Assembly (NCBI GenBank): GCA_963663225.1
Contig: OY760142.1
Location: 2,944,001-3,008,000, forward strand
From: Nitrospirota bacterium
Lineage (GTDB): Bacteria; Nitrospirota; UBA9217
Reading direction: 5' to 3'
Length of the DNA: 64,000 nucleotides
Positions 1-64,000 of the stretch are shown here, one piece after another (the first letter of the stretch is position 1; each line of letters starts with the position of its first letter). The notes below the pieces were generated by a model that saw only the letters and a list, made by a program, of their open reading frames with translations, did not search any database and was not told the DNA's origin. The translations under genes and the position numbers were made by a program.

Positions 1-244
1 CGTGGCCGGTTCCCAGTTGTTCGCTCTGAATAACCGTTTCAACGCGGAAATCAGCGACTGCGGACTTAACCGCGTCCGCCTGGTGCCCGAGCACAAGGAT
101 GATCTTTTCCGGATCGGCTCCCGCAGCAGCGTACAGAACGTGTTTGACCAAAGGACGCCCCGCAACCGGATGAAGCGCTTTTGCGAGTCCAGACTTCATA
201 CGCGTCCCGAGCCCCGCGGCCAGAATAACGATAGTGGGCTTCAC
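1..244 (-). CDS. glmU: bifunctional UDP-GlcNAc pyrophosphorylase/glucosamine-1-P acetyltransferase, N-terminal part (runs off window)
   Basis: Not in the ORF track. Manual translation from GTG at 244 gives MKPTIVILAAGLGTRMKSGLAKALHPVAGRPLV...QSEQLGTGH, matching the GlmU LAAGxGTRMxS and QxEQLGTGH motifs. GGAGGT RBS at 251-256; GTGA overlap with the upstream stop. Confidence 0.93.
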   Translation of the reverse strand, partial: MKPTIVILAAGLGTRMKSGLAKALHPVAGRPLVKHVLYAAAGADPEKIILVLGHQADAVKSAVADFRVETVIQSEQLGTGH

Positions 245-873
245 GTGTTAACCTCCTGGTGCGATACTTTCATTTTCTGCGCCTGAATTTCATTCAAGGG
301 GACTAGGCCCAGAGAAATAATGAATTTCATTCCTTGATCAACAGTCATATTAAGAGGAGTGACTTCATCCTTTGAAAAAATAAGGAGAAATCCGGCCGTC
401 GGATTCGGTGTCGTCGGGATAAAAACAGACACAAACGTGCCGGAAAGACCGATGTTTTTCCCTTGAAATTCACTGGTTATAAAACCCAAGCTGTAGCTTC
501 CTTTGCGCGGATATTCCACCAAGCCAACGCCCTGAAAATTGTTTTTTACGGAAAAAGTTTGCATGATCTGTTTGACGGTGGTGTAAATACTGCGCACAAT
601 CGGTACTCTTTGCATCAACAGATCGCTGTATTGGAGAAACTGCCTGCCGATGAAGTTGGCCGAGAGCATCCCTACGATCAGGATAAGCAAAACAAGAGTG
701 ATGATTCCTGAACCGGGAAAACGATGACCGATAAAGAGCGCTGGTAAGTCCCCCAAAATACCGTCGATCATAGTGAGCAAACCGCTCAAAACGTAGTACG
801 TCACCCACATGGGAATTAGGACCAGCAGTCCGGTGAAAAAATATTTTTTTAAAAAGTCCTTGATTTTCTTCAC
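241..873 (-). CDS. DUF502 family membrane protein
   Basis: N-terminal TM segments; P.V.SIY...KQ, LVEYPRKG and VFIPTTPNPT.G motifs; translationally coupled to glmU. Confidence 0.88.
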   Translation of the reverse strand: MKKIKDFLKKYFFTGLLVLIPMWVTYYVLSGLLTMIDGILGDLPALFIGHRFPGSGIITLVLLILIVGMLSANFIGRQFLQYSDLLMQRVPIVRSIYTTVKQIMQTFSVKNNFQGVGLVEYPRKGSYSLGFITSEFQGKNIGLSGTFVSVFIPTTPNPTAGFLLIFSKDEVTPLNMTVDQGMKFIISLGLVPLNEIQAQKMKVSHQEVNT

Positions 874-880
874 GGTTACA

Positions 881-909
881 ATATTACTGATTTTGAGTTA
901 TTGATGCAA
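881..909 (-). promoter_or_regulatory. sigma70-type promoter, probably giving a leaderless DUF502-glmU transcript
   Basis: TTGCAT-N17-TAATAT, then 7 nt to the GTG start; no SD sequence. Confidence 0.5.
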
Positions 910-984
910 GCATTTTTTCAAAAATACCGCGTGGATACCCCGGTTAGACCGCCGAGAGAGATGGGAGATACTCAGTGCTGGTGA

Positions 985-1431
985 TTAAAACAATACAGCA
1001 GCTCCTATAATGACTTCTACAAAATAGAGACAAAGGATTATAATCCCGATCAGGAAATGCATGTTGCGGATTGAAACAGTCTGTCCATGGATATTTCGGG
1101 ATATGATGAGTGTTGCCAGCAACAGAACGGCAATAACCAGACCGATAAAAAGATGGGGTATAAACTCCAAAAGTTTGCCTGTATCGAGCCATACGATGGT
1201 CAAACCGGAAAAGAAACCGAGCAAACCCAGAACAATTAACACCGGTCCTGTTTTTCTGTGACGCTTCACTGTTGATAACGGCATTGTCTGGCCGGATGAC
1301 CGTCTGGCTCTTCTAATCAAGATTCCAAGCCATGCCTGGTAGCAAAACAGCAATGCTATGCTCATGTTAAAAAAAGCATGAACAAACTGCATTGCAGTGA
1401 TAATATTTTTGGGCATCAATGGATATTGCAC
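985..1431 (-). CDS. DUF4079-like 4-TM membrane protein (His-containing, cytochrome b561-like)
   Basis: Four hydrophobic helices with His residues (FVHA, KRHR, IPHL, NMHF); GGAG RBS. Confidence 0.6.
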   Translation of the reverse strand: MQYPLMPKNIITAMQFVHAFFNMSIALLFCYQAWLGILIRRARRSSGQTMPLSTVKRHRKTGPVLIVLGLLGFFSGLTIVWLDTGKLLEFIPHLFIGLVIAVLLLATLIISRNIHGQTVSIRNMHFLIGIIILCLYFVEVIIGAAVLF

Positions 1432-1752
1432 GTGTATAGCTCCATTTTTTATCCAGTTTTATGCACCATCATGACTTTCGGCAAAGGGTGTTTTGTCATT
1501 TACAGTTCTTTCACTTAAAAACTTTTTGTCATTTCCAACAGTATGCAAGGTGATAACTTTGCTAATTATAGCACCGGTTAAGTTTTTTTACAGAACAAAT
1601 CGGTTATGCTCATAAAGCAACATATTTGATTGACGTTAATCATGCAGCTTGACTTTCACAAAACGTTTCAGTAATGTTCAGGAGAAGAAACCAGCGACCT
1701 ACTGTTTGGCACGGAAGGCTTTTCAGTTATTAATGAACCGAATGGGGAAACG

Positions 1753-2418
1753 ATGAATATGTTGACAACATATATAGAGAAATACGGGCTTCTGTCACTA
1801 GAAAAGCAGGATAAACTGGCATATCTTATCAGTGAGCATATGCAGCAGATCGATCTTGACGAAGGAAAAATTCGTTTTGACGGCATAGAGCTCCCCTTCC
1901 AGGTTCTCGGCACGGAATCAGACAACACACTTACCTGGCTCTGGGCATGGGCGGACGAGCAGACGGAAATTCCGACCAGGCTGATTGCCGCATCACTTAA
2001 GCTCCGCACCTGGGGTTCGGTTGAAGGCATTTCTGAGTTTACAACGCCGTCAGTGGACATCAACAAGGCTGATGGCTTTCTAATTTCTCTCATAGCGTCC
2101 GCAGTATGCAAGGCGAGCTGCTATTACCGTGATGTGTATGAAGGAGGGAGCCTTTTCATTCTGCTGTACGATAAAATGATTGACGACCAGCCGCCCTTTG
2201 ATCTGGCCCGCTTGTCCAGGCAATTTCTTTACCTGATTTCACGATGCGAGTTCAACCATAAAAGTGCGCTGCTCAACTACTTTGCAGTGAAGGGATTGTC
2301 ACCCAGCGAGGGAATCAACCGGGTCGCCTGTGTCCTGGAAACGGGAGAGCTGCTGAAGGCCGAATTTAATGCATCCGGGAAGCTGCAGACGCTCAATGAC
2401 AAACCAGTCATACAATAA
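1753..2418 (+). CDS. conserved hypothetical protein (DUF6882-like)
   Basis: Q.LGT.S....TWLWAWA motif; GGGG RBS. Confidence 0.65.
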   Translation: MNMLTTYIEKYGLLSLEKQDKLAYLISEHMQQIDLDEGKIRFDGIELPFQVLGTESDNTLTWLWAWADEQTEIPTRLIAASLKLRTWGSVEGISEFTTPSVDINKADGFLISLIASAVCKASCYYRDVYEGGSLFILLYDKMIDDQPPFDLARLSRQFLYLISRCEFNHKSALLNYFAVKGLSPSEGINRVACVLETGELLKAEFNASGKLQTLNDKPVIQ

Positions 2419-2694
2419 CTTTTTCATAGCGTACCGCGCCGACGCCGAAGATTTCCCCGGTTATCCCGCAAACCTGCCGGGATGCTTTTCCGTTTTTCGC
2501 CTGCTTGTGCGAGAACCGAGTTTTAGATCATCAAACATATCTTCACGCACTACAGAAAAAAATGCTCCGGCTGGCGGATAGAACTGCTCAATTAATTTTG
2601 CAACCTGAAGCAAATCATGATATCATGCTGCCGCTTCAGCGGAATCATTCGCATTTTCCGAATAAGTCTGAGCATCACCGGCAAAGGAAACCTT

Positions 2695-3477
2695 ATGGGC
2701 CTTTTGGATACCTTGGAAAGAAAATTTCGGCGCTATGCCATACCGAACCTTACGCTTTATTTGATTATCGGTCAGGTTGTATTCTTTGTGTTTCACCTTG
2801 CCGGCAATTTCATCCTTGAGCGCGTGGTGCTTATCCCGGAGTTGGTGCTTGCAGGCGAGTGGTGGCGGCTTTTTACGTTCCTGCTTATCCCGCCGCTGAC
2901 CAATCCGATTTTTGCCTTTTTTGCATGGTACTTTTTTTACCTTATGGGCGGTGCCCTCGAAGGCCATTGGGGCGATTTCCGCTATAATGTTTTTCTCCTA
3001 ACAGGGTATATCCTCACCGTGGCGGTCTCTTTTTTGTATCCCTTCTATGCTGCAACAAATCTTTTTATTGTCGGCTCCGTATTTCTCGCCTTTGCCTTCT
3101 TATATCCTGATTTTCAGGTTTATATTTTCTTTATCCTGCCGGTAAAAATGAAATGGCTGGCACTTCTTACCTGGATCGGCTATGGGTACCAGTTTGCCGT
3201 CGGCTCCTGGCCGACACGGTTGCTCGTTGCTGCCTCTATCGGCAATTTCTTTCTTTTCTTCGGCAAGGACATCCTTCAAAGAATGAAAAGCGGCAACCGC
3301 AAAATGGTCACAAAAGCAAAGGACATAGCTGACACTCAAAAAGCATTTCACCGCTGCGCTGTCTGCGGCATCACCGACCAGTCACACCCTTCCATGGAGT
3401 TCCGATATTGTCCTGAATGTGGCGGAATTGGGTACTGCAAAGACCACATCCAGAATCATACACACAAAAAAAAGTAA
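2695..3477 (+). CDS. rhomboid/derlin-like multi-TM protein with C-terminal Cys/His zinc-finger
   Basis: GEWWRLFTF (WR motif) and ~6 TM helices; C-terminal HRCAVC...FRYCPEC...YC..H. Start moved to ATG 2695, after AAGGA. Confidence 0.75.
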   Translation: MGLLDTLERKFRRYAIPNLTLYLIIGQVVFFVFHLAGNFILERVVLIPELVLAGEWWRLFTFLLIPPLTNPIFAFFAWYFFYLMGGALEGHWGDFRYNVFLLTGYILTVAVSFLYPFYAATNLFIVGSVFLAFAFLYPDFQVYIFFILPVKMKWLALLTWIGYGYQFAVGSWPTRLLVAASIGNFFLFFGKDILQRMKSGNRKMVTKAKDIADTQKAFHRCAVCGITDQSHPSMEFRYCPECGGIGYCKDHIQNHTHKKK

Positions 3478-3653
3478 TATTTACGGAATTTCTTTCATAC
3501 AAAATCAATATCTATTTTCCCATACCGTTCAAGCAATTTTAAAGACTACACGGAGAGCAAAGAACCGGTTTTAATTTCCTCACTGCTTAGGAAATGCGAG
3601 GAGACTCTCTTTTCCGGATAATATTTCCACTCCAATAAAACGATGCACCCTGC

Positions 3654-3682
3654 TTGACACCGGCACGACATAGCGGTACAAT
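3654..3682 (+). promoter_or_regulatory. sigma70 promoter of the NmrA-family gene
   Basis: TTGACA-N17-TACAAT; AAGGAGG RBS at 3719-3725. Confidence 0.75.
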
Positions 3683-3730
3683 TAATAAGGATTATTATTA
3701 TCCTGTTTTTTTGTATGCAAGGAGGCGTCT

Positions 3731-4636
3731 ATGTATACCATATTGGGTGCGACCGGCAATATCGGGAGCAAAATAGTTGACATTCTTTCGAAGGACAAAG
3801 AAGATATTCGTATGGTCGGTAGGTCTGCTGACCGCCTGCATCAGAAGATGCTGAGCAGTGAACATATCCACTCGTACGTCGGAGATTTGCTGGATACGGA
3901 ATTTCTCGCAAAAGCATTAACAGGCTCCGATGCGGTTTTCACACTGATCCCGCCGAACGGCAAAGCGGATAATTTCATTACTTATGCCGACAAAACCGGT
4001 GAAAGCATCGCCCGTGCCCTGAAAATTTCCAAGGTGAAACATGTTGTAAACCTGTCGAGCATTGGCGCGGAACTATCTGAAAAAACAGGCCCTATTGTGG
4101 GGCTTCATAATCAGGAGAACCGACTGAATCACATAAAGGGGCTGAACGTGCTGCACCTGCGACCGGCATACTTTATGGAAAACCTGCTTATGAACATTGA
4201 TCTGATAAAAAGCAGAAAAATAGCAGGAAGTGCGATTCGCGAAGACGTCTCAATGCCGATGATCGCCACAAAAGATATTGCAGATTTTGCTGCTATGCAA
4301 CTTCGGAGACGCTCTTTTTTGGGGACTTCCGTCGCTTATCTGCTTGGACCGCGTGATCTCACCCTCAAAGAAGCATTGTCGATCATAGGCGGAAAGATAG
4401 GCCTGCCCGATCTAGGCTATGTCACGTTCACGTATGAAGAGGCGGAAAAATGGCTCCAATCCGCAGGATTGTCTCCCGACATGAGCAGGACCTACATTGA
4501 AATGAGCAGGGCTTTTAACGAAGGCCGGATCACGAGGAATTTGGTGCGCACACAAGAGAATTCCACAGCAACATCTTTTGAAAAGTTCTGTGATGATGTT
4601 TTTGTGCCTCTTTATGCCCAAAAAAAGGCGGCGTAA
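3731..4636 (+). CDS. NmrA family NAD(P)-binding protein (atypical SDR)
   Basis: ILGATGNIGS Rossmann motif; LSSIGA, LRPAYFMEN and IATKDIA motifs. Confidence 0.9.
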   Translation: MYTILGATGNIGSKIVDILSKDKEDIRMVGRSADRLHQKMLSSEHIHSYVGDLLDTEFLAKALTGSDAVFTLIPPNGKADNFITYADKTGESIARALKISKVKHVVNLSSIGAELSEKTGPIVGLHNQENRLNHIKGLNVLHLRPAYFMENLLMNIDLIKSRKIAGSAIREDVSMPMIATKDIADFAAMQLRRRSFLGTSVAYLLGPRDLTLKEALSIIGGKIGLPDLGYVTFTYEEAEKWLQSAGLSPDMSRTYIEMSRAFNEGRITRNLVRTQENSTATSFEKFCDDVFVPLYAQKKAA

Positions 4637-4716
4637 TGCATCCTATGCGATACCGGCAGGGTGCGGGAGAGCACTCCGAGGAAGGGCGGGAGCGGTGGGG
4701 TTGCTCTCACAGACGG

Positions 4717-6192
4717 CTATTCAACCTGCTCCCCTTCTCCCGAGGAATGTAAAAAAACATCCACGACAGAACCGACGTTTTCACGGCTGGTTATCTCGAT
4801 ACTGCCGCCCATTTGCGCAAGCATCTTTCTTACAATGACAAGACCGAGACCCGTTCCGTGTGCCTTGCTGGTATAAAACGGTTTGAACAGATTCTTCACC
4901 TTGTCCTCCGGTATCCCGCAGCCGTTGTCTTCCACCCGTATGCGAACATGATCGTCGATTTTCGTTATGGTGATGGTCACTTTTTGATCCCGGCGTCCGG
5001 CTAAAGCGTCTGCCGCGTTGGTAAGAAGATTGATCAAAACCTGCTGCAGGACGCGCGGGTCTGCAGAGCAACTGTGCGCATTCTGGTCAATTGAAGTAAT
5101 AAGAGCGATACCTTTTGAATCGAAATCTTTACCAGCCAAGGCGAGAAACTTTTCCATAAACGACCGTATTGCCAGATTTTGCAAAACAGGTTTTTCAAAC
5201 ATATTAAAATTTTTCAAACTTCGCAAAAGGTATTCTATCCGGGACACCTCCTGCAAGGCGCGATCCAGATATCCTTCAATGGCCGTCTTGTCCAGTGTAT
5301 CGAGTTTTTGTTTGAGAACAAACAGCGTCATGTTAATGGAATTAATAGGATTTCCTATCTCGTGCCTGACACCTGAAAAAATATAACCGATATTGTCCAT
5401 CAGATTGACCGATTCCGCGATTGATTCAAGCCGAGCCTTGTCGGTCACGTCACGTTTCACCGAAACATAATTCGTGATGGCCCCTTGTTGGTCCCTGACC
5501 GGGGAATAAGTACAATCTTCAAGATACAGCGTGCCGTCTTTCTTTTTACTGAAGAGCCTTCCAAACCAGACACCGTCCCGGTTTACGGTGTCGCGCATCA
5601 AGGAGTAGAACGCTTCATCATGCTTTCCGCTGTCAAGAATGTGCAAGGTCTTTCCAAGGACATCCTGCTGTGAATACCCGGTAATATGCTCAAACGCCGG
5701 ATTGACATATTGGATATATCCCTGGCTGTCGGTAACCACTACGGCGTCTGCCGATGCTTCAATGGCTGCGGCAAGAAGGTTCAGTTTTTCCTCTGCTTTT
5801 CTCCGGGCCCTTCTGATCTCAGCTTCCCGAAGTTCGCGTTCCACAGCCGGAATAAGCCTTGTCAGGTTTCCTTTTATCAGATAATCATGAGCGCCCGCCT
5901 TCATGGCTCCCACGGCGATATCTTCTCCGATATTGCCGGACACGATAATAAAGGGAATGTCCAATGCGCTTTCCTGCAGCAGCGTCAAGGCATCAAGGCC
6001 GCTGAAACGGGGCATGACATAGTCGGAAATAATCAGGTCCCATTCATGCTGATGGAGCGCATCCTTCATTTCTTCGCGCGTTTGAATATGCATGCAGGAA
6101 GGCTCATATCCCCCTCGCTGCAGGGCATGAATCAACAGCAGCGTATCATCTTCCGAATCTTCAATAATCAACAGACGAAGCGGTTTTTTCAT
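4717..6192 (-). CDS. REC-PAS-histidine kinase hybrid signalling protein
   Basis: Receiver domain (IIEDS, ISDY.MP); PAS (YVNPAFEHITGY); H-box RHEIGNP; N-box NLLTNA; G-boxes DNGCG and GTGLGL. Confidence 0.92.
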   Translation of the reverse strand: MKKPLRLLIIEDSEDDTLLLIHALQRGGYEPSCMHIQTREEMKDALHQHEWDLIISDYVMPRFSGLDALTLLQESALDIPFIIVSGNIGEDIAVGAMKAGAHDYLIKGNLTRLIPAVERELREAEIRRARRKAEEKLNLLAAAIEASADAVVVTDSQGYIQYVNPAFEHITGYSQQDVLGKTLHILDSGKHDEAFYSLMRDTVNRDGVWFGRLFSKKKDGTLYLEDCTYSPVRDQQGAITNYVSVKRDVTDKARLESIAESVNLMDNIGYIFSGVRHEIGNPINSINMTLFVLKQKLDTLDKTAIEGYLDRALQEVSRIEYLLRSLKNFNMFEKPVLQNLAIRSFMEKFLALAGKDFDSKGIALITSIDQNAHSCSADPRVLQQVLINLLTNAADALAGRRDQKVTITITKIDDHVRIRVEDNGCGIPEDKVKNLFKPFYTSKAHGTGLGLVIVRKMLAQMGGSIEITSRENVGSVVDVFLHSSGEGEQVE

Positions 6193-6430
6193 GAAAGTTT
6201 CCGTACAATTCAATGCGTGTCGCGATCAAAAAGATGATGAGTTCATCGTTCAGGAGAAGGCAAAATTTCGTTCTCGCAAACTGTGTGGCGTTTCAACAGC
6301 GGAAATGATTGTGGCTATTGTATCAAATAAAGTCCGGAGAGAATACTACTTTTTTGCCTGTATGGCGAATGATAGGGATGCATTAACAATACTGCAGGAT
6401 GGTCGGGGCCGAAAGTTGACAACTAGCTTA

Positions 6431-7087
6431 TCAGCGTTTCTGTAAAAGCTTCTTCAGGACAGCGGCAAGATTGCTTGCCGCCATGGCTGATCGTTTCTGC
6501 AAAGAAAGCAGCTGAGGAATTTTGCCGGGAGTGCGCAGAATCTCAAGGCTAAGCCGGCCGTAGCTTACCGTATCATCCTGAGTCATCAGAGCGTTAAAAT
6601 CGAGCGGCAGTTCTTCATCCGCAGCATCGGAAATCACCCGGACGGTCGCGCTCGGAATATTTCGCTGTTTGCAAAGAGCTCGAATGTGCTCTGATTCCAT
6701 TTCAACTGCATCTGCCCCTGTCGTTTCCCGTATGTTTCTTTTTTCCAGAGAAGTGACGGCAATACGTGAAGCGCAGAAAAAACGGGCTTGTTTTGCGCCA
6801 AAGCTTTCCAAGAGGGCCTGTAAACCACAGTTTGGATCTGCATCATACACGACAGTGCCTGTGGAAAGCATCGGATCGAGACCACCGGCAAATCCGCACG
6901 ACAGGACCAGTCCGGGGGACTTTTGCTCCAATGCGTCAAGAAAACTTTTCACGGCATTGCGTTTTCCCATGCCGGTGACCAGCACCTGGACAGAAGCATC
7001 GTGCCGGATGATTTTTCGGAATGGCTCCGATTCTTCCTTGACTGCAAAACAAACGAGTGTGGGATGTGCTGATGTTTTGTTGTTCAT
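6431..7087 (-). CDS. hpnG: hopanoid-associated nucleoside phosphorylase (HpnG-like, PNP_UDP_1 family)
   Basis: TGMG, GFAGGL, AVEMES and RVISD motifs; last gene of the shc-hpnH run. Confidence 0.8.
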   Translation of the reverse strand: MNNKTSAHPTLVCFAVKEESEPFRKIIRHDASVQVLVTGMGKRNAVKSFLDALEQKSPGLVLSCGFAGGLDPMLSTGTVVYDADPNCGLQALLESFGAKQARFFCASRIAVTSLEKRNIRETTGADAVEMESEHIRALCKQRNIPSATVRVISDAADEELPLDFNALMTQDDTVSYGRLSLEILRTPGKIPQLLSLQKRSAMAASNLAAVLKKLLQKR

Positions 7088-7173
7088 TTTTACCAGGATA
7101 AACAGCTGAAAAATGTCTCTCAAAAAACATGAAATAACATCAAACCATCAGCAGGCAAACCGATATCGTATCT

Positions 7174-8022
7174 TTATGATCGGGGTAGAATTGCCCGGGG
7201 GAAATCCTGCACGTGGGCGTTTCTGGCCAGTTCCATGCTTTCTGAAGAAAGTTTGATTTTGATGAGCGCGAAAACCAGAGCGGCAGGAAGCAGAATAATG
7301 AATATGCCCACCCACCCCATCAGATTCTCGCTTATAAAAAAGGTAATGCAGAGGTTAAAAACAAGGACGCCGCAATAAAGACCCGGACCGATCACATATC
7401 TCCACGGATACCGGTGCCCGTGATAATCCGGTGAGTTGTGACGATGCAGCCATTGATCGATCCGCTGGAACACTGCGATGATAACAAAACCGACAATGAG
7501 CCAACCGGCGAAGTTAGAAATAGGAACGCCGAAATAGACACCCTGTTCCTGATACCCGTAAATTTGGCCGAGAAACCACCGGTTGCCCTGCAAGGCGACC
7601 GGATCGATGATGATATCCAGATAAACAAACAGCACGGTTCCCAGCAGCGTCGTAAACCAAGAGGCCCTGATTTTTGCCGTTTCTAAAACGTAAAGCCCCC
7701 AGGGTGAACGTTGAACCGGGGAAAGGATCAACAGCGCGAGCGAGTAACTGGCATAAATAAGAAAAACATAGCTGATGGAGTCCATTAACGGCACCCCAAG
7801 GACCCATATTTCCTGAGCCCTCGTATGCTCGATATAAAAATAATGACCGTACGGGAATCCATTATGGATGGAAGACAATTCCGAAATCCATGCCAGAAAA
7901 TAGCCAGCCAGCCCAAAGAGCAGGGTTCTCTTCAGACCGAACTGCATTGTACAGCCGACAAGATAAACCAGCAGGAAAACGAAAACATACGGTCGCAACG
8001 CAATGGTGCTGAGCAGCAGCAT
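7174..8022 (-). CDS. CruF/DUF422 family (carotenoid hydratase-like) membrane protein
   Basis: E..S...GFPYG.Y.Y, GVPL, D..IDPVA and FGVP.SNF.GW motifs; ~7 TM helices. Confidence 0.82.
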   Translation of the reverse strand: MLLLSTIALRPYVFVFLLVYLVGCTMQFGLKRTLLFGLAGYFLAWISELSSIHNGFPYGHYFYIEHTRAQEIWVLGVPLMDSISYVFLIYASYSLALLILSPVQRSPWGLYVLETAKIRASWFTTLLGTVLFVYLDIIIDPVALQGNRWFLGQIYGYQEQGVYFGVPISNFAGWLIVGFVIIAVFQRIDQWLHRHNSPDYHGHRYPWRYVIGPGLYCGVLVFNLCITFFISENLMGWVGIFIILLPAALVFALIKIKLSSESMELARNAHVQDFPRAILPRS

Positions 8023-8035
8023 TGAATCACTCCTT

Positions 8036-9034
8036 CTACGATTTGCTTAAATTCCAGCGAAGAAGCCGATACAGGTCCTTCGGGTTTGAAAAAGCAATCC
8101 GCTGCACAGTCGCCTCAAACCCGCTGTGGACCATACAATCCCTGCAGCGAGGGTCGAGACCTGCCTCATACTTCTTCCAATCCGTTTTTTCCATCATTTC
8201 TGCATACGACGCATAGTAGGCGTCGGTTATAAGATAACAGGGTGATTTCCATCCCAGAGGATTTCTGGTCGGATTGCCCCACGGAGTGCATCGCATCTGT
8301 CTCCGCCCGGTCAGGAAGTCAAGGTACAAAGGAGAACTCATAAATGGAAACTTATTAAAATCCATCCTGCTGAATTTTTCAGCCGCTTCCTCTCTGCTCA
8401 AAAAAATGTCATTCTCAACCCGCTCATAGCTGAATGCCGGCGAGATGAGTATGCCGTTTACACGGAGGTTTTTTAGCAGTGTGAACAATGATTCCAATTC
8501 TTTGTCATCGGTATTTTTAAACACCGAAGTGTTCGTGCTTACTCTGAACCCTTTTTCTTTTGCGAGTTTAATAGCGCCGATTGCCTTTTTGAATGTACCC
8601 GGCCGGTTGGCTATGCGGTCATGGGTCGCCTCCATCCCGTCAAGATGGATGTTCAGCGTCAGTCTTGAACTCGGCTTGAAGTCATCAATAAAAGACTCCA
8701 TAAGGATGCCGTTCGAGCAAAGATAAATCTGCTTTTTCCGGCGGATCAATTCCGCAACCAACGGCTTCAGATCCTTGTATAATGTCGGTTCACCACCGGT
8801 AATAGTCACCACCGGTGCATCCGCTTCTTTGACGGCATCAAGACATTGCGCAAGCGACAAATCTGATGTATGTTCCTGGTCGTACAAACGGATCCGGTCG
8901 CAACCCGCGCAGTCCAGATTGCATCTGTGGGTGGGCTCCAGCATGAGGACCAGTGGAAACTTGTCTTGTTTTTTTCTCGAATTCTGAATGAAGGCCTTGG
9001 CTATTGATGTGTACAGACTGATAGGAAAACGCAT
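8036..9034 (-). CDS. hpnH: adenosyl-hopene transferase HpnH (radical SAM)
   Basis: FPLVLMLEP..RCNL.C.GC, CTPWGNPTRN..GW..PCY and DPRC.DCMVHSGFE motifs. Confidence 0.93.
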   Translation of the reverse strand: MRFPISLYTSIAKAFIQNSRKKQDKFPLVLMLEPTHRCNLDCAGCDRIRLYDQEHTSDLSLAQCLDAVKEADAPVVTITGGEPTLYKDLKPLVAELIRRKKQIYLCSNGILMESFIDDFKPSSRLTLNIHLDGMEATHDRIANRPGTFKKAIGAIKLAKEKGFRVSTNTSVFKNTDDKELESLFTLLKNLRVNGILISPAFSYERVENDIFLSREEAAEKFSRMDFNKFPFMSSPLYLDFLTGRRQMRCTPWGNPTRNPLGWKSPCYLITDAYYASYAEMMEKTDWKKYEAGLDPRCRDCMVHSGFEATVQRIAFSNPKDLYRLLRWNLSKS

Positions 9035-9206
9035 ACAAACCTCTCTACCGTGATAAAATAACCATTGGAACAGTTATTTTTTATTCATTGTTGAACAGTT
9101 CGGTGTGATGTGCGGGGTTGATACCGGCAATTACCTGAACAGGAAAACATTCAAGAAGAAAAACGCTTGGAGGCTGTCTTTGAAACAGCCTCCGGGAATT
9201 TGCATT

Positions 9207-11279
9207 TCACTGTTTCATCCCTGTGAACAATGTTTGAAAGTAGAACTTGCCGAGAGCCATCAGGGGGAAACAATTCCGGTAATTATGATATCGAATGAAA
9301 AAGTGTTTCGGGAAACCGGTGCCGGTAAAGGATTCTTCATCCCACGTCCCGTCTTCCTTCTGATGCCTGAGAAGATAGGCCACTCCCTTTAAGACTTCCT
9401 GCGAACCAGCTTCACCAGCTGAAATCAAAGCGAGAATAGCCCAGGCCGTTTGCGAAGGGGTGCTTTCAACGCATCCCTGAGGAAGATCGTCATTATAAGA
9501 CGCGCAACTCTCTCCCCAGCCTCCGTCAAGGTTTTGTGACGATTTCAGCCAAGAAACTGTTTTTCGTATATAGGGACTCGCCATATCTTCACCGATTGCA
9601 CGCAATCCGGCGAGAACCGTGCTGGTACCGTACAGGTAGTTTACACCCCACCTGCCCCACCATGAACCGTTGTCTTCCTGTTCACGTTTTATAAATGCTA
9701 GTGCGCGCTTCACGCGGGGGTCCGATCGTTTGAAATGCAGCGTTCCCAGAAGTTCCAGAACCCGGCCGGTAAGGTCCGCTGTGCTGGGGTCGATCATTGC
9801 TTTGAGATCTCCGTAGGGCAGATTGTTCAAAAAATCCTTGTTGTTGTCCACATCAAAGGCACCCCAGCCGCCGTCTTTTCCCTGCATGCCAAGAACCCAA
9901 TTCACTCCTTTTTGGAGGTTTTCTGGCGTTACAAAGTTTGTATCCGCAAAATGGTTTAAATAAAGAAGAACTATGCCGGTATCATCCACATCAGGATACC
10001 AGCTGTTGTCAAATTCAAAAGCCCACCCGCCCGGTTCGAGATTCGGTCTTTTAATGCTCCAGTCGCCCTTCTGGAAAATCTGTTTTGATGCCAGCCAGGA
10101 GCACGCTTTTTCCAGCGCCGGGTGGTTTCGTTCCACACCGGAGGAGATCAACCCAATGCCGGTAAGAGCAGTGTCCCAGATGGGAGAGATGCATGATTGG
10201 AGCGTCAATTCGTCTTCCGTTTCGATGGTAAATCTCTTGAGTGCTTCAAGTCCTTTTTTCACCGGTTCAGAATTATTGTCATATCCCAACAACGCCAGCG
10301 CAAGAAGAGAATTCACCATTGCAGGCTGGATACCTCCCCAGTCGCCGCTCTCATCCTGGTGGTCAAGAATCCATTGCTCGGTCCTTTTCACGGCCGTTTT
10401 CATAAAGGGGCGCACCGGAAGATTTTCCCATACCTTCAAGAGGCCGTCCATGCTCAGGCAGATGGTGTAAATCCCGGAGATATTCTGTGCCGGAAGGTTG
10501 TCCCAGGTCTTTAAAATGCTGTTGAATACAAACGGCACCTTTTTCCAAGAAAATGGCGCCAGCTTTTCCGGGGCCGTTTCCGGCACCCAAATAGGGTCCT
10601 GATAAATTTCACGGATAAATGCACTTTCCGGGATTTCTTTCACCGGTTTATGCATCAGGACCACGGTCAGCGGCACGATGGTGGAGCGAGCCCAACTCGA
10701 ACAGGTATAAATATTGATCGGAAACCACGAAGGGAACAGATTGACTTCTATGGGAAGAGAAGGAAGTGCTTTCCAGTCGAATTGTCCGAACAAAGAAAGA
10801 TACACTTTCGTGAACACCCTTGTTGCCTCTACTCCCCCGTTCCGGAGAATAAATTCCCGCGCTTTTTTTAACGGTTCGCTGTCTGGCGATACGCCGGCAA
10901 GCTTTAAGGCAAAATACGCTTCCACTGTTGTGCTGATATCTCCAGGGCCTCCCCAATACAATGCCCATGTCCCATCTGAACGTTGATGGCGGAGAATGTT
11001 GTTGGTAATCTTTCTGTCCGTTTCTTCATCGCGCAAGTCCAGAAAATGAAGAAGCATCAGGTATTCCGCCGTTATCGTCACATTGGATTCAAGTTCATAC
11101 CACCAGTAGCCATCCGGATGTTGCTGCTCAAGATAATATGATTGCGTTTGCCGCAGAGAGGCGGACAGCCGCCCTAAGAGGGTTTCCCGATTCAGGAAAG
11201 CATATACCTCTTCAGAACCGGATTCCTGTGGAGTGGAATTATCTTTTAACGTGGTCATGTCTTTCTTATGCTGCGACAT
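9207..11279 (-). CDS. shc: squalene-hopene cyclase
   Basis: YPDVDDT catalytic DxDD motif; QW repeats (Q..DG.W); WGGIQP, GRWGVNY.YG and TGTGFP motifs. Confidence 0.97.
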   Translation of the reverse strand: MSQHKKDMTTLKDNSTPQESGSEEVYAFLNRETLLGRLSASLRQTQSYYLEQQHPDGYWWYELESNVTITAEYLMLLHFLDLRDEETDRKITNNILRHQRSDGTWALYWGGPGDISTTVEAYFALKLAGVSPDSEPLKKAREFILRNGGVEATRVFTKVYLSLFGQFDWKALPSLPIEVNLFPSWFPINIYTCSSWARSTIVPLTVVLMHKPVKEIPESAFIREIYQDPIWVPETAPEKLAPFSWKKVPFVFNSILKTWDNLPAQNISGIYTICLSMDGLLKVWENLPVRPFMKTAVKRTEQWILDHQDESGDWGGIQPAMVNSLLALALLGYDNNSEPVKKGLEALKRFTIETEDELTLQSCISPIWDTALTGIGLISSGVERNHPALEKACSWLASKQIFQKGDWSIKRPNLEPGGWAFEFDNSWYPDVDDTGIVLLYLNHFADTNFVTPENLQKGVNWVLGMQGKDGGWGAFDVDNNKDFLNNLPYGDLKAMIDPSTADLTGRVLELLGTLHFKRSDPRVKRALAFIKREQEDNGSWWGRWGVNYLYGTSTVLAGLRAIGEDMASPYIRKTVSWLKSSQNLDGGWGESCASYNDDLPQGCVESTPSQTAWAILALISAGEAGSQEVLKGVAYLLRHQKEDGTWDEESFTGTGFPKHFFIRYHNYRNCFPLMALGKFYFQTLFTGMKQ

Positions 11280-11549
11280 CTGGGCTCCTTATCGAACTGT
11301 CTTGTGTGATAAACTTTCTGCAGACGCGTTGTTCTTGTCATCCCGTGGTCTATTATCCTGCGCTTTGATAAAAGGCAGAAAGCAACTCATGCGAAAACAA
11401 AATATAATAGTTCATTCCATATTTATAGCTTAATTTTCAGTTAAAAGCAAGAAAAGAATTTAGATAGAAAGCTAAGACCGGTTTCTGCTCACAGAAGGTC
11501 GTATTGTGGATGATTGCTGCCGATTTTCGAGTTCTCTTGTTTTCATGCC

Positions 11550-14225
11550 TTATATTACATTTGCGTCATTTGGCTTATCATTTTTGCTCAATGATTTGAT
11601 CCGATTTCCAAAAAGCTGAAACATGGCCGGCATCAGAACAAGGGTGCTGATAATCAGGAAACCGAAGCACACGGTGAGTAATATCCCTATGCTCGCAATT
11701 CCGCGATGCGATGAAAACGCCAAACTGCCTGTGCTGATCATGGTTGTCAGGGAGCTGAATAAAATCGCCCGGGCAGTGCTTGTCTTCAGCATGTTTCCGT
11801 CTGCGGGAGGCTCGGTCTGATACCGGAGCGTAAACAGTATGCCGTTATGGACCCCCACTCCCAGCAGCAGCGGCACGACAATCACATTGGCAAAGTTCAG
11901 TGGAATATTAAGAAGCACCGAGGAGGCAGCCGTCAACAGCATTGCAAGCGCCAGGGGAATTAAGATCAGCACGGTTACCAAAAAACTCCTCATGGAGACA
12001 AGAAGAAAAATGGTTATGGCAACCAGCGCAAGGAGGACGGCTAATTGAAAGGATGAAATGACCGCCATTCCCGCTTCATAAACAGTTATGGGAGAGTCTG
12101 TTCCGTCCTGCGTCAATCCGCGCAAAGCGTACACAAAGCGGACAAGCGCATCTCTATTCAGAACGTTTTCTTTGGGAAATACCTGTATACGGTACCGCCC
12201 GTCGGACGCCACATACTGGTCTTTCAACTCCTGGGGAATATCTGAAAACCGCACATTTTTCGGAGAAAGTGAAATATCCAGCTTTTTGAACAAATCCGGC
12301 AGGTTTGACAACATCCCCTGCTCCAACAGGGTAAATGCTTTGCATCCCTTTTCAGGATTTTCCTGAAGCGATTTAAAGCGCTGAAGCTGTAGATGGAGTT
12401 CCTGTAACGTCGCAGGAGAACCGCCGGCAGAGGCACGGAGCGCCTTTTGGACCGTTTTGTCCAGCGCGTTCAGCGCCGCAACATCCTGTCGGCATGATGC
12501 AGGTTTTACGGAAATATGACCGAGCGGTGGCATAAAAAACCGGACATCGGCAAGAATGGCCTGTTTCTGCGTCTGCTGCTCCGGGATAAAATCAAATATC
12601 GTGATTGCCATGTTGACTTCTTTAAGCTTCCCTATTTTTTCGGCAAGTGCTGCTGTTTCCTTTTTCCCTTTCACAAGGACCGACGCGGTCCAGGGGGTTG
12701 CATCCGGATCTTTAAAGAGATCCTGAACTGTTTGGAGCGCTTCAGATTTTGGATTGTAAAGATTCAACGGATTATAGTCGAAATATACTTTCGGCAAAAA
12801 TGCAAGGGCCCCCATTCCCAATATCAAAGAAACGACGATGATTGTTTTTGGATAGGTATATGGTATGGTTGCAACTCTCTGCACCGGGAATACGAATTGT
12901 TTTTTATTCTCCCGTACGGGGAAAATCGTCAGCAGTGCAGGCAAAAGCGTCATATTTGCAAAAAAGCTGATGAACATCCCCGTGCCGGCTATGAGTCCGA
13001 GATCGGTGACGCCCGCATATGCCGTCGGTGAGAAAGAATAGAAACCGATGGCGGTCGTGATGCAACTGAAGAGCAGTCCTCTTCCCACCCCTTTTGCCGT
13101 AGTGAGGTCGCTCTCCTGGAATCCGGCCCCAGAAACGAGCAATTCCCTGAAACGGAGGCAAAATTGAATGCTGTAATCAATTCCCAGGCCTATAAAGAGC
13201 ACAGCAAAGGTCATGGAAATCATGTTGAGACTGCCGATAAAAAAGACCGCAAATCCTAAAGTCCAGATGAGACCAACAAGCAAGGTCAGGAGACTCGAAA
13301 AGATAAGTCTGCCTGATCTCCACAACCCGATGTACAAAATAAGGGCCACCAGCATAAAGGATGCAACCGTGGCTATGCCGACACTGTTACGAACCTCCTC
13401 CAGGTTCTCCTGATCAAGGGCCATATCACCGGTAATACGGACCGTTACGCCGTCGACATTCGCAAGGCCGAGTTGCTGTATCATGGCGCGCACAGCATCA
13501 AGCGGTTCCTGGCCGGCCGCAAGTTGCGTAAAATCCATGACCGGCTGAACAATGATGAATTGCCGTCTCTGGCGGGCGTTTTCCTTTTCCCCGAGCATGA
13601 GTTCCTGCCACGGCAAGGAGTATGGTCGGTCGTTGGCCGCGTTTTCAAGTGAACGGCTCATTTCGTCGAATAGTTTCAGCGCCCGTTTATCCTTCAGTGG
13701 CCCTTCTTCGGGATGTTCCAGAATCGTTCTATAGACGGAAAAGAGACCGGGCAAACTCATGTCCTTCGATAACAATCCAAGAAACGGCTGTGCGGCAGCC
13801 ATATTATCGGCGAAATCCTGCAATTCGGCCACAGTGAGATAGAGAAGTCCGTTCTGTTCGAAGAAATTTCCTCCGCCGGGCACATACATGTTTTTAAAGC
13901 GTTCTTTTTTCTTGTTCAGACCTTCGACAAGCCGGTCTCTTGCAGAGACGGCAAGGTCCGCGCTCTTAGCATCAATAACCAGAACAATGGTGTTTGAAAG
14001 GTTCGGAAATGCCTGGATGAAGTCTTTCTCGACCTGACGGTAATGAAGCTTTGACGAGATCATGTTGGAGCTGTCAAGGTCGATGTTAAAGTGCGTTATC
14101 GAATAAAAAAGCACTATTGCCGTGGAAATAAGAGCTGCGGTAAGTATCGTGCGGGCGTGCCGCTGAACGGAATCGACCCACCAGGAAAGGATCTTCTGTA
14201 TATATTCTTTATGCTGTGCCGTCAT
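11550..14225 (-). CDS. hpnN: hopanoid transporter HpnN (RND/MMPL family)
   Basis: NGLLYL, AAQPFL, GLGIDY, TTAIGF and LNFAN motifs; two TM bundles; upstream of shc. Confidence 0.9.
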   Translation of the reverse strand: MTAQHKEYIQKILSWWVDSVQRHARTILTAALISTAIVLFYSITHFNIDLDSSNMISSKLHYRQVEKDFIQAFPNLSNTIVLVIDAKSADLAVSARDRLVEGLNKKKERFKNMYVPGGGNFFEQNGLLYLTVAELQDFADNMAAAQPFLGLLSKDMSLPGLFSVYRTILEHPEEGPLKDKRALKLFDEMSRSLENAANDRPYSLPWQELMLGEKENARQRRQFIIVQPVMDFTQLAAGQEPLDAVRAMIQQLGLANVDGVTVRITGDMALDQENLEEVRNSVGIATVASFMLVALILYIGLWRSGRLIFSSLLTLLVGLIWTLGFAVFFIGSLNMISMTFAVLFIGLGIDYSIQFCLRFRELLVSGAGFQESDLTTAKGVGRGLLFSCITTAIGFYSFSPTAYAGVTDLGLIAGTGMFISFFANMTLLPALLTIFPVRENKKQFVFPVQRVATIPYTYPKTIIVVSLILGMGALAFLPKVYFDYNPLNLYNPKSEALQTVQDLFKDPDATPWTASVLVKGKKETAALAEKIGKLKEVNMAITIFDFIPEQQTQKQAILADVRFFMPPLGHISVKPASCRQDVAALNALDKTVQKALRASAGGSPATLQELHLQLQRFKSLQENPEKGCKAFTLLEQGMLSNLPDLFKKLDISLSPKNVRFSDIPQELKDQYVASDGRYRIQVFPKENVLNRDALVRFVYALRGLTQDGTDSPITVYEAGMAVISSFQLAVLLALVAITIFLLVSMRSFLVTVLILIPLALAMLLTAASSVLLNIPLNFANVIVVPLLLGVGVHNGILFTLRYQTEPPADGNMLKTSTARAILFSSLTTMISTGSLAFSSHRGIASIGILLTVCFGFLIISTLVLMPAMFQLFGNRIKSLSKNDKPNDANVI

Positions 14226-14491
14226 TGTATACGTTACCGCCGTTTTTTAACCTTCCCGGTCGTGGCCGCTGATGAAGCAACAGGACAGTCTGAGCGATGG
14301 CATAATACATACCAGAAAACATGCACTGTTCCTGCAGGGATTATCCATATCCGGGAAGGAATGAATGCGCGCTGAAGCTGCATGGCGCGGGAAACCGTGT
14401 TCCACTAAAAGTACCTGGTTGTGCGCCGCTTCCGGTGATGGTGTGACAGGATATTGAACCTGCCATGCTGCGCAAAGGGTAATTTTTTTGT

Positions 14492-14500
14492 TGCTATAAT
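14492..14500 (+). promoter_or_regulatory. extended -10 promoter for hpnM-mlaA
   Basis: TGCTATAAT ~57 nt upstream of the ATG at 14558; GAGG RBS. Confidence 0.5.
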
Positions 14501-14557
14501 AGCAGAAATCATATATTTTGGACACTTAAAAATATCAAAAAACAGAAAGAGGTAACA

Positions 14558-15199
14558 ATGCAGGACAGCTCACAAACATGGACTAAACTTTTTTCCCCGA
14601 TTATTGTTCTGATAGCCGTATGCATAATCGCGTCGCCGCATATTGCCATGGCAGATCATCCGGGGCCGAAAGAAAGCATCCAGTCATTGAACGCTTCACT
14701 CCTGGACGCCATGCAACGCGCTGATGCACTTGGCTATGGAGGGCGCTATAAACTGCTGGAACCGGTCATCAAAGATACGTTTGCTTTTTCTTTCATGGGA
14801 TCGAAATCGGTCGGCAGGTTCTGGGAAAAACTGAGCGAAGAGCAAAGAAGCATGTTCTCCAAAACGTATGAAGAATGGTCCATTGCAACCTATGCGGGAC
14901 GCTTTGACGGCTATTCCGGAGAAAAATTCGAGGTCATTTCAGAATCAACACCGGTTCAGGGAACAGTCACGGTAATCAGCAAGTTAATCCAGGCGAATGA
15001 AGAACCGATCACCTTTTACTATTTGATGCGCATGATCGACGGCAGGTGGCGCGTCGTTGACATTCAAATATCCGGTGTAAGCCAGCTTGCGCTCACACGG
15101 GCGCAATTTTCCGATGTCCTGAAATCAAAAGGCTTCACCGCACTAATTACGATGCTGAAGGAAAAAACCGCTGCATTTGCAAAACCCAAAAAACAGTAA
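14558..15199 (+). CDS. hpnM: HpnM / MlaC (Ttg2D) family periplasmic lipid carrier
   Basis: Signal peptide; YA.RF..YSGE.F and WR.VD....GVS.LA..R.QF motifs; divergent from hpnN. Confidence 0.82.
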   Translation: MQDSSQTWTKLFSPIIVLIAVCIIASPHIAMADHPGPKESIQSLNASLLDAMQRADALGYGGRYKLLEPVIKDTFAFSFMGSKSVGRFWEKLSEEQRSMFSKTYEEWSIATYAGRFDGYSGEKFEVISESTPVQGTVTVISKLIQANEEPITFYYLMRMIDGRWRVVDIQISGVSQLALTRAQFSDVLKSKGFTALITMLKEKTAAFAKPKKQ

Positions 15200-15200
15200 C

Positions 15201-16031
15201 ATGACTTCGTTTTATTTGAAAAACAACAGCGTGCAAAAAACAATCAGGCTGTCATTCACCCTCAGCCTTGTCTTTATGCTTTTTGCCTGTGCTTCCGGCA
15301 AACACACACAGCCAGATCTGCAGGAACCGGCAAAAAATGAGACCCCCGCACGACCACAGGCCCCCGCCGCTGAACAACAGGCCGCACAGGATGCAATCCC
15401 GGGTTTTGACAACCTGGAAGAAGAGCCCGTGGCAGACCCGCTTGAACCCTGGAACAGGGCGATGTTCACCTTCAACGACAAAGTATACTTCTGGGCCATG
15501 AAACCTGTGATAAAAGGGTATAATTGGGTTGTTCCGGAAGTGGCACGGAAATCAATTCATAATTTCTTTGTTAATATTGAAATGCCCAGCCGATTCATAA
15601 GTTCGTTGCTGCAGTTGCAGCTTAAAGCGGCCGGGGTGGAACTCGCCCGATTTGCCATTAATTCCACCATCGGCATAGCGGGACTTTTCGATGTTGCCAT
15701 GAGCACATTCAAGCTCGAACGCCAGATAAAAGACCTCGGCCAGACCCTTGGGAAATACGGCATTGGTGAAGGCTTTTATATTATCTGGCCTTTTCTCGGC
15801 CCCTCGTCCGCACGGGACACCATAGGCATCGCTGGCGAAATATACTTGTCGCCATGGGCGCACGTTAATCCCGCTGCTGCAGCAGCCGGCATCGGCGGCT
15901 TCGGATATTTTAACAAAGCATCCCTTGAATCGAATGAATATGAAGAATTGGTCAGTACAGCAGTGGAGCCGTATTCTGCCCTCAAAAATGCTTTTATTCA
16001 ATATCGAAGAGACATTGTAAAAAACAAGTAA
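15201..16031 (+). CDS. mlaA: MlaA/VacJ family outer-membrane lipoprotein
   Basis: Lipobox LFAC; DPLEPWNR.MF.FND, RF.INST.G..GLFD, DLGQTLG.YG and P.LGPSS.RD motifs. Confidence 0.92.
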   Translation: MTSFYLKNNSVQKTIRLSFTLSLVFMLFACASGKHTQPDLQEPAKNETPARPQAPAAEQQAAQDAIPGFDNLEEEPVADPLEPWNRAMFTFNDKVYFWAMKPVIKGYNWVVPEVARKSIHNFFVNIEMPSRFISSLLQLQLKAAGVELARFAINSTIGIAGLFDVAMSTFKLERQIKDLGQTLGKYGIGEGFYIIWPFLGPSSARDTIGIAGEIYLSPWAHVNPAAAAAGIGGFGYFNKASLESNEYEELVSTAVEPYSALKNAFIQYRRDIVKNK

Positions 16032-16173
16032 CCCCCTTCGCACACGTCACTCGGAAATTTTCTTCACCGCTTTCCCCTTCCGTTTCCAGAACAGATCCCG
16101 CAACAATCCCCACGTCAAGAACAGTACCGTATCGAATTTTAAAAAAAAAATTCCGGGCTTGTTTCGTGATGAA

Positions 16174-16202
16174 TTGCAATCATGTCAAGAACATCGTATA
16201 AT
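16174..16202 (+). promoter_or_regulatory. sigma70 promoter of the AsmA-like gene
   Basis: TTGCAA-N17-TATAAT; AAGGAG RBS. Confidence 0.65.
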
Positions 16203-16219
16203 CAAACAAAAGGAGAGTC

Positions 16220-18538
16220 ATGCCCCGAAAAAAAATCATACGGCTGTTGCTGATAGGGTCTGCAGGATTCTTCCTCACGGCAGTCATCACTCTGACAATT
16301 GCCGGATCCTGGTATGTCAACTCCGACCGGTTTCAAAATAATATTCGATCAATCGTAACGGAAAAGCTCGGCAATCATGTACAGTTCCAGCGGGTAAGTC
16401 TTTCTCTTTTGTTTCGTCCGCACCTGACTTTTTACAATGTCAATGTCTCCGTGCCGGAAACAACAACCGGCACCGTACAGGCAATACATATCTATCCCAA
16501 ACTCTGGCCCCTTCTGACCGGCACGTTTCAGATAGCAAAATTCCGGGCAACAGCACCTGATTTTTCAATAAAACTTCCCGCCGAAACGGAACAGTCGAAG
16601 CGGGAAGGTATTTCCTTCTTAGACGTCAAGGAAGATATAGCATCCGTACTCAATGTTCTGCGGTCTATCGATCCCGATCTGATTATTGAGGTAAAAAACG
16701 GAAAGTTGCTTGTGTCACGCACAGAGAGCAATGCTATCTTTGCCGCACATGATATCCGGGGACGCCTCGGCCTGCTGCCGCAGGGATTTGATCTCAGCGT
16801 GTGGGGAAATCCTGACCGTCTCGGGCCTACTTCCATACACGGACGGTTTGCCGTCGCTGGAAATCGCGTTGCCGCTGACAATGTCAAAATTGCCGTATCA
16901 GACTCGACAATCGTATCGTCGGGGGAGGTTGTCCACTCCATCGGAAATATTCATCTGCTGGATATATCAATGGACGGGACGCTCGGTAAAAAAACGGTGC
17001 AATTGATATCAAGTTTCTTCAACCTGCCGCCTGAACAGACCATACGCGCGCCTCTTGCTCTTTCCCAGGCCCGCTTGATCTGGAAACCAGGTCCAGAGGC
17101 CTCGTTGAGCGGTACCTTCGCTCTTAAAAAAGGCCCCACGATTTCACTGCAAGGAAGCATGAATCCAAAAGAGCTGTCTGTTTCCCGGCTCGTCATTCAA
17201 GACACTGAATCCAGTGCCTCCCTGTCTTTTAAACATACGAAAAAAGATATAGACATTTCCTTCAAAGGAAGTCTGAATGAAAAAACCCTCGAGAAACTTT
17301 TCGAACGTACCTCCTTCCACCACGGATGGATACGGGGAAACTTCACTGCCCATATTCAGCCGGATAATCCCTGGAAATCGTCTGCCAGCGGCACTATTGA
17401 AGGTTCCAACATCATTCTTCCTCTCGGGCCGGCCACCCCTCTTAAGATAGCCGCTATCGCGCTGAAGGCGGACAATAAAACAGCAACATTGCAAAAAGGT
17501 GCATTCAGTTGGGAAGATGCAACCTTTACGCTCGCAGGAACTCTTCAGGCATCATCAGCTGGTTTCTATCTCAATATGGACCTGTCCTCCGATGCAATAA
17601 AGATAGAAACCATTCAACGGGCATTGTCTCTGGGAAACAGGGACACCAGCGTGCAGGAACAGGAAGAAGAAACAGAACATTTTCCTCTTTTCGGGACCGT
17701 CCACCTCAACGCAAACAGCATTTCATACGGACGATTTTCCACCTCCCCGGTTCAGGCAGACATCACCCTGGACCAGCGCGGCATCCACGTTGCATTTCTT
17801 AAGGCGTCACTATGCGGTATCTCTCTTCCCGGCACCATGACCGTGTTTGACGACGAATTTTTTCTTGATTTTAAACCTGATTCCGTTCAACAACCTTTTG
17901 AATCCACCCTCCTGTGCCTGACGGGTTCGGACAACACCAGGATTACCGGGACCTTTGATCTGCAGAGCCATCTGTATACACAAGGCAAAAGCGATGACCT
18001 GATCCGCACGCTGCAGGGACGAGTGACGTTCACGGCAAAAGAGGGGGAAATTTATCGGTATCCGCTTCTCGCACGAATTTTTGCTGCGATAAACATTACC
18101 GACATGATGCGGGGAAAATTCCCCGATTTAAGCCGCACGGGATTTGCCTATAATGCACTTACCGTCAAAGGCGTCATGAAAAACGGGAAACTCCTGCTGC
18201 ACGAGGCAACCATCGACGGCATCACGGCCAATCTTGCCGCTCAGGGAGAGATTGACATTGCGGATGGCAATATTGATATTACGGTACTGGTCGCACCTTT
18301 TAAAACGGTGGATTTTATCGTCAAAAACATCCCGCTGGTGGGCGATGTGCTCGGCAACACGCTGATAACAATCCCGGTGAAAGTGCAAGGAAAAATCAAT
18401 GATCCTACGGTCACCATTCTTTCTCCTACCGCGATAGGAGAAGGTCTTATCGGCATCATGAAACGCACATTGCAGCTTCCTTTTAAAGTGATACAGCCCA
18501 TACTGCCCGACAAAAAACAGAGCCAGCCGCACCAGTAA
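16220..18538 (+). CDS. AsmA-like (YhdP/AsmA_2 C-terminal) protein
   Basis: N-terminal membrane anchor; long beta-strand-rich body; C-terminal G.ID...VAP....D.....IP.VG..L...V.G...DP.V pattern. Confidence 0.8.
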   Translation: MPRKKIIRLLLIGSAGFFLTAVITLTIAGSWYVNSDRFQNNIRSIVTEKLGNHVQFQRVSLSLLFRPHLTFYNVNVSVPETTTGTVQAIHIYPKLWPLLTGTFQIAKFRATAPDFSIKLPAETEQSKREGISFLDVKEDIASVLNVLRSIDPDLIIEVKNGKLLVSRTESNAIFAAHDIRGRLGLLPQGFDLSVWGNPDRLGPTSIHGRFAVAGNRVAADNVKIAVSDSTIVSSGEVVHSIGNIHLLDISMDGTLGKKTVQLISSFFNLPPEQTIRAPLALSQARLIWKPGPEASLSGTFALKKGPTISLQGSMNPKELSVSRLVIQDTESSASLSFKHTKKDIDISFKGSLNEKTLEKLFERTSFHHGWIRGNFTAHIQPDNPWKSSASGTIEGSNIILPLGPATPLKIAAIALKADNKTATLQKGAFSWEDATFTLAGTLQASSAGFYLNMDLSSDAIKIETIQRALSLGNRDTSVQEQEEETEHFPLFGTVHLNANSISYGRFSTSPVQADITLDQRGIHVAFLKASLCGISLPGTMTVFDDEFFLDFKPDSVQQPFESTLLCLTGSDNTRITGTFDLQSHLYTQGKSDDLIRTLQGRVTFTAKEGEIYRYPLLARIFAAINITDMMRGKFPDLSRTGFAYNALTVKGVMKNGKLLLHEATIDGITANLAAQGEIDIADGNIDITVLVAPFKTVDFIVKNIPLVGDVLGNTLITIPVKVQGKINDPTVTILSPTAIGEGLIGIMKRTLQLPFKVIQPILPDKKQSQPHQ

Positions 18539-18666
18539 TGCATCGTTTCAGAAACCGGAAAGAACCAGAAGAGTCGAATGACAAAGAGAGATAGGTACGT
18601 CGGTGAAAAATCGGAGAGAAAAGAATTCTCCCGCGGAATGGGGCGGAGAGACCTCGAACCACGTGT

Positions 18667-18933
18667 TTATTTTTCTATTTTGAACTTTAAAAAACCGGCA
18701 AAAAACCCTGCCGCCGCGCCGACCGCATAGAGCGCGTCGGTCCTCATCGTTACGCCCAGCAAGTTGAGCCCTTCCACAATCCACGATCCGATAACAGTAA
18801 GCGAAAGCAGCCAGGAAGTAAACGCGCCGACAATTACGCCCATGATAATGTTCGTAAACAGAAAAACAGTAAAAATGCTCATCGTTGTGAGCCACATACT
18901 GAAAAAATTACGCCAGCGGTGTTTTGTCAGCAT
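18667..18933 (-). CDS. small hypothetical membrane protein
   Basis: Hydrophobic ~88 aa ORF; GGAG 9 nt before ATG 18933; own promoter upstream. Confidence 0.5.
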   Translation of the reverse strand: MLTKHRWRNFFSMWLTTMSIFTVFLFTNIIMGVIVGAFTSWLLSLTVIGSWIVEGLNLLGVTMRTDALYAVGAAAGFFAGFLKFKIEK

Positions 18934-19029
18934 TTCGGCAACTCCGGGGAAGAAAGCAATTGGGCACGCCATCTGCCGTTTCGTTGATTAATTGTCTTGC
19001 GAAATCGTTATGCCGTCTCGATAAAAATT

Positions 19030-19058
19030 ATCTTATAGGACACCGGTCGTCTTGTCAA
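19030..19058 (-). promoter_or_regulatory. sigma70 promoter for the small membrane protein gene
   Basis: TTGACA-N17-TAAGAT. Confidence 0.6.
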
Positions 19059-19075
19059 GCCGTCATCGGTTCTGC

Positions 19076-19543
19076 CTACAGTGCATTCTGCCGGGACCAT
19101 ACAGTTGTACGGCCTAAAAATGACAGGCCGATAAATCCTCTCAATTCCAGTTTTTGAGGAGACACAAGGCGGATTTTCCCCTTATAATTCTTGCCGTTAT
19201 CAGAATTGTAAATCGTCCCGCCGTTCCATACGTTGCTTTCCGTGAATTCAAAATCTGAAAAAATCTGAAGCCCTAAGAGAGGGCGTTTCCTCATATCCGG
19301 ACTTGGATTATTATGGTCAAGCATGGGTGTACCGGGAATTCCGTTTTTTGCATCCGTTGGGTATACCGGTTGATCAAGCCAGACAATGTAGGCACAGTAC
19401 TTCGAGCCGCATTTATTGATTTCCACTTTTGCATCATTATCTTCTGTTGTCCAGACGCCAAGGATGTCGTCCGGACCGGCCAAGCAGCATGTTGCGGTAA
19501 TCAAAAAAAGCGCTATAAGGAAAAAAAAGGCGGCAACCTTCAT
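19076..19543 (-). CDS. DUF2147 domain secreted protein
   Basis: Signal peptide; G.W.T, D.NNP....R.RPLLG, W..G.IY...NGK.Y and L.LRGFIG....GRT..W motifs; GAGGA RBS before ATG 19543. Confidence 0.88.
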   Translation of the reverse strand: MKVAAFFFLIALFLITATCCLAGPDDILGVWTTEDNDAKVEINKCGSKYCAYIVWLDQPVYPTDAKNGIPGTPMLDHNNPSPDMRKRPLLGLQIFSDFEFTESNVWNGGTIYNSDNGKNYKGKIRLVSPQKLELRGFIGLSFLGRTTVWSRQNAL

Positions 19544-19640
19544 AACATCCTCTATCATTCTTTCAGCCTTATCAAGAAAGCGCCTGGTTCCCTGCAAAGC
19601 AATAGCATCATTTCAAAACCAGGGAATAGTGCAACGGGAA

Positions 19641-21014
19641 TCAGTGCAGCCTGTTCGATGGTCTTCCGCCCTCTGAATGAGGTGCCCTGATTGCAGAGCT
19701 CGATTCTTCTTTTAGTAATGTATCGATAATAAAATCGCAAACATCTTCGACAAAATATGCACCGTATTTTGTCAGTCGGATCGCATCATCCTCATGTTGG
19801 ACGCAGGAATATTCGTTCAACTTCTTCAAAAGGGAAGCAAAGACAACGAAGGGGTCGGCATGAAATCTTTCCTGAAATTGCCGTATCTCAAGTCCTTTTT
19901 TAAACTGAAGACTCAGAAAAAGCGAACGGTACATCTGCTCCCGTTCCGTCAGAAAAACGTATCTGCCGATCGGCAATTGGCCTTTTTTGATCATGCTCGA
20001 ATACGTCGACAGTTCCTCATGTTTGTCATACAAAATAGTTTTTGTATAAGACCGGGCACGGGAACCGAATGCAATGATGGGCATTTCCTTCAGCCAGTAA
20101 TAGCGATATCCCCATTGCTTGTCATTCGTAAACCGGCCGTTCTGCTCGTATCCATTGGCACTCATCCACTCCTGAGTAAGATAGACCATGTCAAAAAGCG
20201 TGTCATTGTTCACAACAAGACCGGGATTTTCCTTATAGAGTCTGATAATGAGTGGATTGACGATTTCATGCCTGATATACTCCACCGCATCCGGCCGAAT
20301 CGTTTCCAGTATTGCAAGGTCTTTTTTGACGCCGTCGATCGTCTGTCCGGGCAGCCCCGTCATCATATCAATATTGATCGCTATGCCGGCATCCTGTGCC
20401 GCTTTCACGATCCGGCCGATCTGCGTTTCGGTGTTTTTCCGGTTGCAGAGCGACAAGATCCGCTGATCGAATGTCTGGCAGCCGACACTCAATCTGGTTA
20501 TTCCAATCTGTGCCAGATCCTGAATCCTTTTTTTGTCGGCGAGGGTATCAGGGTGCGCTTCGGTCGTTATATTATGGCCGTCAGCCATGGCAATGCCTGA
20601 ATGGATTGTATGGATAATGCGCTGGATGTCATGATTCGAAAAGGAGGTCGGAGTGCCGCCGCCAAAGTAGATGCCCTTTGCCTTTCTGCCCTTGAAAAAA
20701 CCGCGTGCGGTGAAAAGCTCGATCTCCTTCAGTATATTTTCCAGATATTCTTCCTGGACTTTCTTGTTTACATTATGGGGATAAGAGTTGCAGAAATAGC
20801 ACTCTGAAAAGCAAAAAGGAAGATGCACGTAAATCAGCACTTCCGGTTCATCAGCAAGACTTTCTTTTACTTTTTCGACAAAGGAATCTGTCTGGGATGG
20901 CGCTAGTATTTTATAGCGGTGCGGCAGATAAAGGTCAGGCTGGTTCTTCGTATACTCCGCGGAACCATAGAACAAGTTATTCCGTATGATATTGAGCGAG
21001 TCTTTTTCTTCCAT
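19641..21014 (-). CDS. HemN-like (coproporphyrinogen III oxidase family) radical SAM protein, function uncertain
   Basis: YVHLPFCFSECYFC, YFGGGTPT, RLSVGCQTF and D.M.GLPGQT motifs; HemN-C-like tail (RLT..G). Confidence 0.8.
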   Translation of the reverse strand: MEEKDSLNIIRNNLFYGSAEYTKNQPDLYLPHRYKILAPSQTDSFVEKVKESLADEPEVLIYVHLPFCFSECYFCNSYPHNVNKKVQEEYLENILKEIELFTARGFFKGRKAKGIYFGGGTPTSFSNHDIQRIIHTIHSGIAMADGHNITTEAHPDTLADKKRIQDLAQIGITRLSVGCQTFDQRILSLCNRKNTETQIGRIVKAAQDAGIAINIDMMTGLPGQTIDGVKKDLAILETIRPDAVEYIRHEIVNPLIIRLYKENPGLVVNNDTLFDMVYLTQEWMSANGYEQNGRFTNDKQWGYRYYWLKEMPIIAFGSRARSYTKTILYDKHEELSTYSSMIKKGQLPIGRYVFLTEREQMYRSLFLSLQFKKGLEIRQFQERFHADPFVVFASLLKKLNEYSCVQHEDDAIRLTKYGAYFVEDVCDFIIDTLLKEESSSAIRAPHSEGGRPSNRLH

Positions 21015-21382
21015 ATTGATAAGTATGCTCTCCGCGCTGATATGCGGGTCAAGTTAACCCAGATTGCCGAATGATCTCACGACATTGCAGACGCCGTTGC
21101 CAGCGAGACGGGGCCGTAAAGCCTGTATTTCCGCTCTTTGCTGAAATAGCAACAGATTATACACTCAATGATAGCAAAATTCCAGCAAATTAACAAAACC
21201 TTGCGGCTCTGCCATCAATGCCCCTGCTGTGCATTTCACCTGAAAAGCCGTTTTTTCCGCCGCATCAAATTTCATTGGCGGCAGGTAAGCAAAACAGGAC
21301 ACAATTCGGAATAAAAGGCGGGAAAGTATAATGAGTAACAGCGTCGACTAGAGCGTTCGACAGAAAGAAGAGTGGCTGAAAA

Positions 21383-22426
21383 TTATTTTTTGAAATCTGG
21401 GTACAATTTTTTCTGGCAATCAGGGCAGATGCCATGGCTGAAATCTGCATCTGAATGCTTTTGAATATACGTTTCTATCGGGTGCCAATTCCCGGTGTCA
21501 TCGCAGATTTTTTTGCAGTTTGCACAAATGCGCAATATGCCTTCTAATTGCTTGACTCTTGTCAAGGTTGCCTGCAGTTCCGCAATCAAGCGCTCCCGTT
21601 CCGCCTCTGCCCGTTTACGTTTGTCTATGTTCCGTGTTATGCCGTTGAATCCGACAATTGTTCCTGCACCGTCATAGATGGGCGTCGTGGCAATTTCTGT
21701 CCAAAACGCGCTTCCGTCCTTCCGGATTTGCGGGGCTTCGAAGATAATGGTTTTATGGCCCTCGCCTCTTCCTTCCATTTCTCTGCGGCAAGTAAAAACT
21801 TGATGAACAATCTCCCTGCCTTCCGCCGTAAAGAAATCAAGTGAGCTGCGTCCAAGGATTTCTTGTACGGAATAACCGCTAAAATTCGCAGCGGCATCAT
21901 TGAGATAGGTAAAACGCATCTTGGCGTCCTGCTGCCAGACCACATCAGAAGTGTTCTCGGAAAGAAACCGGTATAAGCGTTCATTCTTGCGCAATGCTTC
22001 TTCCATCAGTTTTGGTTCCGTTATATCTCTGGAAATGCCGACCATGGACACTGATTCGCCATAGGGATTAATCACAGGGGTGCCGGTTCCGAAATGCCAA
22101 TGCCACGTGCCGTCTGAGTGCTTCACCCGATATTCAGGACTATGCAGTACTTCACGGGAAGTAATCACGTTCTGGAGATACTGGAGACAAGCCGTGACGT
22201 CATCAGGATGGACCAGCGGCACGAACGATGTCCCGACCAGGGAAGTTGGTTCATAACCGGTGACTCTCTTCCAGGATTTTGAGAGATCAAGGAAAATACC
22301 GTCCGGGTTCATGTTCCAGATAAGATCTGAGCAGTAATCGACAAGCAATCTGTACTGAGCGTCTTTTGGGCTTGTGTGCATGCTATCCAGTTCAGAATCG
22401 GCATTTGGGCGGCCTGATTGACTCAT
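21383..22426 (-). CDS. tandem PAS/PAC sensor protein with C-terminal Cys-rich zinc-ribbon-like domain
   Basis: Two PAS-PAC units (VHPDD...DG.W.W...G.SRDIT; RKDGS.FW); coiled coil; ICANCKKI...SHGICPDC. Confidence 0.85.
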   Translation of the reverse strand: MSQSGRPNADSELDSMHTSPKDAQYRLLVDYCSDLIWNMNPDGIFLDLSKSWKRVTGYEPTSLVGTSFVPLVHPDDVTACLQYLQNVITSREVLHSPEYRVKHSDGTWHWHFGTGTPVINPYGESVSMVGISRDITEPKLMEEALRKNERLYRFLSENTSDVVWQQDAKMRFTYLNDAAANFSGYSVQEILGRSSLDFFTAEGREIVHQVFTCRREMEGRGEGHKTIIFEAPQIRKDGSAFWTEIATTPIYDGAGTIVGFNGITRNIDKRKRAEAERERLIAELQATLTRVKQLEGILRICANCKKICDDTGNWHPIETYIQKHSDADFSHGICPDCQKKLYPDFKK

Positions 22427-22596
22427 GCTCTCTTCACCTTACAAGGAATTAATATGAGTTTATGATTATTTCGAATATAAAAACTTTAGCACATATTTAT
22501 ATAAGAAACGAAGAGTGCTTTTTTAGCATACTTATTACATTTTGTCAAATTTTTTTGGTTATATAACCTCTCCCGCCCGCTCCCGAATAAAAATAA

Positions 22597-22629
22597 AAAG
22601 AAGGCTGGATAAATTATCCAGCCTTCTTT
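22597..22629 (-). terminator. intrinsic terminator downstream of the 22683-23087 gene
   Basis: Perfect inverted repeat AAAGAAGGCTGGATAA / TTATCCAGCCTTCTTT, followed by a T-rich tract on the minus strand. Confidence 0.8.
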
Positions 22630-22682
22630 CGGCAATCACCTCTCTTAACGTTATTCCAAATAAATTATAAAAAAACTGATTA

Positions 22683-23087
22683 TTATCCGGCAGTATCGCT
22701 CTGCCGATGAAGGTGTGAATTCAACCACGCATCGGCAGATTCACGGTCCGTGAATATTTCAGTATGAAAACCTATTTCATTTGTATACGCCTGCCACATT
22801 CTGGTCATTCCATATTGGACGGGCGTTGTTGAAATGAGAAGAACGACGATATGAGGATTAATTTTTGCGGCCGCTTTGTCCTGATTCGCAATGACCAAGA
22901 CGTCTTCTGAAGTTACTCTGTAGTCTGTACAAGCTGTTCTATCAATGATTTTGCATTGTAATCGGGCGAGATTGTCTCGGGTATAGATTTTCTTGTTCGC
23001 TTCTATAATTTCATCTCCTGTCACAATTCCATCAGAGATGAATTCAACTCTCGTTCCATTTTTTGAGAAATTAACAAAGACAGGCAT
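22683..23087 (-). CDS. hypothetical protein, STAS/SpoIIAA-like small alpha/beta domain
   Basis: G.VT..EI, YGM.RMW..Y and IF.D...A.AWL pattern; start taken as ATG 23087. Confidence 0.6.
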   Translation of the reverse strand: MPVFVNFSKNGTRVEFISDGIVTGDEIIEANKKIYTRDNLARLQCKIIDRTACTDYRVTSEDVLVIANQDKAAAKINPHIVVLLISTTPVQYGMTRMWQAYTNEIGFHTEIFTDRESADAWLNSHLHRQSDTAG

Positions 23088-23421
23088 ATCAGGAGATTCC
23101 TGCTCAAAAAATACCGGCAAACAAAATACTATCCAGCAGTTCGGCGGAAAAGGGTAAACGATAACTTCTAGAAAAAAAAACATTTCTTTTGTAATATAAC
23201 ATGTTGTCATAAGCATGTCAACATGTTACGACTTGAAAAAACCTTTTTCCACGATGTAAAATGATCTTCTGATGTGTCAACCTCTGGCTTGATTTCATGC
23301 ACTCAAAAAAATTCTCCGCCGTCTGTCTGAGTTCTTAACGAACTATTATAAAATTACAATATGCCGTCAGCCAAATCTGTCGATATCATCCTGCGCTATG
23401 AATGTACAGATTGCAGTATGA

Positions 23422-23910
23422 TCAGAGTTCCGACAGTATTTGTGTCGCAAATTTTTTAACATCGGCTAAATCATGCTCATCCGGATGGCCCGAGGCGCTT
23501 TGAGCTTCTTCTGCCCACGCTTTATGCTCAAGCCCCTTTATCAAAGCATCAATCAGCTCTGATTTTACCTGCCCGCGACAGCCAAAATGACCCAGGACAT
23601 TTGCTTTTACGGCAAGGCTGGCTGCATGCTCGAATGCCTGCTTCGGCAGCATGCCGCCGCGCTGAGATCCGTGAGTCGAGAAGAAAGCCACCTTTTGCCC
23701 TTGAGGCAGCCGGGTTATAAAATTCATCGCCTTTACCGGCACACTGTGGGCGTGAACCGGAAAACCATAAAAAACAAGACTGTATCCTTCGGCATTTTTT
23801 ATTTCATCAACAGGTTTAATTTCCTTGTCAACAACGAGGCTGTCATATATCGCCTGTGCAAGTTTTTTTGTATTGCCTGTTTCTGAATAATACGCTACCA
23901 AAACTTTCAT
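23422..23910 (-). CDS. flavodoxin family protein
   Basis: MKVLVAYYSETGNTKKLAQAI FMN-binding loop; GHPD..DL motif; GGAGG RBS. Confidence 0.9.
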   Translation of the reverse strand: MKVLVAYYSETGNTKKLAQAIYDSLVVDKEIKPVDEIKNAEGYSLVFYGFPVHAHSVPVKAMNFITRLPQGQKVAFFSTHGSQRGGMLPKQAFEHAASLAVKANVLGHFGCRGQVKSELIDALIKGLEHKAWAEEAQSASGHPDEHDLADVKKFATQILSEL

Positions 23911-24256
23911 TTCTTCCTCCCTAAAATATCTGCCCGCAACTTACGGTATTCTTCTCCCGACAGGCGTCGGAGAATTCTCTGTCACAGGGATTGAATGTGA
24001 CTCTTGTTTACCTGAGCTGTCGTGTAATTATATGAAAACAGGGGCCAGGCTCGTATCTTGAATGCATGGTAAAAAAAATCTAAGTCGCGCTAATAAAATA
24101 CACCAAGCTGTAACGTAATAAATGATTATTCGGGTAATTTGAAATATGCACCGGCAAATTGAGGCTCAAATATCGTTGTTTACGTTAAAAATCATAGTGC
24201 AGCGGGTCATATCCGTTCTTAAAGCAATATAACGGACCAGCACTACGAACATTCAT

Positions 24257-25390
24257 TCAAGGAGCGTATCCATGCGCGCCTTCGTACTGTTTTTCAGACT
24301 GTATGAACATATTTCGATATTCTTTGTGGTGGTCTTGATGTGAGTTATATATTTCGTTTATCACATCTGCCTTTTTCATGAAAGCATACAGTACATCCGG
24401 ACAAAACTGTCCGGGCATCGTACGGCCATCACCTTCGGTGATTATCCTGAAAGCCTTCTCATGATCGAACGCTGGTTTATACGGCCGTTCGCTTCTTAAT
24501 GCATCATATTGGTCTACGAGCATTACAATTCTGCCTTCAACCGGAATATTCTCACCTTTGAGACCGCGGGGATATCCTCCGCCATCCCAACGTTCATGAT
24601 GATTCAATGCAATAGACTCCGCCATCTGGATCGTTGGATGCGAGGAACCAGCGAGCATTTTTCCGCCCAGGGTTGTATGTGTTTTCATAATCCCGAATTC
24701 CTGCCTTGTCAACGGTTCCAGCTTGAGGAGAATGCTGTCCGGTATCCCCACTTTACCGATGTCGTGAAGCGAGCTTGCAAGCCCGATTCGTTCAATAAAA
24801 GCCTGCGGCATGTCCAGAACTTCAGAAATTATTTCTGCATACATCCCGATTCTTGAAATATGCGTACCAGTATCTTCATCTCTGAATTCCGAAACCGCAG
24901 TAAGACGATACACGAGTTCTTTGTTCATGTCGGAAAGTTCGCTGGTGGCCCGTTTTACAGAGTCTTCCAGTGACTGTTTATATTTTTTTTCGTGCTGTAC
25001 CATTTCACAAAACTTTGCTGCTTTTTCCGCTGCATTAATTATGTACTCGTGCTTAAACGGTTTTGTAATAAAATCAAAAGCATTCTTGTGTATAGCATCA
25101 ACTGCAAGATCAATATCTGCATATGCAGTCATCAAAATAATCGGCACATCCGAATTCAACGCATGTATTTGTTCACTCAGCACCATACCGGAAAAATCGG
25201 GCATTCTTATATCAGTGAACACTATGTCAATGGTGGTCATCTGAAACCAACCGATTGCTTCTTTAGGGTTCTGACATGCAATCACGTTATAGCCGGCTTC
25301 TTCCAGTAATATAGAAACAAGATCAAGGCAGAGTTTGTCATCATCGACTACGAGAATTGTATGATTGCGACTGGTAGGCTGTATTTTCAT
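24257..25390 (-). CDS. response regulator with HD-GYP domain (RpfG-like c-di-GMP phosphodiesterase)
   Basis: REC (VVDDD, TDIRMP); DEDTG.H..R, LHDIGK and [13 protein letters not shown] motifs. Confidence 0.93.
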
Positions 25391-26106
25391 TCGGCATCTC
25401 CTTAAGGTACGAAAATTTGTTTATTCAGGCTGGTGAATGCTGCCCCATCGTATCTAATATGGACCGAAACGTTGCTCAACTATAAGCCAATCACAATTAA
25501 TTTTATATGTCCCTCCTCTTTTGTTTACCAAAATGGTAATTAATAACTCTGCAGAAGTTAAACTTGAAGTATGGTTGTATTCATAACTATTAATCGCAAA
25601 TAATATTTTTCTACTCTTGACGGCAAAAAAAATATTTACGAATATAGGCATTTACACGAAAAGTTGAAATCCATGATAACAATAATACCTAAGACGTATG
25701 ATAGCAATCAAAAGAAAAATTGTCAAATAAAACCAATAAAATCGTCAATAATTATAGATAGTTAAACATTTTAAAACAAACAAAATTTGTCGTTATTTAA
25801 AAAAATAATATTTTCAATACGATACAAAGATGCCTAAAAACCTACAAACCAATTTTTTTTGCTAATATTTATCGAATTATTTGTCAAATGTCTTTGTATA
25901 ACGAGAAGAGAGTATCGCACTCTTTACGAAATGAACGTCAAAATCAGTGGGTGGAGGAAAAAAATTATGGATGGAAACTTTTATAGGGAGAGTAAAATCT
26001 TAAACTACACAACTCTACGAAATTTATTACTACTCCTGAAATGACAGGAACTTAAGAATTTGTTGTTGATGAATGCCTTAGGTTGTCACTATTTGTTACA
26101 AAATTT

Positions 26107-26814
26107 CTACAAACCCTGATATTTTTCGTATTCCTTAACACGCTCGATTAATTTGTCAAGCAACAGCCTGTCCAGTTCTGTAAGTTCCGGGAATTCCACT
26201 CCGATATCATAATGAGCAGGCATCATATCCTGAACCAATCGACATGAAACAATTTTCCCCATAAGGCTCACTGCACCATACGCGGAAAGTGATAACTCTA
26301 TAAGAACCATGCTGTCTATATTTAATTTATGATCCGTTTGAATAATTACGCCGCTTTTGCTGATTTCCTTGACACCGAATTGCTCAGGCAGCTTCAAAAC
26401 TTTCTCGCCGGGGGTTGTGATATGAAAGCTGATATCGCGATAGAACCAACCTTCATCTTCCGGCACATATATTTTTTTATTGTCTTCGATTGAATCAAGA
26501 AAAGCATTGATCGTGCCTGTTGGTTCATCTTTAAACGATATTGCTAACGAGTAAATAGTTGCTTGTTCCCCGCCTGCTCGTTCTTCCATGCTGCTTAATT
26601 CGGAACGCATCACAACGCCTTTTACATTGACATGTTTTTCTTCATGCCCTAATATCAGCAAACACTCTTTCCCAATATTGAGTGTTCTGTCAACCGTTAA
26701 CTTCACTCCAGCCGGACTGATATCGACAATATTCACTTCCCCTACCAAGCTTAATCTGCTGCGTAGATCGATTAAATCCAATTTGAATCTTTTGTATTTT
26801 CTCATATCCCGCAT
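26107..26814 (-). CDS. tandem PilZ domain protein
   Basis: RKYKR...DISPAG in domain 1; EISKSG and GVEF in domain 2. Confidence 0.8.
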   Translation of the reverse strand: MRDMRKYKRFKLDLIDLRSRLSLVGEVNIVDISPAGVKLTVDRTLNIGKECLLILGHEEKHVNVKGVVMRSELSSMEERAGGEQATIYSLAISFKDEPTGTINAFLDSIEDNKKIYVPEDEGWFYRDISFHITTPGEKVLKLPEQFGVKEISKSGVIIQTDHKLNIDSMVLIELSLSAYGAVSLMGKIVSCRLVQDMMPAHYDIGVEFPELTELDRLLLDKLIERVKEYEKYQGL

Positions 26815-26911
26815 GATAGAGCCTCGCTTGCAATCAGTGGTATAAAAATATGTTACCAATGTACTAGTGTAATGTTTTTATAATGCATAGTCAACTGCAT
26901 GTGTAAATAAA

Positions 26912-27031
26912 TGTCAACCCCAAGCAGAAATGTCGCGTAAGACCATTTCGGAAATGGTACCAGTCTCACGTTCGAAGTTGTGGTGTGAAAAGGAAGTGGA
27001 AATGGCAAGAGCAAGGATTTACTGCGTATGA
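26912..27031 (+). mobile_element. possible degenerate IS left end (ISNCY/IS1202-like) with first codons of a transposase
   Basis: Starts TGTCAA; repeated (A/G)GAAATG motifs; AAGGA RBS, ATG and a frameshifted KDLLRM-like start; no full transposase present. Confidence 0.35.
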
Positions 27032-27195
27032 TGGGACCGGCTTCTTAACACGATTTTGGCAATTAGCCTGTCACTCTGGTTTGAGTCCATCGTAGCTCCT
27101 CTTTGTCTACGGAGTTAGAACTTGTTTGACATCACATGTGTGTTTGTATTTTTTTGCATAAACCGCCCGAACTTTCATACCAATATTGAGTGGTT

Positions 27196-28311
27196 TTACC
27201 TTTTTACCGTCACAACAGAAATTGCCTTTGTACCAGCAGTAAAGGGACTGTCGGTAATTTCTGTTAATGCGCCAGTTGAAGAATCTATCGTGTAGGCGGA
27301 AATATAACTTGGAATATAATTCGCTACATAGATGAACTTCCCGGTCGGGTCTGTGGTTACTGACACAGGATTACTAACACCACTAAAGGGACTGCCGGTA
27401 ATTTCTGTTAATGCGCCGGTTGTAGAATCTATCGTGTAGGCGGAAATATAACTTGGAATATAATTCGCTACATAGATGAACTTCCCGGTCGGGTCTGCGG
27501 TTACTGAATAAGGACTCGTACCAGCGCTAAATGGGCTCCCGCTAATTTCTGTTAATGCGCCGGTTGTGGAATCTATCGTGTACGCGGAAACATTATTTGA
27601 ATTAGTATTCGCCACATAGACGTACTTGCCGGTCGGGTCTGCGGTTACCGAACCAGGACTCGTACCAGCGCTAAATGGGCTCCCGCTAATTTCTGTTAAT
27701 GCGCCGGTTGTGGAATCTATCGTGTACGCGGAAACATTATTTGAAGCACCATTCGCCACATAGACGAACTTGCCGGTCGGGTCTACGGTTACTGAATAAG
27801 AATGGCTGCCAGCACTAAATGGGCTCCCGCTAATTTCTGTTAACGCGCCGGTTGTGGAACTTATCGTGTACGCGGAAACATTATTTGAATTAGTATTCGC
27901 CACATAGACGAACTTCCCGGTCGGGTCTACGGTTACTGAATAAGGATAACTGCCAGCACTAAATGGGCTCCCGCTAATTTCTGTTACCGCGCCGGTTGTG
28001 GAACTTATCGTGTATGCGGAAATATTATTTGAACCACCATTCGCCACATAGACGAACTTCCCGGTCGGGTCTGCGGTTACTGACCGAGGGATCGAACCAG
28101 CACTAAACGGACTACCGGTAATTTCTGTTAATGCCCCGGTTGTAGAACTTATCGTGTACGCGGAAACATTATGTGAGCCTTGATTCGCTACATAGGCAAA
28201 ATATTTTGAACTGCTGGTAGTACTGCTGCTGGTACTACCGTCGTTGCTACAGCTTAATATGCCGGCTAAAATAAAAATACCAACGAGACTATAAAGAAAG
28301 TTTTTTCTCAT
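27196..28311 (-). CDS. lipoprotein with 7-bladed beta-propeller (lactonase/YVTN-like)
   Basis: Lipobox ILSC after AAGGAG RBS; Ser/Thr linker; seven ~48-aa repeats (SVT.DPTGKF.YVAN....VSAYTI...TGALTEI.GSPF). Confidence 0.88.
   Translation of the reverse strand: MRKNFLYSLVGIFILAGILSCSNDGSTSSSTTSSSKYFAYVANQGSHNVSAYTISSTTGALTEITGSPFSAGSIPRSVTADPTGKFVYVANGGSNNISAYTISSTTGAVTEISGSPFSAGSYPYSVTVDPTGKFVYVANTNSNNVSAYTISSTTGALTEISGSPFSAGSHSYSVTVDPTGKFVYVANGASNNVSAYTIDSTTGALTEISGSPFSAGTSPGSVTADPTGKYVYVANTNSNNVSAYTIDSTTGALTEISGSPFSAGTSPYSVTADPTGKFIYVANYIPSYISAYTIDSTTGALTEITGSPFSGVSNPVSVTTDPTGKFIYVANYIPSYISAYTIDSSTGALTEITDSPFTAGTKAISVVTVKR
27210..28200. repeat. intragenic tandem repeat, 144-bp unit, ~7 copies
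   Basis: GCTAATTTCTGTTA recurs at 27541, 27685 and 27829 (144-bp period); adjacent units are nearly identical at DNA level. Confidence 0.92.
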
Positions 28312-28524
28312 TGAAGCTATTTCTCCTTTCAGCTCATATATGAAGCTGGTTTCTTGCAAAGCTGTTTGCGAGAATAGATTTGCTAAGTTGATTATATTAC
28401 CATAGTATTAGGCAAAAAAAAATAAGAAATATTCATTTTTTAATACATACATAAGTGTCGCGCTTTGTTGCTTTAAGGCGTTTTTAGGACTAGTTCGTGT
28501 GATTTTATCAGGAAAGATAACTTA

Positions 28525-28596
28525 TTTTAACAGTGAGCAGAGCGGACGACGGCGCGCAACCCGCGGAGCGGGAGCCGCTGGCGTCGCCTGTTTCTG
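28525..28596 (+). other. degenerate attC-like / REP-like GC-rich palindrome
   Basis: TTTTAAC...GAGCGG...CCGCGGAGCGG...CCGCT...GTT; a GC-rich island in AT-rich DNA. Confidence 0.3.
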
Positions 28597-28604
28597 GGTT
28601 TATC

Positions 28605-28733
28605 TATAATAGCCATATCTACGTCGGCTTTTAAAAAGGACGAAATAAAGAAAATTGAAGGCAGGATGGACACCTGTATGGACACAGAGGTTTTTTTCAA
28701 ACCGCAAGGGGAAGCTAAGTCATTGAAAATTAA
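28605..28733 (+). pseudogene. probable tyrosine-integrase 3' remnant and att-arm region abutting tRNA-Arg
   Basis: Residual (S)H..SAFKKDEIKKIEGRMDTCMDT; ATGGACAC direct repeat at 28666 and 28678; TAAGTCATTGAAA immediately beside the tRNA 3' end. Confidence 0.45.
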
Positions 28734-28810
28734 TGGTGCCCCTGGGGTGACTCGAACACCCGGCACGCGGTTTAGGAAACCGCTGCTCTATCCACCTGAG
28801 CTACAGGGGC
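28734..28810 (-). tRNA. tRNA-Arg (anticodon CCT)
   Basis: GCCCCTGTAGCTCAGGTGGATAGAGCAGCGGTTTCCTAAACCGCGTGCCGGGTGTTCGAGTCACCCCAGGGGCACCA folds as a cloverleaf; CCA encoded. Confidence 0.96.
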
Positions 28811-28846
28811 ATATGTGAAAGGAAGTTTCTACAGAAGATTTAACGT

Positions 28847-29821
28847 TTACAACATTCCCTCTAGATCTATTTTTTTCCGTTTGGTAATGACCCGCAGCTT
28901 ATTAAGGGCCTGCGTCTCGATCTGGCGGACCCGCTCTCTGGTAATTCCAAACTCCTTGCCGATTGCATCAAGGGTCTTGGGCTCGCCGTCCGACAAGCCG
29001 AACCTCAATTCGATGACTTTCTTCTCGCTCACCGAAAGCTGCTGAAGCCAATCATCGATATGCTCCCGTCTGCGGATCTCATCGGAGAAACTCGCCGGAG
29101 ACACGGCATTGTTGTCCTGGAGAATGTCTTTAAGCGTATCCTCTTCCTGGTCTCCGATGAGCATGTCCAGCGAATAGGTCTCGCGGACCACCTGGGAAAC
29201 GCTCCGCACTTTATCCACCGTGACCTTCATTTTCTTCGCGATTTCTTCCAGCGAAGGTTCGCGTCCCAACGTTTGCGTAAGCTGCCGCATTGTACGCAGG
29301 TAGGCATTCACGATTTCCGCGATGTGTACGGGAAGGCGGATGGTCCTTGTCTGATTGACGATTGCCCGCTCAATGGATTGCTTGATCCACCATGAAGCGT
29401 ACGTGCTGAACTTAAAACCTCTCTGATACTGGAACTTTTCGACGGCCCTGATCAGCCCCAGATTTCCTTCTTCGATGATGTCGGAAAACTGCAGGCCGCG
29501 GTTGATATATTTTTTCCCAATGGCCACAACAAGGCGCAGGTTCGCTTCGATCATTTTAGCGCGTGCTTCTTGATCGCCTTGTTCAATCCGTTTTGCTAAT
29601 TCCTGTTCTTGTTCGAAAGTAAGAAGTGGGGTCTTGCGGATTTCTTTCAGGTAATATTTGATCGCGTCAAGGCCTTTTTGGGGAGAGTCGCCTTCGGAAA
29701 CGCGCTCGGAAGGTCCTTCCTCAGAGTCTCTTCCCTTTTCCGCCTCGTCTTTTTCTTCGTCCCTGTCTTGAAACGTCCCGGTATTCATCAGGTCATCAAC
29801 CGGTTGCTGTTTCTCGCTCAT
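28847..29821 (-). CDS. rpoS: RNA polymerase sigma-70 family group 2 factor, RpoS-like
   Basis: Regions 1.2-4 present; acidic N-terminus; [21 protein letters not shown] (RpoS-type ERA..NQ.RTIRLP, not RpoD TRAIADQ). Confidence 0.8.
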
Positions 29822-30013
29822 TAATGCCTCTTGGTGAATAAAAATAAGGGCCGTTTATGTACGCTTGTTTTTTTGTAGCGGCAACTATCCTTCTTCCTGC
29901 TCCATGCAACCCTGCTGCTCAAGAACGGCAATGAATCCTGGGGCAACCATTACCCTGTGCAGCATATGAGATATAAAAGGCTTTTTATTGCAACGGACAC
30001 CTGAATTTTAAAA

Positions 30014-30090
<77 letters not shown>

Positions 30091-30100
30091 ACGAGTTTGT

Positions 30101-30129
30101 ATAATATCCGAACTTTATCTTTCTGTCAA
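30101..30129 (-). promoter_or_regulatory. sigma70 promoter of tRNA-Pro
   Basis: TTGACA-N17-TATTAT, 10 nt upstream of the tRNA. Confidence 0.75.
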
Positions 30130-30166
30130 CGAAGATTCTTTCCTTTATGCAAATAAACGGTGCTCT

Positions 30167-31231
30167 TTAGTTTGAAGAACGCAGTTTCCTGCCGGTGGCG
30201 ATGATAAAATTATCGAAGGCCTCTTTATAATAATCTTTCTTCCGCCTGATAATGGAAGGGACCCTTTTTTCGTACAGTTCCCGGCCCTCTTGAATGTCAT
30301 TTTTCAACAGTTCAAAAAACGTACCGTCCTGGATTCCCCTGGCCACCGCTTCCTGGTTGTACAGGGCAATATCGGAGACTATGATTCGTGCAAACCGTTT
30401 TGCCTTCTCCACTGCGTCCGGATCCACTTCTTCGACCTGCGGCATTTCATATTCATCTTTTTGGAAAATCGATGCTTCCAGACTGAACGATTCCGGAGTC
30501 AACGGAACGACATCCCTCTGTTTCCGCGCCGAAGCAGAAGGATTATGCTCTGCCGTTTCACGGCCTGCTTGTTGAGAATTGTCTACCGGAAGCAACGATG
30601 GTGTAAATTCCCGTTCCGGCGGACGGGACATTTCCGGAAGTCCATGGTGAAGCGGCAACGCGTGTTTTGGCGGTTCTGCCGGATGCTGATCGGGAAAGAG
30701 AAGCTTTTTCAGCTTGGCAGGCAGATCATGGATATGATGCTTTTCTATATAATCATCCGCACCGTAAAGGCTCTCCGGCGTCCTTTTGTAGCGCCGGTTG
30801 TCGAATACCGAGGAAACAAGGACTATTTTTATTGCTCCGGTATGGGGGTTATTTTTTAACCGTGAGCATAATTCAAAGCCGTATATCCCCGGCAGCCCCA
30901 CGTCCAGAACTAGGGCGTGCGGTTTCCCTTCAAGCGCCCTTTTCAGCGCATCGACGCCGTCAGAAGCAGTGTCCACCCTGAAATTTGACTCAACAAGTAT
31001 GCTGGTGATCATGTCCCGGACCACGTCGCTCTCATATGCGACGAGAACCAACGGCGCTGAAGACGCTGTATGGGAGCTGGTTCTGGGCCCTGGAGATTCG
31101 CGCCGGGGAACGGCTGTCCTCTGGGCTGTCACAACCATGCCGCAACGAGGACATCGTACCTTGACTCCTTTTTCAGGTATTTTGATGTCGTCAACTTTCA
31201 GTTTTGCACCGCACTCGCAGGGAATAATCAT
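30167..31231 (-). CDS. response regulator with N-terminal zinc-ribbon (MJ0042-like finger), REC domain, Pro-rich linker and conserved C-terminal helical domain
   Basis: C.C.....KVRCPRC; [13 protein letters not shown]; C-terminal [15 protein letters not shown]. The start at ATG 31231 overlaps the rhomboid stop (ATGA). Confidence 0.85.
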
Positions 31232-31929
31232 GGATAACGTAATCTCCCTCTTATGTTCCCGAATGGTACGTCTCGCTTTTTGAATAATCCAACCAGAAGC
31301 AGTCCGGCGACAAAACCGGCTATGTGGGCATGCCAGGCGACGCCCCCAATGGTCGTATCTGCAACCAGTACATTGAGAAACTGCAGCAAAAACCAAAGTC
31401 CAAGCACGGTCATCGCAGGAATGGAAACCGTGCGAATATAGAAAAAGAATATAAAGAGCGTCACTACCCGTGCGCGGGGGAACAGCAGCAGATAGGCGCC
31501 AAGCACTCCTGAAACAGCACCACTCGCCCCGATCATGGGAACCGGAGAGGAATCATGGAAAAAAGCATATGCATAGGCGGCGGCACAACCGCACAAAAGA
31601 TAAAACACAAAGAACCGCAGCTTTCCCATGACGTCTTCCACGTTATTGCCGAATATCCAGAGATACAGCATATTGCTGCCGAGATGCAGCAATCCCCCGT
31701 GCAGGAACATGGATGTAACAAGGGTGGCAGAGGCCGGCAGCCAGCTGACGGGGGATGGTTCCGAAGAAAAAAAATGCCGCGGAATCATTGCAAAAGACTG
31801 GAGAAAACGTGATTCTCCCTCCTGACCGAGTGTCAGCTGGTAAAGAAAAACAGCGATATTCACAACGATCAGCAGAACGGCAACCACTGAAAATCGTTCC
31901 GTCGGATTAATATCTCGAATTGGGATCAC
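31228..31929 (-). CDS. rhomboid family intramembrane serine protease
   Basis: TSMFLHGG..HL..NM..LWIFG.N.ED; catalytic GASG and WHAH..GF motifs. Confidence 0.93.
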   Translation of the reverse strand: MIPIRDINPTERFSVVAVLLIVVNIAVFLYQLTLGQEGESRFLQSFAMIPRHFFSSEPSPVSWLPASATLVTSMFLHGGLLHLGSNMLYLWIFGNNVEDVMGKLRFFVFYLLCGCAAAYAYAFFHDSSPVPMIGASGAVSGVLGAYLLLFPRARVVTLFIFFFYIRTVSIPAMTVLGLWFLLQFLNVLVADTTIGGVAWHAHIAGFVAGLLLVGLFKKRDVPFGNIRGRLRYP

Positions 31930-32091
31930 TGCTGAATTCTACCCCGCCGCGTCTGATTCTGTCATGCCGTTCCGGTCTGCCCTGAAGCGAATACCCTGCC
32001 CCAAAAAGATTCTCCCTGTCCGCTCCGCCATAACAGCGTCATTCTTCGCAAAAAACCTGCTGGACAGCAAAGAACCGCAAAAACAGGCAAA

Positions 32092-33525
32092 CTATTTTTT
32101 CACATAAGGCTCATACTCCAGATAGAGTTTTCTCAGAGCAAATACGTATTTAAAACCCCTGCTGATAATGGTAAACATTTCCTTGAAGGGGTACCGTACC
32201 CTCTTGAGCCGGAGAGGATTGGCCCGGAAGGCAATGCCGTACAGCTCTGAGAACCGCTGATAAAACTTCCGGATGGGAAGCCGTGTCGGAAGAATCGTGT
32301 GCATGCAGTCGTAATAAACGTAGGGATCTTTGATGTAGTCATTTTTATGCTTTTCCCACAGTTCTGTGCCCGGTGACGGGGAAAACACGGTGAACGTCAC
32401 TTCAGCGGGGCACACTTTTTTGACTTCTTCTTTCAGATTTGCAAATTCTTCCTCGCCGAAATCCGGATCGAGCATAAAGCTCGCGTGCAGCGTCAAATCC
32501 AGCTCCCGGAGAATTTCGACCGCTCTCCTGTTTTTATCGACCGTCGTGCGTTTGTTCAACTTCTGCAATCGCTCTCCGGTCATGGCTTCAAGCCCGACAT
32601 ACACCATGCTGAGGCCTGCCTGCTTCCAAATTTTGAAAACCTCCGGGTTCCGTACAATGCTGTCGCTTCGTGCCCAGCTGATGAATTTCTTTTTTATTCC
32701 CCGGTCGATGAGCAGCTGGGCTATCTTGGTCATGCGGTCGGCGTTGATAAAGTTTTCGTCGTCCACAAAATAGATATGATCTTCCTGCAACCTTGCTATT
32801 TCATCGACGACGTCTTCCGGGGTCCTTTGGAGATACTGGCCCCGCATGATGTGATGGACCACACAAAACGAACAGTTAAACGGGCAGCCGTTCGACGTGC
32901 GGATCGTTGCCGTTCGGGGGAAAATAGTTTCCACCTTTTTTTCGTCGCTCGCCGTCCAGACGCAAAAATATTTGGACCGGTCGACAAGCTCCCGCCTCGG
33001 CAGTGGAATGTCCTCTATCTGAGGATATTTGGGCGGCAGTGCTTTCGCCTTTTCGGGGAAATCAGGGTCTTTGGGAGATAATATCGCATCCCCGGTGCTG
33101 AGAGGAAGCCCTTGTGTAAACCGATTTACAATCTCTTTGAAAGCGGTGCCGCCTTCTCCCCGCACAATGATATCGATGGCATCAATTCCGTAATCCCCCG
33201 GGAGGACGGTCGCGTGTATGCCGCCCACGACGTTGATGACGGCAGGTGCATGTTTCTTTGCAAATTCGGCAAGCTCCCGTACAAGCGCGGCCTGGCTGCT
33301 GAACCCGGTATATCCCACAATATCGGGTTTCATGGCCAGCAGTCTTTTTTTGAATGCATCGAAAGGGTCCTGCTCAAAGCTCAGGTCCATGATGACAACT
33401 TCATGCTCGCGGGGAATGCCGCCAGCCACAATTTCCAGCTCAAGGGGTTCCAGGTGCATGAAATAGTCCATCAAAAATTTGGACAAGGCCAGGGGCGGAT
33501 ACGGTTTAATCAGTAGAATACGCAT
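32092..33525 (-). CDS. B12-binding radical SAM protein (class B methylase-like, resembles HpnR clade)
   Basis: LEPL; GGIHAT and VRGEG cobalamin-domain motifs; SNGCPFNCSFC; H..LPTRLP...FY; GGAGGT RBS. Confidence 0.85.
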   Translation of the reverse strand: MRILLIKPYPPLALSKFLMDYFMHLEPLELEIVAGGIPREHEVVIMDLSFEQDPFDAFKKRLLAMKPDIVGYTGFSSQAALVRELAEFAKKHAPAVINVVGGIHATVLPGDYGIDAIDIIVRGEGGTAFKEIVNRFTQGLPLSTGDAILSPKDPDFPEKAKALPPKYPQIEDIPLPRRELVDRSKYFCVWTASDEKKVETIFPRTATIRTSNGCPFNCSFCVVHHIMRGQYLQRTPEDVVDEIARLQEDHIYFVDDENFINADRMTKIAQLLIDRGIKKKFISWARSDSIVRNPEVFKIWKQAGLSMVYVGLEAMTGERLQKLNKRTTVDKNRRAVEILRELDLTLHASFMLDPDFGEEEFANLKEEVKKVCPAEVTFTVFSPSPGTELWEKHKNDYIKDPYVYYDCMHTILPTRLPIRKFYQRFSELYGIAFRANPLRLKRVRYPFKEMFTIISRGFKYVFALRKLYLEYEPYVKK

Positions 33526-33553
33526 TGAATACCTCCAAAATTCTCTTTCATTC

Positions 33554-33582
33554 ATTATTCTAAGGCGGCCGATGCCTGTCAA
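33554..33582 (-). promoter_or_regulatory. possible internal promoter for the 32092-33525 gene
   Basis: TTGACA-N17-AATAAT (within TAGAATAAT). Confidence 0.45.
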
Positions 33583-33616
33583 GCCGCCTGGTGTTCAGCC
33601 GGTTGGCCCACCGTTA

Positions 33617-35053
33617 TCAGCGGGAGCGTTTTATTTTTCCGCTCGGTGTTTTTTCCAGACAGTCTACGAAAGAAAAATCTTTCGGCACCTTATACGGTGC
33701 CAGGTGATGGTAACAGAAACGCTTCAGATCGTCAACTAAAGCATCAGAACGGACCATATCTTTTGCAACAACATCAGCAGCCGGAAGTTGCCCATAATGG
33801 GGATGTGGCACGCCATAGACAAAAGACTCCTTTACCTGCGGATGTTGATTGATGACCGCTTCCACTTCCTGTGCAAAAATTTTCATCCCGGCAAAATTAA
33901 TTATATCTTTCTGTCTCCCGACAATGAAGAGAAAACCGTCCGGATCCATTCGGCCGAGATCTCCTGTTTTAAACCAGCCGTCGGCAAGAATGTCTTCTCT
34001 GGGCTGCCAGGGAGAATAGTAGGCGTCAAGCATCCCCTTGCCTTTGATGCGAATTTCGCCGATACCGTTTGCATCTTTGTTATCAAGGGCGATCTGGTAA
34101 TCCGGCAATGGTTTGCCCACTGAACCGCGTTTGTTTTTTCCGCCGCCCAGGCGAATAAACGGCAAACCGACTTCTATGATGCCGTAGGCTTCGGACAACT
34201 CCAGGCCGAATTTCGCCGTAAAGTCCTCGGCAACCGCGTCGGGCAGCTTCATGGTCGTGGATATTGCCAGGCGGATACGGCTCAGGGTTTCCGGTGCAAG
34301 CTGGTCTGTTTTTGACAAGAGGCTGTAGTGAACAGGCGATGCATAGATCAGGGTGCCCTGGTGACTGGTTATCCCTTCGATAAATGGTTCCGGGAAAAGA
34401 TGGCCGCAGAGCACCAGCGTTGCACCGCGCCGCAGGAACAAAAGGATCGTAACGACAAAATGATAACTCATGGAAAGGACCCAGAGAATGACGTCCGCTG
34501 AAGATATGCACAATCCCTTGTCTGCGGCATCGGTCCTCTCGATGATCGCCTCATGTGACAGCACGACACCCTTGCTTATTCCCGTGGTACCGGAGGTAAA
34601 GCGGATGAACGCGGGATTGAGCCTGAAATATTCCGGCTTCGGGCGTTCTCGTATGGACCTTTTTACAATAATAAGCTGTTTTTTTCTAAGGCCGGGTGAG
34701 GCAAGGACATCGCGATATCCCCCGGTCCGCAATTTCGGCTCCGCGATAAGAAAATCCACGTCGATTCTGTCGACGACCGTTTCAATCTCTTCCGGAGTTT
34801 GCTCCGGAGAAACGGGTACCAGGACAGCTGAGAGCGACAAAACAGCAAGACTGGTGATGATATAATCAATGCTGTCTTCACACAGAAAACCGACTCGGTG
34901 AAGACGGGCAATTCCTTTTCGCCGCATGGCTTCCGCAGTCTGCTCCACGGCAGTGATAAGTTGCCCGTAGGTTACCCGGTCCTCACCCTCGATGACCGCG
35001 GTCTTGTCAAGCTGTGATTCCGCTTCTGTTTTTATGCTCTCGAAAATATTCAT
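33617..35053 (-). CDS. AMP-dependent acyl-CoA/acyl-ACP synthetase (class I adenylate-forming)
   Basis: FTSGTTG.SKG, EAYG..E, GWFKTGDLG, GR.KD.I and KTPSGKI motifs. Confidence 0.92.
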   Translation of the reverse strand: MNIFESIKTEAESQLDKTAVIEGEDRVTYGQLITAVEQTAEAMRRKGIARLHRVGFLCEDSIDYIITSLAVLSLSAVLVPVSPEQTPEEIETVVDRIDVDFLIAEPKLRTGGYRDVLASPGLRKKQLIIVKRSIRERPKPEYFRLNPAFIRFTSGTTGISKGVVLSHEAIIERTDAADKGLCISSADVILWVLSMSYHFVVTILLFLRRGATLVLCGHLFPEPFIEGITSHQGTLIYASPVHYSLLSKTDQLAPETLSRIRLAISTTMKLPDAVAEDFTAKFGLELSEAYGIIEVGLPFIRLGGGKNKRGSVGKPLPDYQIALDNKDANGIGEIRIKGKGMLDAYYSPWQPREDILADGWFKTGDLGRMDPDGFLFIVGRQKDIINFAGMKIFAQEVEAVINQHPQVKESFVYGVPHPHYGQLPAADVVAKDMVRSDALVDDLKRFCYHHLAPYKVPKDFSFVDCLEKTPSGKIKRSR

Positions 35054-35092
35054 AAACGTTTTCTGTATTGCCGAAGCAACGATGTCAATGGT

Positions 35093-36298
35093 TCAGCGTG
35101 TAGACATCGGATACCTGCCGTTTTTGCTGAAATACGCCGCCGCCGTTCCAGCCTGTTCACCGAGCGCAATACAGGTGCCCATGACCCGGGTGGAGCCGAG
35201 CGCTGCATGCGAAACGGATATACAGCGTCCGGCGCACAGCAGATTTTTGAACCCTTTGACCGTCATGCAGCGAAATGGAATCTCATAATAATCGCCCTGC
35301 GGCACATACCGGTATGTTGTGCCGTGCTCGCTGGTCCATTCTTCGATGGGCCAGGAATTCTTGACGACGCCGTCAGTAAATTTTTTTGCCGTCAGCACGT
35401 CCTCTTCGGTAAGGATATAGTCTCCCTGAACCCGCCTTCCTTCCCGTTCTAAAATTTTGGGCGCTGTTTCAGCAATGCCGGCATTTTTGAATGGCGGAAG
35501 GACGCCCGCCAGATAAGCAATCATTGCGGACGCTTCTTTTTTCGCCCATTCGGTCCGATCCGAGTCTCCTCCGCTCTCCAGGCTCAGTTTGCAATAGCCT
35601 TCCTCGGGAGTCATTCCAAGGGTAAAGGTCGTGAACCGTGACAATGGCGACAGTTCTTTTTGCTGAACGGCTCGTGCAAGATAGTACGGCACTTTTACCG
35701 ACAGTGCTTCGTCCGCGTTTTTCAGCCCTTTAATATGGATCGTAAAACCGGCCAGCTGCCGCTCGTGAGGAGGAGCCAGTTCAAAATCCGCGCCGGCGGC
35801 GGCAGCAATGGTTCCGTCGCCGGTACAATCAATAACGGCCTGCGCGCTCACAACCATCGTCCGGTCAATGCCGCGCACGGTCACTGCCTTGACTCTTTGA
35901 TCGTCGGCATTCACCCCGACAGCGGCATGCTGCAACAAGAGAATGATTTTTTTCTCCGCCGCGCAAAGCCATGCAAGAGTGTTTGAAAGTGTTTTTCTCG
36001 AATACGGCAGAACAAACACCTGGCCGATTTTCCGCACGGAAGATCCCGGCGCGTTTTTTTTTAAAAGCATTTCCAGTTCACGAACGAACCCTGCGTTTAA
36101 CGTTTCCAGCGGGAAATCTTTTCCATTCAAATACAGCCCGCAGATATATTGAAACATGCCTGCGCACCCGATGCCGCCAAGATATGATTCAGACTCGACA
36201 AGCATCGTATCCGCACCTGACCGGGCTGCGGCTATTGCAGCGGCGGTTCCCGCGACGCCACCGCCGACCACCAGCACGTCACAGGACAGGTCGTTCAT
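35093..36298 (-). CDS. FAD-dependent oxidoreductase (FAD_oxidored family)
   Basis: VVGGGVAG.AAAIAAAR.G, IDCTGDG, RE.RR..G.Y.L and NLL.AGRCIS....A..S.RVM motifs. Confidence 0.88.
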   Translation of the reverse strand: MNDLSCDVLVVGGGVAGTAAAIAAARSGADTMLVESESYLGGIGCAGMFQYICGLYLNGKDFPLETLNAGFVRELEMLLKKNAPGSSVRKIGQVFVLPYSRKTLSNTLAWLCAAEKKIILLLQHAAVGVNADDQRVKAVTVRGIDRTMVVSAQAVIDCTGDGTIAAAAGADFELAPPHERQLAGFTIHIKGLKNADEALSVKVPYYLARAVQQKELSPLSRFTTFTLGMTPEEGYCKLSLESGGDSDRTEWAKKEASAMIAYLAGVLPPFKNAGIAETAPKILEREGRRVQGDYILTEEDVLTAKKFTDGVVKNSWPIEEWTSEHGTTYRYVPQGDYYEIPFRCMTVKGFKNLLCAGRCISVSHAALGSTRVMGTCIALGEQAGTAAAYFSKNGRYPMSTR

Positions 36299-37614
36299 GA
36301 CGGGGACGCTCCAAGTTCCAATCGTATGCCTGTTTCCAGCGCAGAAATTTCCTCGTCGGTCAGCAGACCATCGAGATACGAAATCGTCAGATTCAGCCGG
36401 CCATTGTAGTAATTACTGAAAAACCCGATGCCGGGGGGTACCGGAACACGCGGCATGTGAAAAAAATTACTGATGTGTCTGCCCATAAATTCATCCGACA
36501 GATAAGCGCTTTTTCCCAGATGCGAGAAGGCAAACGTTGCCATTCTGCCTTTCATCGGAAGATACAGCAGTTTCGCGAGCACCGGCAGCGGTGCTATGCG
36601 GGTCAGCAAACTGGCTTCGGATAAATCTTTCGGAAAACCGGATTTCACCTGATCGTACATTTGCCGTTTGAATGCCGTCAGAAGGACATTTCTGTCTGCG
36701 GCATCCGCAAGCGAAATCTGAAAAAACAGAAAGGAAATATGGTTGAAAAAGATTTCCTGCAACGGTTCTTTGCCCGGCCTCAAGTCCGTCGACACCGGGA
36801 TCACATAACTGGTTCCATCATTGGACGTCGCCGAGAAAAGCCCATGGATGGTGCGGGTTATGGCCGCCAGAAAAAACGGGGATTCCATGAGGTATCCGGC
36901 CTCATGGTACGCCCTGGCATATATTTCCGACGTTTCCTGTTCGGTGAACGCGAGCAGACGGTATGTAAAACCGCGTCCTCGCCCTTCTGGAAACGGAAAA
37001 GCCTTCGGAGTGGATTCCGACAACGCAATAATCCTGCGGTTCACGCTTCTGCCGGCCAGAAACTTATTCTTCCATTGTGTCAATGCCATTGAAGAAGTAA
37101 AGCGTATATCACCGGACAGATCGTGATTGTCCCTGTTTTGCTGAAGCAGATTAAGGAATGCTTCGGCGCCACGGGCGTCAAACAGCCGATGATCGAAAGT
37201 CATAGCAAGGGCGCTTTGTGTGGTCCCATTAGTAAACAGGTGGAACGCGATATGCTCCTTGTCGTCCCTGAATTTGCTGTTGGCGTTTTCCTGCAGACGG
37301 GAGAATACGGCATCCAGAGAAAAACCGCCATCGATCCGGGTCACTTTTAACGTTACATCACGATTTGCCGAAGAGGGTATTTTCCAGTAAGGGGTAAGTT
37401 TGAAGTCCCGGGCAACAGTCCCCTCCAGCACGGGGAACCGTTTTAAAAAACGGTTCACACGGCCGTGCAGGTCGGCTTCGTCGAGATGTCCGTCTAGGAC
37501 AAGAACGATCTGGGACATGTTCCCCGAACTGGTCAGGGACTTCATCATATAGTCGAGCGTGTTGATTGCCCAGTCATGACCGGATAAATAGCGCTTGCGA
37601 TTAGATACCAGCAT
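36295..37614 (-). CDS. stand-alone condensation-domain / CAT-fold acyltransferase-like protein
   Basis: FDHRLFDARG (HxxxDxxG variant of HHxxxDG); PV..DLR and FS.LG motifs; next to an ACP. Confidence 0.7.
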   Translation of the reverse strand: MLVSNRKRYLSGHDWAINTLDYMMKSLTSSGNMSQIVLVLDGHLDEADLHGRVNRFLKRFPVLEGTVARDFKLTPYWKIPSSANRDVTLKVTRIDGGFSLDAVFSRLQENANSKFRDDKEHIAFHLFTNGTTQSALAMTFDHRLFDARGAEAFLNLLQQNRDNHDLSGDIRFTSSMALTQWKNKFLAGRSVNRRIIALSESTPKAFPFPEGRGRGFTYRLLAFTEQETSEIYARAYHEAGYLMESPFFLAAITRTIHGLFSATSNDGTSYVIPVSTDLRPGKEPLQEIFFNHISFLFFQISLADAADRNVLLTAFKRQMYDQVKSGFPKDLSEASLLTRIAPLPVLAKLLYLPMKGRMATFAFSHLGKSAYLSDEFMGRHISNFFHMPRVPVPPGIGFFSNYYNGRLNLTISYLDGLLTDEEISALETGIRLELGASPS

Positions 37615-37626
37615 AATAAACCAGCG

Positions 37627-37869
37627 TTACAGCATTCTCTTGATGAAGGATGCCAGGCTGTGAATGGTTTCGAAGTCCTTTTTTGTCAGATCGGAAGTGA
37701 TTAATTGAAGTTTGAATGTTTTTTCCACAAGCACAAGAATCTCGACAAACCCCAAAGAATCAATTCCCAATTCATGAAACGGCTTGTCCGGCCTGATCGC
37801 AGACTCTTCCCTGCCGGTAATCAGCGAAATGCCTTTGATTAATTTGTCTTCAATTTCCTGTATTGTCAT
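37627..37869 (-). CDS. acyl carrier protein (ACP3)
   Basis: LGIDSLG phosphopantetheine motif; 80 aa. Confidence 0.9.
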   Translation of the reverse strand: MTIQEIEDKLIKGISLITGREESAIRPDKPFHELGIDSLGFVEILVLVEKTFKLQLITSDLTKKDFETIHSLASFIKRML

Positions 37870-37935
37870 ATGACTTGCCCTCTTGGTTATGATACAGTCC
37901 GACTGCGCCGCACCCGTGAATCAGTACAAGACGAA

Positions 37936-39003
37936 TCATAGTTTTTTCAAGTACACTGTTGCTTTATCACCCGAGCAGTTGCATCCTATGCACCGGATCG
38001 ATTCAATCAGGGCGGTGCCGGATTCGGTCAAAAGATTGAGCTCTAAAGGGTTATCCAGAACCGGTGCCGGATAATAAACTTGTTTTTTTAGCATCAGAGC
38101 GCCGGCCGCAATATTGAAGGCGCTGCCAGTCATGACGCTGCCGAAAAGCGGAGCGTATGCCGCAGCCGGAGTGTCTGGTGACAGTAAGGGACGATACGCC
38201 GATTCATCCTGCATCATGCCGTCGGCATCTATGATAATAAGGTCATCAGGGTCCTGCCGTCCGTAGTCGTCGTGAAGCCGCAGTGCATCGACAGAACAAT
38301 ACCTGTTCTGCGTTTGTAGTTCGCTTGCCAGCAGAAAAACAGCCCCTTCCCCCGGGACCTGGCAGGTCGGATTGAAAACAAATGGTTTTATTTTGCCGTC
38401 CGGCGCATTATGCAGTTTTTGTTCTGACACATATCCCAGAACATCTCCGTACTGGTCCACACCGCCCACAAGGACGTAATCGCAACGTTTTTGAAGAAGC
38501 CACGTCTGGGCAAGCTGAAGGGCCGACTGAAATGAAAAGCGGAATTGCGTTACGGTCAGGGTCGGCCCCTGAATGTCCAGGGATGATGCTATATAGGAAG
38601 CTGCGGCATTATGCACGGAGTTTGAAAACGTGGTCGGCGACACCGCTGCATCGCCGAAGTCCAGGATGCCGTCAAGAAAATCGAACGTCGTTACATGAGC
38701 GCCAAAAGCCGTCGCCAGGATAATGCCCAGTTTTTTTCCGGTACAGTCAATTCCGCTGTCGGATATCGCGTCTGCCGCTGCAAGGACAGCCATCTTGCTC
38801 AGCTTGTCGGCCCGCCTGATTTTCTTCAACAGGGTCTTGTCCGGGACATCATCGAAGCTGACCAGATAGGCAAATCGTTTCCGGTCGGCATGTGAAGGCA
38901 CGGGTATTTCAAGAGGAGGCAGCCAGCCTGTTTGCAGGGCATTATCAAACCGGGCAATACCCAAACCCCGGGAAAAAATCATGCCTATTCCCGCTATGTT
39001 CAT
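37936..39003 (-). CDS. ketosynthase chain-length-factor-like subunit (ApeC-like)
   Basis: SPT.FSNSVHNA motif; KS N-terminal fold lacking the catalytic Cys and His residues. Confidence 0.82.
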   Translation of the reverse strand: MNIAGIGMIFSRGLGIARFDNALQTGWLPPLEIPVPSHADRKRFAYLVSFDDVPDKTLLKKIRRADKLSKMAVLAAADAISDSGIDCTGKKLGIILATAFGAHVTTFDFLDGILDFGDAAVSPTTFSNSVHNAAASYIASSLDIQGPTLTVTQFRFSFQSALQLAQTWLLQKRCDYVLVGGVDQYGDVLGYVSEQKLHNAPDGKIKPFVFNPTCQVPGEGAVFLLASELQTQNRYCSVDALRLHDDYGRQDPDDLIIIDADGMMQDESAYRPLLSPDTPAAAYAPLFGSVMTGSAFNIAAGALMLKKQVYYPAPVLDNPLELNLLTESGTALIESIRCIGCNCSGDKATVYLKKL

Positions 39004-40178
39004 GCGCCCCCCTTTCTGCCGATTACAATGGCTGCATTGTTGCCGCCGAACGCAAGAGAGGTCGATACAGCATAGGTCCCGCTGATTTGTGTTTTTTCTT
39101 TGATGGGAGCGATCGGAATTGCCTCGTCACGGTTCTGGAAACCCACGCTGGCAGGCAACCATCCATCCCTGAGGCCGGCAGCAGTAAACACCGCTTCTAC
39201 TCCCCCTGCCGCACCGAGGGTGTGTCCGGTGAACCCTTTTGTTGAAAGCATTGCGAGGTCCGCACCGAAAATGTTTGCGAGGACTTTTCCTTCAACAAGG
39301 TCATTGTCCTGCGTCCCGGTGCCGTGCGCATTTACAAAAGCAACTTCAGCCGGTGTTATGCCGGCCTCCTCCAATGCCATGCGGATTGATGCTCTCAGAC
39401 CTGTCCCTTCAGGACTCGGCGCCGTAAGATGATATGCGTCTCCAAAAGATCCATATCCCGCAAGAAAAAGTTCTGATGTGTTCCTTCTTTTTTCCCTTAT
39501 GGATTTTTTTTCGAGGACCATGACTCCCGCGCCTTCGCCCAGATTAAGCCCTTTTCGATCTCGGTCAAAAGGGGCGCATAAATTCATATTGAGAATCCCG
39601 AGAGAGCCGAAGCCGCAGTATGGAATGTGGCTCAACTCGTCCGCTCCTCCGGCAATGGCAATGTCACACAGATCGTTTTTGATCCACGACAATGCCACGC
39701 CGATGGCATCCGTTCCTGATGAACACGCATTTACAACCGTAAGGTTCGGGCCTTTTGCCCCTAATTTTCTTGCAATGGAATCCGACAGGTTTCCTTTCAG
39801 GAAGCGGTCCACTGCCATGAGAGGCGCAGTGCCTTTCGAGCGGTATGTGGTATAGAACCGCAGATCGTTTAGCTGACTTGCAACGGTCGTGCCCATGCAG
39901 ACCCCGACCCGATACGGTGTAAGATCGGCCAAATTTGCTTCACGAAGCGCCTGATCCACGGCAATCAACGCCAAGCTGAGGGTCCTTTGGCCTTCACGAG
40001 AATACGCTTGCGGAATGTCCGGAACTTCAAACACAGGATATTGTAGTACGGACGGAAAAAGAGTTACCGGTCCTGCGTTTCTTCGTCCTGACTCAAAAGA
40101 ATCAAGCGTATCGCGGATATCCTTCCCTGCTGCCGATATCACTCCGAGTCCGGTTATGCGTATGTCAGACTTGGTCAT
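39000..40178 (-). CDS. beta-ketoacyl-ACP synthase (KS3, ApeO/FabF-like)
   Basis: NACSSG (Cys), NAHGTGT (His), KG.TGHTLG (His) and AFGGNN motifs. Confidence 0.92.
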   Translation of the reverse strand: MTKSDIRITGLGVISAAGKDIRDTLDSFESGRRNAGPVTLFPSVLQYPVFEVPDIPQAYSREGQRTLSLALIAVDQALREANLADLTPYRVGVCMGTTVASQLNDLRFYTTYRSKGTAPLMAVDRFLKGNLSDSIARKLGAKGPNLTVVNACSSGTDAIGVALSWIKNDLCDIAIAGGADELSHIPYCGFGSLGILNMNLCAPFDRDRKGLNLGEGAGVMVLEKKSIREKRRNTSELFLAGYGSFGDAYHLTAPSPEGTGLRASIRMALEEAGITPAEVAFVNAHGTGTQDNDLVEGKVLANIFGADLAMLSTKGFTGHTLGAAGGVEAVFTAAGLRDGWLPASVGFQNRDEAIPIAPIKEKTQISGTYAVSTSLAFGGNNAAIVIGRKGGA

Positions 40179-40215
40179 AATTCACTTTTCCTGATAAAAC
40201 CTGATAGGAAAGCCT

Positions 40216-41235
40216 CTAATTACCCACAGACGCCTTTTTCATATAGGACGCTTGATCAGGAACACCTAATAAATCCAGTCCCTGATCGATGGTCACGATT
40301 CGCATCGATGGATAGTTCATGTGTATATACCGTATCATTTCGGCAAGCTGGGTCAATTCATTGTACATCACATAATCGACCCGGGCAGTGGCCCCGCTCA
40401 CCTCGCCGCGGATCAGGTCACCCGGCTGCGGCGTTCCTGAAAAGGGAACAAGATACAGTGAGAAACCGTACACGGGAAACCAGTGCACGGTCACATATCG
40501 GGCGACGGTGCCGGAAGGACTAAGCCTGAGCGTCTCTCCTTTGATAAAGCTGCCCTGTTTGTCCTCCAGTTTTACCTGCGCGTCTATTTCATGCTGATAG
40601 AAAATAAGCCAGTTCTTGTTTGTAAATGCGGCGTCGATGTGTTCTTTCATGCGGGCGACATCATGTTTCATGGAAAACGACTTCAGAAAATATGGATCTG
40701 ACACGTCCGCATTCAGTGAATTCGCGCCTCCCCGTGCCGACCGGTAATACTTTCTTGCGATTGATCTGACCATCTCATTGTTTTTGTTGAATGGATAAAC
40801 AAGGTTCTTCACCGGCAATCCCAGACGATCCAGTTCCGCTTTGGATGCCGACAACTCGGCTTCAATTTCTTCCGGAGACAGAGAATTTAAGTTCGGATGG
40901 GAAACCGTATGGCTCAGAATTTCCCAGCCCGCATCACGAAGGTCGCGAATTTGTGCCGGAGTCATATGGTCCTGCGTATTGACCCATCCGGTAGTAATCG
41001 CCGAGCACGCAACGGCACCGTGGTCGGAAAAAATTTTTTTCCCTACAAGATGGTCGGTGTCGTCTCCGTCGTCGAAAACAAATGTCACCAAAGGGAGCCC
41101 ATTTCCGGCAAAAGACTTCACGCCGGAAGAAACGGTTTTCCCGCACGAGCACAACAGGAAAAAGACCGACGCAAGCAAAAAAAACCGTTTTATGACCGTG
41201 GCGTTGCGATCAGGATGTCTTTTTCCTGTTTTCAT
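40216..41235 (-). CDS. polysaccharide deacetylase (CE4/NodB-like) lipoprotein
   Basis: Lipobox LCSC; TFVFDDG, GWEI.SHT.SH..L and YPF motifs; start uncertain. Confidence 0.8.
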   Translation of the reverse strand: MKTGKRHPDRNATVIKRFFLLASVFFLLCSCGKTVSSGVKSFAGNGLPLVTFVFDDGDDTDHLVGKKIFSDHGAVACSAITTGWVNTQDHMTPAQIRDLRDAGWEILSHTVSHPNLNSLSPEEIEAELSASKAELDRLGLPVKNLVYPFNKNNEMVRSIARKYYRSARGGANSLNADVSDPYFLKSFSMKHDVARMKEHIDAAFTNKNWLIFYQHEIDAQVKLEDKQGSFIKGETLRLSPSGTVARYVTVHWFPVYGFSLYLVPFSGTPQPGDLIRGEVSGATARVDYVMYNELTQLAEMIRYIHMNYPSMRIVTIDQGLDLLGVPDQASYMKKASVGN

Positions 41236-41494
41236 AAACGTAATTTGCAATGGTATTGATGGAATAAAAAATCTCTTTGCCCTGGTCCATATTTTTTACT
41301 TCCAGACCGAAATTGCGCTGCAGCAAAACGACGATTTCCACGGCATCGAGCGAGTCCAGGCCGAGTCCTTCTCCAAAAAGCACCTCATCATCCTTAATGT
41401 CTTCAGGCTTGACGTCCTCGAGAGACAGATCCTTCACGATCATCTCCTTCAGATTTTTTCGGATTGCTGCAAGCTCTTGTTCTTTATTTTCCAT
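41210..41494 (-). CDS. acyl carrier protein (ACP2, ApeE-like)
   Basis: LFGEGLGLDSLDAVE; AAGGAG RBS. Confidence 0.93.
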   Translation of the reverse strand: MENKEQELAAIRKNLKEMIVKDLSLEDVKPEDIKDDEVLFGEGLGLDSLDAVEIVVLLQRNFGLEVKNMDQGKEIFYSINTIANYVYENRKKTS

Positions 41495-41524
41495 ACTATG
41501 CTCCTTTAGGATAGCAATGATATA

Positions 41525-42430
41525 TCAGGTATTGGATTTCCAGATGTCGCGAAAAACAAACCATTGAAACGGATATTGCCTTACATACTCCTCAAGAACT
41601 CGGCTGTATTCACGGACTGCCGCTTGTATCGCATTTTTTTTTGCTTCGCCTCTGCCCGTGGGAGGCAAAATCACGTGAGAGACGTCGACGATATATTTTT
41701 TCGGTCCTGTTTTAGCAGACAACAGGACTACGACAGGGCATTCAGCTGCGGCGGCAATGCTGAATGCCCCATAGGGAAACTGCACGCTTTCACCCAGAAA
41801 TGACGCATCAACGGCACTGTATCCGTACGTCCTGTCTCCCATGATTGAAACCAGATTGCCCTGATGAATGGCCTGGATCGCTTCAACCACCCCACCGAGG
41901 GCAGTATCGGTAAAAATAATTTTAACAAGCTCTCGTTCGTTGTCGATATGAAGGGCATTCTTGACTGCGTCATTGTCCTCCGGCCTCATCATCAGATAGA
42001 CGGTTCGTTCGAACTTCTTCAGCGCCGTCATGGTGACCTGCCAGTTCCCGACATGCGCAGTCAGAACAATAAAACCTTTGTTCTGCCTGGCCAATAGGTC
42101 GCGAATTTTGTCATGTCCCAGCAGCTCCATTTCGATATCGCCGCATCCCAGCGACAAGGCATATCGGTCAATCAGATTTTTTCCCTGACTGACAAACAAC
42201 CGGTACACCGAAAGCAGCTGCCTCCCTGCCCCATAATCCGGAAATCGCCTCTCAGCATACGCACGGGCGGCTAAAACCACAGGACGATCTACAATAAGAT
42301 AATACAGGGCGACGAAGTAGAGGAAACCGTACGCCCCCCGCAGTCCGAATATTCTTACTGCCAGATGAAAAAACCAAAAACCCAGACGGTTGCCGCGCTT
42401 CCGCTCAACAGTGCTCTTTTGTAGAGACAT
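41525..42430 (-). CDS. LPLAT family acyltransferase (lipid A lauroyltransferase-like; ApeJ C-terminal half)
   Basis: AHVGNW, V.IMGDR, FLG....FP.G.F and YPFQWF.F.DIW motifs. Confidence 0.85.
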   Translation of the reverse strand: MSLQKSTVERKRGNRLGFWFFHLAVRIFGLRGAYGFLYFVALYYLIVDRPVVLAARAYAERRFPDYGAGRQLLSVYRLFVSQGKNLIDRYALSLGCGDIEMELLGHDKIRDLLARQNKGFIVLTAHVGNWQVTMTALKKFERTVYLMMRPEDNDAVKNALHIDNERELVKIIFTDTALGGVVEAIQAIHQGNLVSIMGDRTYGYSAVDASFLGESVQFPYGAFSIAAAAECPVVVLLSAKTGPKKYIVDVSHVILPPTGRGEAKKNAIQAAVREYSRVLEEYVRQYPFQWFVFRDIWKSNT

Positions 42431-43607
42431 GAGAATACCTTATTTTTTTGATCGCCGCGGCAGTCAGGTATACGATGGCGCCCATCAACACCGCGGCCAG
42501 CGGCGCAACAAACAGGGAACCGAGAAACCATTCAAAGATGCGGGACGAAAACTCCCTGAAGACCGTTTCGTATGACAAATCCGTCAGCCAGCTGCCATGC
42601 CGCAAATAATACCCCACTTCGATGCATAACGCCGGCATAAAGGGCGGTACGGCCAGATGCTGGACATTCAACGCCACGATTTTGTTCAGATTGAACCGCA
42701 GGGAGACGTAAAAAATGACGATCGAATGCATGAACAAAATCGGGAGCACCGCAATAAACAACCCCACCGCCGCGGACAGCGCCAGGCCTTCCGGGGTCGC
42801 GCTTTCCTGCAGGAGCATTTTCAACACTTTTGCAGGATGTCGCAGGAGCGAAACATCAAAAGCCGACGTATTCTGAACGAGCTTTTTGTGCCTAACCGGC
42901 AGAAGACGCCTTCCGACAAGCATCGTATGAATACGAGCAAGGCGCAAATTATCCAGAATCGGTTTGAAGCTTGAAACCCGTTCTTCCGGCTTCGGGTACA
43001 CAACGTCGATGTCAACCGTTTTAATCGGTATTCCCGCCCATGCAGCCTTTGCCAGCACTTCTGCTTCAAAATCGTATCGAACCCCTTTGAACGGCAACTG
43101 ATTGAGATAGGGAAGCGGATATGCCCGGAAACCGCTCTGACAATCCGGGACAACCTGTCCGGTCTCAACCAGAAGCCAGAAGTTCGCAAACGATCTTCCG
43201 AACCGGCTTGAAAAAGGGACATTTTCCGCAGCAAAATTTCTGTTTCCAACAAGAAGACACGGGTCATCCGTGCGTAAATACGGAAAAAACTTCTTCATGT
43301 CCTGGGGGCAGTGCTGTCCGTCGGCATCGATGGTAATCATAGAGAGAGCGCCTTGTTTCTCGCAGTAATGAGATGCCGTCAATATGGCCTGACCTTTGCC
43401 CAGGTTTTTTTCATGCTTCAGCACAACCACATCAAGATCCGATACCAGCGCTGCGACATCCGCGTCAGTGCTGCCGTCATCCACTACGACCACATGGGGA
43501 AGAACAGCGCGGCATTCCTGCACGATCCGTCGGAGGGTGCTCCCATTATTAAAAACCGGAACGGCACACCAGATGACGTCCAAAGTGAGCGGCTCATGCT
43601 GCTCCAT
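42405..43607 (-). CDS. GT2 glycosyltransferase fused to DUF2062 membrane domain
   Basis: VPVFN, VVDDGSTD, N.GKG.A, TIDADGQH and D.QSGFR.YP motifs; C-terminal TP..LA...AVG TM region. Confidence 0.88.
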   Translation of the reverse strand: MEQHEPLTLDVIWCAVPVFNNGSTLRRIVQECRAVLPHVVVVDDGSTDADVAALVSDLDVVVLKHEKNLGKGQAILTASHYCEKQGALSMITIDADGQHCPQDMKKFFPYLRTDDPCLLVGNRNFAAENVPFSSRFGRSFANFWLLVETGQVVPDCQSGFRAYPLPYLNQLPFKGVRYDFEAEVLAKAAWAGIPIKTVDIDVVYPKPEERVSSFKPILDNLRLARIHTMLVGRRLLPVRHKKLVQNTSAFDVSLLRHPAKVLKMLLQESATPEGLALSAAVGLFIAVLPILFMHSIVIFYVSLRFNLNKIVALNVQHLAVPPFMPALCIEVGYYLRHGSWLTDLSYETVFREFSSRIFEWFLGSLFVAPLAAVLMGAIVYLTAAAIKKIRYSHVSTKEHC

Positions 43608-44964
43608 GCGTCTTTCTCTCCCTCTTTTTTTTACCGGGAAGCAGCAGGTCCCACATGGGCCCCGTATATCCAAGCTTATGCAGCACCTGAAGGCTGCTGT
43701 CATAGCTGTCAGGAGGAAACACACAGTGACGTACGCCTTCAAAAGCCTTTGTCAATGTTTCCTCAAGCCACGTTCTGTCTACAGCCGGAGAAAGATAATA
43801 CACGGGATGCAGCATTCCCGTCTCCGGTGAAATCACCTTTTCCTTGAGGGCTATGCGTTCCAGCGGAGTATTCGGCAAAATACGGATGCCCATGAAAATG
43901 AAAATCACGCTTTTTTTGAGGCCGAGAATATTCCGGATGCCTTCGCGCACCGTGTCTTGTGTTTCTCCCGGGCCTCCGAACATGACGAAATGCGATATTG
44001 CGATATCATGCCGCGCAAACATATCACTGGTCTCTGCGACATCAGCAAACGTAAAACTTTTGCCCATCGCTTTGAGCGTGGCATCGGAAGTTGCATCGGC
44101 CCCGATTTCGGCGGCAACGAACCCCGTTTTTTTCATCCGTTCCACAATCTCGTCGGTCATGCCTTTCGGCTTGAAATATCCGGTCCACGGAAGAACAACA
44201 TTGCGCCGCAGCATTTCGTCAACTATTTCGAGATAAGCGCCTTCGTCGTCATTAAACACCGAATCGACGAAAAAAATATACTTCGCCTTGAATTTGTCCC
44301 GGAGAAGTTCGATATCGTCAACTACCGCGCCGGGCTCCCGCCTGCGAATCTGCGAGCCCTCGAGCAGGGGATAGGTACAGTACACGCATTTATAGGCGCA
44401 CCCGCGCTTCGTCTGGACGGAAGCAATATTGCCGTTATGCAGATAAAACTCGATCAGTTTCTCATCATACCGTGCGGAACAAATCTGATTGCCGGAAAGT
44501 TTCGGCGCGGACGTCAGGATGGATTCCGGAGGATACACTCCGCGCGCGGCATTATTTGCGAATTCAACGATCAGCTCTTCCCCTTCCCCGACGATGCCGT
44601 AATCAGCACCGGTTTTCTGTAAAATCCCTTCGGGAATGAGTGAAAAACCGGCCCCCCCGAGCAGTATTCTGGCATCCGTTGCCGTTCTGACGCTGTCTAC
44701 AATGTCTTTGACATTTTGGATGTAATATCGCTCATTCATGAAGTTCACATTGTCGATATTTCGCACGGATATCCCGACAAGATCAGGTTGTAACCGGAGC
44801 ACTTCATTGCGGACGGCATCAAGCGAATTGCCCTGGTGAAGAAAATCGACCTGGTGGACCTCATGACCGGCTTTGGCAAGAGCAGCGGCAATCATGCTCA
44901 AACCGAGCGGATACACGGGATACGGAGAAATGGTCGTATTTGCGGAAATAAGCATGATTTTCAT
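43594..44964 (-). CDS. lipid-biosynthesis B12-binding radical SAM protein (ladderane-candidate-cluster type)
   Basis: PYPVYPLG, GISVRNIDN, GGAGFS, QTKRGC...C.YCTYP and FVDSVFN motifs; resembles TIGR04072 from memory (HMM not run). Confidence 0.85.
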   Translation of the reverse strand: MKIMLISANTTISPYPVYPLGLSMIAAALAKAGHEVHQVDFLHQGNSLDAVRNEVLRLQPDLVGISVRNIDNVNFMNERYYIQNVKDIVDSVRTATDARILLGGAGFSLIPEGILQKTGADYGIVGEGEELIVEFANNAARGVYPPESILTSAPKLSGNQICSARYDEKLIEFYLHNGNIASVQTKRGCAYKCVYCTYPLLEGSQIRRREPGAVVDDIELLRDKFKAKYIFFVDSVFNDDEGAYLEIVDEMLRRNVVLPWTGYFKPKGMTDEIVERMKKTGFVAAEIGADATSDATLKAMGKSFTFADVAETSDMFARHDIAISHFVMFGGPGETQDTVREGIRNILGLKKSVIFIFMGIRILPNTPLERIALKEKVISPETGMLHPVYYLSPAVDRTWLEETLTKAFEGVRHCVFPPDSYDSSLQVLHKLGYTGPMWDLLLPGKKKRERKTHGAA

Positions 44965-46223
44965 CGTGTCATCTCCGTTTTTTTCTGCGTTCTGCGCCTG
45001 AGGCCGGCATGGCGGTACGTTCCATCAAGCTTTTCTTTCTCAATTACCTTCAGGAACAGCTTCGCCATTTTCAGGTTCTGGCTGCTGTCGCTGTAAAAAC
45101 GGTCCCAGGCATAGTAGTAAAGCTCCTGGAGCCTTTCAGTCGTCATTTTTGCCGGTTGATACACTACTTCCCCGCCGGTATACCGTCTCCAGTCGTTCGT
45201 CAGCACGCGTCCTTCCTTGAGCAAGCGTTCACGGATGGGCGTATGTGGAAACGGGGTCAGGATGGTAAACTCCGCGAGTTCCAGATTGATTTCGAGCAAA
45301 AAATCGACCAGCCGTTTGATATAGTCTTCATCCTGCTCGTCCGTGCCCAGGATAATGGTCCCTTCGACGCCGATGCCGCGTTCATGCAGACGCCGGATCC
45401 TGTTTCTGATATGGTCGGATGTATCAAAAATCGCCTGGTATACATACCAGCAGCCTGCTTCAGCGGCCAGATCCAGAATTTCATCGTCATCCTTGATAGG
45501 ATGACATACCCATTTCTTTTTTAAGGGAATCAGCGCCTTGAAAAGGTCCTTTTCCCATTGGTCGTTCTGGGCCAATGAATTATCCACAAAGAACAAACGG
45601 TTGTTGTCGATGTTTTCGATTTCACGGATCACGTCATCGATAGGACGCGGCCTGAACTCGCGTCCGCCGAGATACGGCGTGCAGCAGGGAAAGCAGTTAA
45701 ATTTGCAGCCTCGTGACGCATGTATCAAATCCACCATCTGCACACCGCGATAATTATAAAGTCTGCGTTTCAGGATGTCCCGTCTCGCGGGGCCTACCAG
45801 CGCTATGTCCGGAAGATTTTTCCGATAGTCATAGACTTTTTTGAGCTGGCCGTTCCTGAAATCGGCAATGACGCGGTCAAAGCGTCCTTCCGTCTCTCCC
45901 AGAAAAACTGAATCAGCATGCAAGGTGGTCTCTTCCGCATGAAGCATGGTCCCGATGCCGCCGAAGAGTACGGGAATTTTCCGTGCACGGTACCTATCCG
46001 CGATTTCCCATCCCCGGGGAATCTGGCACGTCAGCATGCAGGAAATCGCCACGAGATCGACCTGTTCATCAAAATCGATTTCTTCGACATTTTCGTCGGT
46101 AAAAGCCAGCGCAATATCTGGGGGCACTGTTGCTGCAAAACACACGGGACCGTGCGGCGGCAGATGAAACTCCGTCTGACGGTCCAGCTTCGGCCACTTT
46201 GGGTAAAGGAGCTTTATTTTCAC
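44961..46223 (-). CDS. B12-binding radical SAM protein
   Basis: DENVE.IDFD, VLFGG, SRGCKFNCFPC, FFVDN and ILTPFP.T motifs. Confidence 0.88.
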   Translation of the reverse strand: MKIKLLYPKWPKLDRQTEFHLPPHGPVCFAATVPPDIALAFTDENVEEIDFDEQVDLVAISCMLTCQIPRGWEIADRYRARKIPVLFGGIGTMLHAEETTLHADSVFLGETEGRFDRVIADFRNGQLKKVYDYRKNLPDIALVGPARRDILKRRLYNYRGVQMVDLIHASRGCKFNCFPCCTPYLGGREFRPRPIDDVIREIENIDNNRLFFVDNSLAQNDQWEKDLFKALIPLKKKWVCHPIKDDDEILDLAAEAGCWYVYQAIFDTSDHIRNRIRRLHERGIGVEGTIILGTDEQDEDYIKRLVDFLLEINLELAEFTILTPFPHTPIRERLLKEGRVLTNDWRRYTGGEVVYQPAKMTTERLQELYYYAWDRFYSDSSQNLKMAKLFLKVIEKEKLDGTYRHAGLRRRTQKKTEMTR

Positions 46224-46894
46224 GCTGCACCTTTCTTATTGTTCAAAAGTAATAATGCCTGCACCATGTGGGAAAGGTCCGGTTTGTGTTCCAGAAGAGA
46301 TTTGATCGTGTCCGCTTCACAGAAATCTTCATCGGTTTTAACGGGGCTGAATATAAAATATACGGCCTCGTTTTCTTCCGCCTGCCCTCCCAGCATCATC
46401 GAAGCTTCCCGGGCCGCAAACATATCTCCGACCATGTCCATTATCATTGCAAGCGCACTGCCTGCTGCCGAAGCATAGAGAAGCGGGCCGGTAAAACCAA
46501 AATGGATGGCGGCTTCACCCAAAGGGCTTGAAGGAAGTGTATAGATAAACAAATTTGCACGGGATAAAGTCCGTCCGCCTTGGATATAATCCTTGAAATA
46601 TGCCATGTCCGACCGGAGCGAACCCTCGCTGTTTGTTCCGATAATACCGATATCCAGTTTTTTTGAAGGCGCGTATTCGATGCCCGCATCCCGAAGCGCG
46701 AGTGAGGCGGCACATGCGGTCATCCGGGAGATCCGGTCCAGACGCCCGAAATTTTTGAACGGGTAAGCAAATATGTCCTCTTTACCAAGGGACCTGCCCC
46801 CTTGATCATCGGAAAGCGGATGCTGTATCTTTCTTTTTATGCAACCATAACCTGACTTTGTGATCCAGCCTATGCCGTGCACATACATTGTCAT
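46220..46894 (-). CDS. short ketosynthase N-terminal / chain-length-factor-like subunit
   Basis: FGRLD..S and FIYTLPS...GE.AI motifs; no catalytic Cys; follows KS2. Confidence 0.78.
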   Translation of the reverse strand: MTMYVHGIGWITKSGYGCIKRKIQHPLSDDQGGRSLGKEDIFAYPFKNFGRLDRISRMTACAASLALRDAGIEYAPSKKLDIGIIGTNSEGSLRSDMAYFKDYIQGGRTLSRANLFIYTLPSSPLGEAAIHFGFTGPLLYASAAGSALAMIMDMVGDMFAAREASMMLGGQAEENEAVYFIFSPVKTDEDFCEADTIKSLLEHKPDLSHMVQALLLLNNKKGAA

Positions 46895-47047
46895 AAGATT
46901 TTCTCACCCGTGCAAAAAAGGTGACCCGTTGAAAACGGATTACAGCAGTCAAAATAACCCTTTGCGGCAGGGTTGACATTCGTCGTGCAGGCAGCGGCGT
47001 TTTTTGGGAGGCGGACCCGCTTTCAGTGCACGAAAAAAAATGGAAAT

Positions 47048-48166
47048 TCAGGCCAGAACCAGCGCGGTATTCACGCCGCTGAATCCGGCATTCGTTATGA
47101 GTGCCCTGGTGCCCTGGACCGGTTGTTGTTCACCGGATACCCATCCTGCGGCATCGTCGTCAGGATGCTGCAAATTGACCGTGGGCGGTGCAAGTTTCTG
47201 CTGCAGCGCCCGTTGAGCGATGATCATTTCTACCAGACCTGCCGCTCCCATCGTATGGCCGATTCCGCCTTTCAGAGAGTAGACCGGCAGCTTGCGGCCT
47301 TGAAATACCGACCGAAAAGCCCGCATCTCCATGGCATCGTTATATTGGGTGCCGGTACCATGTGCCGCAATAAACCCCACCTCTTCCGGCGAAATTTTTG
47401 CGGCGTGAAGGGCTTTGTTTATGGCCGCGATCAATCCTTCGCTTTCGCGGGAAGGCCCGGTCATATGGTTGGCATCATCGCTCAGTCCCCATCCGGCAAG
47501 CTCACCCAGTACGGTTCTGGCCTCTTTTCTGGCGCGTTCTTCACTCATGACGAGCGCAAATGCCGCAGCTTCACCGACATTCAACCCCGCCCTGTTCTTG
47601 TCGAAAGGACGCGCCGGAACAGCGTCCAGCGCCATAAGCGAAGAAAAACCAGAAAAAATAAACTCCGTCACGCTGTCGCACGCAACGACAAGCACGCAAT
47701 CAGCACGACCGCTCCGGATCATGGCCGCAGCGCGCGCGGCAGCAGCGGATGAGGATGTGCAGGCTGCCGAAATGATCGCGCCTTCCCCTTGTAGCCCTGC
47801 AAGAACGGCAATTTTTTCAAAAAGACGCTCCAGCCTGCTCTCCGCAGGATCGCCGGTCTTTTCCAGAATACTTTTTTCCAGAAAGTCCACTTCGCCTTTG
47901 GTCGTCGCTAGCAGCAGCCGGGAATCATTCGGAATGGATGCATGCCGCTGTTTAAAAAGCAGCGTAAGCATCTGCATTACCAAGGAGGTGTTTCCATGAT
48001 AAACCAGTCCTGGTATTGTACCCGCATACGGGGATTGAAATGCAGTAGCCCTGAACCTGGTCACCGGGGTCACCGCTGTCCGGCCGGTCATGATGCCGTT
48101 CCAGCAGGCATCAATACCCCTCCCGTACGGTGTTATCATATCTGATTCGACAATGACAGCTTTCAT
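47048..48166 (-). CDS. beta-ketoacyl-ACP synthase (KS2)
   Basis: SAACTSS, AHGTGT, KG.IGHT.G and GFSG.N motifs; ATGA overlap with the thioesterase gene. Confidence 0.9.
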   Translation of the reverse strand: MKAVIVESDMITPYGRGIDACWNGIMTGRTAVTPVTRFRATAFQSPYAGTIPGLVYHGNTSLVMQMLTLLFKQRHASIPNDSRLLLATTKGEVDFLEKSILEKTGDPAESRLERLFEKIAVLAGLQGEGAIISAACTSSSAAAARAAAMIRSGRADCVLVVACDSVTEFIFSGFSSLMALDAVPARPFDKNRAGLNVGEAAAFALVMSEERARKEARTVLGELAGWGLSDDANHMTGPSRESEGLIAAINKALHAAKISPEEVGFIAAHGTGTQYNDAMEMRAFRSVFQGRKLPVYSLKGGIGHTMGAAGLVEMIIAQRALQQKLAPPTVNLQHPDDDAAGWVSGEQQPVQGTRALITNAGFSGVNTALVLA

Positions 48167-48645
48167 GAACGACGAAGGAACTCTCCTGTCCTCCACCTGT
48201 CTCTGCACCGTTCAAGCATTGCCGGTGAGAGAATCGCGGGTTTACCGGTTTTATGGTCCGTAAAAAGCTGGACGGTATATCCGCTTGTGGCCAGTGTTCC
48301 GTCTTGCTTTATTACCTGGAATTCCGTATTCAGTCTTGCGCCCTCGTGCCAGATGAGGGATGCCCTTACAGTAAACTCTTCATCAAGGAAAAGCGGCTGA
48401 AAATAATCAATATGGAGTTCTACAATGGGGGCGCGCAGCCCGGCTTCAAAAAAATCCTTATACGACATGCCGCATCGCCTGCCGAGTTCTTCCGAGGCTT
48501 CCTCGAACAAGAGCGGATATCTTCCATGCCACATGATCGCCATGGGATCCGCCTCATTAAAATGAACGCGGTGCCTGACCTCAACACGAACGGGTTCAGG
48601 GGAGCCCGGCATCCGCTCAAAATATTGTTTTTGTCTTCTTCTCAT
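48163..48645 (-). CDS. hotdog acyl-CoA/ACP thioesterase (ApeK/4HBT-like)
   Basis: F.E.D.M.I.WHG.Y...FE motif. Confidence 0.88.
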   Translation of the reverse strand: MRRRQKQYFERMPGSPEPVRVEVRHRVHFNEADPMAIMWHGRYPLLFEEASEELGRRCGMSYKDFFEAGLRAPIVELHIDYFQPLFLDEEFTVRASLIWHEGARLNTEFQVIKQDGTLATSGYTVQLFTDHKTGKPAILSPAMLERCRDRWRTGEFLRRS

Positions 48646-49040
48646 GGGAGTCGTTGTTTTTTCTTTCCGCTTTTGAAAACAACCCGCAGCTTCAGTTCGG
48701 CAACTTTTGCATCGGCTTTCGTAATAGCCGCTTTGAAAGTGGACTCACCGCCGTCCTCACCGATACTGATGAGCTGGCAGGTTATTTCCTCCTCGGGAAA
48801 CACGGGGGTCAGGTATTTTGCAAGAATAATCTCTTTGAGGCCGACTGTTTTCCCGAATGCTTTTTCGAGCGTTGTGACGGCACATTGAATCTGGCAGGCG
48901 CCCGGCAAAACTTTTTTTGCAGGGAAATGACCCTGGAAGCCTATGAACTCCTGCGGGAAAATAAACCGTGAAGCAACCGACCGGTCGTCTTTTGTCAAAC
49001 CGATCATATGCCGCTCGACCTCGGCTTTGATCTTACTCAC
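48642..49040 (-). CDS. 3-hydroxyacyl-ACP dehydratase, ApeI/FabZ-like
   Basis: F.GHFP...VLPG..Q motif. Confidence 0.85.
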   Translation of the reverse strand: MSKIKAEVERHMIGLTKDDRSVASRFIFPQEFIGFQGHFPAKKVLPGACQIQCAVTTLEKAFGKTVGLKEIILAKYLTPVFPEEEITCQLISIGEDGGESTFKAAITKADAKVAELKLRVVFKSGKKKQRLP

Positions 49041-49705
49041 TAATTGAGCTCCTTATGATGTACGGTCAACGTATAGCCGTGTTGGTAGTTGACCAGAATG
49101 ATGTCCTGCGGAAAACGCTTTCCCTTAAAATCCCGATACCCGTTGTAAGAGATTTGCCAGGCAATTATATGGTTTTCATCGTAGTAGCGTTTTTCAACAA
49201 GATCACCCTGCTGTCTTGAAAAAATATATTCTATGAATCCGGCGTCCCAAACCTGTCTGTAGTGAAACCGATATTTTCTTTTCCATACCGATGCTTCGGA
49301 AGAGGGAAGAAGATTAAAATAGATGCGCCTGATATCAGTGCTTACAGCTGCAGCAATGTCTCCGTATTGGAGAAGAACCCCTATGGCGTACTGGGTTGTT
49401 ACCATGCGTTCATCCCCGGACAGTTCGAACAGCTTCACGCCCATTGGATTCAGGCACGCAACCCTAAAAAGATGCTTGTTTGTATCGATTTCCAGGGTGC
49501 CGAGACCGAGAAATTTTTGACCATTATACTCAAAAACAACTGTGTTAAGCAATTGAAAAATTTCCGGAATTGATAAACGGAACCTTTCCACAACGGCTTG
49601 CGGATCAGCAGATTCCGCAGAACTGGAGGTTGTCCCTTGGATCGGAGCATGAGTACACCCGTAAAAAAAAGCTAACAGTATGAATAGTAAATGAAATCGC
49701 TTCAT
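49040..49705 (-). CDS. DUF3261-like (ApeN-like) lipoprotein
   Basis: Lipobox FYGC; L.PMG.KLF.L motif; C-terminal N....Y.L.V; LolB-like fold expected. Confidence 0.7.
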   Translation of the reverse strand: MKRFHLLFILLAFFYGCTHAPIQGTTSSSAESADPQAVVERFRLSIPEIFQLLNTVVFEYNGQKFLGLGTLEIDTNKHLFRVACLNPMGVKLFELSGDERMVTTQYAIGVLLQYGDIAAAVSTDIRRIYFNLLPSSEASVWKRKYRFHYRQVWDAGFIEYIFSRQQGDLVEKRYYDENHIIAWQISYNGYRDFKGKRFPQDIILVNYQHGYTLTVHHKELN

Positions 49706-52089
49706 TCTTGTGCATCTTTCCGGTTTTTCGTCTCCATGATACCGCAAAGAGAAGGAATCACAACCACGGAAGAAATATACCCTGTCACCATGCAGATGAC
49801 CATGGCTACAGCTGTCGAGTAAAGTGCCGGATGCTGAGCAAACAGAAGGGCGCCTGCTCCGATGATATTCGTCGCAGCTGATAACGTAACCGCCATAACC
49901 GTGCCGAACCGCAAATCGTGCCGGTATTCATAGGTAATCCCCAAACCATAATCCACAATTACGCCTGTCGTGATGATTCCAGCGATAATATTGACAACAT
50001 TCAGCGGCATTTTAAAAAGGGACATAAGTCCGACGAGCCAGATAACACCGGTGATAAGCGGAACAAGTGAAATAAATGTTTCTTTCCAGTTTCTGAAGAA
50101 AAGCCAGGCCAAGACAACATTGAATAAGAATGCCAATGGAGCAAGAACTTTAATTTCCCGTGCGGTAAAATGAGAAATAGACGAGGAGAGAGCCTTTCCC
50201 GATACGATAAACGTCCCGGGGTATTGTGTTGATATGCCGGCCAGAGCATCGATATATTGTTGTTCATCAGGAAAAAAAGACATGATGCGGTATTCTTGAT
50301 TCTTCTTCACTACAAAACGTTCCTGCAGCCGGGAGATGAGGCCGCCCGGCCGCGCAGCGTCAGTCTCATGCAAATAAAGTCCGTCAAAAAAAGGTGAAAA
50401 AGCCTGGTCAGAGAAACCATATGCTGAGGATGTTTCCCTGATCAGCTTTTTTAACCGCTGTTCCTTTCCCTGTTTCCAAAAAATGTCCCATCGTTTTCCA
50501 TTTTCCGACCGCAGTTTTTCGGATGGCCAGAACAATGCGAGACTGGTGAAGTTCTCATTCCCGATGAGTTTGACCGCCTCAAGAAATACCGCATCATTTA
50601 GCTGCATTGCTTCTTCAAGGCTGGCTCCGGTCACGACAAAAATCGCCTGCCCTGCTTTTCCTCCCCAAACTTCCCGGAATGTCTGCTCGGCCCGCAGCAC
50701 GTCCGATCCGCTGCCGTCGAGTTTTTTCACGTCGCTGTCAAACTGGACGGAAAACGACAGAACAAGAAACGCTGCTGTGGTGAGCAACCAAACGGCCACG
50801 GTGAGTTTTTTTGGCCAGCGGATTTTTTTCAGACTTTCATCGAGCACGTTATCGGTAAGAAGCTTATCCCGTTTCCAGGAAAGCGTCAACGGGAGAACAA
50901 AGAGTGAAAAAATGAGGCAAATAACCAGGCAAAGAATCGAAAACAACGCAAGTTGATGGTAGCCCTGTATCAGTGAAAAATATAGGACGACAAAACTGAA
51001 TATGGTGGTGCCCGCATCAATGCATACCAGTTTGGCAAGTTTCACCGAGTGTGCCGGGTCAGTGCCCTGCTTCATGGCTATGTATACGATCAGTCCATAG
51101 TCTGAAATGCCGACAATCGCCGTGCCGAAGCCGATGACCAGATAGGAAAGCTTGTTTTCTATGAATGCGGTGAGAACAACGGCCCATATGACGGCAATAA
51201 ACGGAAAGAGAAAGACAAAGACTGCGCGTACATCGCGAAAAACGAGCACAAAAAGCAGAAGGAAAGCGACAGAAGCGATTATGGACGCAATGGTGATGTC
51301 ACGGATAATTACCTGTTCATTTTTTACCGTGTGCACATGTGCGCCTATAATGTCTGCTGAAACAAATCCGGGCAGTTCTTTGAGGTGGTCCTGGAGTGTT
51401 GCAAGCATTTCCTGGCTGCGCTGGCTGTCCATCATCGGGACAGTGGTTTGGATTATCAACATCGTATGGCGTCCATCACGGCTGATGAAATGCCCGTCTT
51501 CCAGGGCCACGTCGTATCCCATAGATGCAGGAAGTGCCCGCAACTTGTCCATGAGAAGAAGCTTGATCCCGATTGGGTCGGTCCTCGACAGGGATGACAT
51601 GAAAATACTTTCCGGACGAAGCGACTGCCGGTAGATGGACCTCAATTTTTGTGACACCGCTTCTGCATTAAGCTGGCTGTCTATTACCGCAAGGTCCCGT
51701 TCACCCAGAACCTGCGGTGCATACTGAAGCATGGAAAATTCCTCCATAACATCAGCAGCAGAAAATCCGGAAATGACTTTTGTAAAAAGGGGCGGTTTGA
51801 TCGATGCAGCAAGCTGGTCCGCTGCCAGAAAAAGGTCTTTTTTTGTTTTCTGAGGATCCTTCAGGGACAAGGAGATGACTATTTTGTCGGACAGGTTCGA
51901 ATCGCGCAAAAAATCCATGCTGCGCCTGATGTCTTTATCCGGCGGCAGCATCAAATCGATATTGCCGTCATATCCTATAAAAAACAGACCGATGCTGCAG
52001 GCAATTGTAATCAGACCGACAGCGCCAAGAACCAGTTTTTTGTTTTTTTGGAGCACCTGGAAAAAAAGCAGGAAATACCTGTCAAACAT
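49702..52089 (-). CDS. MMPL/RND family exporter (ApeM-like)
   Basis: Two TM bundles with G.S/VDYG motifs separated by periplasmic domains. Confidence 0.85.
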   Translation of the reverse strand: MFDRYFLLFFQVLQKNKKLVLGAVGLITIACSIGLFFIGYDGNIDLMLPPDKDIRRSMDFLRDSNLSDKIVISLSLKDPQKTKKDLFLAADQLAASIKPPLFTKVISGFSAADVMEEFSMLQYAPQVLGERDLAVIDSQLNAEAVSQKLRSIYRQSLRPESIFMSSLSRTDPIGIKLLLMDKLRALPASMGYDVALEDGHFISRDGRHTMLIIQTTVPMMDSQRSQEMLATLQDHLKELPGFVSADIIGAHVHTVKNEQVIIRDITIASIIASVAFLLLFVLVFRDVRAVFVFLFPFIAVIWAVVLTAFIENKLSYLVIGFGTAIVGISDYGLIVYIAMKQGTDPAHSVKLAKLVCIDAGTTIFSFVVLYFSLIQGYHQLALFSILCLVICLIFSLFVLPLTLSWKRDKLLTDNVLDESLKKIRWPKKLTVAVWLLTTAAFLVLSFSVQFDSDVKKLDGSGSDVLRAEQTFREVWGGKAGQAIFVVTGASLEEAMQLNDAVFLEAVKLIGNENFTSLALFWPSEKLRSENGKRWDIFWKQGKEQRLKKLIRETSSAYGFSDQAFSPFFDGLYLHETDAARPGGLISRLQERFVVKKNQEYRIMSFFPDEQQYIDALAGISTQYPGTFIVSGKALSSSISHFTAREIKVLAPLAFLFNVVLAWLFFRNWKETFISLVPLITGVIWLVGLMSLFKMPLNVVNIIAGIITTGVIVDYGLGITYEYRHDLRFGTVMAVTLSAATNIIGAGALLFAQHPALYSTAVAMVICMVTGYISSVVVIPSLCGIMETKNRKDAQE

Positions 52090-52768
52090 GCCCTTTCACC
52101 TCAAAGCTGCCGGTGCTCAGCGGGACATTCAACAGGGTGTTGGTAAAATGGATGGTCGTAACATCGCCGTTCAGTTCTTTAATCCGTATCTGGCGGAGGT
52201 ATTTTTGGTCTTCCCGGAACGTAATCGTTATATTTTTGATGATTTTTTTTGCAATATTTTTTTCGCTCGGGGTAAATTCAAGGACCAGGGGTTCACGGCT
52301 CACCAGACGCACGGTATTTACGTCGAGAAGCGTGCCATATTCGCCGGAGAACCATACAGTCAATTGGCTCAGCACATTCTGAAAAATTTGGTTCTTTTTG
52401 AGCGATATCTCCTGCACCTGGTTCGTGTCCTCGTCCCATTGGCGGATGATTTTATCAGTGATAAGGACGGAATAGCGCAGAGGTGAGTCCACGTGCCATG
52501 CGATTTTATCCGGTTTTTGGAGATAAATCCGTCCTTTTAAAATCAGTTTGTCTTTGAACATGGCCATTTCTTTTTCCTGGGTGAAGGCAGTGCTGAGTGT
52601 TTTAAAATCAGAGACTTTTTTCCCGAGGGTGTTCAGAAATTGGGAAAGATCAGCGCGTTCCGTCTGCAGATCTCCGGATGGTTCCGCAGAAAAAGCAGGA
52701 CAAACCGGGAGCAGAAGACAAAACATCATGAGACAGGCAACAAAACTGGAACAAATGTATTGTATCAT
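52082..52768 (-). CDS. LolA-like periplasmic lipid carrier (ApeL-like)
   Basis: Signal peptide; FTQEK, G...L..P....W and E..GD.T.I.F.N motifs. Confidence 0.85.
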   Translation of the reverse strand: MIQYICSSFVACLMMFCLLLPVCPAFSAEPSGDLQTERADLSQFLNTLGKKVSDFKTLSTAFTQEKEMAMFKDKLILKGRIYLQKPDKIAWHVDSPLRYSVLITDKIIRQWDEDTNQVQEISLKKNQIFQNVLSQLTVWFSGEYGTLLDVNTVRLVSREPLVLEFTPSEKNIAKKIIKNITITFREDQKYLRQIRIKELNGDVTTIHFTNTLLNVPLSTGSFEVKGHV

Positions 52769-54252
52769 TATGCCGCCGCCTTGCCGTCGCGCCAGACCTT
52801 CAATTCCCCGTGCGCAATGAGTGTGTTTTCCTTTTTTATCTCTCCGCGAATAATGCCGAAATCACCCAGTTTCGCGACTTTATAAATCGTGATCCGGAGA
52901 ATATCTCCGACCCGAGCGCTGCCGAGAATTTCAAATTTTTTTATTCCGAGCAGATATCCTTCCTGCTGCGGATTGCGGCTGCCGACTTCACGAAAACCTT
53001 CCATGGCGGCTAGCGCCTGGGAAATAATTTCAGGATAAGACGCCTCATCAAGTTTTCCGTTTTCCGATACAAAAACCATATCCTGCCGAACGGTCATTTC
53101 CGAGATGGACTCCCGCTCCCGCAGTTCAAGCAGGCGGTCGATAAGAAGCATGGGGGATTTATGGGGGACGACCCGTGCGGCATCAACAGGCAGAAACATA
53201 ATATCATCACGGCGGTCAAGATTATGCCAGCAGAGAGGGTCTGACGCCAGGTAGTCACCCGTCAGTTGGTAGGCCGCACCCCGGCAACCGTAGCACTCGT
53301 CTATCTTGGCACATTCTCCGCACGGCCCCTTTATCAGTTCTTTGTATCGTTTCAGGTCCTGCACAACTTCACTGTCATGCAGAATGTCTTTCAACCGTTG
53401 TTTTCTTACGTTTCCGATGGGAAAGGTAATCCCCACGCAGGGTTGCACGTATCCTTCTGAATTTACCGCACACGAGAACTGATGGCGGAGGCATTCACCT
53501 CCCACCAAAGGCGGCTTGGGATCCCAATGATAGCCGTATTTCGTTCTATCAATTTCCGATATGCGATTAAAGAATTCCTGCACAGTCCGGGAATCGACTT
53601 CCAGCATATTGTGTTCCCGGGCTCCACCCTGGGGGGTCATCATCTCAAAATACGGCATGATATGCTGGTCCCGAAGCCATTCCCACATGCGGGCCAATTC
53701 ATCGATATTCTGCTGGCAGATGATCGTACTGATCCCCATGGGATGTTCCGGCGACGGGTATCCCGCGCTCTTTAAGTTTTTCAAAGCTTCCTGTATCTGG
53801 GTATAAGCGCCTTTTCGGCCGGAAAGTGTGTCCTGGAGACTTTCGTCGAAGGTGTTCATTTTCAGGATCACCCGGGCATTGTTATCGTAAAAAAATTGCG
53901 CCATGGCAGGGGTGAGGCTTGTTCCGTTGGTAAATATCTCGATATCCATGCCCAGGCCCCTGATAAAGCGGATCATTTCCATAATATGGGGATACAGCAT
54001 GGGTTCGCCGCCGAGAATGATGATTTTGCGGGCAGATAGCTCTTTTGCCTGTGTAATGACGTCTTTGAATTCTTCTTTGGTCAATTCGTCTCGCCGACGG
54101 GCAGTGTCCGAAGCATAGCAATAGATGCAGCGGAAATTGCAGCTCTGATTAAACTCAATTTCCATCGAAAGGAGTCTGCCGTCACGCACGGCATCCGCAA
54201 TCTCCTGCTGAGAGAATTCAGCACCGTAGATTCTGCTTTGACAACTAGTCAT
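52768..54252 (-). CDS. radical SAM/SPASM protein fused to C-terminal ApeP-like hotdog dehydratase
   Basis: CNFRCIYC; SPASM C...C......G.V.PC...C..C.....C.GCR..AY...DP.C; then PH..PM.LID...E..SQA.AA..G...G.LLG. Confidence 0.85.
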   Translation of the reverse strand: MTSCQSRIYGAEFSQQEIADAVRDGRLLSMEIEFNQSCNFRCIYCYASDTARRRDELTKEEFKDVITQAKELSARKIIILGGEPMLYPHIMEMIRFIRGLGMDIEIFTNGTSLTPAMAQFFYDNNARVILKMNTFDESLQDTLSGRKGAYTQIQEALKNLKSAGYPSPEHPMGISTIICQQNIDELARMWEWLRDQHIMPYFEMMTPQGGAREHNMLEVDSRTVQEFFNRISEIDRTKYGYHWDPKPPLVGGECLRHQFSCAVNSEGYVQPCVGITFPIGNVRKQRLKDILHDSEVVQDLKRYKELIKGPCGECAKIDECYGCRGAAYQLTGDYLASDPLCWHNLDRRDDIMFLPVDAARVVPHKSPMLLIDRLLELRERESISEMTVRQDMVFVSENGKLDEASYPEIISQALAAMEGFREVGSRNPQQEGYLLGIKKFEILGSARVGDILRITIYKVAKLGDFGIIRGEIKKENTLIAHGELKVWRDGKAAA

Positions 54253-55553
54253 ATGCTCTTTCTGTTGTCCACAAAACGGACTAACTTACGGGAATTACCT
54301 GAAAAAATCTGGTTTTTTATGTTTTCTTCACTAGTAAGGATCACTTCCGGCCGCACCCGCAAATGGCCTTGCAATTTATCCATAATCATTTCCGCAGTGC
54401 AGGCGGCGTCCTGCACGGAAACAAAAACCTTTATCACATCCGAAAGATTATAGTCGCTTGAAGCAACGATATAATAACCGCTTATTTCCGGCAGAGCATC
54501 GAGAACATCGTAGAAAGAATTCGGATATAGCGTCGTACCCCGAAATTTGAGCATTTGTCTGTTTCTGCCCAAAATGGGGCCAAGCCGCGGCGATTTTCTT
54601 CCGCAGGAACACGGTTCGTCTACCAGAAAACTGATGTCTCCGGTTCTGAACCTCAATAGCGGCATCCCTTCAATGGCCAGAGGAGTGATCACCACCTCAC
54701 CGATTTCCCCTGGAGGGAGAACTTTTCCCTGTTCAGTAACGATTTCGACAATGGCAAGATCGGGATGAAGATGGCCTCCCTGCTGTGCAGTGCATTCACA
54801 GAATGAGGTAATGCATTCTGAAGAAGCATAGGTAGAATAAATTCTTGCACCCCATACTTCTTCAAGGGTTTTTCCGATTCTGAGAAAAGAAAGATGGCGG
54901 TCCCGGATCGGTTCACCGATACAGATCAGTTTGTTCACCCCTGCAGAAGCAGGATCAATATTCTGGGATTGCAAAAATCGTCCCAGTTTGAGCAAGAAAG
55001 TCGGGACTCCGACGATGACCGTAGGTTTCAGCCGTTGAATTATTTCGAGATGGCTCTCTACACTGCTCAAACCATTTCTAATGGCAGCAGCTCCTAGACT
55101 TCTGGATCCTGCATAGTAAGCGAGCCCCGCGATAAAACAGCGGTCAAGAGTGCACGTCAGCAGCACGACATCGTCATGCGTCATCCCGCAGCCTGCGAAG
55201 GAAATTACCTCATTATATGCCAGACGCTGGAGATCATTTTCAGTGAACATAATCGGCGTCGGCCTGCCCATGGTCCCTGAAGAAAGAACAATATCCACGA
55301 TTTCAGATTGGGGAACTGCACGAAAATCATTATTTTGACTTCCGAAGGTAGCTTTCTCGGTAAGCGGAAAGCTGTCAAGAGAAGGAATGTTTTTACCTGA
55401 GACATCTATTCCCTGCTCGCGGAATATTTTGCGATAATACGGAGAAGAAGATGAGAGATATCGAAGGTGTGTGTGCAAAAGCGATTCCTGCACCTTTTTG
55501 ATCTCATCGGGTTTTGAAAATTCCAGATTGCGATTATGATCAAATGCTGTCAT
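54249..55553 (-). CDS. phenylacetate-CoA ligase (PaaK) family adenylating enzyme
   Basis: SSGT.G.P, STYASSE, PLLRFRTGD, C.CGR and K.RG...YP motifs. Confidence 0.88.
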   Translation of the reverse strand: MTAFDHNRNLEFSKPDEIKKVQESLLHTHLRYLSSSSPYYRKIFREQGIDVSGKNIPSLDSFPLTEKATFGSQNNDFRAVPQSEIVDIVLSSGTMGRPTPIMFTENDLQRLAYNEVISFAGCGMTHDDVVLLTCTLDRCFIAGLAYYAGSRSLGAAAIRNGLSSVESHLEIIQRLKPTVIVGVPTFLLKLGRFLQSQNIDPASAGVNKLICIGEPIRDRHLSFLRIGKTLEEVWGARIYSTYASSECITSFCECTAQQGGHLHPDLAIVEIVTEQGKVLPPGEIGEVVITPLAIEGMPLLRFRTGDISFLVDEPCSCGRKSPRLGPILGRNRQMLKFRGTTLYPNSFYDVLDALPEISGYYIVASSDYNLSDVIKVFVSVQDAACTAEMIMDKLQGHLRVRPEVILTSEENIKNQIFSGNSRKLVRFVDNRKSI

Positions 55554-56305
55554 ACCCTATTCTCCATCTTAGCCAGTTCGCCGTCAAGAATTTTCCACAC
55601 TCTGTTTTTAAATGCGAACGCGGTCAATTCTTTATAGTCATTCCAGGGAATTGCCGCAAGCTGGCGTATCCGGACCGTTCCCGGCCGCAGCAGGGAAGAT
55701 CCCTTTGGAAAAATTTTCTCCGTCCCGGAGATGCAGAGCGGAACAACGGGCGTCCTTGTCTCAAGAGCCAGCCGGAACGCTGCGCCGTGAAAGTTTCCCA
55801 TTTCCCCTGTGGTTGAACGCGTTCCCTCCGGAAAAAAAATGATGGAAACCCCTTCCGACAGCAATCGTGTGGCTTTTTGCATAAACTGGTCGCGGGGCAT
55901 CATGCGTATGTTAAGATATCCTGAGAACCTTGCATAAATGCCCAGAACGGGTATTCTAAACGGCCATACATTTACAATCTGGACGACTTCATGGGGCAGG
56001 ACTCCGATAAGAAAAGCGTCCACCGCAGATCGGTGATTGCACACAAAAATATATGGTTCCTGCGGCCCCTTCTGAGCAGGCCGTTCATACCGAATTCTAA
56101 TAAAAGGAAACGGCAAGGCCATTATCGTCTTTCCATAAAGACTAATGGAGCGACGAAAATATTGTAGTGTTTTACGCGGCGGCAGAAAAAACAACCCTAA
56201 CAAAGTAACTGCAACCGTCAGCACGGAAATGACAATTGCTGAGAACAGGAAAAACAGCACGTAAAAGTACAGATTAAAGAGATACAATCCTAAACGATAC
56301 AGCAT
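55550..56305 (-). CDS. PlsC-type acyl-glycerol-3-phosphate acyltransferase (ApeD-like)
   Basis: NHRSAVD and FPEGTRS motifs. Confidence 0.9.
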   Translation of the reverse strand: MLYRLGLYLFNLYFYVLFFLFSAIVISVLTVAVTLLGLFFLPPRKTLQYFRRSISLYGKTIMALPFPFIRIRYERPAQKGPQEPYIFVCNHRSAVDAFLIGVLPHEVVQIVNVWPFRIPVLGIYARFSGYLNIRMMPRDQFMQKATRLLSEGVSIIFFPEGTRSTTGEMGNFHGAAFRLALETRTPVVPLCISGTEKIFPKGSSLLRPGTVRIRQLAAIPWNDYKELTAFAFKNRVWKILDGELAKMENRV

Positions 56306-56310
56306 CGTTC

Positions 56311-56574
56311 TCAACTCTTTTTGATGTCCTCATTTTTGATCGAGGAAATAAACTGATAGATATCCTGCAAGGTTCTGATGTCCCTGATCCCTTCTTCATT
56401 TCTGATCTTGACGCCGAAACTGTTTTGGAGCGCGACCACAAGGTCCACGATATCGAGGCTGTCAAGCCCGAGATCCGTAAAGATATGGGCCTGAGGGACC
56501 AAGCGCTCTTTTTCTATTTCGAAAGATTCTTCAAACACCTTGTTGGTTTTTTCTATAATTTCCTGTTCAGTCAT
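56311..56574 (-). CDS. acyl carrier protein (ACP1, ApeF-like)
   Basis: DLGLDSLD.VDL; GGAGG RBS before ATG 56574. Confidence 0.93.
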   Translation of the reverse strand: MTEQEIIEKTNKVFEESFEIEKERLVPQAHIFTDLGLDSLDIVDLVVALQNSFGVKIRNEEGIRDIRTLQDIYQFISSIKNEDIKKS

Positions 56575-56605
56575 ACAATCCTCCACCGTAGCTGCCGCAG
56601 ATACG

Positions 56606-57832
56606 TCAGATTTTTTTACAAACCAGTGCCGCATTGATGCCGCCAAAGGCAAAACCGTTTTTGAGGACGGTCGTTATCTGCTTTTTGAGCGGCTGCATTA
56701 CATGTTGAATTCCTTCACAATCAGCACTCACATGCTCCAAATGCAGCGTTGGATAAATTATTCCGTGTTCCATCATCTTGAGAGAAGCCGCTAGTTCGAT
56801 TGCTCCCGATGCGCCAAGTGTATGGCCGATGTAGCCCTTTAATCCGCTCACGGGGACGGAAGCACCGAAAATGTCTCTGATCGACTCCGCTTCTTCCTGG
56901 TCTCCCTGGATTGTCGCCGTGGCATGCGCGTTGATATAATCGATGTCGCGCGGCTGCAACCCGGCGTCCTCAATCGCCTGCTTCATGCAAATGACCATGG
57001 ATTCCTTGTTGGACTGGCTGACATGGAGCCCGTTTGCGGTTGTGCTGTAACCGACTACTTCGGCATAAATTTTAGCGTTCCTTCTGAGTGCACGGTCATA
57101 ATCCTCAAGGATCACGATTCCGCTTCCTTCACCGCACACAAGCCCATCGCGGTCTCTATCAAAAGGCCGCGGGGTTTTCTGCGGCGAATCATTGTACTTT
57201 GTTGACGTGGCAAAAAGAATATCGAATGATCCCGTTACCGTAGGATGCAGTTCTTCCGCTCCCCCGCAAAGAAGAAGGTCCTGCCTGCCGAGCCTGATAA
57301 GATCGTACCCGGTGCCGATGGCATGGAGTGCGGAGGCGCAAGCGGCAGCCGGGGCGATGATCGATCCGTTTAACCCCAGATATTGGGCGACATTCACGGC
57401 CGCGGTGTGCGACATGCACTGGAAAAACATTGTGGAATTCAGCTGGCCGAGATCCTTGTTTGGCAGTATGATTTCAAAAGCATCGTTGATACTTTTCGCG
57501 CTGCCCATCGTCGAACCGATAACGCAGCCGGTCCGCCACAAGTCTTCATCGGCAAGGGAAATACCCGCATCAGACAATGCCTCGTCCGCTGCCTGGGCGG
57601 CAAAAATACTCATTCGGCCCATGGAACGGCGTTTTTGGCGAGGAATGCGTTTCTCATCGCGTATTTCAGCCGGCGCGCCCACCAGGCTTTGCAGGCCGAT
57701 GTAACGGTCCCATCCTTCCATCCGCTGCACGGCGCTCTGTCCGGATTCTATGCCTTTCATGAGCGCCGGCACGCCGTTGCCGAAGGGAGAGACTACTCCC
57801 AGGCCTGTTATGACAACTCGTTTCAAAGTCAT
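56606..57832 (-). CDS. beta-ketoacyl-ACP synthase (KS1, ApeR/FabF-like)
   Basis: RVVITGLG, AACASA, NAHAT.T, KGY.GHTLGA.G and FAFGG.N motifs. Confidence 0.93.
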   Translation of the reverse strand: MTLKRVVITGLGVVSPFGNGVPALMKGIESGQSAVQRMEGWDRYIGLQSLVGAPAEIRDEKRIPRQKRRSMGRMSIFAAQAADEALSDAGISLADEDLWRTGCVIGSTMGSAKSINDAFEIILPNKDLGQLNSTMFFQCMSHTAAVNVAQYLGLNGSIIAPAAACASALHAIGTGYDLIRLGRQDLLLCGGAEELHPTVTGSFDILFATSTKYNDSPQKTPRPFDRDRDGLVCGEGSGIVILEDYDRALRRNAKIYAEVVGYSTTANGLHVSQSNKESMVICMKQAIEDAGLQPRDIDYINAHATATIQGDQEEAESIRDIFGASVPVSGLKGYIGHTLGASGAIELAASLKMMEHGIIYPTLHLEHVSADCEGIQHVMQPLKKQITTVLKNGFAFGGINAALVCKKI

Positions 57833-59319
57833 ACTGTCTGTTTTAACAGTTTTCCGTACTGTCCCTTTCCCATTACTGCCCGACCGACAATGAGTGATGA
57901 CATCATTGCACCAATTATACCTGGCAGCAGAGCACTTTGGCCGGCCGCAAACAGATTGTGAAGCGGAAGCTTTCCGATAAGATTGAACTGTCCCATTTTT
58001 TGTTTAACGCCGTAAGCACTTCCATCCGGACTGTTAAGATACTCTTTAAACGTCAGCATGGACGCTGAATCGAGAATCTCAAGGCTTTCACCGTATGCAG
58101 GAAAAACCCTCCGCAGATGTTCACGAATTGCATCAGTACGCTGCTGTTTGTAGTCAAGGTATTCCTGGGGCCTTCTTCCTCTCCTGGATTCCCGCCAGCG
58201 CTCTACCTCGTTGGGAAAGGAAGGCTCCAGAATACAGATACCCTGTCTACCGTCTTCCTGAACCGGCATTTTAATAATGACCATGGCAGGGTCGCCCTGA
58301 TAGGATGGATCAAGAAGAAAGTTTACATCATCCATGGGAAAGATGGATGAAATCCCGGCCTCCGGATACGGATCGCGCATCCCCTGTTTCAGCATGGCAA
58401 AAGCAGTAAAAATACCGACAGATGATTCGAACGATGCAATACGGTTGGCGAACGCTTTTGAGTATTGTTTTTGCGGCAAAATAGGCAATATTTCCTTTGG
58501 ATGGATGGTAAACACGCAGGAATCAGCCGTAATCTCTTCTCCAGTGGTCAGGACAAAGCGACCTACTTTATTGTCATGAATGTCCGTCAGTTCCCGGATA
58601 CTGGTCCCGCAGCGGATCTCGACGTCATAGGCGTCAAGTTTGGTGCGAAAAGCATTAATAAAGGCGTCTCCGCCGTTCTTCACATAGGCAAGGGATTCAT
58701 AGAAGCTGAGTATCATTCTGCAGTGGTTGGCAAATGATATTTCATCCGGTCTGACGCCGTAACACATGACGTAACCGGAGAGCAGCCCCTGGAGAAGAAC
58801 ATTGGAGGTAAAATCCTTCAGAACAGCATCAAGCGAGATATAATCCTCCTCCAGATTGGGAGGAGTGATGATATTATTGTGAATATTGAGCGCCGGGGTC
58901 CGCTGGCAGACCGACTGCACCTTTTCAAAATAGCGGTCGATAGTGCTCACCTCACCGGGAAAGTATTCCTTGAATTGTTTCTTTACATTCTCAACCCCGC
59001 TGGGATGCTCGAACTGCCGGCCCGAAGCTTCGAAAATAAACCTGTTCTTATACAAGTCTCCTACAAAAACAGGTTCTATAAAATCACGGATATCAAAGAG
59101 CGTCAAAATGTCGGAAAGAATTCCTCCGGCATGAAGCCCACCGGTAAAGTGAAAACCGGTATCGAAGGCAATGCCTTTTCTGGTAAATCTGGACAAAGAA
59201 CCGCCGATATGCTGCCCCTTCTCAATCAGCAGCACCTTATGCCCATTCATGGCAAGCAGCAAAGACATCGTCAAACCGCTGATACCGCTTCCCACCACAA
59301 TATCGTTATATTTTTTCAT
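57829..59319 (-). CDS. phytoene-desaturase-like FAD oxidoreductase (CrtI/RetSat superfamily)
   Basis: VVGSGISG, GG....F.R.G..FDTG.H, GSAYG and L..AGQ....PG..G motifs. Confidence 0.85.
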   Translation of the reverse strand: MKKYNDIVVGSGISGLTMSLLLAMNGHKVLLIEKGQHIGGSLSRFTRKGIAFDTGFHFTGGLHAGGILSDILTLFDIRDFIEPVFVGDLYKNRFIFEASGRQFEHPSGVENVKKQFKEYFPGEVSTIDRYFEKVQSVCQRTPALNIHNNIITPPNLEEDYISLDAVLKDFTSNVLLQGLLSGYVMCYGVRPDEISFANHCRMILSFYESLAYVKNGGDAFINAFRTKLDAYDVEIRCGTSIRELTDIHDNKVGRFVLTTGEEITADSCVFTIHPKEILPILPQKQYSKAFANRIASFESSVGIFTAFAMLKQGMRDPYPEAGISSIFPMDDVNFLLDPSYQGDPAMVIIKMPVQEDGRQGICILEPSFPNEVERWRESRRGRRPQEYLDYKQQRTDAIREHLRRVFPAYGESLEILDSASMLTFKEYLNSPDGSAYGVKQKMGQFNLIGKLPLHNLFAAGQSALLPGIIGAMMSSLIVGRAVMGKGQYGKLLKQTV

Positions 59320-59376
59320 TATCACCAGTTGATGACGGCAGCAACAATCATCCGAAAACGAAAAAAAACAGTCGTA

Positions 59377-60111
59377 CTACATCGCCAGTCCGCCATTGAC
59401 GCCGATAACCTGACCATGGATATACATATTCTCCTCGGTACAGAGAAAATGAACAACAGATGCGATATCGTCGACCTTGCCAACGCGGTTAAGGGGAATC
59501 AACGGGAGGACCTGCTCTTTCGGAATGTCTTTAGTCATTTCCGTTTCGATAAAACCGGGAGCAACTACGTTTACAAAGATGTTTTTCCTGCCGACTTCGC
59601 GGGCCAGCGCTTTTGCCGCCCCGATTAACCCGGCCTTAGAAGCGGAATAGTTTACCTGTCCTGCCTGGCCGACCTGGCCTGATACGGAAGAAATCACTAC
59701 GATTCTTCCTCGTTTTGCCTTGAGCATGGAAAACACCACGGCACGGGTGGTGTTAAAAAAACCGTTGAGGTTAGTTGTGACCACTGAATCCCATTCTTCT
59801 TTTGACATCCACATCAGGAGATTGTCACGGGAAATGCCCGAATTGTAGACAAAAACATCAGGTGACGTGGTTTCCAACCGGGCGCCTAACGCAGCCTCAG
59901 TTTCTTCAAAACTGGACACATCAAAAGAAAAAAGCTCACAGGCGGCACCTGTCGATTCTATCTCCGCTTTAACAGAACGGGCCGCTTCATGATTGCTTTT
60001 ATACGTAAGCCAAATGGAAAAACCGGCTTTAGCCAGCTTCACCGCAATGGCCCGCCCTATCCCGCGGCTGCCGCCTATTATCAATGCAATTTTCTTTGAC
60101 TGGGTTTTCAT
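59377..60111 (-). CDS. fabG: 3-oxoacyl-ACP reductase (cluster-specific FabG/ApeQ)
   Basis: GGSRGIG, GQVNYSASK (YxxxK) and VN.VAPGFI.T.M motifs. Confidence 0.92.
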   Translation of the reverse strand: MKTQSKKIALIIGGSRGIGRAIAVKLAKAGFSIWLTYKSNHEAARSVKAEIESTGAACELFSFDVSSFEETEAALGARLETTSPDVFVYNSGISRDNLLMWMSKEEWDSVVTTNLNGFFNTTRAVVFSMLKAKRGRIVVISSVSGQVGQAGQVNYSASKAGLIGAAKALAREVGRKNIFVNVVAPGFIETEMTKDIPKEQVLPLIPLNRVGKVDDIASVVHFLCTEENMYIHGQVIGVNGGLAM

Positions 60112-60224
60112 ATCGAAAGAAGAAAAGCCGCCTTTCTGCGCAGGTGTTGCAAAATGCTGCAAAATACTCGTGCATTTAACCTTTTAATTTTTCAAGGTAT
60201 TTTTGCTAATCCTGTAAATTTTGC

Positions 60225-60253
60225 ATACTACACTAACATTTTTTGGCTGTCAA
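60225..60253 (-). promoter_or_regulatory. sigma70 promoter of the lipid/polyketide operon
   Basis: TTGACA-N17-TAGTAT ~115 nt upstream of fabG. Confidence 0.65.
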
Positions 60254-60378
60254 GAGTTTTCCTTTCCGGCAAGCCATAGCGTCATGATACGGGAATAGTA
60301 TGAGAGAAAGAAGAGCTGACGCCTTGTGACCGCAAAAAAAGATTGTCTGGTTTTACAGGAAAGAAGGAGCGCGCACGA

Positions 60379-62076
60379 TTACAATTTATCAAGTACGCTG
60401 AGAAGAACGTTCAGGCTGATTTCAAAGGCAGCGCACGGCATGGTGATTTGAGTACGGTCTAATACTGCCGGATTCAACTCGCCAAGGAACCCAATAGCAA
60501 CTCCGTTTGTAATAATTCTACCGCACCGTCCCTGAATAAAAAGTGGATGTTCTGCAGGTTGCAGCGTGTATTCTATTCCCAGGTAGAACAACAGGACATC
60601 AAGAGAAGCATGCAATTCTGAGAAATTAGCTGCCGGATGAGAGATAACGGCACTAAGATTCAATTCAGTTCTTGATCCCATATTTTCATGTTGATCGTAT
60701 ACCGCAACATCGCCGACCTCAAATATCTTATGCGGATAGAATGCCTTGGAACTTGCAGCCTCAACAGTCAAAAGAGATGGAATAATGCGGTTTCTGAGGA
60801 CCGAGTAGGCCTGGGACATTACATTATCTACTTCTATGAGCCGTTCTTCACGAAACATGGCATATTCGACATCTTCACGCGAGCAAAGAATGTTCGATAT
60901 AATCTCCTGGAAACCGGCCCCGATCATGTATCCCCTGATTGTATCAGCAAGCAGTTCGATCTTTGACAAGGAACCAACGGTCGATTCCTGAGGCATGACC
61001 GGTTTGAACGTATCATATCCCTTGCTGATGGCATAATCTTCAACCAAATCAACGGAATGCATAATATCATCCCGATACGGCGGTACGACGACAGATACGG
61101 TTCCACGGACACCTGAAACAATATGTCCGTACGCATTCAGGTATCTTTTGACATCAGCCGGGGTAACCTCTTCTCCAAGTCCTGCAGAAAAACGTTCAAG
61201 CGGCAGCGTAAACGTTGTGGAAGAGTCATGGGGGAAAACAACGCGTTTTCCCAGCTCTGTCATATAGGGATATGTCACCAGTATCGGCTCAATATCTGCG
61301 CCACGATCCGAAAAACTTGCGGCAAGAATATTGAGGGCGAGGTTCGTCATCCTGAGATCTGTCCCTGTCACTTCTATCAGTACATTACGGGTGTTTGTCT
61401 TCACTTCGCCGATCTCACGGCTGTTGATTATCGGCGGGAACGAGAGCACGCGCCCCATGCTGTCGATCAGAACCGGATACTGCGGAAAAGGTTTCACGAT
61501 GTTCCCGTATTCGATTCCCTTGGGATGGCGCACAAGAATTTCAGCGAGAGTAAGTTTTTCCTCCATGCCGAGCGGAGTAAATGAAATCGATTCCGGATCG
61601 GCAAGTCTGTAGTGTACAGGGAAAACAATTCTGTCGAGTTCATAAATGCCGATGGAAAGCGTGGTCCGTTTTCTGCCGAATATTTCTGCCAGCTTTTCCT
61701 GACTCTGGATCATCTGTGCAAGTACGTCATTATTCATGGGCACGCCGCTCGCGGTGCATGCCGCAAGATAGGGCCGGACAGATCTCATGGATTTCGAAGC
61801 GCGGATTTCGCGTGTTGCTTTTTTGGCGTGTTTGAAAAAAGAGTACGGAGCGGCTTTGCCGGAAAGATAAAGGCGGATTTGACGGGCAACCCCTTCTGCT
61901 GACCAGAGGTCAGGCCTGTTGCTGTCAGACAACTCAATCTTCAGATCATCGGTCTCCGCGTTATAATCCTTGAGCTCCGCTTTCGCGAGCATGAGGTGCT
62001 TTTCAAACGTACGGAGTGACAACGTTCTGCCGATAAGAGAATCAATATCTTTCTTTTTTACATCTATCGTAGGCAT
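60379..62076 (-). CDS. pheT: phenylalanine-tRNA ligase beta subunit, archaeal/eukaryote-type (short)
   Basis: 565 aa; MPTIDV, NRPDLWS.EG.AR, SFPPIINS and R.DI.H..D..ED motifs; lacks the bacterial OB-fold and C-terminal anticodon-binding domain. Confidence 0.93.
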   Translation of the reverse strand: MPTIDVKKKDIDSLIGRTLSLRTFEKHLMLAKAELKDYNAETDDLKIELSDSNRPDLWSAEGVARQIRLYLSGKAAPYSFFKHAKKATREIRASKSMRSVRPYLAACTASGVPMNNDVLAQMIQSQEKLAEIFGRKRTTLSIGIYELDRIVFPVHYRLADPESISFTPLGMEEKLTLAEILVRHPKGIEYGNIVKPFPQYPVLIDSMGRVLSFPPIINSREIGEVKTNTRNVLIEVTGTDLRMTNLALNILAASFSDRGADIEPILVTYPYMTELGKRVVFPHDSSTTFTLPLERFSAGLGEEVTPADVKRYLNAYGHIVSGVRGTVSVVVPPYRDDIMHSVDLVEDYAISKGYDTFKPVMPQESTVGSLSKIELLADTIRGYMIGAGFQEIISNILCSREDVEYAMFREERLIEVDNVMSQAYSVLRNRIIPSLLTVEAASSKAFYPHKIFEVGDVAVYDQHENMGSRTELNLSAVISHPAANFSELHASLDVLLFYLGIEYTLQPAEHPLFIQGRCGRIITNGVAIGFLGELNPAVLDRTQITMPCAAFEISLNVLLSVLDKL

Positions 62077-62173
62077 AGAAAAATCCCAAATTCATAATCG
62101 GTGAAAACTGGTCAAAGCCGGAGACACCGTGGTTCAAAAAACAGCAATTGAAGGTCTCATTATGGTACAATTT

Positions 62174-63739
62174 TTATTTATCCAGACGGATTTTTTTTGT
62201 CCTTATGAAATCCAAATCGCGGGAGAATAAATCGCGTATGTCCTGAATTTCCAGCGCGATCATGGCCATGCGGTCAAGTCCAAGACCCCATGCAATCACC
62301 GGCACGTCAACGCCAAGCGGCAGCGTGACTTCCGGACGGAAAATTCCAGCCCCCCCAAGTTCCATCCAGCCGAGTTTCGGATGTTTTACGTGCAGTTCCA
62401 CCGAGGGCTCGGTAAATGGGAAATAAGCAGGCCGGAACTGGAACTCTGCCGCTTTTGCGATCTCCTGTCCAAACAGTTTTAACAGTCCAAGGAGAGTTTT
62501 GAAATTGATATCCCTGCCGAGAACAATACCCTCAACCTGATAAAAATCAGGGGCATGCGTTGCATCAACAGCATCGTAGCGGAAACAACGGGCAATAGAA
62601 AAATATTTGCCGGGAATTTTGGGACCTGATGCCAGGGTGCGGGCAGAAACCGCCGTTCCCTGGCTTCTGAGTATGAGCCGTTTTGCACGTTCAAGATCAA
62701 AAGAATACTTCCAGCCTGTTGAGCCGGTTTTGCCGCCGTTCTTGTGGGCAGCAGCGACCTGTCTGCCAAAGGGCGCTTCAATCTGCATGGCTGCAGCGGG
62801 ATCTTTTACAAAATAAACATCATGGATGTTGCGGGCCGGATGGAATTGCGGCATGAACAATGCGTCCATGTCCCAGAATTCGTTTTCCACGAGCGGCCCG
62901 CGCATTTCTTCAAATCCCATGCCGATAAACTTATATTTAACAAAATCGAGAAATTCTTTATAAGGATGTTTCCTGCCGATGCTTTGCCGGGGCGGATTCA
63001 GGGCAATGTTATACGCACGAAACTTTTTGTCTTTCCACGTGCCCTGTCTCAGCATTTCCTGAGTGAGGATTGAAGCCTCTTCCACGGCTACTCCGCGATT
63101 TTTCATCAGCCCGAGTAATTCTCTGCCGTCAGGAGTAAGTGTGTAAGCGCGATTCTTTTTTTCTGTTATACGGAAAATACCTTTTGACTTTCCCCGCTTA
63201 TGAAAGTTATCGCGGATGATGGACTGTTCCTGTTCAGGGAAATCGGACAATAACAGCGAATCGTCCCCTGTTTTCTGAATTATTGATTGGAGCAGTTCAT
63301 GCTGGCTGGATTTTTCCGGCTGGTCGAATTCAAGGACACCGCCCTGAACAATGCGAATAATGCTGTTTGATTTCAGAAGGCCGGTGGCAGAACTGATCTC
63401 GGAAGGGTCCATGTTCCAGGATTGGATCATATCCTTGACGGTGAATTGTTTCCCTTCGCGAAGCGCCGTAATAATGCGCATTTCCGGAGTGCCTTTTTGG
63501 CAGTAGTCCCTGCCTGCTTCTGTAAGGGAGACAAGAGACGTGACCGATTCGTCTTTTACATCCAAAAAACCTTTGGATTGAAGCCATCCTGACGCCATAT
63601 CCAGACGGGATTCATCGAGTCCTGATATCTGCAGAATTTCAGAGGCAGGAAGGGAATCTTTGTCAATGAAACAAAACAGTACTTTGTTTTCGAGTGGATG
63701 GAGGCTTTCTATTAATTTTTCTCTATCTATCGGTGCCAT
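62174..63739 (-). CDS. pheS: phenylalanine-tRNA ligase alpha subunit, archaeal/eukaryote-type (long)
   Basis: 521 aa with long N-terminal extension; FW..DALF.PQ.HPAR..HD, YFPFTEPS, ELGGAGIFRPEV and IAWGLG..R motifs. Confidence 0.95.
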   Translation of the reverse strand: MAPIDREKLIESLHPLENKVLFCFIDKDSLPASEILQISGLDESRLDMASGWLQSKGFLDVKDESVTSLVSLTEAGRDYCQKGTPEMRIITALREGKQFTVKDMIQSWNMDPSEISSATGLLKSNSIIRIVQGGVLEFDQPEKSSQHELLQSIIQKTGDDSLLLSDFPEQEQSIIRDNFHKRGKSKGIFRITEKKNRAYTLTPDGRELLGLMKNRGVAVEEASILTQEMLRQGTWKDKKFRAYNIALNPPRQSIGRKHPYKEFLDFVKYKFIGMGFEEMRGPLVENEFWDMDALFMPQFHPARNIHDVYFVKDPAAAMQIEAPFGRQVAAAHKNGGKTGSTGWKYSFDLERAKRLILRSQGTAVSARTLASGPKIPGKYFSIARCFRYDAVDATHAPDFYQVEGIVLGRDINFKTLLGLLKLFGQEIAKAAEFQFRPAYFPFTEPSVELHVKHPKLGWMELGGAGIFRPEVTLPLGVDVPVIAWGLGLDRMAMIALEIQDIRDLFSRDLDFIRTKKIRLDK

Positions 63740-63754
63740 AATACGATGCGGCCT

Positions 63755-63783
63755 AGATTACGTCGATTGGATGAAATTGTCAA
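63755..63783 (-). promoter_or_regulatory. sigma70 promoter of pheST
   Basis: TTGACA-N17-TAATCT, only 15 nt upstream of the ATG; no SD sequence. Confidence 0.6.
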
Positions 63784-63815
63784 GAAAAAACAGACTCATG
63801 CAGAAAACCATCCGC

Positions 63816-64000
63816 CTACTCCATCACAACGATGACCGTAAATCCTTCCTTTGCCTTGATTTCTTTCTGAAGTTTTTCTGCAGCTGCTTTGTTGGAAAAA
63901 CTACCGATTCTTACACGGTGCCACGTACCCTTTCCGGGAACATCTGCGGACACGATGAATGCAGCATAGCCGCGTTGCTTCAGTTTTTTCACATCGGCAT
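63816..64000 (-). CDS. SPOR domain protein, C-terminal end (starts beyond window)
   Basis: Not in the ORF track. Manual translation gives ..KKLKQRGYAAFIVSADVPGKGTWHRVRIGSFSNKAAAEKL..*. Confidence 0.85.
   Translation of the reverse strand, partial: ADVKKLKQRGYAAFIVSADVPGKGTWHRVRIGSFSNKAAAEKLQKEIKAKEGFTVIVVME

Follow-up and report, generated by a model that had tools for sequence, protein, structure and literature searches.

A predicted operon of the TIGR04072-centred orphan family for a specialised envelope lipid in a Nitrospirota bacterium

What lipid, if any, is made by a set of genes that joins fatty acid- and polyketide-type synthases to radical-SAM enzymes? Such a set occupies about 28 kb of a 64,000-nucleotide stretch (the window) of the genome of a Nitrospirota bacterium (contig OY760142.1). 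We analysed its layout, its proteins and its relatives, and compared the products that it might make.

Layout of the locus and the synthase genes

The ORF listing contains 27 co-oriented ORFs between positions 60162 and 32092, all on the minus strand and bounded by pheT and a rhomboid gene (Table 1). A sequence-only reading of this DNA had described the co-orientation correctly, but had counted 25 genes (its own list sums to 26) and had missed the polysaccharide deacetylase gene. The genes had also been described as mostly overlapping or abutting; taking the longest ORFs, neighbours overlap at 18 of the 26 junctions, and at the other eight they are 12-153 bp apart, with the widest spacing between KS_b and CLF_b. 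The proposed promoter sequence is present, within the 216-bp spacer that follows pheT; promoter-like matches occur in the scan at chance frequency (17 observed, 16.2 expected), so that only the position of this candidate speaks for it. At least one Pfam family was assigned at E<=0.001 to 25 of the 27 ORFs, and these families, with motif checks on the KS, ACP and radical-SAM proteins, account for most of the domains named earlier. Judged from its sequence, the cluster is real, a predicted operon for a special envelope lipid that would be built by FAS/PKS-type enzymes and four radical enzymes.

Table 1. Features of the cluster and its borders, by position in the window (scores in bits; model cut-offs in brackets)
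Gene	Coordinates	Strand	Assignment	Evidence
pheT	60379-62076		upstream boundary
promoter	60225..60253	-	sigma-70-like candidate TTGACA-N17-TAGTAT	10/12 matches
01	59377..60162	-	FabG-type 3-oxoacyl-ACP reductase (ApeQ/FlxB-like KR)	Pfam adh_short 177; NCBIfam FabG NF004200 278 (273); FlxB 295 (340)
02	57829..59325	-	CrtD/phytoene-desaturase-like flavoprotein	Amino_oxidase 46.8; NAD_binding_8; CrtD 96.6, far under cut-off (549.7)
03	56606..57832	-	ketosynthase KS_a	Pfam KS N- and C-terminal domains; Cys-His-His; NF006587 431 (470)
04	56311..56652	-	ACP1	PP-binding; DSL motif
05	55550..56314	-	PlsC-type acyltransferase	PF01553 81.2
06	54249..55553	-	PaaK/FlxY-like adenylating ligase, candidate starter-unit loader	AMP-binding and AMP-binding_C_2; FlxY 464.3 (520); PaaK 170
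07	52768..54252	-	radical SAM/SPASM enzyme with fused C-terminal ApeP/FabZ-like hot-dog domain	Radical_SAM 85.9; SPASM 32.8
08	52082..52768	-	LolA-like lipid carrier	LolA 69.4; LolA2_flexi 112 (125)
09	49702..52089	-	795-aa RND/HpnN-like membrane exporter (predicted)	partial HpnN 73.5; HAE3 57.3
10	49040..49747	-	DUF3261 protein	DUF3261 31.3 (22.3)
11	48642..49040	-	ApeI/FabA-like hot-dog dehydratase subunit	ApeI-like 21.9 (28.5)
12	48163..48645	-	4HBT/YbgC-type thioesterase	4HBT_2 69.2
13	47048..48208	-	ketosynthase KS_b	Pfam; Cys-His-His in alignment
14	46220..46894	-	short 224-aa CLF-like KS homologue (CLF_b)	ketoacyl-synt 32.7; no active-site Cys
15	44961..46223	-	radical SAM enzyme, B12-domain-like N-terminus	CKFNCFPC; B12-binding 30.9 (32.1)
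16	43594..44964	-	TIGR04072 'lipid biosynthesis B12-binding/radical SAM protein'	TIGR04072 622.6 (360); B12-binding 67.4 (Pfam)
17	42405..43742	-	GT2 glycosyltransferase with DUF2062	Glycos_transf_2 58.2; DUF2062 47; PpgS-like 81.6, below cut-off
18	41525..42430	-	LpxL-family lysophospholipid/lipid A-type acyltransferase	Lip_A_acyltrans 53.5
19	41210..41494	-	ACP2	DSL motif; NF006617 76.8 (70)
20	40216..41250	-	polysaccharide deacetylase-family protein	Polysacc_deac_1 59
21	39000..40178	-	ketosynthase KS_c	Pfam; Cys-His-His in alignment; NF006618 292.3 (407)
22	37936..39003	-	CLF-like partner of KS_c	Pfam and alignment; no Cys, neither His
23	37627..37869	-	ACP3	PP-binding 43.7; DSL motif
24	36295..37614	-	stand-alone condensation-domain/PapA5-like acyltransferase, 439 aa	predicted fold; HxxxD
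25	35093..36298	-	FAD_oxidored (PF12831) flavoprotein	267.3; weak geranylgeranyl-reductase-family match 47.4
26	33617..35053	-	FadD/MenE-like AMP-ligase	AMP-binding 183.3
27	32092..33582	-	class-B radical SAM enzyme, HpnR/BchE-like, under both cut-offs	B12-binding 57.4; Radical_SAM 74.6; HpnR 235 (650)
rhomboid	31228-31929		downstream boundary

The three catalytic ketosynthases, two CLF-like subunits and three ACPs that had been claimed are borne out by their residues: Cys-His-His is present in all three KS, the active-site Cys is missing from both CLF-like proteins, and each ACP carries the DSL motif. The likely start of gene 01 is the ATG at 60111, and that of ACP1 is probably the internal Met27; NF003757 matches ACP1 over residues 27-107 (71.5 bits, cut-off 65). 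ACP2 is the most conserved protein of the cluster (median identity 78%).

The window's match of gene 11 to the ApeI-like dehydratase falls below the cut-off, but it is repeated at E<=0.01 in all 16 proteins (the window's and 15 orthologues), 12 of which also match FabA. The second hot-dog domain occupies about residues 345-494 of gene 07, whose radical-SAM motif is CNFRCIYC. An ApeP-like match was found at the C-terminus in 16 of 17 orthologues (best E 9.5e-08), and the fabZ model matches the same stretch (E 1.6e-5); this apparent SPASM-hot-dog fusion is a new detail. No enoyl reductase was found among the 27 ORFs by Pfam search, so that chains would remain unsaturated. Canonical fabZ and fabH sit elsewhere in the genome, which argues that the cluster is specialised rather than housekeeping.

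Radical-SAM enzymes, acyl transfer and export

The CxxxCxxC motif is present in all four radical-SAM proteins. Gene 16 is the clearest case, as the suggested TIGR04072 search gave a score well over the cut-off; BzaD (213.9 bits) and TsrM (160.3 bits) follow in the NCBIfam ranking, and among solved structures TsrM (6wte, E 2.4e-34) is the closest relative. TsrM and BzaD are methylases of aromatic sp2 carbons, and methylation is, judged by homology, the most likely reaction of gene 16. An invariant Val stands in the gene 16 alignment where TsrM has the Glu that serves as cluster ligand; the mechanism may therefore differ from that of TsrM.

Three B12-radical SAM enzymes had been proposed, and Pfam assigns B12-binding and Radical_SAM families to three proteins at E<=0.001. 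One of them, gene 15, remains under the B12-binding cut-off, and its structure model (pLDDT 82.3) has AprD4 as best fold match (6fd2, TM 0.74), so that the modelled protein looks more like AprD4 than like a cobalamin methylase. It is second to ACP2 in conservation (median identity 76.7% over 70 loci). Genes 15 and 16 overlap by ATGA, and lie less than 200 bp apart in 63 of the 68 loci with enough upstream DNA. They form a single ORF in one locus (L051), four protein clusters of 877 aa are gene 15-16 fusions, and four others of about 1250 aa join a gene-15-like radical-SAM domain to a KS and a KS-like domain. Orthologues of gene 27 in other phyla lie inside the cluster, between genes 18 and 19 (L069, L072, L073, L076).

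Gene 24, which had been called condensation-like, had no match in Pfam or PDB sequence searches. Its structure model (pLDDT 88.7, pTM 0.90) nevertheless gave 297 PDB matches in Foldseek at E<=0.001, and among the matches listed all 42 belong to the condensation/acyltransferase superfamily (SrfA-C C domain, 4.8e-21; PapA5, 2.5e-17; TRI3, TM 0.73). H142 and D146 of its FDHxxxDxxG motif are invariant across 21 orthologues, in agreement with the earlier assignment. The MMPL label given to gene 09 fared less well: it had no Pfam family at E<=0.001 and no MMPL match, SecD_SecF_C was reached at E 0.0047, and the NCBIfam HpnN and HAE3 matches are partial and far below cut-offs. Genes 05, 17 and 09 may have ApeD-, ApeJ- and ApeM-like roles, respectively. 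The DUF3261 protein corresponds to the LolB-like ApeN of the paper that describes the structure of the aryl-polyene lipid and the roles of ApeD/J/L/M/N (bioRxiv 2020.12.19.423268).

Distribution of the cluster family

The scan for relatives matched 484 stretches, of which 380 encode a relative; 80 loci were kept, 45 of them full-length, with 9.9 kb or more of DNA to either side. Exact collinearity of genes 07-19 is seen in 37 of these 45 and spans records whose titles name Nitrospirota, Geobacterales and Verrucomicrobiota/Planctomycetota relatives. Upstream, genes 01-05 are collinear in all three genomes compared, and gene 06 in two; gene 02 orthologues keep their relative position in G001, G002 and G004. 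Gene 20 was found in 29/45 full loci and gene 26, a variable tail gene, in nine. Of 301 genomes in a sample from the phylum, 64 gave a TIGR04072 match above the cut-off.

The cluster is thus an ordinary member of a widespread, strongly syntenic 'ladderane-type' orphan family centred on TIGR04072, which is the orphan family of Kuenenia, Desulfotalea and Geobacter (Rattray 2009). The 'ladderane-candidate' additions claimed for it hold, TIGR04072 being positive and the gene lists agreeing, as far as the consulted parts of Rattray (2009) and Javidpour (2016, Table 2) go. In those parts, Kuenenia kuste3335-3352 and its Desulfotalea, Geobacter and Pelobacter counterparts share with the window two adjacent radical-SAM genes and phytoene-desaturase-like, phenylacetyl-CoA-ligase-like, oxidoreductase, glycosyltransferase and deacetylase-like genes. 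The novelty of the cluster had been overstated, since the family was already published in 2009, is very common, and appears as 'ladderane' clusters of non-anammox phyla in genome-mining studies with antiSMASH.

The probable product

We give a probability of about 0.68 to the reading that the 27 genes form one predicted operon encoding a specialised lipid pathway that is ACP-dependent, type II PKS/FAS-like and of aryl-polyene/flexirubin-class architecture, and that the cluster is an ordinary TIGR04072-family member. The product would be a glycolipid of the outer membrane whose polyene has been modified by radical chemistry. What was observed directly is the identity of the genes, their motifs, their synteny and their fusions; as no member of this orphan family has an assigned product, every chemical step is one that we infer from them. 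The aryl-polyene chassis proposed earlier is upheld: the cluster contains KS, CLF, at least two ACPs, KR, LolA, DUF3261, thioesterase, GT2 and acyltransferases, in agreement with the ape core set listed by Grammbitter et al. (2020, legend to Fig. 1), and the ApeI/ApeP pair, although sub-threshold, is consistent in orthologues. ApeI, ApeP, FlxB, FlxY, LolA2_flexi, HpnN and HpnR are all assignments under curated cut-offs. Two further points speak against this reading. No starter-synthesis gene was found within the cluster to support an aryl starter. When the Kuenenia homologues were expressed in E. coli, no new lipid was obtained, and kuste3342 and kuste3343, both radical-SAM proteins, went undetected (Javidpour 2016, Table 3; Dietl 2023).

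There is a small chance that the cluster makes a pigment lipid of the usual aryl-polyene/flexirubin type, in which case the radical-SAM enzymes would only stand in for the class I SAM methyltransferase ApeB and for any oxygen-dependent tailoring steps, for instance by methylating the aryl ring. The near-cut-off similarity to FlxB, FlxY and LolA2 fits such a pigment, as do the Pfam results for the 27 ORFs, which include no class I methyltransferase of the ApeB kind, and the aromatic substrates of the closest characterised relatives of gene 16. However, four radical-SAM enzymes, two flavoproteins, a second KS/CLF pair and the natural radical-SAM/KS-CLF fusions exceed what simple head-group methylation needs. 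No starter-synthesis gene was found within the cluster to support an aryl starter.

Slimmer still is the chance of an anaerobic polyunsaturated fatty acid/hydrocarbon route, in which flavoproteins and radical-SAM enzymes desaturate ordinary acyl chains of bulk membrane lipids. It was proposed in the portion of Rattray et al. (2009) consulted, where unusual polyunsaturated hydrocarbons are reported from Desulfotalea psychrophila, a bacterium with a syntenic cluster; the encoded CrtD-like and FAD_oxidored flavoproteins and the missing enoyl reductase would also suit it. Nevertheless, in 42/45 full loci the synthase genes are accompanied by conserved LolA, DUF3261, RND-like, GT2, deacetylase and three acyltransferase genes, a pattern that fits an anchored, exported lipid and not bulk fatty acids. 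Moreover, the consulted sections of Javidpour (2016, including Table 3) and Dietl (2023) report Kuenenia CrtI homologues without CrtI activity and no polyunsaturated products in E. coli.

Ladderane (concatenated cyclobutane) lipids, suggested by the historic TIGR04072 name rSAM_ladder_B12, are very unlikely products, in spite of the score of gene 16 and of a gene content like that of kuste3335-3352. In the same portion of Rattray (2009), D. psychrophila has no detectable ladderanes, and the cluster now held unique to producers is a different one, kuste3603-3608, according to the part of Granatino (2026) consulted. The HZS_alpha domain (hydrazine-synthase alpha subunit, Pfam) is absent from the window's genome, which is 98.99% complete, and the 64 TIGR04072-positive genomes belong to a phylum without ladderane producers in the literature covered.

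In the preferred pathway to a modified polyene glycolipid, the gene 06 ligase, perhaps with that of gene 26, would activate a carboxylic-acid starter, and KS_a and the two KS/CLF pairs would extend the chain on the three ACPs. FabG would reduce the beta-keto groups, and the hot-dog pair, gene 11 and the gene 07 C-terminal domain, would dehydrate. The KS_b/CLF_b-15-16 block may act as an in-line tailoring module: gene 16 would most likely C-methylate the chain or the head group in a cobalamin-dependent reaction, and gene 15 and the dehydratase-fused SPASM enzyme may subject ACP-bound intermediates to further radical reactions. The two flavoproteins would adjust saturation. By analogy with aryl-polyene lipids, PlsC, the LpxL-like acyltransferase, GT2, the deacetylase and the PapA5-like protein would then join the chains to a glycerophospho-(amino)sugar anchor, and the product would be carried to the outer membrane by the RND-like protein, LolA and DUF3261.

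Gene content and organization of the lipid cluster

The cluster comprises 27 ORFs, all on the minus strand of the window, which run from 60162 down to 32092 in the ORF listing (see the table). Among the 26 junctions between the longest ORFs, 18 are overlapping and eight are gapped by 12–153 bp. The run of co-oriented genes described in the sequence-only reading was confirmed with small corrections: the number of ORFs is 27, and the polysaccharide deacetylase encoded by gene 20 was missing from its list. The end points that it proposed correspond to the last gene's stop (32092) and the first gene's ATG (60111). It also placed the operon behind a TTGACA-N17-TAGTAT promoter; this motif was located at 60253–60225, but promoter-like matches were no more frequent than in shuffled sequences (17 versus 16.2), so only its position backs this candidate.

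Features of the lipid cluster and of the hopanoid locus (window coordinates; genes numbered in transcription order)
Feature	Position	Strand	Product or score
Gene 01		minus	FabG
Gene 02		minus	CrtD-like flavoprotein
Gene 03		minus	KS_a
Gene 04		minus	ACP1
Gene 05		minus	PlsC
Gene 06		minus	PaaK/FlxY-like ligase
Gene 07		minus	radical SAM/SPASM
Gene 08		minus	LolA
Gene 09		minus	795-aa RND-like protein
Gene 10		minus	DUF3261
Gene 11		minus	ApeI-like hot-dog
Gene 12		minus	4HBT thioesterase
Gene 13		minus	KS_b
Gene 14		minus	short CLF-like (CLF_b)
Gene 15	44961-46223	minus	radical SAM, weak B12-like domain
Gene 16	43594-44964	minus	TIGR04072
Gene 17		minus	GT2+DUF2062
Gene 18		minus	LpxL-like acyltransferase
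Gene 19		minus	ACP2
Gene 20		minus	polysaccharide deacetylase
Gene 21		minus	KS_c
Gene 22		minus	CLF-like (CLF_c)
Gene 23		minus	ACP3
Gene 24		minus	439-aa protein without sequence-level family
Gene 25		minus	FAD_oxidored
Gene 26		minus	FadD-like ligase
Gene 27		minus	HpnR/BchE-like class-B radical SAM
Hopanoid locus	6431-14225	minus	
PNP_UDP_1 protein	6431-7123	minus	hopanoid locus
Caroten_synth-family protein	7174-8022	minus	hopanoid locus
Radical_SAM+DUF3463	8036-9034	minus	hopanoid locus
Squalene-hopene cyclase	9207-11279	minus	498 and 401 bits
891-aa MMPL protein	11550-14225	minus	hopanoid locus

A Pfam family was found at E<=0.001 for 25 of the 27 ORFs, and several assignments were sharpened by NCBIfam models. 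The CxxxCxxC motif is present in the four radical-SAM proteins, the DSL motif in the three ACPs, and Cys-His-His in the three KS, the Cys being absent from both CLF-like proteins. Genes 16 and 27 combine CxxxCxxC with a B12-binding domain that scores above the Pfam cut-off (67.4 and 57.4 bits, respectively). FabG exceeds the NF004200 cut-off, LolA (69.4 bits) and DUF3261 (31.3 bits) also score above theirs, and the exporter encoded by gene 09 is only partially HpnN/HAE3-like. PDB sequence matches of genes 02 and 25, ACP2 and CLF_c were generic relatives only.

The cluster is flanked by pheT/pheS upstream and by a rhomboid gene downstream, and no sharp break in GC content was found at its borders. 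The sole sizeable gap of the operon (153 bp, 46895–47047) separates KS_b and CLF_b; its coding strand has two hairpins that resemble terminators, a stretch with TTGAC also lies in it, and it could be an internal attenuator, a promoter or a chance arrangement.

A conserved arrangement in several phyla

The sequence-only reading had suggested testing gene 16 against TIGR04072, the NCBIfam lipid biosynthesis B12-binding/radical SAM family. Gene 16 scored 622.6 bits with this model, for a cut-off of 360, over model positions 1–442 of 443, and it is the only above-cut-off copy in the 3,255,001-base, single-contig genome. Among 8000 candidates scored, 2746 were relatives at E<=1e-30, and the best 120 of them are 69–100% identical to gene 16. 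Scanning a single genome for each species gave 484 matching stretches; a relative is encoded in 380 of them, and 80 loci were retained. Their record titles include Nitrospirota/Nitrospiraceae (nearest 97%), Geobacterales/Pelobacteraceae, Thermodesulfovibrionia, Elusimicrobia, Verrucomicrobiota, Kiritimatiellales, Lentisphaerales and Sedimentisphaerales, among others. Within the phylum of the window, the model was matched above cut-off in 64 of the 301 genomes sampled.

Synteny was analysed by tblastn of all 27 window proteins against the kept loci, 45 of which extend at least 9.9 kb on either side of the anchor (full loci). Genes 07–19 occur in exactly the window order in 37 of the 45 full loci, and genes 07–10, 12–14, 17 and 18 are each held by 42 of them. 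Genes 20–25 were found in 22–36 full loci, and the tail genes 26 and 27 in 9 and 18, respectively. Only genes 15 and 16 are retained on that strand in two Elusimicrobia loci, and only gene 16 in one Planctomycetia locus. As the 5' genes fall outside the 10-kb flank, gene 02 was searched for in five of the genomes: four have a strong orthologue, and none was found in the fifth, an Elusimicrobia genome. In the upstream regions of three genomes, genes 01–06 are collinear with the window in two; in the third, from Sedimentisphaerales, genes 01–05 are collinear and genes 25 and 26 have moved upstream. With collinear relatives in several phyla, the copy in the window is typical of a superoperon conserved across phyla. 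It adds no new kind of system and is a member of a known orphan cluster family.

Many genomes of the window's own family have a second group of TIGR04072-like paralogues that score about 290–340 bits, below the cut-off of 360; the window's genome has no match in this range, its next best match scoring 102 bits. Outside the window, a TIGR04072-like radical-SAM stretch (G000:C1:288220-289050, in the window's genome; 68 bits) lies within a 2749-aa open frame, and a giant protein bearing a class-B radical-SAM domain would be unusual. Among the runs listed, no RNA sequencing run with a holder of the cluster is on record; two sludge runs, probably of DNA, contain only pieces of a relative's contig that are 90–99% alike.

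Radical-SAM enzymes, dehydratase and gene 24

Conservation within the cluster is highest for ACP2 and gene 15 (median identities 78% and 76.7%, respectively), gene 16 having a median of 64.9%. Genes 15 and 16 share an ATGA overlap (44961–44964), and gene 15 lies directly upstream of gene 16 in 63 of the 68 loci that have more than 1.5 kb of upstream DNA. The two genes form a single 903-aa ORF in an Elusimicrobia record (L051:8648-11359) and are fused in four 877-aa protein clusters (among P0123–P0130). Four other clusters of this set, of about 1250 aa, combine a gene 15-like radical-SAM domain with a KS and a further KS-like domain; the radical-SAM domain is 30–33% identical to gene 15, by far its best match among the radical-SAM proteins of the window, and this architecture mirrors the window order KS_b-CLF_b-15-16. 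Apparent CLF_b-gene 15 fusions in three related loci (L020, L048 and L072) were discarded as ORF-extension artefacts, L020 having an in-frame stop and L048 and L072 junk N-termini.

The nearest characterized relative of gene 16 is TsrM (PDB 6wte, E 2.4e-34), the match extending across the B12 and radical-SAM domains. TsrM and BzaD are C-methyltransferases of the cobalamin radical-SAM family. Gene 16 scored 213.9 bits on the BzaD model and stands far below the cut-offs of the BzaD and TsrM models (450 and 500 bits). Of two TsrM residues that we take to have functional roles, Arg69 aligns with the invariant R68 of gene 16, whereas Glu273 aligns with an invariant Val. Unlike those of TsrM and BzaD, the substrate of gene 16 is presumably an ACP-bound chain.

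Gene 15 carries CxxxCxxC, and its match to B12-binding, at 30.9 bits, falls below the Pfam cut-off of 32.1. The best Foldseek match of its model (pLDDT 82.3) was AprD4, a radical-SAM diol dehydratase with a B12-like domain (PDB 6fd2, E 3.9e-15, TM 0.74), followed by MgmA and TsrM. AprD4 was also among the top sequence matches of gene 15 (E 6.6e-06). It is not known to require cobalamin. The two proteins are only 18% identical, and fusion or coupling to a TIGR04072 protein or to KS-CLF is a feature of gene 15 that AprD4 lacks.

For gene 27, identity with HpnR, the hopanoid C-3 methylase, was ruled out by score (235 versus 650 bits). Orthologues of gene 27 sit within the cluster in other phyla. 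The window also contains a hopanoid locus (see the table), in which the Radical_SAM+DUF3463 protein has what we take to be an HpnH-like architecture; the presence of this locus indicates that the organism probably makes hopanoids, and it bears on gene 27 because this gene is HpnR-like, though well below the cut-off.

Two genes appear to share a dehydratase function. ApeP-like matches (best E 9.5e-08) were obtained with the last ~150 residues of gene 07 in 16 of 17 orthologues, and the His of the FabZ-type 'PH..P.LL' motif is retained in 14 of 17 gene 07 proteins. Gene 11 gave an ApeI-like match in all 16 proteins scanned, that of the window included. The window's own scores are below the Pfam cut-offs (ApeI-like, 21.9 versus 28.5 bits; ApeP-like, 19.7–23.2 versus 27 bits). 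Because these matches recur, a two-subunit dehydratase of the aryl-polyene type seems to be present, with one subunit apparently fused to a SPASM radical-SAM enzyme. Assignment of the cluster to housekeeping fatty acid synthesis was rejected: fabZ (209 bits, at G000:C1:2348097) and fabH (445 bits) score above cut-off elsewhere in the genome, both outside the cluster, which argues that the pathway is specialized.

Searches with the sequence of gene 24, which comes after an ACP gene, retrieved nothing from Pfam at E<=0.1 and nothing from the PDB at E<=10; its family was resolved only by fold search. The model (pLDDT 88.7, pTM 0.90) matched condensation (C) domains, TRI3 and PapA5 in Foldseek, with E values from 1e-21 to 1e-17 (4.8e-21 for the SrfA-C C domain and 2.5e-17 for PapA5, PDB 1q9j). 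Gene 24 has the same two-lobed fold as PapA5 and stand-alone NRPS condensation domains and conserves HxxxD, H142 and D146 being invariant in 21 sequences; it differs from them in that neither Pfam Condensation nor any PDB chain is matched at sequence level. Some of its ESM Atlas neighbours have Condensation or WS_DGAT_C domains. The model thus falls in the condensation-domain superfamily, and the description of this protein as condensation-like was right.

Relation to characterized clusters and possible product

The cluster shares much of its content with the aryl-polyene (ape) clusters found in E. coli CFT073 and in Xenorhabdus doucetiae: a KS plus a KS/CLF, at least two ACPs, a FabG-type KR, a thioesterase, PlsC-type and further acyltransferases, GT2, LolA-like and DUF3261 proteins, and an RND-type exporter. 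In the synthesis of aryl-polyene lipids, ApeD and ApeJ hang two polyketide-like chains on a glycerol-phosphate-GalNAc backbone, and ApeM, ApeL and ApeN are proposed to carry the lipids outward (bioRxiv 2020.12.19.423268). Compared with ape clusters, the window has in addition four radical-SAM enzymes, two flavoproteins, a second KS/CLF pair, a third ACP, a deacetylase and a PapA5-like acyltransferase, and its putative ApeP-like subunit forms part of a SPASM radical-SAM protein. Conversely, the ApeB methyltransferase is absent, and no starter-synthesis gene was found in the cluster, where the PaaK/FlxY-like ligase is the sole hint of an aryl-headed polyene product. The flexirubin models FlxB, FlxY and LolA2_flexi ranked first or second among the named models matched by genes 01, 06 and 08, respectively, but all three missed the equivalog cut-offs (295.2 versus 340, 464.3 versus 520 and 112 versus 125 bits), and no dialkylresorcinol or tyrosine ammonia-lyase gene was found among the 27 ORFs.

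The other relatives are the orphan, 'ladderane-type' clusters centred on TIGR04072. Rattray et al. (2009; PMC2649909) describe such clusters in Kuenenia stuttgartiensis (kuste3335–3352), with 'striking' synteny to Desulfotalea psychrophila, and similar ones in Geobacter spp. and Pelobacter carbinolicus. Javidpour et al. (2016) list for kuste3335–3352 a glycosyltransferase, a phytoene desaturase, FabZ, ACP, FabG, two adjacent radical-SAM enzymes, a phenylacetyl-CoA ligase, FabFs including a non-canonical one, a further ACP and a deacetylase-like protein; upon expression in E. coli, they report no CrtI activity and both radical-SAM proteins as undetected. Judged from these lists, the window shares with this type the TIGR04072 enzyme and an adjoining second radical-SAM gene, a phytoene-desaturase-like flavoprotein, a phenylacetyl-CoA-ligase-like enzyme, an oxidoreductase, a glycosyltransferase, a deacetylase-like protein, multiple FabF paralogues including non-catalytic ones, and multiple ACPs. 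The match to Kuenenia is one of published gene lists and of the NCBIfam model rather than of aligned sequences; collinearity was observed with loci from records titled Geobacteraceae and Pelobacteraceae. Missing from the window are the class I SAM methyltransferases given for Kuenenia (kuste3338, kuste3347); it has both tail genes.

Ladderanes are nevertheless an unlikely product. Granatino et al. (2026) identify another locus, Cluster I (kuste3603–3608), as unique to ladderane producers; it comprises amxACP, amxFabZ, an amxFabF2/FabFmut heterodimer, a PDH-like protein and a B12 radical-SAM enzyme. Compared by description rather than by direct sequence comparison, Cluster I and the window share the logic of a KS/CLF-like heterodimer, a PDH-like flavoprotein, an ACP and a class-B radical-SAM enzyme. 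They differ in that Cluster I has a stand-alone FabZ, whereas the fabZ model matched in the window only the C-terminal stretch of gene 07 (25.9 bits, E 1.6e-5), and in that anchor and export genes are present in the window and not among the Cluster I genes described. HZS_alpha (PF18582) had no match in the 98.99%-complete window genome; this domain also matches in Bacteroides and is for that reason not a strict anammox marker. In the syntenic D. psychrophila, Rattray et al. (2009) detected polyunsaturated hydrocarbons only and no ladderanes. It is the combination of these points, no HZS_alpha, no ladderanes in a syntenic organism and a different cluster unique to anammox producers, that speaks against ladderanes. 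Our literature search found no paper giving a product for the cluster family, and a Cariaco Basin study reports antiSMASH 'ladderane' clusters, expressed and of unknown function, in many non-anammox phyla.

The following scheme is modelled on the ape pathway. Ligase 06, and possibly also ligase 26, would start the chains, and KS_a together with the two KS/CLF pairs would lengthen them; FabG would reduce the intermediates, and gene 11 with the C-terminal domain of gene 07 would dehydrate them. As the cluster encodes no enoyl reductase, the chains would stay unsaturated unless they are substrates of flavoproteins 02 and 25. The radical-SAM enzymes would work on ACP-bound intermediates: gene 16 would most likely be a C-methylase that depends on cobalamin, radical chemistry of unassigned type may be performed on chain intermediates by gene 15 and by the SPASM domain of gene 07, and gene 27 may be an additional methylase. 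Genes 05, 17, 18, 08, 09 and 10 could ensure anchoring and export, deacetylase 20 could free a sugar amine, and the PapA5-like gene 24, which adjoins ACP3, could off-load the chain onto an amine or a hydroxyl.

The KS_b/CLF_b-15-16 block and the SPASM-dehydratase fusion lead us to a tentative proposal, to which we give a probability of about 0.3: together they may form a type II synthase in which radical-SAM enzymes act in line with extension and change the carbon skeleton of ACP-bound intermediates, by iterative C-methylation, radical dehydration or rearrangement, or formation of C-C rings or cross-links, the product being an unseen class of outer-membrane lipid common to anaerobes of at least five phyla. 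A possible functional analogy, and no more than that, is jawsamycin synthesis, in which, according to a review (PMC13459092), the radical-SAM enzyme Jaw5 modifies an enoyl intermediate during chain growth; Jaw5 works with an iterative PKS, whereas the window uses discrete type II PKS/FAS-like proteins. The interpretation offered in the sequence-only reading, an outer-membrane (glyco)lipid with a radical-modified polyene chain, is supported to the extent that sequence can test it.

Among the orphan lipid clusters known from anaerobic bacteria, this family is one of the commonest. Identification of its product would settle the meaning of clusters that genome-mining tools mislabel 'ladderane', the outer-membrane content of their holders and the chemistry of the highly conserved 15/16 pair; if our proposal is true, solving the product in a culturable holder would also tell the role of the homologous genes in anammox bacteria. 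The window copy makes the question of the product no easier to test than do the copies long known from cultured Geobacter or Desulfotalea. It provides experimental handles: the radical-SAM/hot-dog fusion, the natural 15-16 and radical-SAM-KS-CLF fusions, the split of adjacent radical-SAM enzymes into AprD4-like and TsrM-like, and the putative PapA5-like off-loading enzyme.

Other loci of the window were also noted. Adjoining the hopanoid locus, a plus-strand group (14558–18538) encodes MlaC, MlaA/VacJ and an AsmA/YhdP-like protein; this group adds a third lipid-transport system to the 64-kb window. Rattray et al. (2009; PMC2649909) mention a VacJ-like gene within the Kuenenia cluster. The region 22000–28000 is low in GC (0.38–0.43 versus 0.47–0.53 around) and encodes a flavodoxin, an HD-GYP-type response regulator, a PilZ protein and a 7-bladed lactonase-like protein. 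Finally, the minus-strand stretch 60379–63739 encodes a 565-aa PheT and a 521-aa PheS with its class II core at residues 243–513, lengths that resemble those of a phenylalanyl-tRNA synthetase of the archaeal/short type rather than of the usual bacterial one.
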